In this document: one piece after another, positions 1-64,000 of the stretch | Layout of the letters: every line of letters starts with the position of its first letter | How positions within the stretch are numbered: position 1 is the stretch's first letter | From: Trichoplax adhaerens | Taxonomy: Eukaryota > Animalia > Placozoa | Length of the DNA stretch: 64,000 nt | Assembly: GCF_000150275.1 (NCBI RefSeq) | Contig: NW_002060967.1 | Location: 124,001 to 188,000, forward strand | Direction: 5' to 3' | Notes under the pieces: generated by a model | The model's database searches: none | What the model saw: only the letters and a program-made list of their open reading frames with translations | What the model was told of the DNA's origin: nothing | Program-made: the position numbers and the translations under genes

Positions 1-759
1 CCTTAATTATTATTTTTCACTACGGATAAACAAGTATCAATTCCATCATCATTTCTATACGTTGTTCACTAGATAATTTGATTGATCGATTGCAATCAAT
101 TTGGAGTTATCATCCTTGTTAAAGAAGTCTTTGATAATAAAATGGATGTTGTAGCCATTACTTCGTCCTAGTGAGAATGTTATAGCATGAACTACTCGAT
201 CGATCATGGTGAATCTAGTAGTTTATGGTTGTAGCATTCATAGATGTCACGACTACGACAAATAATGAATCTATCTGCCCTAATTCCTAGACATTACCAG
301 TCTATCATACATAACAATTCGCTGCATGCAGTAGACTTGCTTTGCATTTGTGATTGATTTTGATCTATAGTATCATCATCACTGACATAAAGTTATACTA
401 TACTATCACCAAGATTACGATAGTATAACGAATGTGTCTGCTACATACTTTAAATCGTTGGTGTAATACTATTCAATGCAAAGATAGCCGAATAGTCATG
501 GATAAAGTGGGGCAAAAAATAGTTTTGCTAAAACGATAATGACTAATTCTGAAGAAAAAAGCCGAAAAAGCAATAGGAGGGAAGATACACGCACGTATGT
601 CAAAACGCATAAAAAGCGCCGAGTTACAGTCACCATCTTGACGCACTAATTAGCTAATTAGCACTAAAATGACCCATCCAATCATAGGAGATGTAAGTAT
701 TCATTAGCAGCAAGATTGGAAAAGTTGGCGTCCATGTATGACATGGTTGGACTAGAATA

Positions 760-1140
760 CTACAATTTATTTGGATCATGTCTCTGTAAGGTGGAATTGG
801 ATGTTGACTTACTTGATTCTAAATCATCTTCAGGTTGCAATTCACTAGGTGAATCAGGAGAGTCAATGTCTCCTTTTAATAATTGTGCAAGATGAGGATA
901 ACTCTCTTGTAGAGCAAGGCGAAAGCTACGAAATGCCCGATAACCTTTCTCAGGAATGAGATCCAATAATGCCCGAGCTCGATCGGCGTTGGTTTCTTTA
1001 GCTTCGATACGTTCACAATCATCACGAGTGACAATTTCTTGCGAATATAAGATGTCTAATATGCGACGGACTCGCATATCTTGTACAATTGCCACTCGAT
1101 GCTTGATTAATAGATGGCGTTGGCTTTCTGTAGCAGCCAT
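760..1140 (-). CDS. CARD (death-fold) domain protein, RAIDD/caspase-prodomain-like CARD with acidic Ser/Pro-rich tail
   Basis: ORF begins aaaATGG. LLIKHRVAIVQDMRVRRILDILYSQEIVTRDDCERIEAKETNADRARALLDLIPEKGYRAFRSFRLALQESYPHLAQLL fits the CARD pattern (R..L...l....ilD.L....vl.....e.I....T...+a..LLd.l..kG..AF..F..aL....phLa.lL). A GTAAGT donor after 813 may splice to an alternative last exon at 548..496. Confidence 0.88.
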   Translation of the reverse strand: MAATESQRHLLIKHRVAIVQDMRVRRILDILYSQEIVTRDDCERIEAKETNADRARALLDLIPEKGYRAFRSFRLALQESYPHLAQLLKGDIDSPDSPSELQPEDDLESSKSTSNSTLQRHDPNKL

Positions 1141-1614
1141 TTTAAATGTAAATTATCGCCTTGGGCTGCTGCTACGTGTTAATGAATGTCCGCTCCGATT
1201 GCTGAAAGTTCCTAGCTGCTTCTTTTTATACGCCACTGCAATGAGTGACAGATCGACAGACTGCTTGCATCCAGTCATGGATTTCCAGTATGGGGGTTCC
1301 CAAAGGCTTCTTTCTTCCGCTGTCTTGATGTCAATCATAACATGGATCCTATTCACTCATGGTTGCTCTAACATTTGCAGCATTAGACAAACTTTCCCAG
1401 ACTACCAATGGCATCCATTTCAATCTCGTCCAGAAGTGTACTCGGTGGAATCAAACCTAGCCATGGACGCTATGTCAGCGACGACTAGCCAAAGTCTAAT
1501 AATATAATTTCCCCATCAAAAATAAAAATAACAAACAAAGTTATGGATACTTGGAGGATTGCAACATGATCTAATTTGATTACCATGTAGTGTATGTGCT
1601 CCTACTGTATTCAG

Positions 1615-2500
1615 CATCATGGACTACTAGAAGGAAAGCTAGGCTGATTTTTCTTCTACTGTACACTGAGTATGCCGTAATCAAGTCTACATGTATGTTC
1701 ATAACGATCGCAAATTCAAGGTCTTATATCAACAATGTTAAGGGATACTGGAAGGATTGAAGCAGAATTCTCCCCCCAATTTTATCATCGTATTCCATAC
1801 AGCGTAACCCACTTGCTAATCGATTCTGTACTCATTACTCCTTGTCATAGACTATTGGAAGAAACTTAGGCTGCATTTTCTTCTATGTCATGGACTACTC
1901 GAAAAATACCAAGGCACCATTTTCTTCTATCATGGACTACAGGAAGAAAGTTTGGCTACACTTTCCTCTAGTAGGTCCATGTTAATTTACTCGCTACTCA
2001 GTGTCATGGACTACTGGAAGAAAACTTAGGCTACATTTTCTTCTAGTAGGTCCTGCAGCGAATAAAAGTCACGTAACACAAATCCCATACAAGCAATCAA
2101 AGTGATGGACACTTTGAGCATTTTAGTATGATTCAATTTGATGAAGGATTTCCATATAGCGTAGTGATTATGTATGGTGTTTGTTAGACATAATTCAGGA
2201 TGTCATCCATAGTAGAAGAAAAAATATGGAGGACTTTAGACTCTTGCTTGTATCTTCTAATCCAACATGGACTGTCAAGGAATACAGTAATAAAGAAATA
2301 ATAATCACGATACAGCACAGTGCATGAGGACTCATTCAGATGAAGTCCTATGCATATCGTATAATCTACCAAGGACTACTGCTACCACTGTTTGGTTTTC
2401 TTCTAGTAGTCCATAAATATACTCAGTGCGAAGTGACAGTGATTAAGAACCCCAAACCCACAAATATATACAGTCAAGGATTACTAGATGAGAAAGTAGT
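1615..2500. repeat. Cluster of ~45-50 bp imperfect palindromic (hairpin) repeats, consensus catggactactggaagaaa-loop-ttttcttctagtag(g)tccatg
   Basis: Copies start near 1618, 1846, 1888, 1931, 2005 and 2372, with a partial copy at 2476. The arms GGACTACTGGAAGAAAA and TTTTCTTCTAGTAGGTCC are near reverse complements. Confidence 0.8.
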
Positions 2501-3039
2501 CGAGTAGTCGGTACGCAAAGTATCTCCAGCGATAGGGTAAACTATCATTTAAATCGATTCTCATCATCATGATGGAAAGCAACGTTTTGCCGACAGAGAC
2601 ATGACAGCGATTAAAGTCTGCCACTCAAGCTATCCGAGTTCCTTGATGACTTTTCCGTATTTCTAATTTTTATCGTAGATGTGTCTATCTCTAGTTATTA
2701 ATGAACAACGTTCTATTTCTACTCGTACGCATATTTTAGAGATTCTTTTTCTACTCTATTATATACACGTTTTGCATAACTAATTTTCATTCTGAGCTAA
2801 CTTGTGATCACATCGGATTCCATTCCAATTTGCAATAGTTGGCAATGACGTTAATCATTTTGACCCTGTTCAAATTGTTGTTTTTAGTGTATTTATTATC
2901 CCTAGGAGGAATCATTAGAATCAATCATTGATTGCAATATTGATCCAATGGCGGCACTGTACTCTCTTCAACACAGCAATGTCATAATCCTACTTTGAAA
3001 GGATAAATGGTATAACCTGTTGCCATCAACTAGCACAGT

Positions 3040-4130
3040 ATATTTCCTTCAAATGAAAGGCTTAATCCATCTACCATTCTATCGACCAGTAGGTATATCG
3101 TAGAAGCTGTTACCTGCCAAGAATAGGATATAACAGCTTGAACGTATACTGTAGTCATGGACGAGGAGAAGAAGATCTTTTCGCTTTCTGGTCTTCGAAC
3201 AGTCCATGCTGCAATATATTCCCTCTCAATGAAGGCCTTAAATTAATACGTATATCCATCATTGAATCTGCTCGTAGAACGTATAATCTGATGCCTTCTA
3301 CTGATAGGATATAACAGCTTGAACGTATACTGTAGTCATGGACGAGGAGAAGAAGATCTTTTCGCTTTGTGGTCTTCCAACAGTCCATGCTGCAATATAT
3401 TCCCTCTCAATGAAGGCCTTCAATTAATACGTACATCCATCATTGAATCTGCTCGTAGAACGTTTAAGCTGATGCCTTCTACTGATAGGATACAACAGCT
3501 TGAACGTATACTGTAGTCATGGACTAGGAGAAGAAGATCTTATAGTTTTGTGGTCTTCTTCGAGCAGTCCATGGCAGAGTAGATTCCCTTCAAATGAAGG
3601 GAATCATTACACTCATTCAATCTACTCGTTTATCGTACAACCTGCTGTCATCCCCTAATAATAATAATAGGAGATACAACAGTTTGTATGTCTAGTCGCG
3701 AGAAAAAGATGCTTTACCTTGGTGATCTTCTTTTAGCAGTCCATGGTAGAGTTAATTCCCTTTCAATGAAAGCCTTAATACACTTCTAATTCAATGAACT
3801 CGTATAGCCTACAATCTGCTGCCCTCCACTGATAGGATACAACAGCTTGAACGCATAGTCACGGACTACGAGAAGAAGATGGTTTACCTTTGTGGTCTTC
3901 TAGCAGTCCTTATGAAGGCCATCATGACACTCATCATTCCATTTACTCGTATTTCGCACAACCTGCTGCCATCCACAGATAGGACACAACAGCTTGTACG
4001 TCCAGTCGCAAACTACAAAAAGGAGATGCCTTAGCTTTGTGGTCTTCTTCTAACAGTCTATGGTAGAGTAGATTCCATTCAAATGGAAGACCTTAATACA
4101 CTTGTAATTCAATCTACCAGTATATCATGC
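3040..4130. repeat. Tandem repeat, ~181 bp unit, about 6 copies of decreasing identity, each containing the same hairpin motif
   Basis: cagcttgaacgtatactgtagtcatggac recurs at ~3134, 3315 and 3496 (period 181), with degenerate units at ~3680, 3843 and 3990. Confidence 0.9.
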
Positions 4131-5832
4131 AGTCCTATTTTGCCATCAGTAGACGGGCGTGTAGACTGTTTAGTAATAGGATTCCCAATTATACATGTGA
4201 TTTTTGGTTGAGTAGACGGTACAGTGCAAGTTGATGGATAAGTGTCCCTTGCCTACAGGATATGATTCTGGTGAATAAGCAGAATCAAAATCCTGATACT
4301 TTTCAGACTCTAAAGACCAATCTAAATCACTAAGTTTCCCATTCAGGAAAACAGTCTATAGACTAGGTGTTTCATTTCGTTGTCGCTGTAGTCATCCTTA
4401 TTGGTAGAGTGTCAGGTAACAATCATGCAATCTTCACTCCTCTTTTTGTAGATCCATAAATAAGCCAACCATGCCGGCAGATTTCAAGTAGACCATTGAA
4501 GAAAAAAATGACACATGGCAGAGGATTAATGGCATCATGGGGAGGAAGAAAAACAAACGGATTCAAATTAATTTTCACTCTGTGCTGAAGGAGTGAACAA
4601 TACCATACCGGCGATTGTGTTTCTTGAAATTCCACTCCAAGACAGCATTTTCTATCCATCATGTGGATCGACTTGATACTATGGCTGTGCAATCTATTGA
4701 TTTCTACATGGACAACTAGGTAATTATCATGTAGACAGATCCAATCCAATCGATTGATTCTACATGGTCTACAAAGTAATTATGTGGATGGATACAATTG
4801 ACCATTGAATCAGGTTATCAATCATTATGATAATGATGCTTTGGATAGAAAGGCAGAATAGGAATCGTCTTACGTCTCTTTAGTCATGTTAATCCTTGCT
4901 TGATTCATTTTGAAGCATTACTCCAATACATATCACTAGACTATAGTTTTAAAGACAAAAAAAAACACAAGATACCAGGAAACGAGAACAGCCCCAACTG
5001 ATGCAAAACAAAGATGGAATGCCAATCATGGTGACGTTGCCGTTGATGGTGGCCACTGATGGCCATTTCCCATCTACAAAAGCTTGCTATTGAACGACCT
5101 TGCCATATTCGATCAGCATGATAGCTGCCAGGTTAGAAAGGACGAGTGAACTACTGGAAAAATTGCAAAGCTCTTTTCATCGCGTTAGACCAATTCTACC
5201 ATTTTGTACTTTAGTCATGGATTGAAAACAGCCTATCGAGCGGTAACAGAGCTACAAGAACAAAATAGGCGTTCCACATCTCAATCAAGCCTTTTCTCTT
5301 CACGACTCGATCAAATGTCTGAAACAGCCTGTCCCACTACAGGAAGAAAGAAGCGTTCTATAGCTAAAAGTCGAACTAGACATGACATAGACCTCCCCCC
5401 GCCATCTTCCTTTATTAGCCGTCCGCCACACACAGAGTTTTCCTGAATTGTTAGCAACCGTTCTGCCACTCCTTTCCTGCTCGACCATTGCGTCAATAGA
5501 ATCAAAAGAATATAAATGTCCTGTCCTGTCCATCACAGCAGCCAGTACTGTAGTATAGAACATATTGTCGATGACATATATACTGTATATTTAGTGCAAT
5601 ATATAAACATTTCGTTAGCTCCAACGGCAAACATCAATCGAACCTTTCCAAAGTCGACTACGGAGAAGAAAGAGTGAAACCTTTTCGGCAGACGACGATC
5701 TTGTGTAATAGAAGGGAAATTCGATCAGGTAGTTCTTTCCTCTTCACTTTGGCCGTTATTAGCCGACTGTTCTCCCCTATTCCTTTTGGCCATCCTTGTG
5801 TACAGTGAAAGATCAATCAAAGAGAGAAAGAG

Positions 5833-8800
5833 ATGCGTCAAAGTATTCTTTACTGTGTGATTAGCGTTTGCCTAGTGACATTGTATCCAGCACCTTTCCA
5901 AGCGCAAAATTCACTCATACTATCATGCGAATTGAACTGGAAACAAAGTCTACGTAAATCGTTGTGTGCTCGATCCTGCTTAGGGGTAAGAAGGAAATAC
6001 AGTACAAAACATGAATAGAATCATTTATTTTGCACCAGGACACACCTGTAGTTGATGGTTATGTCAATGGACTTGAAAATGATTTTCATGAGCCATCATA
6101 AACGAGTTGCCATCATCAATTCGACTTGGCAAAGGAGAATCTAGTCCGATAGCTTCGATAATCCGAGTATACTGTATTAGTCGATACGATGACATAGAGT
6201 AAACCAAAAAAAATCTTCACCTTGACATAACCAATTGACCATCCTCGACTACTACTGTAAACCGGTTACGATGGCACCTTGTACCGCAAAGATAAATTAG
6301 CGGTGAACGTTATAAAAACACAAAAAAACAAAATGCACTAATAAATGCTTCAAAAAAATCAAAATACCCGTCATAAAATCAATCTTTCATCAATAATGGC
6401 CCGTACAATATACAGTACTTGTACGTGTTGGCTTTCTATGCCTAAGGATAGAAACAAAAAATGCAGTGCAACCAGTTTTTGTACCACCCATCATTTTGTT
6501 TACCTTGATAAATTATTGCAAAATGAGAACATATTCATTGGGAATCATATTTAAACAGGCGTTTCAGTTACGCCATATGTTATTAATTGAATGGATGATC
6601 ATTTATTGATTACATCCTATCTTGCTTCAGGATGTTGTTCTCAATGACTTCTAAATTACCAATTTCCGTATCTGACGTCCTGATCATTTTATATCATCAT
6701 TGACATTGATTGAATCAACAAATCGGCCACCATAGAATTGAAAATGAGATCCAGGATCAAATATTTTCTTATCATTTCATTGACATGAGCATACAGTAAT
6801 AACTGTACTCACTTTTCCTCTACTGTTTACTTCATATTTTATTGATGCAGAATCATTAATGTAGACGAACAACATTGAACGGATCACTCGGATAATGAAT
6901 TCTAATATATCATTTCCATCTTTCTTTCTTTTTTTTTGCCCGTTTCCATTCTCGACTGATAGCAGTTCTAGTCACGTCACAAGGTAGCAAAGTTACTTAT
7001 TAAGAACGAGCGCAATGCAGTAACAGTAATTAATTAAAAAAGCAGAAATAAAAACATTCACTTGGACGATGGTGTTGACCACCATCGGTCGGTGGCGAAA
7101 TGATCGGATCAAATGATCTTCCGTTCTTCATCCTTTGAACTTTATTTCAGCTGATTACACTAATCGATCATTTTTTATAGCATAATAATTCTATCAATAC
7201 AGCGACTGCATTGGTGTCAAAAACCAGCTTTATAACAATGATAACGGAAGACAAATCTCTAAATTATTATAGTCTCCGGGATTGAGTGTCCCTTAACTAT
7301 CTCACAAGAATTGAGACGCCTTTGCTTCTACGTTAAACAACTATAGAACTCCTCTTTTATTCCACTATTGGCCGAGCTTAAATACCCTCTGGCAGCTACT
7401 ATCATGTATGAATCATAACAGTTCGTGAAATTTAGTTCACTTTGGATAGCTAAACTAGTGCAGAAATTATTCATAATCTTAGACATAGAGTATACTAAAT
7501 GATTGTAGATAATTAGATTACAGTATGTCCAATTATTAGGCCCAGCCATAATAACTCCGATTACTCAGATACTCAGCGTAAATAGCTTAAACGATGATAT
7601 ATTATTCTAGGAGCACAGAATTATTTATAGTATCATCTATAATTGAATATCTTCAAGATATTCATTACAGGCGTTACAAGACATATCACCATAATCAATT
7701 AACATTACTTACTGTATAAGAACTCTTACTAAGGTACACCATAATTGACTGTAACAAAATAAATAACTAACCTAGTTCTTACTGTATGTCCATTATTAGT
7801 TATCCCCATCTAGAAATGTTAACCACTAAATTTAGTCATTTACTCTTCACGGTGGTTCGTACCGTGACAATTGGCAACCACCATCCTTAGTTCAAACTAT
7901 TTCCCCCTATTCTAATCCATTTCAATGTGTTTATCATCTACTGTACTGTATTTCCAGTGGATTACCATCGTAGTAATGATGTGCAGTTATTGTACAATAA
8001 ACAAATGAAATACGATCAAGATTATCAACAGAGTTGTGTCCATTTACCTCATTTTTATATTGACTGTACAGTGTGTGAGAATGGATTCATTTCTTCTCCA
8101 GGAAATCATATTTCATATTACTGTACCTACCAAATTCTCTATAAATCATCTATTTGCTACCATTTCCTGTATTCAAAATAGACTAAAGCCGAGATCATGC
8201 AGTCTTCTGGGGGGGAGGGTACCGGTATTAATAAGGAAAAAAGCGATCATAATTAATAAATCAATTTGGTACAACATCATCAAAACTACTCGTAAACTGC
8301 AAAGGATAAATGACACTATACATACAGTATGTGAAAACACGTAGCTTTTGATGTCTATATCTGTAACCTAATAATTGCACTCGATACATAGCTCACGAAA
8401 TTGATCAATCGATTCATTAGTTTAATGTTCTAACTGCTCCATACTATCTTTCATTTTTTTACATGTAAGCGTACTCATTGTTTTTCTCGCGCTAACTTGA
8501 TAACTCTTGCCCTAGATGAACACAATCAATGAAAGACTTACATGTTGCAATCCTAATAAATGCAACGATCCTTGTATTTATGGTTGCTTAACAGCATGCT
8601 TGGAACCTTGGACTAAAAGTTACAATTGCTTGGAAACCTGTACTAATAAATACGCTGGTAGGCTAGAAGAATACTCATGTTGGAATGCCTGCTACTTGAT
8701 GAAAAAAATCCATCAACAATCCTACTGTAAGCCCTTACTTTGTACCAGTAATTTTATCTTGATAATTTTAAGGCTTTCACTTATCAGTAAGTTATCATAT

Positions 8801-11800
8801 CTGAAAGATTCAGTTACAACCAATTTAATGGACCTTACAGTGCAAGAATTGCGTCAATTCATTGTTACTATTACCACGCAGAAAATAAAGTCAGTCAAAA
8901 GATCGGTTTCATTATAATTAACTAGCAGTACTGTAGAACAGTTGTATTATTTACAGCTTGTTTACAGTGAATAAGCCTATAATTAATAAAGTCTTGCTAC
9001 ATAAATTTAGTATTATTCAAAGAGTTTACTTAATATTGATCAATTGTGCTACATGGATATGATTGATATATCGTAAATGATATATTTCGCCGTTAAGGCT
9101 ATGTATTTTAAATAATAATAATAATAGAAAGTATTAAAAGAATTTGTAATTTTCCAATAATATAGCATTTGAAGATTGTAAAATATATTTTCTGCCTCAA
9201 ATTATAAACAACGGTAAGGAGTAGAGTTATTTCATTTTCTTATACTTAACAACGACTGGATATTCTAACAATGTTTCACATTCTGCCTTGATGCAGTAGA
9301 ATAGCATCAAGCTAGAGTAAATAATAATCGACTACATAATCTTGCGATATTGTATACTCTCACTATAGCCTCAATATTACAAAAGATACGTGGACCCATT
9401 AACTGCTTACCTTTTACTGGACCAAAGAAATATCATGTGTCTACGTTGAGAAATTCCACTACAGACAGCACCCCCGTTATTTCTCAAGATGGATACCGGA
9501 ATGAACGTTGTACTTGCTCACCACCTGAGCTACATAATGCTAGTATCAGTAACTACCTCGTTACGCCAACTTTTAAAAAAATTACAGTCAACAGCAATGG
9601 TAATTTTGTAATAGAAATTCGGTGGTTACGTGCATTAGGTTCGTATTACACTATACCATGAAGGGCTAATTTTACCTTCTGAATCTTATTCGATTGAGAG
9701 AATGTTACTATTAGCAATTGCTTGAAGTTTAAAGATCAAACTATACCGTACAATACCAAAATGACCAAATTTTAACGTCTTTCAGTTTATTAAATTTTCG
9801 CTCGCCGCTTTCCTTTATGTAGGCTATCATAATGACTTTGAGGTACAGTTTATTGTGCCGATTAGGAATCCACCCAACGGTACCCGCCGGAAATGCAACA
9901 TCACAACAGAAACGAACATCAAAATTGTAATAGATCGCATTGCCAATTTATCCCACGCAGACGTACATGAAAAAGGCATTGACTTTATTATCCTTCGAAT
10001 TCCTAATCCGAGCAATTTTTATCATTCGCAAACCATTGGAAACAAGGTGACTATGGCTGCTGAAGTCAAGAAAAAATATTACCAAAAGTACAGGGAATAT
10101 TTCCCCAGCGATACCGGTTAGTCATAAACACCCTCAAAACCAATTAATACAGTAAATTATAAAGCGAATAGAGTCGTCTGAATATAATCGTTAGTTTTCA
10201 ATAGAATCTATTGCTAGATCATGGCTCACACATTATCAACACTGCAGTAGTTTTTTATGCCAAATTCAAAAACTTTAGATAAATAATATCTGTTAATAGT
10301 TCGTTGCAACTCAATTCGCTAACTATAAATCACTACAACATGAAAGTACCATTCTAATTAAAGTCCTATCTAATAATGCACTATACCATTGCTAGAACCA
10401 ATAATGTAACGATTAATTCTAAGGGTATAATAAATACTGCTCTGCTCATACTAAGTTTGAAAATTTAACGATTAAACATCTTATTTTTTATGCAGCTAAA
10501 ATACCTCCAGAGGCGGTTGCATTGATTTGCTTGGCTAGTGCAATAGCTTTAATTGGCACTTCCGTTTACTTATACTTGGCATACCATCTCAAGTGTAAGC
10601 TGTATTTTTAAATCATCATTTTTTATAGTATTAAAATTTTTTTAATTATACCAACCAGAGTGTACCGTTAGCTAACTGGAAGCATTTTCACTACAAGCGT
10701 TATCTTAAAAGTACAGTAGTTAAATGCAGATATTCGAAAAACTGATGCTGTCTAATAAAAAGATATTATCTATGCGTTAATTCTTATAGCAAAATTGAAT
10801 ATAGCGAATGGTATCACTGAAGAATTTTATCGGGATAGACTAACAGAATTGGATAGAGCTCTTAATCCGGGTTTGGGATAGATAGCTTTAATATTATTAT
10901 CCTGAAAAATAACACGTTTAGGCAATATACAGTACAATCGTATGTCATCTATACTTATACGTATGACTATCTAAATAAAATGATCACTTCTTTTATTCTT
11001 TATGGACAGTGTATCCTGTAGCTGAACGCACCATTAGCAGTCCCGACTATGTTAGCATAGTACATGATCTATTCGAAGAAAATATCGATTTAAATCTATT
11101 AAGATTTCTAGATGGTAACAGGATTGGTTACAATGTTGTTGGAGCAATTGATGACGATATAGCGACTCCAATCCCAGAAATAGTTATGAGGAAACTTACA
11201 ACATGTTCAAAGGTACTGTAGAATACTTATTGCTACTATTATGGCTGTTCTTATAGTAATAAATCACTAGTTTACAACATATTGGGAATGATCTCGAAAA
11301 TATTCCCTAATAATTATGTAGTGTAATGAAGCTGAATAACAGTTTACAAGTATTCGTATTCAACCATGTAACTACATTTTTATACTTATTCGGTTACGTC
11401 ACAACTTTCATTACGAATGAGTGCTATCATAGGTATAACGACAACTGTGGTTAATGGATTGTCTTTTTTAATTTTTGATTACAGATAATACTCTATCTAT
11501 CACCGGAATACATTCGAAATATCAATAAATACCAAAAACGTGATCTGCGAGACTTCGAAAACGATAGTCCTGAACTAATGTTTGCCAAATGTACATGGTC
11601 ATTAATGCTACGTAAACTTTATAATTGTCCTCGCAGTAATGATGTAATTGTGGTCACGAACACTTCGATATATCCTGGTTCATGGATAAGGTTTGCAAGA
11701 TATCATCTTGCCTTTCCTTCTACACAAATCCGTGATCTTAAGTACGATAATCACTATGATCCTCTACTACGCTGCCTACGAACAGCAAGGGCCGATTTAG

Positions 11801-11808
11801 AAACTTGA
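5833..11808 (+). CDS. Receptor 1: type I membrane protein, signal peptide + anosmin-like Cys box + FN3-like + TM + TIR/SEFIR-like domain (~544 aa, 8 exons)
   Basis: Exons 5833-5985, 8516-8726, 9369-9638, 9823-10116, 10496-10594 (TM: AVALICLASAIALIGTSVYLYLAY), 10790-10870, 11010-11212, 11485-11808. All introns are GT-AG with compatible phases (0,1,1,1,1,1,0), total 1635 nt open. Cytoplasmic motifs CSKIILYLSPEY and IRDLKY. Confidence 0.85.
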
Positions 11809-14800
11809 TCGCTGTTCAGTCCAAAAAGTCTTTATTGTATATTATTAAAGACCTTAATATATATATTTTAAATGTACAAAAATAATCATAGTATGATAAT
11901 CTTTTTAACTGTATTACTTAATAGCCCTAATGATAAATGATAATACCATTAAGTATATTTATTACGATCCTTTCATGTTTCAATCGTCAAAGTAGTTTTA
12001 TAACCTCATTTCATGAACTTTTGATACCTCAATGCTCAATCTTATATACTTACATTGTTATCAATCTCTTGAATTAATGGATGTACAATTATCGTATTAA
12101 CTTAATCTTTAATTTTGAGCTTGAGTGATATCTATATCGTGTAACTATAATGATGACGTTGTATAAACCATATAATTCTAGATTAAATCATTTTGCTGGT
12201 TCCTATGAGCCAAACAATAGGCTTGTAGTGATGCACCCCGTTCTTGATTATGTTGGTAAATTTATTTGATATAGTTAGGTTACTAAGAATAGATATTACC
12301 GTGATGATAATATTAGATGATTGCTAACTACTATATTAGAAATTGTTGATGACTAAAGTTAGCCAGTTGACTAATTAATTATGGTACAAGATTTGTGTGA
12401 CCTAATATACTGTAATTGTGAAGATACCCAACATTAAAAAGTGCTGGAAATTAATAGGAAAGTAATCATATTTTAAATAGAATGATTCGGATTGTAGAAG
12501 ATAATGATAATCTACTTGAGAAAAACTATTCTGTTTGATGGCTTGGCTTAGTCTGATTATATCTGATCATGTTATCATGAATGGATTTAATGGAATGTCT
12601 TTTAAAACTGCGGAAATGAGCTCACATGAGAGACTTCACTTTGCTTTGAGCTCGGAATACTTTAGACTAGATTCTTGTATTAATCAATTACTGCTCTTAA
12701 GCTCTGCAATAAAAGCCTTTTATGAAAATTTCATTAGACTAAGGCAATTCTTTGTGAGATACTTTTATCACAGGAGTTTTCCTAATGTACTGTCAGCTCA
12801 TTTTTACCTCTTACAGCCAAATGAAATCTCTCAATATTTCCATAATAAAAGCATCAAATGTCGATTCCATTCACAGGAATATTAATGGAAACATGACAAA
12901 AAAGCTTCTTTATCTTTACCGGTATCAAATATTTATGATGCATATTGCAACAGAGATATTATCACGACGTCATGTACACATAAATTCAATTTTGCATGAT
13001 TTTTCACAGCATATTGGTTGCTAAAATGGTATAATCATGTTTATAATAGCGTTATTACCTTTTAACTGTATAGGTTACCTATGATTTCGGAATCTCAGGC
13101 ACTTCTATGAGATATCTTTGGCAATATATATTAATTATAGCCCCTTACTTTACGATGTCATCACTTTGTAATTGTTAGTATATTTATTCACCTGTAGTCA
13201 ATAAATATTTACTGGAAACTTTAATTATAGATCCATCTTTAGACATTTGCTTTACTGGCAAATAAGTTGTGTAATAGATAGCTTGCAATTTACTTACTGA
13301 ACACGGCATAAAATCAAATATAAATCATACCGTAGTTACTATTTCAGCCTTACAGGAGGTGAAAAGTCTAAAGATCCTCCTTTTATTATAATATTAACGA
13401 AGGCTGCACCTTAACTTCGATAGCATAGTGCAGTAGTACTTCTTTTTGGAAGGGCTGCGTCATGAAATTGTCATAAGCTTAAGAATATAAGGAAACGGCA
13501 TTAATCAACATTTTCCAATGTAATTAATGTATAGCGGACATTAAATTACTCTATTCACAATTTAATAACTATTTTAAAGAATATGCCACTTCTACACCAT
13601 CGGCACAGATAGAACACTTATTAGATTATAATCATTGGCCGAATTTATGATTGTCTTCAATCCTGTTTCAATAAATCTACTCTTGAAAGAATAAAATCGA
13701 ATTACAAAGAAAATTTCCAAACATTCAGGCTTAATTTCCGGCTGCGATAGCAACTCATATATTTTTTATTGAACTTTTAGATTTAAAACACTAATAGCAT
13801 GACTAAATAATATGTATCTTATATACCAATTGAAATAATAAAAAAATGCAGCCGAAATTAGAAGTAAAACTCGAATTTTTTTATTGCTTGAAACAAAGTA
13901 GCATCTGTTATAATTTTGTGACCATTTGGGAGCTTAATAATGCAGACTCACCATCATTTATTCTTTGCTAAAAGTAAGAAAACTGAAATTAGGTAATGTG
14001 TCTGTATTTTAAAATTAATCCATTTACCAATCAGCAATGGACTTCTATGTAAACAACAACGATATATTGGCATTACTATGGCCCTATCAACTAATAAAAA
14101 TATTCACTTCCGCCTTTAAGGGAGTTATTCTATGCTGATAGTTACCAACTATCAGGACTAATTTTCATTTTATATAGGGCAAAATTACTTTCGAACTCGG
14201 TACGATTGTGGCCATAGTAAACCACAAGACTATGTTTGTCAACTTAAGAAACTGGTAGTTGCTTGATTACTTGAAGCGATCAATGGAATAAAAGTTATTA
14301 TTTACGGATCGATACCTGATTAAATAGTCATAAATACAGTAACTGAAAGTGAAGGTTTTATGTTATTAAAATGGCTATCGATCATGGTAGCATCAATCAT
14401 ATCCTGTCCATGTTGCTGACCAAAAGGATATATGATGAAAATCTCGATTTTCATAATTGAAATATAGAGACTAAAAATAAGTATTTCGACATCATTATAT
14501 TATATTATATGAATGACAATTGTAAATTGAATCGAATTATAAATTTATAAGTTGAATTATTCTCTAAAGTTAGTCCTATATATTTTACTATTAATAGTAA
14601 CTTGTATATAAGCGAGAGTGGTAAATTATTATTATTTTATAATACACGAACGAGCACACCTATGTCTACAATCGGCTACAATATTCAAAGCCAACAATGT
14701 CGATCGGGTTAACTGTATTTTATACCTAAATGTCATCTAGGCCTAACATATTCGTATACTGTAGCCCTAATTTGTATATATGCGAACAAGCAGTGTTTAT

Positions 14801-17800
14801 TGCATGGGAATAATTGGGGAATACTAACATAGAATGATTGATGTCAAGGTTGTTTTAGCAGTTTAAGAATGCGGTAGTTGATCAATTTTTAAGCTTCATC
14901 AGTTGCGCCACATTCTTGGTATTATATAAATGAGTGACAGATGTGAAATGTAAAAGTCAGTGGCATATGCGTATACAATTATACATACAAACAACGAAGA
15001 AGATAAAGCAAGAATCTTCTACGATCTGGCAATTCCTATTCGATTACGTTATACCAATAGTTATTTCGAGAGTATCACTGCTGAATTGTCGTTACTATGG
15101 TATCTCAAAGTAAATTTTTTGGAAATTGCAAAAGTGCAAAATGATCTTTACTGTTAAGAAATTTCTTTTATAAAATTCAGTCAATGTTAACATGAATATT
15201 AAATACAGAGTCTTTACAATATATCATTTATAGAACTTGAACATAATTTTTATTATTAAATGAATGTAATTTATTTACAAAAAATACTTTCTGACATATC
15301 CAAACTCATTGTCAAATCGAAGGCATTTCAAATTTGTTTATGTTTTGTTATAAATTTTTTACTAAATAGGATAAATATCTCAGCCTTTTCTGTTTCACCT
15401 ATTCTTTTTATTGATTATAGCATGAATAATACGTTGATAGCTTCCAAAGGAAATAAGGAAGATCCTGAATTCTATAGAAGTGATAGACGTATTACATAAC
15501 TTATTTACGTATTTACGCAATTTATGGTAAAAAGAGAAATAATTTATAAAGAAAATGTTGAAGCACTAAGTTTATCAATAACTTCGAAAAATTGTTATTT
15601 TTGTAAGTGACGCCAAAGTTACAGGAATAAGTAAACGAGTAGCGAACAAGACTAGAACGCCATTATTAATTTTTGCTAACAATACCTTGACTGAGAATTC
15701 TAGTAAAACTGCTCTAGCGATACTATATATGGATGAAATGTGCTAAAATACTACTAATTATAACTTAGCAGAAATCAGAAAAGAAATATTCTATTGCTAT
15801 AGCAGTAGCCGAGTAGAAATTGCTTTTAAAAACAGACAATAAATAAAAATTTTCTGATTTTCAACATAACTTGAGAGATGCTAAATTAAGAATAAGCAAG
15901 TTTACAGCAGAGTAGTTCCTGGTATTAGATATATGCGTGCGGGCAAAACCCCGATTCTCATAGGCTATGGGGTGACGGAAAACTTGCACCAGATTATCTC
16001 TGACCGATTTGATCACTTCGCCTGTATTTATAGAGATTTAATAGTCCATAGGATCCGAATGTTTCTATCTACTTCTGTTAGAGCATGAAGTGCGTGAGTG
16101 CCGGCATCGATAACTCTATAATACAGATAGACACCATTGTTAGCGCATGATTTAGCGCGCCTATAGTTCAAGAGGAGTTAATGTCTTTTGTGTCCCTAAA
16201 TGACGATAAAAAGATGCAACGGCAACGGATAATCATTAAAAATTAATTAATAAAAGTGTAACAGTATACAGTAGGTGTAAATTAGGGGATTAAATTGCCT
16301 TTGGTATTTTAACCCTTCTAACCATAGAGTTCTTAATATAACTATTGACCGTACCCATACTAATCAATTATAATCGGTATGCTACAGCGCAGTTTCAAAT
16401 CGTTCATTTTGTGCTAACGTCTAGGAGTCCAAGTAATGATAATTTTATAATTACCCTTATCAATCAAAGTACACTATCGAGAGCTAAAATGAACTTTGTA
16501 CTGGCACTAATGGTATTGTCAGCCATAAAATGGCAGTGAAATAATAATATTGTATGCTGTATTAATAGATACTAAAAATTAATATAAAAAAAGGGAAACA
16601 TCCAATGAAATGTAAACAGAATTCTACTGTAGGAGTCTGTATACGTATGATAAATTTTATTCTTTTTTTCTCAATTTTTCTTTACATATGTGAAAAGCGT
16701 AGTATGAGAATTAAAATAATGTCTTTTCTTCTGGCTGGGTAGTAGCGCATCTTGAGACAAGACTTCAATCATGATTTGAATGAAATACCGTTTAAAAACT
16801 CTAAGTAGAAATACCCAAGCCTATCAGCACGATATACAATCTATGGCAGCAGAGTTATTTAATTAAATTTATTTGAAAAAGTGGAGCACGATTAATTGTA
16901 TAAGAAATCAAAGAAATTTGGGGGTCATTTTATACGCGTAAACGACTAGTTTTAAAGTTAGAATTCTAATTTGATTTTAAAATGTATGAGTCGGGTGTTT
17001 TAACCTCTACAGTATACGTACAGTCTATAATATAAGGCTATCGATGAGTGGAATACCGTATTAGCCCTGTTTATTAATCAATTTATTAAGTGGATCATTA
17101 ACTAATCTGATCATACTTTTCCATACCTATATCAGTAATTGACAAACGAGGAATATTACGGTGTGACTAGTACTGTTTGAACTGATCGTGCATGTTAGCA
17201 GCGACTGATAGTTTGTATTCGAAATTTTAAAGATGATGATAAAAATGAGTTAACACCTCAGTTCAAGTTAATTAAATAAAAAAAACATGAAGTGCCAATT
17301 GCTCAAAGTTGCGAGGATCATTTTTATTGGAATTTTAGCTCAATTTAAAGTCATTCTCATGAAAACTTCAGGATCCAATCAAGGGCTACACTGTAGCCGA
17401 ATAGCTTTTAACTCTTATCCATCAAATGATAGTCTAATCTCGCAATCCCTTTGTGCTTAAAACTTTTTTAGCGCACTTTTAACCGTCCACTACGAGTGTA
17501 ATCATACACATAGAATCCATTCAATGACGAATGTTTGGATAAGCTTGTAGTTTATTCTTGTCTTTCTTGTTACATGGACACAAAATTGCGGTAAAAACCA
17601 AGCCGATCATAGATTAACTTTTTCCAAAGTTGATAGTCGAAGGAGAATAAAAACTCCTATAACATTAACTACCTTGTTGTGTATTGCATTTGGTAAGATT
17701 ACTAGCGGCAATCCGTATCTTCCCTGACTAGTATATCCTGTTTCAATATGTACATTGCACACTATGTGTTGGAAAGGTTTTACATGTTGGGTCAAGCTTG

Positions 17801-18957
17801 CTGAATCAATCATTTTTCAAATTTATAGAATTCTCGGCTCAATAAACTTGACCTAAGACAGACACGTATACAATATATGTATACGTTATTGCTGATTGAT
17901 TCTAGACATTAAGTTTAACATGCATTCATATTCGTTGCTTTGTTACAATAAAGGGAACTGCAAATTTATTGCTATAGGCATCGATAGTTGATTTAAATAA
18001 GAGATGATGCGCCATTAAAACAATATGGAGCAGAAATCTCTATGAATATTTGGGATAATTACCGAGTGGGTAGCAACTTGTTTAAAAGCTGAGAAACTCT
18101 TTAACAAATAAAACCAGTCCGAAGATTGAACTCTGCGGATATTTTTGCGATTTTTCAATGTCTCAGCAATCATTGATGACATAGTGCTACATTATTCCAT
18201 TAATTGATTGCCCATACAACAACTATTTAGACTTGATACCACCACTTTCTGAATAGAATTATCATCTTGTAGAGGCAATTATCGCTAGCGCGAGTAAAAA
18301 AAAAAGCCCAAAATATGGCGGCACTGAAGAATTGGTTGGTTGAAGAGAAAGTTTGAACTTGTGAGATCGTTTGTGTCGTCTGACCGTACAAGTCAACTGA
18401 GAGCCATTCTATTATCAGCCATTGAACCATTGTCAGCGCAGTCAGCCATTGTATGAGTATGTAATGAAATTTGTTACGCTCGTTCGTTGAAGCGTCATTC
18501 ATGACTGTCTTTCAATCAGTCCATTGACGCAGATATCAGCAGTGTAAACGTCTTCAGTATCGAGTTTTACTATTAGTATTTTTTGTTCTTCCAATGTTGG
18601 TATCAGAATGAGGTGACACTTGAGATGAAGCTAGTTGGCTATTATCTCTTTCATCAAATGCATTGATGTCCACTTGAGCACGAACGACTACCCAAGATTT
18701 TATTGTCTTTCCCACTTGGACTGTACAGTATGTAATCAATGATAACGGTACGGTACCGTATTGTACACTGTAGTCACCCTCTTATATTAACGATTGACCG
18801 TCGATTCCATTCTTATTCTTAGCCATCACTGCTGTAAGTACTGTTTCCTTGGCCTTTTTAGTCGTTCCACCATTTGAACTTCTGCTCCATACTCAGTGAA
18901 AAAAACGCCACAGTCAATTGGATTCAAGTGGCATAGAAAAGATTGTATTCCTTTTTC

Positions 18958-21900
18958 ATGATGGATCAAATTTTGATTTTAATCCTGGTACTAATCTGCT
19001 TATTAAATTGCGTATTAACGAGCAACGCTTTGAAAGAAAATTGGAATATTGCTCAAAGCGATTGGAAAAATCAGGTCAAAATTTCTCTTTGCTCCTCGTC
19101 GTGCTATGGGGTAAATATGGCTATCAAAGCAACTTTTCATTGAACTTGAGAGTGATTCATACAATTTTTTTCCTTTTGCATTATGTTGGGAGGGCAACCT
19201 CTGTAACACACTAGCGATATCATACTTTCATGCAATGCTGTATGTACAAAGTGGACACATTGGACCATCACTAGTAAAGCGACATCATAATAAACGTAGT
19301 TTACACTACCCAAGAACTTTTTTTTTAAAACAACCTTCAACAACAATCATAAAATGGTGTGACTGTAATGTAGATTTATCGATAGGGAGTATGATCATAC
19401 AAACCTTGATTGGCTATGGTATACTGTAACAAAGGGGAAGGAGAAAAATAGCAAAAAGAAAGTTCCTCTAGTCTTCAGATAAAGAAAGTACAATATCTCT
19501 CAGTCTTGTAATTTTACATCATGCCTTAATTCCGAGATTGAACTGCATTTTGCAGTCTTGCGGCGAAAGAAAGTACAGTAACACTTATTAGTCGAGCTAT
19601 TTCGATCGGGCATTGGTCATAGGTTGAACTGTGTACAGTTACACTGTAGTACGAGTGGACGTCAAGAGTATTCAATAAACTGTCTCTATATTTTACTAAC
19701 TATTTTCATCAAGTCTAATGACTAGTTTGGTATCACAAAGCCCATCATAAACAATCATTCCTAATAAAGGATGAAACGCCCATCAATTTTTTCCACATTT
19801 CAATATCCAGTCCACAAGGAAATATTAATTAATAAACTACAATCTAGAAATACTGAGAATATCGTCGTATTTATAGCCTGATACTTCGACTACTTAATGA
19901 AGTTATTAGCACCCAGTTCATGATATCCAATGAAGTATTACTAAGAAATCATAATGAATGGAATAATCCATGCTCCAAATTATAGGCATTATTCTGTAGT
20001 AATAACGGTAACACCATAATTGCAAGTGTAGAAATTTTAACTAAAGTAAAATAATTAGTAATACTATAATGGTTGTAGGATTGCGGTAGTGTGTCTAGCA
20101 CGTTTGTAAAATATCTAATTATAATTATCATTCTATGTGATTCTATACGCTTCATCGTATGCCATAAAAAACTGTGGAATCCAATTCCACAAAATTGAAC
20201 CAACTTTCTCCTCAAATTACGATCAGTAGATTGTCGTCTTCAAAATAGAGTAACGTTCATTTGATCTACAATGCTTTCTTCCATAACTGTCCAACATTTA
20301 TGGCAGTATTACAATTTAATCAGTCAAATGTACATGATCCGATATTTTCTGACACTTAATATATCACCTTCTATCATGCCCTAGGCAGTTTTTTTGCAAT
20401 TCCCGTGTACTCAGTTAGCCACTGAGTAGATAAAGAAAGAGAATACTCTAACTACCTACCAACGTTATACAGCGACACCAATATTTTAATTAAATACACG
20501 AGTATATTCCAATAACTCGCCATAGCTATATTAAATTCTCCTATCTCTGTCGGACTGTCACTATACAAAACCTATGGTATATAAATGCTATCGCAATCAA
20601 TAAAGTTAATTATTTATTCACTTCATTTATATCAATAATATTGTGCGATTAGGGTAATCTACTAGCCTCCAGCTATATGCTATAAATAATCTACACTACA
20701 AATACAGAAGTAAGACCTGTGTAAATTGGATTTTCATTCTCAATTTTTATTACCTATTGTACTGTACATTTACTTAGACTTGAGTTTTACGCTGTTATAT
20801 ACTGTAAGTCGTGTTTCCATTATTTGCAATCAAAGTAATAACTACGAGGATATTATTGAATTGATTTTAAAAATTAGCCTGTACACCGAGATGCAATATA
20901 CTGTAGTACTTTACCCAAATGAACAGTAAAAATGTCTAATTACCATGGATAATCAATTGATGATGATTGATAAATTGTCCTATGATACCAACATTCTGCT
21001 TATCAAAAAATTCGTCGCTGTACAGTACTATACTGTACAAAAATTAATTTTTTCGAGATTTTCCTATTTTTAATTATCTATAAACCAATACTGTAACATA
21101 TACAATCTTATGATAGAATATTGCTTATATTTTTTACTCGCCTACTAATGTCATTAATCTGATTGCTAACATAGATGAATTTTATGACATTACCCAGTAT
21201 TTGTCTGGCTGATGGTCATGACCAAGCTTGTATTGCTCCATGCTTGAGGCCATGTATTGTGCCTTGGCAGTCGTTAAAGCATTGCGAAAATCATGTCTGC
21301 GCTGGATACCGAGGCTCACTCGAATTAGCGACACTATGCTTTAAAGCTTGCAGAGTGATGGAAAGTGTAACACAGTTCCCTTTATCTCGTAAGTCGTGAC
21401 TGAGTATCGGAAAAATCGATTAAATTTGATGCAATAAGTATATCCAGCATCTCTAGCGTAAATCGATTATTTTAGCTTTCATATTCTTTTTTTGGCTGTT
21501 TAATAATAAAACCTCAAATAATTTGAAAAATGAAAAAAACAAAGACTTGACTCTAGCTATAACTAGCCAAACTAGCTTCACAGTACACACACTGATACCG
21601 AACGTAATTGATAATGACTATGACCTTTAGTAGATTAATAGAAATACTGTAATGTTGAGGTATGTACGTTAGAGATCAAATTCAATATATGCAGTGGTTT
21701 TAGTTCTGTATTGAAATATAGTACACATATATTATACGGCCATCTTCGATCTAACCAACTAACGTATAGCTAAATCAATTGCAATCTGATTATCATATGT
21801 TAGCATTTACTATCAAATACACCTAGAATAATTTCTTACCGCTAACACCATCACAGTGTTTGGCTTGCCTCCATATCCTTTCAATCTTACATTTAACCAG

Positions 21901-24775
21901 TACAGTATTGCTAAATCCTATAAGTACATCATGTGATATCTTTTGTAGCCTAAAATTTTAATTAATCTTATAAATAAAATGCGATACTGTTTCTAGAAGT
22001 TAATTTCACGCATATCAACAATACACTTTTGTCGATCTTCAACCATTACTCCTACTCTAAAAATAATTACTATTAGAAAGTTTTTCTAGTTAACGAACTA
22101 TCATAGTAAAGCAAATTTAAAATGTCAATTTAATAACCAATGGATAATAATTAATAAATGAAATGAAATGTTATCGAATGTTACTTACGATGATCCATAG
22201 TCAATTATCCGAGAATACTATTAATTCCATAATTAATAAATATTCCTTAATAATTATCGCGGTTTTTGATTCACATGTAACCGAAAATAATCGATCAATA
22301 ACGGTCATTATACTTGCATTTTTGATCAGGTAACGATAGTCAAAAATATATATTGCCCAAGGTTGTAAATAATGGTAAGCAAGAAACTAACTAATTTAAT
22401 ATATCTTGTGTACATTAAAATAACTTAAAGTACACTTGTAAGCGCTTTATATCTAATATTTAACGGCACTGTAGTTAAGAATTCAACTTCTATCTAACGA
22501 CAACGTAGGAATAAAGATATTAAAGGCTATTCTTGTATATATAATCTATAGAAACTCTGATAAACTGGATATTAGCTCCTGTAAATTGCAAGCCTTTTAA
22601 GGGGCAAAGAAAATACATCGTACCGCCTTTAAGAAATTTTACTGCTGGTGGCCATCCGATTGTGATCGACAGCGAATATAAGGACGAAGTCTGTTCTTGT
22701 CCCTTAGAGAGTTGGAATGATAAGATGCATAGTATGAGTTACTATAAAATCAAGTCAGCCACAAAAGAAATTATCTATAATAAGCAAAATAATACATTCG
22801 TCGTCAATATTACCTGGAAACCTCCAGAAGGTTTATTTCAATAATCTAATTAAATAAATCGATCAGTACGACCATTTTTAAGACTTGTTTTCATTTCGAA
22901 TAATACCAGTAGCATTAAACTATCACATTCTAGAAGCCAGTACTGTCATTACAAAGTCATGTAGGATACACAAATTAAATAATGTACTAAATTAATTCTT
23001 TCGGTCAATTAATTAAATTAATAGGTATATTTCTCTTTAATAAATTATCTTTTAGACTATTTTGGGAATTTCGAGATAAAATTTACTTTGGATGTACTTG
23101 TGGATATTGCAAATCCTAAAAATACTAGCCGTACAATATGCTACGTGACGGATAAAACCGAGATTAGTTTCGTCTTGGACCATATCGCAAATTTATCTTA
23201 TGCTGCAACAATTGACAAAAACTATATACCTTTTAAAATTCTTAAAATTCCAAATACTGCCGGATCCTTTGTCATGGAGAATATAATAATGAACAATTTG
23301 GTTATGGAAAAGTTTAAAGAAAAATATATCCCTAAAACTTATAGCAGTAAGCTACCAATACTAGCTAGCTACTTGCGCAGCAGATACATAAAATTTGTCG
23401 AATATCTATCATAGTAGTGCATAATCATTTAAGACATTGTATAGAATTACTAATTGAGTGAAATACGTACATGAGCAAAGAAGTAAATAATTACAATGAT
23501 TGACTGCACCACTATGCCGCAATCATCAGATTTTTATACAAGGATCAACTTGACTTAATTTATCATGTATTTGTTGTAATTTGTTAAAAAATTCCAATAT
23601 TTAAAAGAAATCTTTTTTAACATTTTAGACCTTCCAATATGGACGTGGGGATTAATTTTCGCAATTATATTATCAACTGCGGTTATTGTTCTAAAAATTC
23701 TCAAGCATAAGTATCGCCAGAGAGGTATGTCAGTAAATAGCTGGACATGCAACCTTAAATTTTTTGTAAATGAACCTATAATCATTAAGTAACGGCAAAC
23801 GTAATACTTAGTATTACTTATTCCATTTTCAGCTCAATATAGGGCAGCTATGAAGTTCCTAGAATCACGCTACCCAACACACACTTGCACCGAAATTCTT
23901 GAAAGACTACGTACTCGTATGTTAAAAGAATAATTTATCATATAACTAATATAGGACAATTAAAATAATTTAAATCTCCAATAAATGCCGGTAAACTATA
24001 ATTTCTCATTCATTTTTATTGTTTTAACAGCACATCCTGTGACTGATGAAGACATGATCTGCAAAAAATATTATGCTTTTATAATATATCAATTATCTGA
24101 GCATGAAGTCAATGAACAGTTATTGCAACTGCTCAATGAAAATAATATTGGTTATACAACTACTGCAGAACTTTATAATGCAATAACTATTCCATTGCAT
24201 GAAATGGTTATGAATCAATTCTCGACTTGTAGAAAGGTGTGATGTTATGTAATGACTGTGTTCACTTAAACAACACATAAATCTGGGTCTTGACAAAATA
24301 GTATTACTTTACTTTAAATGTAAGCAAAATAGCAGCAATTAATATTTTAAAGGAAATAAGCGCAACCATCTGTAAGTAATTAATACATCGTTATGTTGAT
24401 TTAAATAATGAACTCACCTACTTTTTGCAGGTAATCCTTTACGTAACGCCGGACTTTGTTCAAATAATAAGTAAACATCTCGAAAATCTAAATTCCGATG
24501 ACGGTGATAATGATGATTCGCAAACGAAGTTCGCTAAGTGCACTTGGTCATTCTTATTACTTAAACGTTATGAACGCCCTGTAGGCAACGACATCATCTT
24601 AGTTACTGACAGTAGACAGTACGAAGGTAAATTAATAACCCGAGCGAGCCAGCTACTCTGCTTACCTTTGGTACCAATATACGATCTGCGATACGAGGCC
24701 CAGTGTATGCAACTGGTAGAAAATCTAAAAACGACAGTAACTGAAGAGACAAGAAATCCTCAAAATCGGGTTTAG
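18958..24775 (+). CDS. Receptor 2: paralog of receptor 1 (~555 aa, 8 exons)
   Basis: Exons 18958-19110 (MMDQILILILVLICLLNCVLTS...SLCSSSCYG), 21175-21388, 22552-22830 (VNITWKPP, FN3-like), 23056-23346, 23629-23724 (TM: IWTWGLIFAIILSTAVIVL then KILKHK), 23833-23916, 24031-24236 (YYAFIIY, TIR box1-like), 24431-24775 (VILYVTPDFV). Same phases as receptor 1, 1668 nt open. Confidence 0.87.
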
Positions 24776-25989
24776 ATAACTCCACATTAAACTGGAAACA
24801 TTTAAAAACTATTAAAGAATGTATCGTATCACACACAATCTACTAAATTCATATACAGTGTATTCCGTTTTTAATTATAATTATTACTCAGAAATCTATT
24901 AACTGTATCATAAATAGTAACTTGGATCCTGCAAGTAGTGCAGCCTATATGTCTTATGCAAAGATGACAATTTATGTGACATGAACTCTACATGATATTA
25001 TTATTTAACTGTACATTAAGTTTTAAGTCTTACACGTGGCTGGATGTAAACAATCGTACTATGGTCTGTAGACTGAACGTGAAGTATCACGAGTGAGAAA
25101 GGAACTTCTTTGTTTAGTAGGGCTATATTAGGCTTGGTATAGATTAAATACCGATGCTATTGATATACTGGCAGTGATACAAATCATGTTATCAATTGGA
25201 TAATTTATTTGAACAAACTTATATGTGACCGTTACTCTAACTGCTCTTCCCCATACGTACTGAGTAATTATATAAATTGCTATCGGTAAAGCTTTCAGTA
25301 TAACCTAATGTATTGCTGCTCTAAATTTATAATCGAAATAATTCAGACAGCATAATTAATACTTTAATCATATAGCTAAGCATTTGCTTCTGGTCGATTT
25401 TATGTACGAGTCTATTCAAATTTTGATTTCAACAAAAAACAAAAGGTCTATATTCTGCTTAAGAATTTATAGCATTATTTACCCATCAGTTATATAATAT
25501 AATTATTAGCTCTCGGGCAGACTGTAACTCTTGAAAGTAATTTACACACATTATTTCTCTCATCTTGTTTAATATGGAATTATGGAATATTTTAAAACTC
25601 TATGACTTGTCATGTAAACATTAAATAATTATTAATATCAATAATAATAATGGCAATAACTAAAATCTACTACTACATGATTGCTTGAGCAGACAACTTT
25701 AAACGTAAGCAATAAAGATTACAAAGACATAACTGCTCTAACTTCTATATTGTACAAATTATTTGACTGTAGCTATAAGAATCAAATAAGAATGTGGATA
25801 AATATATACCTTGACGTATCTGTCATTCTATATTGCATTTAAAAGAATTGGTGTATATCCTAACAAATTGGCACAACAACTTTTATGCTTACAAATATTT
25901 CTAATATTCCACTATGAATTAATGCATTTTTTAAGACTTTTACCTTAGTAGGTTTCTTTACATAGCGCTAATGAAGAAGATAGTGTAGA

Positions 25990-26420
25990 GCATGAAACTG
26001 CTTTCTTAGAGTAGCGCATAGGTGTCTGCTGATATCAAAGGGATTGATTCATATTGCAACGGTACAATGCCATTAAATTGCATGGGCTTCCCATTTCACT
26101 GAGGATGCATAAATTACTTGATATCTTGAAGTATCATTATAATTTATACAATACTATACCAGTATAAAAAGTTTCTATTTGCTCAGTATTACAGTATTAA
26201 AACACAGATTTTGCTAATCGTAAATATAGCGTTTTCAGTTACAAGTAATTACAATCGTAAAATAAAGTAGACTTTCTTAGGCTAATGCAGGGTTGCATAC
26301 TGATCAGATATCAAAAAGATTGGCACAGTTCGTACAGTAATATTACATTGCATGGGTCTTTTCACTTCACAGAAGATTTAAAAGTGTACCTGATATCCTG
26401 ATATACTCGTATAACTTTCA
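25990..26420. repeat. Degenerate local direct duplication, ~270 bp period
   Basis: ctttcttag...gatatcaaa..gattg...ttgcatggg...tgatatc.tg occurs at ~26000-26130 and again at ~26272-26400. Confidence 0.55.
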
Positions 26421-26439
26421 TACCAAATGTTAATTCCTT

Positions 26440-26720
26440 TTTAGTTAGTTAGTCGGTTGGATAGTCAACTAGTTTTTCAATTGATATTTAATTGTAAAGT
26501 CAATAATCTTGGGTGCCGAGATTTCTTCAGTATTAAATGATAGTAAATCTCTGACTTTCTCGTCTACACTATCTGTGACGCTATAATTATACCATAGTAT
26601 TCGGTCGTTGGAACTGAATTATTTGGTGATATCGCTAATCTCGCCTCTTTAAGTTAGTAAGTGGCGTTCTCCGCAAGGATTGGCGTGTGTAGACTACTTT
26701 GTCACTAGTGGTGTGTGTCA
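26440..26720 (+). repeat. Left arm of ~270 bp inverted repeat (partner at 32092-32350)
   Basis: gtattcggtcgttggaactgaattatttggtgatat...gtgtgtgtca is the near reverse complement of tgacacacac...atatcaccaaatagttcagttccaacgaccgaatac. Confidence 0.85.
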
Positions 26721-26871
26721 CTTGGATATAAAGAATTTATGATTGCTCAGTAATTACAGTGTTAATAAAGAAGTAATTATAGCATGTGACCACCTTACTG
26801 TATATCTGATAGATAAATTTTTAACTTTATTATTCATACTTGTAAAAGTATGAATAACATCAGAGCAGTAC

Positions 26872-29800
26872 CAGATTCCGATGCATAGCCATGTGTTGAG
26901 ATATTATTCCTATAAAATTCTTGCGACTGGCAATGACTGCAGTATCATAACGTCAAACTTACATCCTTCTATACCAAATAACGATACTATCTGTAACGGA
27001 TAACTGAAAATATCAAAGTTTCTCTATTTTTTTAGTTACGACAGATACCGTGCACTTTGAGGATCTCCAAAGGCTATCGTAACTATATTAAACACTGAAC
27101 ACTGAATAAATCCTAATATATCTTACTATAATTTAGTACTGTAATCCAATCTTTTTTGAATTGTTAGAACATAAGAAAAAAAATTCAGTTTACGAAAATG
27201 TTCATCGCCAATTCATTTTTAAAAGTGTGTAAAATTCGTCTGACCTGCTGTACGGGAGCGTAAATGATAGCTTTGGTAAAAAGTAAGCATCTTAATTAAC
27301 TGGTTTGTAGTCATGTATAAATCAGGTCATTAATCAATAAGCTAAATAGATGGTTTAAAAGTGAACAATAACCTAAAATCACGATGTTGTTTGGAAAATA
27401 GCAGGGATTTTTCTCGAATAATTAGTTCATTTAGTTGAATGCTCAATCAATCTACATTATCAGTGCAATCATTAACTAAAGATGCCAAAAAAAAAGATCT
27501 GCAGATCAGAAATTTACCTCTAAGTGTTTTTGTAACTAATTCACGAAGCAACTATTATGACAACAAGAACAATTTCATATTGAACAGCGCTCGTTGATAA
27601 TCTAATCCCTCCTTGTGATATCCACATTTATGATAGCAAATTCTTAATTTTCTCTCTTCAATTTATGATCTAGTTATCCTACTTGCGTGATATTATTTGA
27701 AATTACGCTGTTACGTATTAAATTTATCACACTAAACAACTGCAATCTCCATCTCACCTGGAACATTATTAATAGTACCATCTGCTAAAATAAACTGTAG
27801 AGAGGAATTCTATTTCTTTTTCCATCGCTTATATTTTCTATACTGGTTAGATGCATGTATCCAAGAGATTTTTCTTAAGCATTCTTGCCACAAATTATCA
27901 ATCAAATTTTTAGGTGACCTTTGACTATCCCTGTTAGTTCACTTCTGTCAAAAGAAAGTTTTCGACGAGATACTATATCAATTGTCTACTACTTCTTACT
28001 TTCGATTGTATAGAAATCTATTAATTGCATTTAAGGATGCATTAAAAATAAATACTTTCGGTACAACTGCCACAGTACTTCATCTTTTATTGTCCTTTGT
28101 TTTATGATCCAAATAACCGAAGTATCTAATAATTTTCACTATGCATTTTTGGTGCTTAACGAGTAATTAATGGAAGCTTAAGAGGATTCACAGAATCAAT
28201 TCGTAAATAGCTGAAGGACGCGTAGTATGGGACTGAAAATAAATCGATTGAATCTCTTTACTAGATTACGAGTTATTAGAGCTAATTGAAGACCATCTGG
28301 GTAGCTTCCACTAGTACCAGTACAAGCCTAAGATTTACTGTACAATAATATTAATGATCAATTTTTTTAATGTCATTCTTGAGCTGAGCTAATTTTTAAA
28401 GTTACTAACACGCAATTAATAATAGTTATACTTGATCATAATAACCGCATATAAGTGAAAAATATCGCATTTTTTTACTTCATTTAATTCTTATCCTTGT
28501 TCATCCCTGTAGAAGTGCATTAAGTTTGTTATAATAAATCCAAGAATTCGCACTATACTGTCCATAAGACACCTTTTCTTACATTCTTGAATACATTAAA
28601 TTAAATATACGACTATAACTTTTCAAGATTTCCATTTCTTATGGAAATGTTATATTCAATGTTACATTCTCTGGATGAACGTTCTCTTTAAAAACACTAA
28701 GATTAAATAAAAGCTTTCAGAGAACCCTTGAAAAGGCCAATTAGCTCTTACTGTAATCGATGTTATGGCAATTTTTATACATTGGTTTATTTGGAGGGAT
28801 AATTTACTCTTTTTACAATCGTATGTTATCGAAATTATATACAGAAGATCAGATGCACTAATATGTATGAAAAATAAAAATTGAACAAAGATAAGCTATA
28901 CTTCCAACATTAGAATTTTAAAGTGGAATAGTTATTTTAGCTCAAGTTGTGGTGTTTAAAAATTTTAAATAGATTGGCCAGACAACCAGGGTGTTTCTAC
29001 CATGTTGGATAAATACTTCGGTAACCAAATTTGCACCTAATTTATAGTCTATTTACTTTCAGTACTATTTCTCACTGTTCACCTCGTTTTATCAATAAGG
29101 TCTTTAATGAATAAACACATATTTATTCAGTATTAATTGCAAGTAGAAAGATTTTTTAGCGAGAGAAATAGAAAGGCTAACCGGAAACCCAACGTTCTCA
29201 TTTTATTATTGTGGCATACAGCAATTTAACGGAAATACATGTCCACACGTTTATGAATTACAGAATTTTCATAATTTTAATTGAAATAAAATTTCTATCT
29301 ATTAGTTCAAAGTTTAGTGATTAACTATCGTGACGGGTAGCAGATTAACCCAAATACATGTCTACACGTATATAGGGTACGGAATTTTCACAATTTTAAG
29401 AGTTTTAATCGAAGTAAAATTACCATCTATTAGTTAATAATTTAAAGATTATGATTTCCCGTAGCAGATTAAGCGAAATATGTGTCTACACCTATGCGCA
29501 TATAAATTAACAGAATTTTTATAATCTTAATTGAAATAAAATCAGCCTCTATCGATTTATGATTTCGTAATTAATGCGTAAATCTTTGCCATGCAGTGGC
29601 TACAAGTTGCCTATTTAGTCCTCATAGAAAACAAATACTGTAGCAGAAGGACCTTGTAAAAACACACTACGTGTCTTAATCTATCGGTATAAATTTATTT
29701 TTGGGAGAAATTTACATATGACTTGGTTGTCCATAAGTTGTAAAATTGTCTTAGTTTCGTTATAAGCATAGGCCGAGAGTAGTCTCATTAACGGATCGAC

Positions 29801-31650
29801 TCACTAAATGTCCACAGTGGTTGTGAATATAGAGAAAATAGCATAAATTATAGTTATAGGACGTACCGCAAAATAGATGTGACTATTTTGATTATAGGAT
29901 TATAGGTATACTGTATTTAGCTTCTAGACATGTTCCTTTCCGATCAAATGTTTGATTTAAAAAGGATGACGATTTAATGACTTTTAACCAACGGACCAAA
30001 ATGATTAACTATGCTATAGTACGGTAAATTAGTAGTTCAAGCTGAACTGCAATCTTAATAGGAATTATTATAGTAAAAAATATTTTTGATGCGCTGGATA
30101 TGAGGTATTTTATTCCCAATTTTTTAATCCAACAGTAGATCAAGTAATAAGTAGCCATTTTAAAGGCATTTATAGTGCCAAATTTCATATTCGACGAGCA
30201 TTGATGAAGCATGAATACTATTCTGATACTGATAGATCATAAATACTATCCTATAGCTCAGAATAGCATTTATGAGCATCATAAACACATCCTATATTTA
30301 CCGTACTAATTTACCTTTAGTGATGATGGCAAGTTATTACAGAAATATTTGCCTTGCAGTGAACCTAAGTCTATTTGTTTTAAGCCCGTAGAAAACGCTT
30401 TGTTAGGTAAGAATTTTTTTTTAGATGTTGATGAATTATAAACAGCTGATAATGGAGATTATAAGCACCACAGGAATCATTGAGTTGGGTATCTTTCCCC
30501 TCACCCCATGATAATAATCTAATTTTAGCTGATATTGAAAATATTAAATAATCTATTACAATAAATATTCGACTTCTCTCTTTCTTTCAATTTTGTCATT
30601 GCTATGTATCGATCCACCATGTTGTATACGTTACGGCCATTCCTAAGAATGATTTTGTCCTTAAGATACATACATAGATTTTGATTTCTTAATACTAGCC
30701 AATAAGGCAATGGTCACTTTAGCTTGAGTATTTTTGATGATGATTAAACTCAATGTATCTAAAGGAATACCTCCTATACCTGCCATCTAATGACTAATTT
30801 TATGTCATACAAGTAAAAAATGCTAGGAAGCATGGCATCGATAGCGATCAGCATTACCAAATCTGTTGGCTACCTATCCCAGAATAGAAATTATTTGATG
30901 GGGGATAAATTAAGATACATATTCATGCTAATATTCTACTCGGTAATGATGACGTCAAGAATGTTATTTTTCCTTTCAAATAAAGTCAATAAAAGTATTT
31001 AATGTTAGCATAAACTATGTTAGAATTGTTTGACAAGTTAATTATGGCTAAATCTATTGATAAATCCTATTTTTTAAGACAATAATGAATCTCTTACATA
31101 TTCTCGTCCCCAGTCCACATAGGCAGAGGACGTCGATACAATTAAATCTTAAGAAATAAACAATATGGTAATGACTCGATGACGATAACAACGGTGAATT
31201 TGCTTTATTCTATTAGGTGCGCTTCCGCGTTCCATTACTTTGTCGAAAGAATCAGCGGAAAACAACTATTCTACGCTTGCATTTTAACCATAGGCCAACA
31301 ATGTACTTGCAGTTTATTAGATAGAATGCCATAAAGAAGATCCCTTTTACATCGTGCTGGCTTGATTTCATTTGAAACATGTTATTTTATATCATGAAAA
31401 AAATGAATCGGCCTCTTTACTAGACCAGGCTATCTGTATACTAGGTGGATCGACCTAGAAAAGAGTTCAAACATTACATATTATAGAATTATTAATTCAT
31501 TGTTGGACTTTCCTCGCTTGCTCGCAGCAATCTACAATAATAAAAGCAAAGTTGCGTCTTACTTATACAGTATTGCTCTTTTTGGATGCTGAGAGAATTA
31601 GAATTGAACCAATGAATAAATAAATATACATACAGTACATCGACAATTCA
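26872..31650 (-). pseudogene. Decayed, inverted paralog of the receptor family
   Basis: Minus-strand exon-like blocks with splice signals, in family order. 31650-31563 is signal-peptide-like (MYCMYIYLFIGSILILSAS..., TAA then GTAAG). ~28750-28580 reads NWPFQGFSESFYLIL / SSRECNIEYNISI (cf. TRRKCNITTETNIKI). Then a 24-nt mini-exon at 27781-27758, a hydrophobic exon at 27601-27518, an exon at 27270-27194, and 27082-26872 (211 nt vs 212 in receptors 3/4; LS*LKK*RNF cf. ISELKENKNF). Multiple stops and frameshifts. Confidence 0.55.
29215..29560. repeat. Tandem repeat, ~120 bp unit, 3 copies
   Basis: gca(g)att(t)aac..aaatacatgtc.acac...gaatttt.a.aattttaa...gaa.taaaat recurs at ~29221, 29341 and 29464. 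Confidence 0.75.
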
Positions 31651-32091
31651 TTCATTAATAGCAGTAAAACAATACGGCCTTCCACTGATGGCTGATGATA
31701 ATTCATGGTATTACTGTTTATCCATGACAGAGCTGCGGTATCAAGTAGAAAGTAATCCATTGGTTCATTTTTAGCGTTGAAAGAATTTTATTAGTGCTGT
31801 TGTAAATATAATGGTTATGATGGATCTATTTTCTTACTTTGAGGATACTAAGGATACGCGAACTAAAGTTCACCGGACTTGATACTAATTAAATTATTTG
31901 ATGACTCTTTTCTTTATGACAATGAGGATTATTTCTATCACAGGGACTTCCAGAAAGCCTCTCAATACCATCACATTCTATTCTACTAGATCACTGCTTT
32001 ATAGTTTTTAGTTTGGTAATTATGTCAGGATTGTTGGCGGACATGAATTAGCATCATTTCTTTGGAGAGCATTGCTATTCTATAATAGTAT

Positions 32092-32350
32092 TGACACACA
32101 CTACTAGAGACAAAGTAAACCTACACACGCCAACACTAAGGAAGAAAACCTCTTACCGACTTAAGGAGACGAAATGAGCTATATCACCAAATAGTTCAGT
32201 TCCAACGACCGAATACTATATAGTGTAGACGAGGTAGTCAGGAAATTATTACTTTTTATTACTGAAGAAATCTTGACAATCAAGATTATAGTCTTAACAA
32301 TTCGATAGCAAATGACAAACTAGTTGACTAACGAACCGACTACGAACTAA
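32092..32350 (-). repeat. Right arm of ~270 bp inverted repeat (partner at 26440-26720)
   Basis: Reverse-complement match to 26440-26720, including aactagttgacta and ccgact. Confidence 0.85.
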
Positions 32351-32433
32351 ACAGTGGCCCTCAACCACCAGCCTTTTATGTCTCGTCACAAACTTCTGGT
32401 GCATATAAAGCAAAACTTTCCTTCTAAAGTTAG

Positions 32434-32730
32434 ATTATATGAAGAAATGATTATTAGTAATACGTCAATTCACACAAACAGTATTTAATATTAATCAATA
32501 ATTGGAACGAGTTTATGCATCATAACAAGTATTCAATACCATGACATCCTATCTTGCCAGATTACCACTTAACTGAGTTTATTTAATGATATCGGCATTG
32601 TTAACGGACGTGATTGCCGTGATTCGAATTGGAAGGAGGCCAAACTTCCAACTACAGCATTTACCACGACAGTAAAATAAATATGCAACATTTGTTAGGA
32701 TAAATTAAAAATCTGATGCTCATATCCTAA
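32434..32730 (+). pseudogene. Remnant of a family terminal (TIR/SEFIR C-half) exon
   Basis: Starts tag|ATT ATA like the paralog last exons (ag|ATA ATA, ag|ATT ATC). Contains NDIGIV (cf. NDIILV) and SIYHDSKINMQHLLG*IKNL (cf. PIYDLRYEAQCMQLVENLK). Stops and frameshifts present. Confidence 0.4.
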
Positions 32731-32784
32731 TAAGCCATCTCATAGGAAAACATCCTATTTTTTCATAACTACGATTTATTACAA

Positions 32785-33760
32785 TCGTGAATGATATTAG
32801 GAATTGTCATTGGCAGACATTATTGCTATTCTTTACGGTCTGTGAATGGTGTTGCACAAGCTGGAATACGAGCACAACACGTCTTGCATCACTCATGCTT
32901 GTTAAAGTAGTAAAAGATATTAGAGATGTTGTTCTTCGCTGACTTGATTGATATTGCAATAGTTGCTAATTATCATCTATGAAATGCTCTACAAGCTGAA
33001 ATACAAGTACATCATGTCTTTCTATCACAACAGCCTCGTACAGTAGTGAATAATGTTAAGTTGCAGTTAGTGGACACGATAGCCATGACAGCTCAATGTG
33101 CATCGTTCTAAGTATTTCCTTTCATCATTCATCTTTAGTAAAGTAGCGAATGATGTTGGAATTGTAGCTGGCGGAAATGATAGCAAGAATAGTCTGTGGG
33201 TGAAATGTTGCGTAAGCTGGAATACGCGTACATCATGTCTTGCTATCGCCCATGCTTACCATCGTAGTACATAATGTTGGAGTAGTTAGTTAGCAGGTTT
33301 ATTGGTATTACCATGAGTTCTAGTCAGTCAGTGAAATGGACCAGCTAGAAATCATCATGTCTTGCTATTGCTAATGCTTACTACCGAAGTAAATGATGTG
33401 AGAGTAGTTATTGACCTTTTATTAACATTGCCATGAGTTGTAGTCAGCTAGTGAAATCAGGAACTTTTCACCCAGCCCTGGTACTTTTTCCTATATTTTA
33501 ATGCTCAACAAGTTTTTGTTTCCTCCATAAAATATCAACTATTACTTACTACTGGTATTTTAAAGAGGTCAAAAGCTTGTTCATCAGTCTCAGGTGAAAT
33601 GTTCACAATCTAGAAATAGAAGTGCATCTTGTCTTATCTGGCTATCATCAATGATTACCATCATAGCGAATTGATGTGGGATTTGTTATTCACTTACTAT
33701 ATTGACATTGCCATTATTTTTCTTTAGTGGTGGAATGTTGTACAAGTTGGTATTGAATTA
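32785..33760. repeat. Degenerate tandem repeat, ~120 bp unit, ~7 copies
   Basis: Recurring aatgat(g/a)ttgga...ttg...gtgaaatg..caagct(g/a)gaa..catcatgtctt motifs at ~32790, 32915, 33050, 33150, 33272, 33392 and 33670. Confidence 0.7.
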
Positions 33761-34414
33761 ATTATGTATAATTACAAACATGTTTGGGGCTGTAACCAAT
33801 AAAATCTTTAATTTTGATATCCTAATAAACTACTGGTCGTAACCAAAGAGAAATTTTAACTTGTCAGCACCTTAGGCCTGCCGTAAACTAAAAATGCAAT
33901 CGTTTTATCCTTGATAAACGGACTAGAAGTTGGATCATGAATAATATTAGAATAAGCAGGGAAATTACAACCATTAACAAATGAATTCGACGCAATTAAC
34001 CCTCCTCCTTACCAACAATTTTAATGAATCATTGTTTTATCCCCAAATCTTATTCTAATGACAATGTAATTAATGCAGAAGGCATCAATAGCCAATACAA
34101 CCCTATGTTAACTGAAGTGGAGGGCGGAGTATTGATAGACTGTCATGATTTCTTCATGATATCCTAACATGTATTGTTAAGATTATTTTAGTGATCATCC
34201 ATTAAACAAAAATTAATTACCATTATTTGAAAACACGTAAGTATAATTATAATAAAAAAAGAATCAATCCTCCCAAGGCTATAGAATAGCCATTTTTTTT
34301 TTTATATAGATGCTATAAGGAAGAGTGTACATTAATATATATAATTATAATTAACAGCCCCACTTAGGCTACAGCACCCTATTAACAGTTGGCTTTCGAG
34401 AAAAGCAATTGACC

Positions 34415-37400
34415 ATGGCCAATTTTTCTCGCAGCTATATCACCATCTTTTTCCTCTTCACTTGCATTGGTTTCAGCCTTGGAATCACTCCAGATGCTGT
34501 CTGGAGGTCAATGTGCTATCATCGATGTATTGCTAAGGTAAAGTAAAAATTCCTCTTGCATTTCTAGCGTGTAAAACGAGTAGAACAGTCAAATAGCAAT
34601 TTAACAACTTGATCGATATCTCCCCCCTTCCAATGTCGCTGTAAGGAGTTCGAGTTAAAAGTGCAAAAGCGATTTATTGCCGAATAGATATTCTACCAGT
34701 AGTCATTACAGATATACATAAGGATATACGAGGATATTACTTGTATTTCAATACATTCGTCTCTTCTGACGATGAAAAAAGATCCATTTCTTTCCGTTTC
34801 GTTCCCTCCCTACTTTTATATGCCGTAACAAATTCAGTCTTGCGGCTTCATGATTACCGTTAGGCCAAATCTTTTCCTTTGCATGGCCTATCACGTAACC
34901 ATCGCTTGATTGCCAAATTCATTTTATACGTAAAATTTACCGATTGCCGTAGGATGGTTACCCTGGTATATCCCTTGTATAGCCTCTTACACCATTATCG
35001 CTTTTTAATGCATTTGAAAAATATATAACGAATTCAGTCTTGTAATGGATTGATTACTGTTTCTACTTTCTATCCCTTACATGGCTTATTTCACTGTCGT
35101 AGCTTGATTGCTTCTCGTAATGCTATCAAAATAGCCTTCAGACCAATCTAGATACAAATGGAGTAATCCTAAAGAAGTGAATTATTAAGGTTAAGTTCCT
35201 TTTTGGGGATTAAATGATAATTTACTATGAATTGAAGAAAGGCAACAATGACACACAACCTGATGATAGCGGATATCCGCTATAACTGAAGATGGTATTT
35301 AATTTTGTCCATTTCGTGATCCATTTTCTATAGACTTTACGTAAAATCATCCCAGATAAAATACGATAGATCATTTTTTAAGCTTGTAGTATTCGATAGA
35401 CTTGGTCGATGGTTAGAAAGTATTTAAGCCCATACTCAAAGTAATTACACCACTAAGCGATGGTAACAAAATATCTTGTGATAACTTTTGTGTTGATTTT
35501 TTTCCATTTATGGTGAGAAAATTAACAACTCCATAATCGTAGCATTGTTGTCATTGAATCCTAAAATAAAAAGACGATAATTCAATGAAACAAACTACAG
35601 TTGCTTGTTGTGTGGTCCGTGCTTTACGGAGAACGAAGAATTTCTCATAAACAATAAGCCATAAACCATGAATTAAAGCAATTAGGACAGTTCACCTTTT
35701 ATTTATGGCTTATATTAAAAATAACTTTAGCCCTTCAATGATGCTTAATCTCCTCCGCTTTTCAGTTCAAAGTTTCAACTATTCATGCAGTAGCGAAGTA
35801 GGATTTAGATAGAGCGATTATAAAGCGGCCAAGCTTTCATAACTCGATCCAAAATGATCCCCTTAGAAGTAGAATACCCCACGGTAAAGTATCCTTGCTT
35901 TTCCGATCAATCCCGCTTTGTTTCCCAATATATGGAATCGTTAGAGATAGCTGGATAACGGAGCAATGTATCCATTAAATAATACAGTAATTAGCAAAAA
36001 TATTCCAATCAAGGAAATCCGCAATGACTCTTAAATTTTCGTTTTTTATGGGGTATTAAATCTCAGTTAATTCACTAATTCAATAATTAATCGTTAAGGT
36101 CTATCCCTAAAATCAGTACTGGTTTACTTCATTCTTACCATGATCGTAAACAGCGTCTAATGAACTCAATGCATACGCATACATTAATTAATTAAATTAC
36201 TATAGCATATATTAACGGCGCAGCAAGGGTCATAGCTAGTCATGGCGTTTTTACGGTTGCCGATCGAGGACCGAAAGTAAAATGAACCATTGACTAGAGA
36301 TTCTCCATTTTATACAGAAATAGTACCCGAACTATAGTATGGAAAGGCTGTGATTCAATCAAATTGGCTACTTATTCTAGTGTAGGTAGTTCTCTCTTGA
36401 TAGCATATAAAATAAAATCCAGTCAAGAAAATTAATAGTATTTGAACTGCCATAGTACGGAAAGACCGTGACTCAACAATACTTATCACTTATTCTAGTA
36501 TAGCCAGTTTTCTCTTGACAGGGGATAACGTAAAAAGCCTAATCTCATTCTATGTTATGGATGAAAGTCAAAGTAAAATGGTTTTCAAATGGAAATCGAT
36601 CAAGATGCAGTGCAATCATTTCTAGTGTGCTTAACTTCATCCATTTCATGCGTATAGTGGGCAATGTTGAGTTAAGTTTTGTATAACAGAGCATGGAATC
36701 CCTTCGTTTTTCAAGGACACAAAATCCAATCGAATTGCGAGTCTCTACTATACAAGCATAAGCAAAGAGATTTTTAAATAGCAATGTATCAGGATATCTC
36801 GCGGCCATTTTAGTAGGCTTAACCTCCTCTATCTTACTTCTATCGTCAATTTCGATACCTGCAGCACAGCGCAATCCCTTCTTCTAGACAGGTATAAAAT
36901 AAAATCCAAATGCCATCCTACACCTATCACAATTCCTTATTTAATACATCAATCACCAAATAAAATCGAAATCCGATCTTTTACAGGAGGGATTTTGTTT
37001 TCATACTATTTTAGAACAGTAATGAAAATCGTTGCAATGACGAGCTAATCGTAGCAAGTTATACAAGTTACAATTTTAGAACACCAGTGAAAATCGTTGC
37101 AACAACCAGCTAATTGTAGCTTCTCTTTGCAGCAAGTTATAAAAGGTGAAAAGCCGGGATGTACCAAACCCATTACTCAGGAGTGTTATGAGCCATGCTT
37201 TAGGCCTTGTAACACATCGTACAGTGGAAAAAATTTCTGTAAAGACTTTACTTGTCGAAGTTTTACCAGCAATCAAGGAGCAATTTGCCTCTCTTCCTGT
37301 GAATTCGTCCATAACGTCATCTCAATGAACTTGCCATGTAAGACAATCAATATTTGTTACGATTAATAAATATAGACAGCAAAAATTTCCTTACTTTCTT

Positions 37401-40400
37401 GACTTAAATATAGAGTCATTATCTGTTAAATTACGTTGAAAAAAATGGCCAACAACGTTAACATAGTTAGTATTTGCTCTATAAACAGTTCTATAGTTGC
37501 TCAACTACGAAATACGTGTTATGATTATTTACTGCTAGATAGTGGTCGCTAAGCATCTTAGCTTATTTTTAACCTCGAGTTTCAGAAGCCATTTAATATA
37601 AGGATGCTAAATAGGAATAGTTTATCGATTCTGGCAGAATCCCTAGTAGCATGCGAGAACAATGTCTTCATAAATTCATATTCATTATTGCGCTATTTGA
37701 CGAAATCTAACTAACGATATTTTTGATATCTTTTCCGTTGGACTAGATAACCAGAGTTTTGTTGATCCTCTATTTGCAAATCCTCGTAAGTGTCGTAATT
37801 TAAAGTAGATTTATATGGTAATCAAACCGTGTTGATAGAACAAGTTCTCAGAAAAGATTAATCTTTGTTGAATTAATCTGTAATAGGTTATTAACTATTT
37901 CATAGACTTAGTAAACCATTTTATAATATAGAAATGAGTATCTTTCTTCACAATTTACTGTACAATCAATATCTTAATGATAGTGTTTTTAATCGAGAAA
38001 AGAATATCTCTTATTAAAGTATAGCCTATTCTGCGTGCTTGTTTTGTGCTCTGCATAAATATCTTCCATCATTGTTGGTAGTTACGGCTGTTCAAGTTGA
38101 AATAATATCCTAAATTAGAGGCAAAAACGTTGCAAAACGATAACAAGCACCTACGTTAAAACAGTATTTCTATTAAGACGATTAGTTGATAACTCGATAT
38201 GCAAAGAAGTAATACTCGATCAATATTCAAGAGAAATTTGTAGCTATCCAATAATGTTAATTCTTCGCCTTACCATATTTTATAATTATCCAGAGACTAA
38301 TAAGTCTTTTCTATACCGATCATGATACAACCATAGTTATCAATTAATGCGATTACATTTTTTGATCTATAGACTGGAATACTGAGGAAAATCTACTGAG
38401 TTCCCTATGCAATAGCAACAATGCAGGTATCTTGAATTAGCTAAAGTAGACTAAATATCATTGGTTCTAGTATGGCTCTTAGAATATTGCCGTATTACAT
38501 ATGTGTGTTATAGTATATTTAATGACAGAATTATATCAAACATTCTCAGATAGCTCTGCTAACGTAAATAGTTCGCTATGTATAATAAAATAAGAGTAAA
38601 TAGAAAAGGGTTCGTACATGAGTAAAATGTTTGCTTTTTAAAAACTATTTCTCGTGTCGAATTCTATAAAATTAAGAATAAGTATGGTCGTGAAGTCTGT
38701 GTCATTTCGATCATTCAAATTTCCACCATACTAGGTGCAATGAAATATATTGTCAAAAATTTGGTGATTGGAAATGAACCGTTTCGGACAAAATCAAACA
38801 ACGAAATTTGCACCTGCTCCGCCAAAAATTCATTGACATTACCTCCCAATGTTGGCCAGTATGTCGTTCCCCCTTTAAAGTCTTCAGTTGACTATAAAAG
38901 TGGCCACCTCGTCTTACAAGTAAAATTTAAACCTAAAGGTAAATTCATTTATGAATTGCTATTCCCTTCATAACTTTCGCTCTCTAGTAGCCTACTTCTG
39001 TTTATTCCACTACAACGCTGGCTACATCGTAATCAAGTCATTATTTGGGTCGTAATGAGGCATTCATTTTTCCTTCAATTTCTGCCATGTTTAACCTTTT
39101 GATTGTATCCTATCCTACTTAAATTCAAATTTATCTATTATTTTCTCATTGCTACTGCTACTCCTTTATCTCAGTACATATATTTGTTTTGTAATTTTAC
39201 TCTATTATAGGGGAATGGCAGGAATTACGTTACTTTCTCAAAAACCTGAATGATGATTCAGGAGCTGTGGTCAGCTACTGTAACATAACCAAAAGTAATG
39301 TGGCAACCGCCATCTTGCACCAACCTAAAGATCAAATTCGTTACAACATTCAGCAAAATAATAATGGCATCGAATTTATGGTCCTCGTGGTGCCTAGTAT
39401 TCCTAATCTAGATACTACCTTATCCTTAGCGAAGCTTACTCCAGCAGCACTAGAATATTTAAACCCCACTACTGCAACTGCACCTACTGGTAAGTGTTTA
39501 TGATTATTCTAGACTGAGATAGGTTTAGCTATTCTATCACTACAAATAGGATCGATTATATTATAAGATATTCTATCTCTTTTAATATTTATTTTCCATA
39601 CAGGGAACGTATCGGAATCCGATTATGCCACATCTGGAAGTAAATATTATAATCTAAATGATGTATAGAGCAATAAATTGCTATACTGTAGATTCTATAT
39701 TTCATCTATCATTTCGACGTCAAATTTTTCCTTAAATGTGGAAAAATCGATAAAGACTTCAATTTTCTATCATTGCACGTAGTTCTTCATATCGAGCTAG
39801 GATAACGCAATCATTAATTGACGATAAAGAAATTGTGAAACGAAATCTTCTTAGGCTTTAAAAATCAATGTTGCATATTGATGAATTCGTATTGCTAATT
39901 TTAAGTCTATTCGTTACTCAAAATATCTTGATTGCAGTAACTTCATGTCAATAACAATCCTAGTATAACCAGCGAGTTATCCTACACCATCGGGCATTAT
40001 GCCATACAGAATACCTTCTTCTGCATTTAATTGCCAAACTCTTACAGTGCTCATAAGGTTATTATAAATAAGCCACAATATCTTTCACTAACATTAAACT
40101 AATTGTCAGATCATGAGGAAAAAAACGACTATTGGAAATGGCTACTTGGGTCGGGATTATGTGGTACATTAATTGCAGTTTCTCTTATAGCGATTTACTG
40201 GAATTTTCGAAGTAAGTTTTGTGAAATCATTAACATTATTTTAAAAGTCAAGTCTCTCGGTACAAATTACGTTAAATTACGTCCAGTTTCTTGGTAAAAA
40301 CGCAAATTTTATATCTAGTAAAACAATGTTTTCTTAAAGCAACACTCCTCAGTCATCATAGCTATTCTCTACTTGGTTTATTGTAACGTTTGTGTTAATG

Positions 40401-41584
40401 TTTGGTCAATTTTATCATTAGCTAAGCTGCTTACAGGAGAAATCGCAGGAAGAAAATTATTTCAGGACAGAACTGGAAGATGTTTTGAAGAAACATTTAA
40501 CGAATTATTCAGTGGTATGGAATAGTTCCTGAAACTACGTAGAGTAACATTGGCCCTACGTACAGCGATAGACTAAGAACTTAAAAGATACTATAATATC
40601 TATACTTGAGAGATATCTTCATGTTACCACCATCTTACAGCTATAAATACTATTGCCTAATGGTAATATCTGTATTGCGAATAGCGATGAAATAAATAAT
40701 AGAGGACCTTAATTTTTATGTTATTTATAGTGGAACGTATACAAGGCATATCTGAACTTAAAGAAAACAAGAACTTCTTATTAATTATTCAGTGTCTGGA
40801 TGAACAATTTTCCTTAATATCAAAGGCCTTAGAAAAATTCCTAAAAAAAAAAGAAATGAAGTATACCGTTTCAGATGAAGTCGATGAAGGCCAACTTCCT
40901 ATAGCTTATTCTATGGTTAAACAAACCGCTGAAGCTGGAAAGGCACGTTTCCATAGCTCTAATCCACCAGTTCTGTATTAATCAGAATATGATAATAACA
41001 GTTCGCAATAATGATCAAAATGCTTATTTTGTTTTATGATGTTTATATTTTCCTACTAATATTAACTTGATTTGGCGAAAAGAATAATTAACTTATACTG
41101 AAACGTTCTAAAAATCTTGAATCAACCAGCATATTTTACTGTTCTATGTTCATTTATTTAGCTATAATTTAATTAGAGACGGATCAAATGTGTTCATCAG
41201 GTATAAATCGAAATTCACTCTGATTATTTTCGTTGATAATAGATTATCATATTCCTCACAAAGAAATTAGTGGAAACGGTCGAAGAATACAGGGAAAATA
41301 GTAGAATCAATTATGATAATGACGATGAGAAAGCTATGATCATCTTCTTTTGGATTACTGTCTTGGAAAGATTAAGAAAACATAAAAATAGTATTGATAT
41401 TATCCTTATCAAAGATAGTAAACTAGATAGTAGTATTATGGTGCAGAATGGAAATAAAATTCTTGGCTTAGATGATCTCCCAATCTATGATATTCAAAGC
41501 AAGAAGGACCAAAACCAAATTCTAAATTGTCTCACACATACGACTCGAGGAGATAAAAATTGGAAAATTTCAAGTGCTGTTTAA
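34415..41584 (+). CDS. Receptor 3: family member of the second subfamily (~562 aa, 11 exons)
   Basis: Exons 34415-34537 (MANFSRSYITIFFLFTCIGFSLG...MCYHRCIAK), 37133-37337 (CLSSCEFV), 37747-37785, 38373-38426, 38735-38938, 39211-39489, 39604-39639, 40110-40211 (TM), 40422-40514, 40731-40942 (GC donor), 41243-41584. 1689 nt open with compatible phases. Confidence 0.83.
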
Positions 41585-42311
41585 GGCTATAATTTCTTTG
41601 GATTTCGATCTTTCTTGAATTGCTATAGTACTGAAATTTACTTTAAACACCCACGATTTAAAATGTTGTAAGGTGTGATATTCTTGGAAAATGATATAAG
41701 ATATATTCCAATAAGAGATCGTTTGCTAATCCATGTAAGCGATTCTTAAGCTTCAGTAGTCGAAATTCGACAGTTTTAGCATTGTTGGTCCAGCCAATGT
41801 AAATATAGAATTACTGTAAGCTTTAGTAGTATTTATAAAGAGAAATATCACGATTAATTGCATCGCTTTTATTGCAATTAAACGGTAACAAATCTACTCC
41901 TTGTGTACAAATATTGTAATGCATTATGGCATAATTGAGTGTAAACTGGTTGATTAGCCAATATATCTGTAATATTTTTGCATGAAAATTTATTTTTCTA
42001 CTCTAATGTTAAATTTTATTACCACCTAATACTTTATTACTAACTCACAACTGTCAAATTGATAATAAAACTAGCCATATTCTCTAAATAAACTAACTTC
42101 TGATCTCCACATTTCTGATAATTGGAGATCAAAATGAATAAGACCTTAAATTTTAACCGGCTTGATTGAATTCCGAACTAGCAAAATATTAATCTCAAAC
42201 ATTTGATATCTAAATTATTATCTACGTGCATTATATCGAAGAATTTGAAAATAATAACTTCACTACTAAACACTAAAGAATTCGATTATTTGAAAATTGA
42301 AATAAAAAGTT

Positions 42312-43736
42312 ATAGGGATTGACTGGCAATTTCGAAGTTTTGTGGAATCGTTACCTTGATTTTCAATCTCGTGTCTCTCAGTACAAATTACCGTACTTAA
42401 GATTACATCTATTTTCTTGGTAAGAAATGAAGAGTTTTGATTTAGTAAAACAACATTTTCTAAAGCTACACTCGTCAGTCATCATGGCTAGTCTCTACAT
42501 GGGTTATTCTAAAGTTTGCGCTAATATTTCACTAATTTTGTCAATGGATAAAGTGCCTAAAGGAGAAAATAAAGGAAAATTATTTCGGGAAAGAATCGGA
42601 AGCTGTGTCACAAGAATATCATCAAAATGAATAAATCCTAGGTACAGAACAAATCCTAAAGACCACGTAGCGTAGCATTAGCCTTATATTTAATGATAGT
42701 CTAAGAAGTTAATAAATACTATAATTTCTATACTTAAAAGACATCTTCATGTTACTACCATCTTATAGTTATAGATACTACTGACTTGTGATAATATCTG
42801 TAATACGAATAGTGATGAAAAAGATAATAGAGAACCTTATTTTTACGTTCTACACCGGGCATATCTCACTTAAAAAAATGCAAAGATTTTTTACTCATCG
42901 TCTAATATCCGTGAATACACCTTCCCTTAAGGTCAGCGGGATTAGTAAATCTTCGAAAAAACAAAGGTATAAAGCATATCGTTCCCGATGAAATTGATAA
43001 AAACCAAGTTACTGTGTTTATGGACGTAAATACACAATCCAATAAATTTCCAAAGGTCAGTTTTTGTAACTCTAATCCACCAATTCTACTTTAAGCAGAA
43101 TATGATAATAACAATTTGCAATTGTGATTAACGCGTTAATTCGTTTTTGATATGTATATTATGCTATAAATGCACCTGATTTAACAACCGAAATACATTA
43201 TTAACTAATAGTAGAACGTTCTAAAAATCCTTCATCTATCCGTATATTTGCCTTTCTATATCACTTATATTAGCTATAATTTAAAGAAAGGTCAATTATG
43301 TTCATCAGTCATGAATCGAAATTAATTTTTGTTATTTTCGTTGTTGATAGATTATCATTCTCCTCGTACCAGAATTAGTGGAAACTATCGCTGACTACAG
43401 AAGAAAAGGTCCACTCATTGATGATAATCGTGACAAGAGCAAGGATATCGTCATTTTCTGTTAAAAATTGCCTTGCGAAAGTTTATAGAACATCCAAATA
43501 ATATTGACGTTACCCATGCCAAAGATAGTGAACTAGGCAATAGTCCTAGAAAGCAGAATGAAGATGAAATTCTTGGCTTAAAATATCTCTTAATCTATGA
43601 CATTCTAGACAATGAGGACCAAAACCGAATTTTAACTGATCTCACTCATATAACTTTTCATAGGAATCGAAGTCCGAGAATTCTGTCTACTTTTGAAGGC
43701 GTAATTCCTTTAATTTTGATCACTGTTATATTGTAA
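42312..43736 (+). pseudogene. 5'-truncated receptor pseudogene (end of TM exon plus three cytoplasmic exons)
   Basis: Starts inside a TM exon remnant (gggattgactggcaatttcgaag) with the donor deleted. The next acceptors are mutated and the exon near 42850-42995 is disrupted. The last exon from 43351 has TAA at 43462-43464 where receptors 3/4 have the conserved Trp (FFW). Confidence 0.85.
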
Positions 43737-46484
43737 TAATATTGAAATTAGTGAGCAATATCCGCGATTTAAAATGGTTTAGGATGAAAATTCACGTAGA
43801 ATATATTCAAATAAGAGATTATTTGCTAATCCATGATGACGATTCTGAAGCTACAATACTCCAAATTAAAAAGTTTTCAACATTGTTCGTGTAGCTAACG
43901 TAAACATAGAATTGCAATAAGCTTTAGTAGTATTTATAAAGAGAAATTTCAACATAAATAGCACTGCTTTTATTGCAATTGCAGAGTAACAAATTTACTC
44001 CTTGTGTATAAATACTACAGTACAGTATGGCCTAATTGGGGTAGAAACTGGCTGATTAGCCTACACATCTGTAACATTTTTTCTATAAAAATTTATTTCT
44101 TCACTTTAACATTAAATTTTATTACCACCCAATACTTTAAGACTAACTCATACCCGTAAATTGATAATTAAAACTAGCCATATTCTTTCAATAGACTAAT
44201 TTTTGATCTTCATATTTTCTGATAAACTGAGTGATCAAAATGAAGAAGACTTATGTTTTTACTGGCTTCATTGAATTCTGAATTAACATAATATTAGTCA
44301 TGAACATTTGCATCCAAATTATTGCCTACATGCATAATATCGGAAAATTTGAAAGTAACAAATTTAGTGCTAAACTCTAAAGAAATTGATTATTTATAAG
44401 TTCAAATAGGCAGTGTTTCCAGTAGAACTTTAATACAGCTATTCAAATAAGGATAGTGCAATGATAAGCATTTATATTAAAGGGGCTATTAATCTATTCG
44501 TGCAGAAGCTGCAGTATACTGTACGTATATTATGTAGAATTCTTAGGAACGACTGAATATCAATCAAGTAATCTCTTGAAAATAAACAATTATAAATTTA
44601 GGATCTAATGTATAGTACATATTACATCGGTAATATTTAAAACATTTAAAAAATAAGAATTATACTAACAATCTTTCCGAAGACACTTATTATTTGTAAA
44701 TAGAAATATGAATCTTTCAAGTAGAATTTTAATTTAATTGTTCAAGAATAATAATACTCTGTGATTTCTATATAAAAGGTTATTAGTCTATTTGTTCAGA
44801 AAGTACAGTATAAACGATCAAGCAAAATACTAAAGAAGAATCAGTCGTAAAAGAAATGATTATGAAATCAGATATAATGGGTGATATACGAGCCGTATAC
44901 TGTATACGAGTGTATTATAACGGTAAAATTTACTATACCACCAGTTTCTCCAAGAATTTGATAATTTGTAGACAGCGATAGGTAACTTTTAATTAAAGCT
45001 TTCAATATAACTACTCAAGAACGATGTTACTGCAAACCTATATTTACATACAAAGCAATATTAGCCTACTGTATATACTTTAAAATAGCAACTAAACTAC
45101 TACCTTTCTCTAAGGATTTAATCACTTAAATAAATTATGTTAGGCAGTTTTCCAACCAGAATTTTGGTATACCTTCTCGACAATGATACTACCGTAGTGT
45201 ACACTTACATACAAATTAATAATATTCTATATATATAAATTCGAAAAATAACAACTGTAAATATTCTACCAATCTTTCCATAGAATTTGATAATTTATAA
45301 ACAGACACATAATCTTCCAAGTAGAATTTTTACTATAAATACATACTCAACAATGATACTGCAGCAAACTATATATACTATATATAAATGTAAACGACTA
45401 TTAGTTTATATATATAGGTATATATATATTATACATTTGACCTATCTCTCTAGGGAATTTGAAATTGATGCTATCGTAATCTACGCTTACATGCTAAGGA
45501 ATATTTGTCCATATTTACGTAACTACACCATATCTGATCTAGAATTCTTAAGAATTACTGAAAGTAGATCAATTAATCCTTTGCAAGGATTCAAAATTTA
45601 GGTACATACTGTATAATGTATGGTATCGGTAATATTGAAAAGTAAGAATTATATTGGTAATCTCATTCAGAAATCTGGCAATTTATGAATTAAAATAGCT
45701 TGTCCTTCAAATACAAATTACATAAGCTACCCTTGAATGATACTACTATAGTGAATTTTTATTTTTATAAAATTATTAGTCTATTCTCTTCAATAGTAAA
45801 ACATGAACTTTTGCGGAAACCAACAGTGAAGTATATAGGGTGTAGAATTATTCGGATTTACTGAACACAAATTAAATAAAATCCTTAAGTAGCGGCAATA
45901 ACATTACTATAGCGCTTAATGTATGTATCCAAGCTTCTATATACTAATTACGAGAATTCGATTACCATATCGCGCCAGAGCACGAGCAACTGATCATGTG
46001 AAACTAGGCGAGCATTGCATCTTGCTGTAGCACATATCAGTTTCGGCACTAATTAAGAATTCAATTTTAGCACTAAAGTTACGACGCTACTATCAGTGAA
46101 TTCGGCGATATAGAATCTTCTCTTACCAATAATTATAATTAATTATTGTACCCGTATTATCCCCTTATTCTTATGATAATATAAATAATGTAGAGATACG
46201 TCAACAGTCTATAGAATCCCATATTAGATGAAGAGAAGGATGGAGTAGGTATAGGCTGTCATGCTTTGTTGATAATAACCTGATATACATTGTTATGCTT
46301 ATTTTTAGCGCGATTTAATAACCTTGATTCGAAAGCATCCGGAATAATTACAATGAATCCATGCTTTCACGGCTATTGTATAATCATTTTTATATAGATG
46401 TTATAGGAAATAGTGCAGCAGTATAAAATCGACATCCCATATAGTACTACTGCACACTATTAAGAATTTTCCTTCAAGAATAGC

Positions 46485-49400
46485 ATGACCAAGTTTCTTT
46501 GCAGTTATTTTGCCATCTATTTCCTCTTCACTTGGATTGGATTCACCGTTACAATCACTCCAGATGCTGTCTGGAGATCATTGTGTTTACATCGATGTCA
46601 AGATAAGGTAAAGTAAAAATTTCTTTTACATACGGTAGCCACACATTTTTTTTTTTTGGAGCTTTTCTATTCTTAATTGCTGACGTATAAAATGAACAGC
46701 CGAATAGTAGCCAAACAACTTGATCGATATCACTCTAATATCGCTGTAAGGAACTGGAGTAAAAAGTATAGAAAGCAATTATTACAGTATTGCTGGATAA
46801 ATACTCTAACAGCAATCATTTCGGATATACTTAAAGATGTACATTGTTTTTTTCCATTGAATTAGTTACTTCTTACGATAGAAAGTGATCCATCATTTTT
46901 TTAAGCTTTTTCCGCTACTTTTACAAAATTGAACTTGAAAAAGTTTCATTCCGTTTCTTATTTATTTCTATATCATGCATGATTACTAGAACTATGGTTT
47001 GGATGTTTCTGAATAAACGCGTAATTTATCAATTTATTTTATACCGTATGACTAATTCAATCTTGCAATTTCTGTACGTCCGTTAAAGCTAGTTATGTCA
47101 GCTAGCATGACCCATTTCGTGGCCATCGATTTTATTGATTCATTTTACATGCCGTAAGGAATTCAATCCTACGGCTTTAATGATTGCAATTAAACCACTT
47201 CTAATAGCCTATTGGCCAACTATCACTTGATTGCTAAATCCATGTTGTACATAGAACAGATTAATCTTACGATTTCTTGATTGCCTTATTAGTTAAGCTA
47301 GTATGTCCCTTGTATAAATTCTTTTTACACAAGCGTCGTTTTTCTAAATTCATTCTATTTAAACAAATTCAATCTTGTAATCGATTAATTACCATTTAGA
47401 TTAGTTTTGTCCCCTTGCATCGCCTATTTTGCACTACCGTAGCTTTGATTGATTTTCCTAATACTATCAAAATATCCTTGCCGGCTATCTACGTTAACAT
47501 ATATACTGATGGACTGGCCATGAATAGATGCGCTTAGTAAGAAGCGGCCTTTTAGGAATTACCGTAAATGACAATTTACTACAAGTTAGAGTTTTCAGTT
47601 ACCCACAACCTTATGATAACATTCAACTAATCCGCAATTGGACGGATATCCGGTTGTACTTGTTAAGTGTATATCTAACTATGTCGTTTTTGCGATGTCT
47701 AATCAGATAGGCACATCCAAAGATAAAATATTATATACTATTTTAAGCTTGCTGTATTCGATAGACTTGACGGATCATTTAAAAGTATTTGACTCCTGCT
47801 AAAAAGCTATTCCATCACTCAGCAATGGTAGTAAAATATCTTTTGATAACACTTTGTTTATTTTTATCAATTATGGTGAGAAAAGTAGCAATTTCATAGT
47901 CTTATCGTTATTATTATTGCATGAACGTAGTCTTCAAATAAAAATGAAGATAATCCCCAAAAAACAAATCATAGTTGATAGCTACCTGTTGCTTAGCGGG
48001 GAGCGAAAAATTTCTCGGGAATTATCAACCATTACTCATCTATTAAACTAATTAAGACGGCCCATTCATCTCTTTTGTCGACGTCCGCCATTAAAAAATG
48101 CTGTCGTCTTATAATCAGGTTTCATCTTCTCCGCTTTTAATGGCTTTAGAAAATTTTAGCTACTCATGAAGTAAAGAAGTACGATAAATTATAGTATAGA
48201 TAAAATGATTGTAAAATGGCTAAAACTTACATAACTTGATCCGACATGACCTCCTTTAAAAGTAGAACAACCCCATGGTAAAGAGCCCTTTCCTTTCCGA
48301 TCGATCTCGCTTTGTTTTTGGTAAAGAGTCTTTCCCTTTTCCGATCGATCGCCTTTTATGTCCTATTCGTTCACGAACAGTTGGAAAAAGGAAAAATACA
48401 TTCATTGAATAATACAGCACTTGGTGCCAGTGTTCCCATCGAGGAAATCCGCAATCATTCTTAATTTGAGGAGTAAATCTTATTAGTAGATTCACTAAGT
48501 GTTAAGGCCTATCCTGAAAATCAGCCCATCCCTAGTACATCATTAACATCGCCGCAAATAGTACTAAATTAACTGAATAATAATATGAATTAAATACTTT
48601 ATTGTGTATTAATGGCATAGGCAGCTTCAAGTGTAGTCAGGGCACTGTGATGGCTACCGATTGAAAGCCGAGAGTAAAATGAATCATTAACGAGAGACTC
48701 CATTTTGATACAGAAATAATATTTCAACTACTGTGGTATGGGGAACTTTGGGAAGGCTGTGACATATCAAAATTTACTACTTGTTATTTGCTACTGCGAC
48801 TCGCTACTTATTCTAGTACGGCGGTTCTCTCTTGACAGAGTATAAAGTAAAGATTCTTTATAAATATAAATATAATAGGCAAGGATACTTTAATGGACTA
48901 CTAAATAAAGACCTTCTTTTAGTAGGCCTTGGCTTAAACTAATCTGCTTCATGTTGCTAATCAGAGGATAGAATTCTTTCTCTTTCAATGACACAAAGTC
49001 CAATCGAATTGTGAGGCTATGTGTACTGTATAAGCAAAAGCAAAGAGATTTTCCAATAGCGATGTAACAAGATGTCACGCGATCATTTTTAGTGGGCTTA
49101 ACGTCGTCCATCTTGCTTCTATCGCCTATTTGGATCATTCTTGCTGATTATCGCAATCCATTCTTTATATACCTATAAAGTAAAATCCATAGACGATCCT
49201 GTATACGTCACAATTATTTATATTATACTACAACCTAGTAAAACCTGTATCCGATTTTATACAATTTTGTAAAGGTAATGAAAATTATTGCGATGACAAG
49301 CCAATCATAGTTTTTCTTGGTAGCAAGTTATCCGATTTTATACCATTTTATAATCGTGATAAAGATTGTTGCGATAACAAGCTAATTGTAGCATTTCTTT

Positions 49401-52400
49401 GTAGCAAATTATAAAGGATGCGAGACCTGGATGTATCAAGCCAATTACTCAGGAGTGTTTCAAGCCATGCTTTAGACCTTGCAACACATCATTCAATGGA
49501 GAAAACTATTGCAAAGGCCTTACTTGCCGAAAATTTGCCAACAATCAAAAAAAAATATGCCGTGAATCCTGCAGTTTTGCTGATAAAGTCATCTTTATGA
49601 ACTTACCATGTAAGTCAATCAATATTTGCTAGGATAAATGAACATAGACAGGGAAAAATCTTCTTCTTACTTTCATAACTTAAAATAGAACCGTTAATTC
49701 TTAGTAGAATCACTAGCTACTGTATTGAATAAGATCGAAAAGAAATGGACAACAATGTTAACATAAACAGTATTTACTCTGCACACAGTTCTATAGTTGT
49801 GCTTGCTTGCAGCTACGGAATGCGTATAAGGATAATTAATTTAGTGCTAGAAAGTGATCGCTAAGTATCTTAGCTAGTCTTAAACCTCAAGCTTCAGCAA
49901 CTATTTAATTAATGCAAGAATGCAGCATATTAATAGCTTATCGATTCTGGTATAATTTCCAAAAGCATATGAGAACAATATCTTCATAAAATCATGTTAA
50001 CTACTACCGTATGCTATTTAATAAAATCTAAGTGACGATATTTTTGATATCTTTTCCGTGGAATTAGATAATCAGAGTCTTGTTGATCCTCTATTTGAAC
50101 ATACTTGTAAGTATCGTATTTCAAAATAGATTTATTCTCTGATCAAACTGTGTTGATTCAGTATTCAGATATAATTAGTCTTCGTTAAATCAATCTATGA
50201 TAGGATATTAACCCATTTCATAGGCTTAGTAAACTATTTTATAATATAGAAATGAGAATCTTTCTTAACAACTTGCAATCGATATCTTAATGATAGTGTT
50301 CTGTAGTGTACACAAAACTACTGTAATTAGCTGAAATCACTACACGTTCTTAATTTAAAAGAAAGTATCTATTCTTAAAGTAGAGCCTATTCTGCAAGCT
50401 TGTTTTATGCTTTGCATAATTACCTTCCATCATAGCTAGTAGTTACGGCTACGGCTGTTCAATTTGAAATAATAACAAAAATTAGGGCACAAGCATTGTA
50501 AAACGATAGCTAACACCTACATTAAAATAGTATTCTATTAAGACAATCTGTTTATAATTTGATATGCAAAGAAGTAAGAAGTTGATCAACATTCAAAAGT
50601 AGTTTGTACTGAAGATATCCAATAACATCAATATTTCGCCTTTACATATTTTATAATTATCCTCGGACTAATAAAATCCTTTCTATACCGCTATGACACA
50701 ATGATACTTATTAATTAATGCTATCACATTTTTTGATCTATAGATTGGAATACTGAGGAAAATCTACAAAATTCCCTATGTAATGTCAACAATCCAGGTG
50801 CAATGAAATATATAGCCAGAAATTTGCTGATTGGAAATGAACCCTTCCGAACAAAATCAAACGACGAAATATGCACCTGTTCCATTAACAATCCGTTGTC
50901 CCTCAATATTAGCCATTATATCGTTTCACCTATAAAGTCTTCAGTCGATTATAAAGATGGCAAACTCGTCTTACAAGTGCAATTTCAAGCTAAAGGTTAA
51001 TTCATTTCTTAATTATAATCCTTTTCATAACTTTCGCTCTCCAGTAAACTACTTCTAGTTATTCCACAGCAATGCCAGTTACATCGTAATCCAGTCATTA
51101 TTTAGGTCGTAATAAAGCATTCACTTTTTGGTTCAATTTCTGCCATATTTTATTCTTTTGATCGTATCCTATCTTACTCAAAGTCAAATTTATCCTTTAT
51201 TTCCTTATTGCTACTTTGTCTTAACACATTTCTCTAATTTTTAATCTACAATAGAGAAATTTGTCTACTACGAATTGCGTTACTTCCTCAAGAAACTGAA
51301 TGATGACTCTGGAGCTGTAATTACATACTGTAATATAACTAAAAGTAATGTAGCAACCGCCATCTTGCACCAACCTAAAGATCAACTTCGTTATAACGTT
51401 GATCGAAATAATGATGGAATCAATTTTATCATCATCGTCGTACCTAGTGTTACTAATCTGATTGCCACCACATCCTTAGCGAAACTTACTCCAGCAGCAC
51501 TAGAGTATTTAAACCCTGTTGTCTCTACGATTTCGACTGGTAAGTATTTATGATTATTCTGGACTGAAATAGGTTTATCTATTCTACCACTATATATTAG
51601 ATGAATTATAGGATATTTTATATCTTTTAATAGTTGCTTTTCATACAGAAAATGTATCAGAATCCAATTATGTGACATCTGGTAAGTAAATACTATAATC
51701 TAAACGATATAGAGAGAAATAAATTTGCTATACTGTAGATTCCATATTTCATCGATCGTTTCTAAGTTGAGTTCTGGATGAAGGAAAAATCAACAGAGAT
51801 ATTAACTTTCTATCATTACATATAGTTCTTCATATCGAGCTAGGATAGTTTAATCATTAACTAACGATGATGAAATTGTGAAACGAAATCTTCTTAAACA
51901 TTAAAAATCAATGTTACTTGTTAATCAATTCATATTGCTAATTCTAATTATATTAGTAACTTTAAACAACCGAGTTATCCAGCACCATTGAGTGTTATAT
52001 CTTGCAGAATACCATCTATTGCATTTAATCGCCATTATTCTATATCAATACTTAGCTGTACGATAAAGCAATAGCTAGCAAGTAATCTACTCTACTAGAA
52101 ATTTATCTTCGTTCTCAACCTCCAGACTCTTGCAGTCTTATAGGCCAAAACGTCTTACACTAACATTGAATTTATTTTTAGATCGTACGGAAAAAGATGA
52201 TACCTGGAAATGGCTATCTGTATTAGGTATCTTATTAATTGCAGCTTCTATTTTTGGGATTTACTGGCATTTTCGAAGTAAGTTTTGTGAAATCGTCAAA
52301 ACTATTTTTAAATTTATACCTTTCAGTATGAATTACTTAAGATTACATCTAGTAAAACAATATTTTCTGAAAGCTGCACTCGTTATTCATCATAGCTATT

Positions 52401-53634
52401 CTATAAATGGACTACTTTAAAGTTCATGCTAATATTTGTCTAATCTTGTCATTAGCCAAACTGCTTACTGGAGAAAATAAAGCAAGAAAATTATTTCGCA
52501 AAAGAACCGGAAAACGTCTAGCTAAAACATTGGAGAAATTATTCCTCGGTAAAGAACAGATCCTGAAAACATCATAGCGTAGCATTAGCTCCATATGTAG
52601 TCATAGTCTAAGTTTTCAAAAGATACTATAATGCCTATCTATACTTGAAAGACATCTGCATGTTACCACTATCTTATTGCTATAGATACTACTGACTTAT
52701 AGTAATATACGTAATGCGGATAGCGATGAAAAAGATAATAGAGGACTTATTTTTTACGTTATTTATAGCGCATCCTATACGAGACATAAACCAATTAATA
52801 AAAAGGAAAAACTTTTTATTCATCGTTCAATATCCGTGGAAAAATCTTCCCTTAAGGTCAGCGGAATTAGCAAATCTTCTTGGTAAAAGTAATATAAGAT
52901 ATACCGTTCCCGACGAAATTGATGATAACGAATTTCCTACGCCTTTGAATATGGTTGAACAGCCCGGTAAATCACGAAAGGTCAGTTTTTATAACTCTAG
53001 TCCTTCAATATTCTATATTAAATAGAATATAATAGCAATTTGCAATAGCAATTTGCAATAGCGATTAACGCGTTGATTTGTTTCTGATGTGTATATTATG
53101 CTACTGATGTACTTAATTTAACGACTGGAATACTTGCCGTAGCTAATAGTAGAATGTTCTAAAAATTTGTCATCTATCGGCATATTCTGCCATCTACATC
53201 ACTTAAATTAGCTATAATTTGAAAAATAGGTCAAATATATTTATCAGCCCTGAATCGAAATTGAATTTACTTATTTTCATTGATGATAGATTATCATTTT
53301 CCTGACAACGGGATTAGTGGAAACGGTCGCCGACTACAGAAGAAATGGTATCCTGACTGATGCTGATTGTGATGAAGGCAAAGATATGGTTATCTTTTTT
53401 TGGATTGCTGTCTTGGAAGTATTAAGAAAACATCGAAATTCTATCGATATTATCCTTGTTAAAGATAGTAAACTGGATAATGGTCCTGCAGTGCAGAATG
53501 GAAATAAAATTCTTGGCTTAGATGAATTCTCAATCTACGATCTTCAAAATAGTGATGACCGATGTCAAATTCGTACCTGTCTCTTCTATACGATTCAAGG
53601 AGATCGAAATTCTCGAATTCCATCTACTGTTTAA
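46485..53634 (+). CDS. Receptor 4: close paralog of receptor 3 (~560 aa, 10 exons)
   Basis: Exons 46485-46607, 49405-49609, 50068-50106, 50744-50995, 51255-51539, 51649-51681, 52182-52277 (TM: WKWLSVLGILLIAASIFGIYWHF), 52456-52548, 52769-52980, 53290-53634. All GT-AG, 1683 nt open. Confidence 0.87.
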
Positions 53635-56600
53635 GGCTGTAATTTTCATTGGATTTTGATTATTCTATTATTGTGATAGTACTGAAATTACTGAGTTACA
53701 CCCATGATTTAAAATTGTTTAAGGTGAAAATTTACATAAAATACGAGTATCCTCGTATATTTATTTAAGAGATCATTTACTAATCCATGATAGCGATTCT
53801 TAAGCTACAATACCCAAAATTGGAGAGTTTTAGTATTACTCAACTAGCTAATGTAAATATAGAATTGCGGTATGCTTTGGTAGTGTTTATAAGAAGAAAT
53901 GTCAACATAAATTGCACCATATTTATTGTAATTATTAAAATAGTAACAAATTTACTCCTTGTGTATAAATATTGTTATACATCGTGGCTTAATTCTCTAA
54001 ATAAACTAATATGTGATCTCTACATTTTCTGGTAAATTGAGTGATCAAAATGGAGAAGACTTATAGTTTTACCAGTTTTATTAAATTCTGAATTAGCATA
54101 ACATCAGTCACAAACATTTGCTATTTAAATTATCGTCTACATGTATTATATCGCCAAATTTGAAAATAACAACTTTACTACTAAATTCTGAAGAATAGAT
54201 TATTTGTAAATTGAAATAAACACTGTTTTCGTTATAATTATAATATAGCTATTTAAGAATGATAGTATAGTGGTATGCACTTATATCCAACGCACTATTA
54301 GTCTATTTGTGTAGAAGTTACAGTATGTATGATGCAGAATTCTTAAGAATGACCGAATATCAACTAAGTAATCCCTTGAAAAAAAATTATTATGAATTCA
54401 GATTTAATGTATGGTTAGCATTACATTGGTAAGACTTTGAAACATTTGAAAAGAATTATAATACCAATCATTCTTAAAATATTTATTATTTGTAAATAGA
54501 GATAGGCAATCTTACGAATAGAATTTTAATTTAATCACTGGAGAATAATAGTCATGCAGTTCTATATTAAGGTTATTAGTCTATTTATCCAGAAACTACA
54601 ATGTATACGATCTGACGTTATACTAAACATAGACCTGTCGTGAAAGAAATGGTTATAGAATCAGACATAATGGATGGTATTTATATAACATCGATAAAAT
54701 TTACTTTACTACAAGTTTCTCCGAAGAATTTGATAATTTATAAATAGAGATGAGCAGTCCTTTAATTAAAAGTTAAAACTTTTAATATTGCTAATCAGGA
54801 ATAATGTTACCATAGCCTATTTTTACAAATAAAGGACTATTAGCCTATATACACTTGAAAGATAATGACTAAACTACTGCTATTCTCGAAGAATTTGATC
54901 ATTTAAATAAATTGTGATAGATAGTTTTCCAAGTAAAAGTTCAGTATAACTTCTTAAAAATAATACTTCCGTATCGTACACTTAAATACAAAGGCATATT
55001 ATTCTATATTAATTTGAAAAATAAGAACTGCAAATATTCTAACAATCTCTACCAAGAATTTGACAGCTTGTAAATAGACATAAATAATCGTTCATGAAGA
55101 ATTTTACTATAACTATATACTCGATAACAATACTACTGTAGCCTATACTTAAACGTAAAGGACTAATAATTTCTATATATTTTAAAACGTTACCAATCTC
55201 TCTAGAGAACTTGATAATTTGTAATAAGAAATAGACAAGCTTCCAAATAGGATTTCAATATAACTACTTAAAAATGATACTATTGTAATCTACGCTTACA
55301 TGCTAACGAATCTTTTATCTAGACTTGCGATAAATGCAATATATAAGGTCTAGAATTTTTAAGAACTACTGAAAGTGGATCAGTTAATCCTTTGCAAAGA
55401 GGTCAAAATTCAGATACATATAATGTATGGTATCGACAATATTTGAAAACTAAGAATTATGCAGGATAGTAGTACTAGTCTCATTGAGGAATCGGACGAT
55501 TTGCGAATTAAAATGGCTCGTCTTCCAAATACAAATTATATTACTCTACTCATAATGATACTACTATAGTTTTTTACTTGTTAACAGATTGTTAGTCTAT
55601 TCTCTTCAATAGCAAAACATAAATCTTTGCTGAAATTAACAGTGCGGTGTAGAATTATTAGGATTTACTAAACACGAATCGAATAAAATCCCTAAAATTA
55701 CTGATTATAAAATCTGAGGTGATATAGTCACCTAAAAGAAACTAATCAGGAAGATAATCGAGAAAAAAGCAATGCTTTCGTAAGCATGTTGATTTATTTT
55801 AACTATTTTTATAATCCTACATCAAAGTATAGACAAACGAATTATTCGTTATCCATACTGACAAGCTTTGACCCTCTTCATTCTATCTAATATTAAATCA
55901 TACAGTATAGGATTTGTATCCTTAACGAACACATTTTGGACATTTTTGATTATTGTTCATTTCAATTTTCATCGTAGGATATGCAAGAATATACTATCAA
56001 CTAACACAAATTATTTGGTCTTTATTATTCTATTAGAAGCAACTTCTTTTATCAAATCAGATGCTGGATTGGCTAACGATAAGATTTGTGCGTAACTAGC
56101 CGATTTTTAATATTCTCTACGCTATTCTTACTTCCATTCTAAGCCTTAATCGAAAGCCAGGAAGCTTCATAATGATACCATAAATGTTTTTCCATTACTA
56201 TTATTCCTCATTATCGAGCATTAATTAGAATAAATATGGACATTTATTTTATTAGGATAAAATAACTTCGATTAGATCATCTCGATATTAAGCCTCATTT
56301 TTAATTAAAAAATTTTTAGTTAAATCATTCTAATAATCCAGATTATTTTAGGCAAACATGGAATATTAGTGTGCTTATTGAGTTAAATAAAAGGATTCTG
56401 ACGCTGTTCTTATACTTCTCAAAGCAACTGAGCTTGGAAACGTCAATGCAAAGAATATAATTGCTATCTTCTGTCCTATCCGATATAACATTAGGCATTA
56501 TGTCAACAAATGAGCAGGATATTAATTATTCCTTAAACTATGTTTCCTTCAATTATTTTTGATCTGCTTACTAAGACATTCTTTATATAAGTATTATTAT

Positions 56601-59600
56601 CCGTTTTCAAAGAATCAAATCAAATATTATAATTATTTGTTTTCGTTACAAAAATTTTCTTTCTTCTGTAGTCTTAAGTTGAAGGAGTCTATAAGTATGG
56701 GTAGATATATTATAATGCTAACATCTATTACCTAGTAAAAATCTTTATTTTCATCTTGGAATTTACTGGAATGGCTAGCGCTGATGAGTTCTCGTTTTAG
56801 GCGGCGAAAAATAGAAAAGAATTTGGAAACACTTCAAAATAGCCTAGCCGCAGACAGATTATAATTACATTATGACACGACGTGATAGCGAAAGTAGATA
56901 TACTTGTAGTTGCCTTTGTATTTCAGCTACTTTGATCTCAAGTACCATATTGACAAGAATTAGTTAGCTTCTATCTTAGATAGCAGTTGATTACTTCAAA
57001 CCTTTAGCCTAATTAATAATTCCCTTCTTGAGTTGCAGGACGAAATTCTTTCTACAAACCATAATAGAATTCTGATTTATCAATTATACCGCCCTACTAA
57101 TTACTAATTTTTCTACACAATTTAAAGTTTTTTTAGAATCAACTCGAAAGGTGTAACAAATGAAAAATTATATGAAATAATATTTCACGTCAGACAACTA
57201 GAATTGTCAACATCAAAGGTATTGTAAAAGTGGACATATATTAAATTACCGAAATAAAAGACATCTATTGAAAAGAAACTACAATAACGCAGTAACTACT
57301 GGTATTGTCATGATGAAAGTAGATTTCAGCTTTCATAGGACTCTTATTTAAAATAACAAATAATTTTATTTGTGCCAGGCTCTCTTTTCAAATTGTAGAT
57401 AGTAGCACATTGCATAGACATATATGGAGGAATAGGCTTTCATATTCGATAAATGTTTGTGCCGAATCAGACCCTAACCATACTTATTTTAAGTAGTATT
57501 AATATTTTTCAATTTCTAGACAACAATGACGCTAAGTAAAATATTTTATACTTGCGTCTGGACATGCCAGTTGATGATTGTGATGGCTCTAGAGAATTTT
57601 GTTTACTTTAACAATCTAAAGAAAGCCTACGGGTGTAAACATAATTAATGCTGAAGGTGTAAAGGAAAATAGGTCGTTAATAATCAAAGATATTTGTTAA
57701 AATACGACCATGTGAATAAAAAGACAAAATGCCACATCACTAGATAACCCTAACGAGCAGGATAAAATCCGAATACATCCCACTAAGGTAATTTCGTTAT
57801 AGATTCAAGAGATTATTTTGCATCCGAAATACTCTTGTACCAACAATGTCACATACATAAAATATTCTTGCAACTTTTTTAAATATTAGACTTGAAATTT
57901 AGGACACCGCAGTATTGGTAACGTAGGAAAATAAGAGACATTTTCATAACTTATTTTTGTACGGAATGGTCAATTAAGGTGCTATATTACGTTTTTGGGA
58001 CTTTTCTTTATCGTCCACTAAGCTGTATACCATGTCAGTGATATTTTTTGAAGAAAGCGCGATTTCGTATGTACACAACTCATATTCAAGGTTATGTTAG
58101 TAAACGAAAATTCATGGAATAAAATGTTGGCATAGTTTTATTTCCAATCTACAAAAAATAACTGCAAATAAAATGGGGAAATACTACACAGATAATTAAT
58201 GAAGCAGTTTATAGATCGTCATAAATTAAAAAAACACTACGTACGTTATTTATATGAATAGTTACGCGATTTCCACTTGTATGCGAACCTACATAGAAAT
58301 ATAACATTAATTAAGTTTATTCCTACTAGTCCAGATCTCGTACTCTACTACAAATTTAAAAATTGACCGTTGCTGAATTGTATATTAAAGCAATTAGCAG
58401 ATTACAGAAGTTGAACCACCGTAATTTAGCTTGAGTTTCCAAACTTAATTACAGCTTTATATTAACGTAATTGCTAAAAGGACTCATTTTAGTGGAGGTT
58501 GAAGGTATTGAAATTGATTACTGTAATTTTACATTGACCGTATAGATTAATTAATTTTACAAAAAGGATATATCATACAGTCTATAGTATCTTGCAGTTA
58601 GGAAATAAGCTATCCGTAAAGTACTCTAAACCTGCATTTACCAATTTTAACGCAATACTTAATCTCAGAAATTAATTTCCGAGGTATATTTGTTTACCTC
58701 ACAGATTTATTAACATGGGAATAAGTACATGTGATACAGTCTATCTTGATCCCAGTAATAAATTGCTTAAACATTCTGTTTACACCACAAACTAATCACT
58801 GTAATTCAAGTAAAAGGACAATTAGCCATGGTCGATCTTCAATGCAGAAGAATGAATATTTGCTCTAGAAATGGATTCAATGAAATATTAACAATTCATA
58901 TAAAGGATATGAATATGTGTTATTCTAAGCCTGCAAATTATTTGCTATATTTACGATATCACTTATTCACTAAGAAGACTATGATTATTACATCCATTAT
59001 CGCAATGTAGAAAATGAACTAATCTACAGTATAATATATGTATTCTTATACAGCATTATCCAATATCATATGCCTAATTACGAATACTTTCACTACAGAC
59101 CATTAACGCTAAAGAATGCCAAGATATTCTATCCATCCACAAATGCCAATAGCGATACGAAACAATTTGCTAGGGATAAATAGACCATCCATTTCCATAG
59201 GATAATACGTGAGAAAAAGTATTCGGGAAATCCGCCTACCATTTTAGATAACGTATAGGTACTAGTAAATTAATTATTGTAATCAAAGTACGCTGCTTAA
59301 TACAAATTTAGAAACAACTCTTGTGTAGAAAAAAAAAACGTGATATAATCAGCTGCGGTATTTATTAGAATACAAAAATAATCAAATATGATGAAGCAAA
59401 GCGCTATTTCTCCATCTTTAAAAATCCATCTAGTTAACATATTTTGGGCAAAAAAATAGAGATTTCTTGTAAAGGCGTGTCTAGCCTATAAGGCATCAAA
59501 TCACCGTCACAATCCTATTAATCTACCGATGATTATCGTGGAAATAGACCGTGGATGGTCTAATAAGGTTTTCCGTAATGTCTTTAACTTTTTCTTTTGT

Positions 59601-62160
59601 AAATTAAACGGAGTAAGAACAAGAAAAAACAATAATACCATTACACATCAAGCCGGTAAACAATATTTTAAAAAAGCCGAAAATACACTAACAAAATTTT
59701 AGCACTATATTCCTTACATATGATTCCTTACATATGATAATGATCAGTAACTAAATGGTGGGGAAAAAAAAGTGGAATCAATTGATCATCCACAAAGCCT
59801 TCCATGGCATTGTTATTTATCCGGTCAAAACTTTAGTATTTTATATTATTATTAAATTAAGGAATGAAATCAAATTTTCTATTCTATGCATGATATTAAT
59901 ATAATACAGGGTTAAACGGATTCTATTAATTAATACCCATACATCAGACGAAAAGGTAAACTATACTTTCTTGCATTGTAATGAACTAAAGGGATAATTT
60001 GCCCGGACCTTATTACTGCTTATTAAAAGAAGAATTTAACATTTGTATCTTGCAATCAAATTTTGTTCTCCAAATGGTAAATAGCCTTAACAATATTAAA
60101 AAACAACAGAATTGTTTCAATAAAGAAGGGTAGCAATGTTGCATGACTAGAACGTTGCCTTTTTATTAATCACTACCATTCGATTTTATTCTTAGTAGGG
60201 ACTTCGTTTCTTGGACTGCTTTACGCAGAAATTTATATTTTTCTCCCATAAGTCAACTGTAGTATTCAAAAGTAGCGAATTATCAGAGTGGACATAAACG
60301 AATAGTTATCACGTACAGTTATCTGAACTATCACACTACTCGTATAATGTATACGGCAAGTATTTTGCGTGAAATTGTATCGTTGATCGGCTTCGCTTTC
60401 ATTAATAGCTAGCTCAATTTTTTTAATCATGCAGTATTTTGCTAATAGTAGCAGTTAATGTAATTTATGGACAGTATATTTTCAGCTGGATTATAGATTT
60501 AAGGGAAAATTAACAAACAGAAGATAAATTGCCTTTATTTCAGAAATTTAATTGTAAATAACAAGTCGCGCTTACCTCATCGCATGAATGATCACTTCCA
60601 CTTCTGTGAAGATCATGCAAATTACTGTATATAAGAAACAACTATGATAGCCTAACATAGATATCACGGCTAGATTGCTTTGATATGACTAACCTTAGTA
60701 GGATTGTACGAGAACTTGAAGTATTCAATTCTATATCTAATCGAATTTCATTTTATTATTTTATCATTAGACATAACTCTATCGAATAGTAGGTAGTTAT
60801 TCTTTCTAAACGAAAAAAGTGCTTTGCAGTTCTTTAAAATTAATCCATAACGATGATCTTCCCCTTTTTTGAACCATACAAAGGTCAAATAGGCCTAGTG
60901 ATTGCATTGTTCTATTAATTATTGCAATTATGATACTGTAGAATAGCTATGGTTATTAGGTCTTTAGTTAATTTCGATTATCTTTTATTACCAGTAATAT
61001 CATGAAATTGGATAGGAAGTTAGCCTATTCCTATCCGTAAACAGTAACTGAAATGTTTAATAAATTATGAAATCGAAAGATGACTTTTCATGCGTAAATA
61101 TTTTCTGCCATATTAAATTAATAATTCAATCAATAACCAGAGGTAACATAACCTTTTTCAATTAACATTCTCCAATTCCTACAATAGCTAGTGCTGATTG
61201 GTGTATACTTATAATAGGGGGAAATTTTGTCATTAATTGTACTACATATTATTTAGAACTATTTGGATCGCAGATCTACGATGTTGGCCTGGAAAAATTC
61301 CTTAGATTGACTAACATTCACTCGTATATTTACTTAAATTCACTTATATCCATGATATTTTGCTACTGTTTTGACCTACTGATGAAGTTAAGAGATAGTT
61401 TTACTTTTGACTACGGCCAATTTATATTAATAAAAGGGTGCGTTAGTTAATGGTCGTTATCAAGAAATCAAACAGTCATATTCTAGCGTCTTACACATAT
61501 TTTGGCCCATGATCGATTGGTTCATTACCAATCTGTTAAAATCATAGCCGAGAGTTAGGGTATTTTAAAGTTTTAGAGTTAATTTTGTTGTAAACTCATG
61601 ATACTGTAGCTATAATGAGTTCGAATAATGAAAGCCATTGCATACCGTTTAGAAATTAATGGCTATTCCTATTCTATTCATACGGTCCGATCGATTAACT
61701 TGAAGTCATCATGGAATACTTCAGTACAATATTGCACCTGATAGAATAACTTGTTAGATAACTTCAAATTCAAATAATGCTCAATTTTATAACAACAATC
61801 TAACCAAATTTTTCAATTTTTGTTGCTGATTTTTTTCAACTGCTATTCTTAGGTTCTTAACTTCCTCATTTCATGTATTGATCCTCCACAACAATGCTAG
61901 TCACCATACGCCTAGAATGTCTTCAATTTCCAATTTTGTGAGTCTTGTATAAGAATTGTTCGCATTTTAGGATTATGCGATAGTGAAAAATGATGGAACT
62001 GTAATTTCTACTTTTCTATGACAATAGAAGACTGTTACGATATTTTAATTGATTTTATGGTGTAGCCAAGCCATGAAATGATTACCTCAATCATAATTTA
62101 GCTAAACCAATAGTAGCTGTGTTTGTGAGTATAGTGCAAATGATACTGTAGAATCCAATG

Positions 62161-62178
62161 TTAGGGTTAGGGTTAGGG
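62161..62178 (+). repeat. Short interstitial (TTAGGG)3 telomere-type repeat
   Basis: ttagggttagggttaggg, perfect, in an AT-rich background. Confidence 0.6.
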
Positions 62179-64000
62179 CCATATTAACAATTTTTATCAA
62201 AGAGAGATTTTATAAACTTATCATTACATTGTTTGTATCCAGATAATACGTGTATACACCTTTTCATGTTTGGCTAGTCATTATAATGCATTGCTAATTC
62301 TTTTATCTATCAGCACGAAAATTTAATTCTTGGTCAACTGCCCTGTTATATTGCAGCATTGGAACTTCTCATGTGGCCCATCAGAAGGCCAAAGTGTAAA
62401 GTTTCGAAGCTGTAATATTTCAATGAATGGTATTTGCTGCGATTTATCATGCATTATTTTGTAAGGTAAATTATCAAGAGTCATTAATGAATATATTAAT
62501 ATTAAAGATCTTCATTCATTTTTGATAGAAATATGAACGTTGAGATTGATAGTTTCGCTAAAACTCTCTTATCTTAATTAAGAGAAAAATTACAAACGTA
62601 CCTATAGCATTTCAAGATTAATAAGAAAAAGTTGGATGGAATATTAGACAATTTTAACTCTAGAAAATAATTGAAAGCAACGCTTTGTTGTATAAATTTG
62701 TTTCTATTCATTGCATCCTACATTGAATTGAATAAAAATTTCTTTTATCACTTCAGTTTAAGTAATCAACGTAAATAAAAGGTATGCAATGAAAAGTATG
62801 CTTTTTGATTTTGTATTCTGTCTTTGAAAGTATATTAAGAAATGACAAAATTATTTCTTGTTTACTTTCCTATTCTATATAAATGTGTAATTCTAATTAC
62901 TTCTTCGTTTTTCTATTTGGAGGGTGAGAAATAGTTTTATCGGCGTAAAAGTCCGAAATTGATCATTCTCGAAGAGTTACAGAATTGTGGGTGACATGTT
63001 TTCTTGGGATAAACTCAATTTTACTATGACAAGGCTTTGGGATGGGAGTTTGTTTTCTATGATTGCCAACACCTTTGTGTCATTAGTAGTTTTGAAGGTA
63101 TAAGCAAAGGAATTCATTTGTAAGTAGACTAGGGCGGAATGAGGCAAAAGACATTCTATTAAGCAGCATTCCTCTACGTGTATCTTAGTACTATGGCCAC
63201 TGTGTTGTACCGTCATCTTTTTAATGAATTACGGATTCAGGCTAATTAAAGAGGCGAATGATTTACGCAACCATAGCAGCAATCAGATTTGAAATCGATT
63301 ACGCGTATATCCTGTACGTATATTGAACGTATATGTTAATACCTTCGTTAGAAGTAGTTTTTTTCTCTTAGTGGACTAGTATTTCAATCATGGCATGATA
63401 TATTAATAGAGACAAAGTTTCGATTCTATTAGCAGAATTAAAACTGGGTAGATTTGCAATGAATGCGATAGCTCAGTTATTAAAGTTAGAAATTCTTCTA
63501 TTTTGACTGGAGTGAGATTTGTTTTTAGCAGTGGTCGACGCACCATGGCTCCGCACCGTTGCACTAAAGTTCACATCGCTAGTCAAAATGATGTACAGTA
63601 TAAAACACGGCAGCACTTGACGTCGTTGATTGTATTTCAAGTTAGTATAAGTTTTAATTATTATTACTCATGAATTGGGCAGTGATGTTCGCCGTTAATA
63701 AAATTACCCGTAAAAGATGTATTGATACTCCAAAATAAATGAGAACAAATACATGTCGAACATATTCTTTTCACAATGAAGGGGATTACCCCCTCCCATC
63801 AGCCCCTATATAAATCTAGAAAGAGGGACATTTTTAATATTCAAAGTAGCCCGTGCACTCATTGATTAACAATAATTGCTGTAGGTAGGTACTGTCTGAA
63901 ATCGATAAATAATTGGCAATATTGAAAAAATGGCGTGATGAAATAGCCTGCATGCAGTTTTGATGCACCGCAAGAGGGCAAATCATAAGTACATGTCACT

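What the first reader, a model, noticed from the sequence alone, without database searches (positions are those of the whole stretch)
5833..53634. Tandem family of single-pass receptors joining an anosmin-like Cys box and FN3-like ectodomain to a SEFIR/TIR signalling domain
Seen: four spliceable genes with the same exon/phase skeleton encode signal peptide, Cys-rich domain, beta-rich domain with W-x-P-P / W-x-x-x-G-Y, one TM helix and a ~170 aa alpha/beta cytoplasmic domain. Two decayed copies are also present. Known: TLRs use LRR ectodomains, IL-1Rs use Ig, and IL-17Rs use FN3 plus SEFIR. I know of no described TIR/SEFIR receptor with an anosmin-type Cys box. Inference: this is a lineage-specific, birth-and-death evolving immune or cytokine receptor family, possibly an early IL-17R-like system. 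The ORF track hides it because the signal and TM exons are short.
Basis: partly seen in the sequence, partly recalled or inferred. Interest (0 to 1): 0.92.

Follow-up and report, generated by a model that had tools for sequence, protein, structure and literature searches.

The report
Tandem SEFIR receptor genes in Trichoplax
This stretch of the Trichoplax (placozoan) genome holds four of six neighbouring, fast-evolving genes for single-pass membrane receptors whose inner domain has the fold of IL-17-receptor/Toll-type signalling domains. That makes a pathway reported as one gene in this animal a small family, but the proposed link of the outer Cys-rich domain to anosmin is not established.

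Summary
The observation mostly holds. Four intact + strand paralogues (A 5833-11808, B 18958-24775, C 34415-41584, D 46485-53634) share one exon order: signal-like exon, Cys-rich exon, two beta-rich exons, TM exon and two cytoplasmic exons. I found one decayed 3' relic (42332-43733), not two. No RNA evidence could be obtained.

Two further paralogues just downstream (E, F) carry weak or threshold Pfam SEFIR hits. They are linked to A-D by profile comparison (cy2 exon E 5.9e-7, b1 exon E 5.9e-6).

The FN3-like ectodomain is plausible but unproven, because both models are poor there. The anosmin Cys_box claim rests on cysteine spacing and one faint hit (11.8 bits against a cut-off of 29).

The family was found only in placozoan-like sequences. 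A 2019 survey reported one SEFIR transmembrane protein, and an earlier agent of this scan described E and F on adjacent DNA.

Verdict: a real, largely unannotated, divergent IL-17R-like family of moderate novelty.

The parts
5833..11808 (+). Gene A (public model TRIADDRAFT_61635 lacks exon 1). Exons, +/-3 nt: 5833-5985 signal + C-x3-C; 8516-8726 Cys-rich; 9369-9638 b1; 9823-10116 b2; 10496-10594 TM; 11010-11212 cy1; 11485-11808 cy2 + stop
   Evidence: (mapping of P0003); SEFIR/TIR fold of residues 300-462 of P0003
18958..24775 (+). Gene B (public model P0002 lacks exon 1). Exons, +/-3 nt: 18958-19110; 21175-21388; (22332-22373 mini-exon, in the public model only); 22552-22830; 23056-23346; 23629-23724; 24031-24236; 24431-24775
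   Evidence: SEFIR/TIR fold of residues 312-480 of P0002
34415..41584 (+). Gene C. Exons, +/-3 nt: 34415-34537; 37133-37337; 38372-38434 and 38737-38938 (b1, split by the repeat insertion); 39211-39489; about 40103-40211; 40731-40942 (donor AAG|GC); 41243-41584
   Evidence: the public model P0001 is a poor partial one
38435..38736 (+). ~302-bp dispersed-repeat insertion in the b1 exon of gene C. It is flanked by CAG|GT ... TAG|GT, so GT-AG splicing would restore the reading frame seen in D.
42332..43733 (+). Decayed 3' relic of a C/D-type copy: TM-like 42332-42391, cy1-like 42858-43046, cy2-like 43351-43691, with stops and a frame change
   Evidence: (3 TGA + 1 TAA inside)
46485..53634 (+). 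Gene D. Exons, +/-3 nt: 46485-46607; 49405-49609; 50744-50995; 51255-51539; 52182-52277; 52769-52980 (donor AAG|GTCAGT); 53290-53634

Best explanation
The window holds four of six tandem paralogues (A-D here, E and F within 20 kb downstream on the same strand) of a placozoan family of type-I single-pass receptors. Each has a signal peptide and an N-terminal helical Cys-rich module built on C-x3-C pairs. A beta-rich region follows, with a conserved C-x-C and an FN3-like 'strand-W ... Y/F-E-x-x-F ... C ... x-x-P' pattern. Then come one TM helix and a divergent SEFIR-type (STIR superfamily) cytoplasmic domain.

Most likely they work like IL-17 receptors. An extracellular ligand, still unknown, brings receptor chains together. 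The SEFIR domains then recruit, by SEFIR-SEFIR contact, the genome's one other detected SEFIR gene, a Death-domain-SEFIR adaptor of CIKS/Act1 type, which feeds death-domain/TRAF/NF-kB-type signalling.

Shown here: gene structure, paralogy, the TIR/SEFIR fold of A and B, SEFIR Pfam signal in E and F, presence of the adaptor gene, restriction to placozoan-like sequences, and rapid turnover. Inferred: the FN3 fold, ligand binding, adaptor recruitment and the output pathway.

For: Link to SEFIR-positive paralogues: F cy1 exon scores 23.3 bits against Pfam SEFIR (cut-off 23) and E scores 13-17 bits. The F orthologue in L007 carries a precomputed PF08357 hit. hhalign of A-D against E/F gives cy2 exon E 5.9e-7 at 92% probability, b1 exon E 5.9e-6 at 85% and Cys exon E 1.4e-3. 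E and F Cys exons are the next-best hits of the A-D Cys profile in 104 kb. The phase-0 split of the domain is identical in all six genes.

Family size: six genes plus one relic genome-wide. Adaptor: Death (E 2.2e-8) plus SEFIR (31.3 bits) exons on C1414, as in Kamm 2019 (PMC6321704). Chen 2024 (PMC11087794) take Death-SEFIR to be the ancestral CIKS architecture. Coding constraint: all exons of C and D are open, although dS is about 0.5. Ecto exons have dN/dS 0.24-0.38. Neutral simulation gives P(no stop) of 0.03 at 5% divergence and below 0.001 at 10%.
Against: No Pfam SEFIR, TIR, fn3 or IL-17R ectodomain hit in A-D, either as exons or as the public full-length models. Profile searches of PDB sequences find no SEFIR or TIR. 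cy1 halves of A-D against E/F are not significant, nor is the A/B profile against the adaptor SEFIR. By structure alone SEFIR and TIR are tied, with Z differing by less than 1. The ectodomain of both models is below pLDDT 50. No IL-17 Pfam hit in the genome, and none was found by Huang 2015 (PMC4517768). Cytoplasmic exons of C and D evolve almost neutrally (dN/dS 0.73-0.79). There is no RNA evidence, and no complex prediction was possible.
Confidence: 0.6

Rival explanations
1. The cytoplasmic domain is functionally a TIR domain of IL-1R/TLR type rather than SEFIR. The receptors would then signal through the TIR-containing MyD88-like adaptors of Trichoplax instead of the Death-SEFIR adaptor.
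Against: The paralogues E and F, linked to A-D at E 5.9e-7, give SEFIR and no TIR hits. SEFIR chains rank first and align over more residues (146-151 against 128-130). No Pfam TIR hit was found either.
Confidence: 0.15
2. Some members, above all C and D, are decoy, inhibitory or decaying receptors. Their ectodomain is kept but their cytoplasmic domain no longer signals.
For: For C against D, dN/dS is 0.73-0.79 in the TM and cytoplasmic exons but 0.24-0.38 in the ecto exons. Gene C has a repeat inserted in an exon and a GC donor. A 3' relic lies beside C. A SEFIR-less neighbour was reported downstream by an earlier agent (s1-732980).
Against: All cytoplasmic exons of C and D are open at dS about 0.35-0.66, which neutrality would rarely allow. 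Conserved core motifs (I-I-I-F-L-T, D-I-I-L-V, I-Y-D) are kept in C, D and their relatives L010 and L013.
Confidence: 0.2
3. The Cys-rich module plus FN3-like region is truly homologous to the N-terminus of anosmin-1. The family would then be matrix- or heparan-sulfate-binding adhesion or guidance receptors rather than cytokine receptors.
For: The cysteine spacing (C-x3-C ... C-x3-C-x9-C-x3-C-x12-C-x3-C) resembles the anosmin Cys box as I recall it from memory. One faint Pfam Cys_box hit on gene C (E 0.26, 11.8 bits, profile positions 42-81 of 82).
Against: No Cys_box hit in six of seven Cys exons, in the E model that includes the first C-x3-C, or in the whole genome. No WAP domain follows the Cys-rich module. 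The A-D Cys profile finds no anosmin in PDB sequences.
Confidence: 0.07

Closest known systems
IL-17 receptor family (vertebrate IL-17RA-RE/IL-17RD; invertebrate IL-17Rs with 'degenerated' FN3, Chen et al. 2024, PMC11087794)
   Same: Type-I single-pass receptor with a beta-rich ectodomain, one TM helix and a cytoplasmic SEFIR-type domain. The best structural matches are IL-17RA/RB/ACT1 SEFIR chains. A Death-SEFIR (CIKS-type) adaptor is present in the genome. Rapid divergence that defeats domain models is described for about half of IL-17Rs.
   Different: No Pfam IL17_R_N or IL17R_fnIII_D1 signal and no SEFIR signal in A-D. The ectodomain is short (~290 aa) and starts with a helical Cys-rich module not described for IL-17Rs in the papers searched. 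No IL-17 ligand was detected. Placozoa are not mentioned in the 2024 survey, which dates the pathway's first appearance to cnidarians.
The single SEFIR-domain transmembrane protein of Trichoplax sp. H2 (Kamm et al. 2019, PMC6321704)
   Same: Same organism group and same architecture class. It most probably corresponds to gene F, 18 kb past the window, the only TM-linked Pfam SEFIR hit in the genome. That paper also found no detectable FN3.
   Different: The paper reports one such receptor. Here there are six intact paralogues in one 84-kb cluster, four of them invisible to Pfam/InterPro, plus a relic.
Anosmin-1 (KAL1/ANOS1) Cys box, Pfam PF17869
   Same: An N-terminal, secreted, Cys-rich module with paired C-x3-C motifs, followed further on by FN3-like sequence. 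One faint HMM hit.
   Different: It fails the Pfam model by a wide margin (11.8 against 29 bits; six of seven exons give no hit). There is no WAP domain. Anosmin is a secreted matrix protein without a TM or SEFIR domain.
TIR-domain receptors (IL-1R family, Hydra TRR-2, MyD88 TIR)
   Different: No Ig or LRR ectodomain and no Pfam TIR hit. The paralogues E and F score as SEFIR.

Membership tests
SEFIR domain (Pfam PF08357, STIR superfamily) | Score at or above the Pfam gathering threshold (23 bits) | tested here: not met
   A-D give no hit as exons or as public full-length models. Paralogue F cy1 exon scores 23.3 bits (met). E scores 13-17 bits, below threshold.
SEFIR domain (Pfam PF08357, STIR superfamily) | Five-stranded parallel beta-sheet / alpha-helix fold superposable on solved SEFIR domains | tested here: met
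SEFIR domain (Pfam PF08357, STIR superfamily) | Homology to bona fide SEFIR proteins by sequence profile | tested here: inconclusive
   The C-terminal half (cy2 exon) of A-D matches E/F at hhalign E 5.9e-7. The N-terminal half is not significant. There is no hit to the adaptor SEFIR or to PDB SEFIR sequences.
IL-17 receptor family | Two FN3-like ectodomains recognisable as IL17_R_N / IL17R_fnIII_D1 | tested here: not met
   No Pfam hit in the exons or public models. No six-frame hit in the genome. The fold itself is untestable here, since ectodomain pLDDT is below 50 in both models. The fn3/cytokine-receptor neighbours by language model are a lead only.
IL-17 receptor family | Cognate IL-17 cystine-knot ligand in the same genome | tested here: not met
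   PF06083 gives no six-frame hit (weak test, the domain may be split by introns). Huang 2015 (PMC4517768) found none in T. adhaerens.
IL-17 receptor family | SEFIR adaptor (CIKS/Act1 type) present | tested here: met
   The C1414 gene has a Death exon (E 2.2e-8) and a SEFIR exon (31.3 bits).
Anosmin Cys box (Pfam PF17869) | Score at or above the gathering threshold (29 bits) | tested here: not met
   The best hit is 11.8 bits, E 0.26, on gene C only. There is none in the other six Cys exons, in P0004 or in the genome scan.
Anosmin Cys box (Pfam PF17869) | Cys box followed by a WAP four-disulfide-core domain, as in anosmin-1 | tested here: not met
   No WAP hit in any exon or model. The stretch after the Cys exon holds only three to four cysteines.
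Fibronectin type III (PF00041) | HMM match or beta-sandwich fold | tested here: inconclusive
   No HMM hit. Strands are predicted in the b1 region at low confidence. The conserved 'strand-W', Cys and 'x-x-P' positions across six paralogues fit FN3 strands B, C'/E and F. There is also the language-model lead.
TIR domain (PF01582/PF13676) | HMM match | tested here: not met
   No TIR hit in A-D or in E/F exons.

The most novel reading that the evidence does not exclude
The conserved N-terminal Cys-rich module plus FN3-like region is a true, very old relative of the anosmin-1 N-terminus. An anosmin-type ectodomain would then have been joined to a SEFIR signalling domain before the placozoan lineages compared here diverged. 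That would link anosmin with SEF/IL-17RD-type receptors and suggest that this placozoan family senses matrix or heparan-sulfate-bound cues rather than an IL-17 cytokine.
Probability: 0.07. Interest if true: 0.8.

Novelty: new variant of a known kind. Interest (0 to 1): 0.5.

Why it matters
Placozoans are among the simplest animals. They were credited with a single SEFIR transmembrane protein (Kamm 2019) and are not mentioned in the 2024 reconstruction that has the IL-17 pathway first appear in cnidarians.

A six-gene, rapidly turning-over cluster of SEFIR-type receptors, together with a Death-SEFIR adaptor and no recognisable IL-17, bears on two questions. One is when receptor-SEFIR signalling arose. 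The other is what such receptors bound before, or instead of, IL-17.

It also shows that standard domain annotation misses most members of this family. The conserved Cys-rich N-terminal module is a testable candidate for a new ligand-binding domain.

Tried and rejected
No splice junction is confirmed by reads.

Complex prediction (A SEFIR with the adaptor SEFIR) was busy four times and then withdrawn. Nothing was folded, so this gives no verdict.

I worked exon by exon and used the public database models P0002, P0003 and P0004 as they stand. Exon 1 was never joined to them.

Pfam on all exons and models gave nothing for A-D. Profile searches of PDB sequences with the cy1, cy2, b1, b2, Cys and full-length alignments gave only chance hits.

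hhalign was not significant for cy1 A-D against E/F, b2 A-D against E/F and the A/B profile against the adaptor SEFIR.

The search for homologous proteins with P0003 and with alignment A7 returned only P0003 itself. Full-length models of C, D and F could therefore not be fetched.

Deepening the ectodomain alignment failed because MAFFT scattered the exon fragments. Both AlphaFold runs had essentially only A and B in the ectodomain and modelled it below pLDDT 50. The FN3 claim and the fold of the Cys module remain untested.

A second decayed copy was searched for by tblastn, exon HMMs and a genome profile scan and was not found. IL17, IL17_R_N, IL17R_fnIII_D1 and Cys_box six-frame genome scans were all blank.
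Full report
**What is there.** The window is AT-rich eukaryotic DNA (GC 0.29-0.38). It lies at G000:C1390:124001-188000. Gene A's public product is TRIADDRAFT_61635 of Trichoplax adhaerens, annotated as uncharacterised, which agrees with earlier agents of this scan.

Stop-to-stop reading frames on the + strand show four repeats of the same series of coding pieces. Splice-site and phase analysis, tblastn among the pieces and mapping of the public gene models P0003 (gene A) and P0002 (gene B) onto the DNA all give one skeleton:
- Exon 1: an ATG, a hydrophobic signal-like segment, then W..C-x3-C and a phase-0 GT donor.
- A Cys-rich exon with six invariant cysteines.
- Exon b1, with an invariant C-x-C followed about 30 residues later by a 'hydrophobic strand-W'.
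- Exon b2, with an invariant Cys and an 'x-x-P' strand.
- A TM exon (best 19-mer hydrophobicity 2.0-2.4, then K/R).
- Two cytoplasmic exons split at the same phase-0 point..K | I-I-x-x-L.

Junction phases are 0,1,1,1,1,0. Both public models lack exon 1. The model of C (P0001) is a poor fragment. All searches were made exon by exon or with the database models as they stand.

**How many copies.** A and B are 33-40% identical. C and D are 60-74% identical. A/B against C/D are 21-27% identical, with E about 1e-6 on the last exon.

A profile of the last exon finds exactly six intact genes in the whole 105-Mb assembly, all on C1390 between 124 and 208 kb and all on the + strand: A-D in the window, and E and F downstream. 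It also finds one relic. The relic (window 42332-43733) has TM-, cy1- and cy2-like pieces with four in-frame stops and a frame change.

**The cytoplasmic domain.** Pfam finds nothing in the A-D exons or in the full-length public models, and PDB sequence profiles find nothing. Structure prediction is clear, however.
- AlphaFold2 of P0003 gives pLDDT 70-90 for residues 300-462, an alternating beta-alpha domain.
- Foldseek's best PDB hit is chain E of 9ot1, the IL-17RA/RB/ACT1 assembly (E 3.7e-4).

The argument for SEFIR specifically comes from the paralogues.
- The first cytoplasmic exon of F reaches the Pfam SEFIR threshold (23.3 bits).
- The matching exon of its orthologue in another placozoan-like contig carries a precomputed SEFIR hit.
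- E scores 13-17 bits with SEFIR as its top Pfam hit.
- The second cytoplasmic exon of A-D, with four relatives from other contigs, matches that of E/F at hhalign E 5.9e-7 and 92% probability.

The first halves do not match significantly. The A/B profile does not match the adaptor SEFIR either.

**The ectodomain.** All six genes share the exon order. hhalign of b1 for A-D against E/F gives E 5.9e-6, and the Cys exon gives E 1.4e-3. The E and F Cys exons are the next-best hits of the A-D Cys profile among all reading-frame pieces of 104 kb. The b2 exon comparison is not significant.

Both AlphaFold models are unreliable here (pLDDT below 50). They show three helices over the Cys-rich exon and a few strands in b1. 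No fn3, IL17_R_N or IL17R_fnIII_D1 signal exists. The language-model neighbours of A residues 72-258 are FN3 and cytokine-receptor clusters at 0.79-0.83, which the tool itself rates as a lead only. So 'FN3-like' fits the conserved pattern but is not demonstrated.

The 'anosmin Cys box' fails the family test. PF17869 has no hit in the genome. It gives one faint hit on gene C only (11.8 bits against a cut-off of 29, E 0.26, the C-terminal half of the model). No WAP domain follows the module. The similarity of cysteine spacing is real as far as I recall the anosmin sequence, but that is memory and not a test.

**Evolution.** The last-exon profile, run against 1.84 billion representative proteins, found ten real hits. 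All were Trichoplax models or single-exon fragments on short metagenome or Logan contigs. Those contigs carry the neighbouring exons in the same order. One 5.3-kb contig (L010) holds a complete C/D-type gene. Relatives are only 35-65% identical.

C and D are a lineage-specific pair (support 97/95). Their introns still align at 63-79% identity, with dS about 0.5. dN/dS is 0.24-0.38 in the ecto exons but 0.73-0.79 in the TM and cytoplasmic exons. Open frames throughout argue for function. Under neutrality the chance of no stop in the 1137 nt downstream of the insertion is 0.03 at 5% divergence and below 0.001 at 10%. Together with the relic, this supports birth-and-death evolution.

**Mechanism and context.** The only other Pfam SEFIR hit in the genome belongs to a gene with a Death-domain exon and a SEFIR exon. 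Kamm et al. 2019 described this architecture in Trichoplax sp. H2. Chen et al. 2024 take it to be ancestral for the IL-17 adaptor CIKS.

The most economical model is IL-17R-like signalling: ligand-driven receptor assembly, then SEFIR-SEFIR recruitment of this adaptor. No IL-17 domain is detectable (Huang 2015), so the ligand is unknown.

**Comparison with what is known.** Kamm et al. 2019 reported one SEFIR transmembrane protein without a detectable FN3. It is probably F. Chen et al. 2024 do not mention placozoans. They note that about half of IL-17Rs have degenerated FN3 domains and that some have acquired EGF or Ig domains. No paper in the library combines SEFIR with anosmin or cites TRIADDRAFT_61635. 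An earlier agent of this scan (s1-732980) described E, F and a SEFIR-less neighbour on the adjacent DNA, so the scan has met this family before.

The present window adds four Pfam-invisible members, the shared Cys-rich module and the turnover pattern. I rate it a new variant of a known kind, of moderate interest.

Noticed in passing
window 38372-38938 (gene C, b1 exon), insert 38435-38736: Gene C carries a ~302-bp insertion that is absent from its young paralogue D and from the related gene in L010. The insert is a dispersed repeat with at least three more full-length copies at 72-74% identity on other contigs, each flanked by a 5-bp target-site duplication and starting TG.. and ending ..CA, like a solo LTR. 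In gene C the duplicated target reads ..CAGG / ..TAGG, so GT-AG splicing at CAG|GT...TAG|GT would restore the D-like frame exactly. This is a candidate recent intron gain by transposon insertion, or else a disabling hit. No RNA data were available to decide.
   Followed up: partly
window 40940-40948: The donor after the first cytoplasmic exon of gene C reads AAG|GCACGT, where A, B and D have AAG|GT. It is either a GC-AG intron or a lost donor. The public model P0001 uses an upstream GT and drops nine residues.
   Followed up: partly
window 763-1152 (-) and L005 7133-9202 (-): The upstream neighbour on the minus strand is an Apaf-1 homologue. Its CARD exon lies in the window (E 4e-22), and its NB-ARC, APAF-1 winged-helix and APAF1_C exons lie in the 10 kb before the window.
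   Followed up: yes
window 40103-41584 and 52182-53634: The TM and cytoplasmic exons of C and D have dN/dS 0.73-0.79, while the ecto exons have 0.24-0.38. This is the reverse of what one expects for a ligand-driven arms race. It suggests relaxed or diversifying selection on the signalling domain.
   Followed up: partly
window 22332-22373: The public model of gene B contains a 14-codon mini-exon between the Cys exon and b1. It has no counterpart in the model of gene A. I could not judge whether it is real.
   Followed up: no
window about 3030-4030 (+): Several overlapping open frames repeat the same ~60-residue peptide pattern, so this is a tandem DNA repeat of about 180 bp upstream of gene A. 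Its nature was not examined.
   Followed up: no
L003 5488-7457 (C1390:213488-215457): A further + strand gene lies downstream of F, with beta-rich pieces and a TM segment but no SEFIR-like exon. It matches none of the family's exon profiles at E <= 5 and has no Pfam hit. It is probably the SEFIR-less neighbour that an earlier agent reported.
   Followed up: partly
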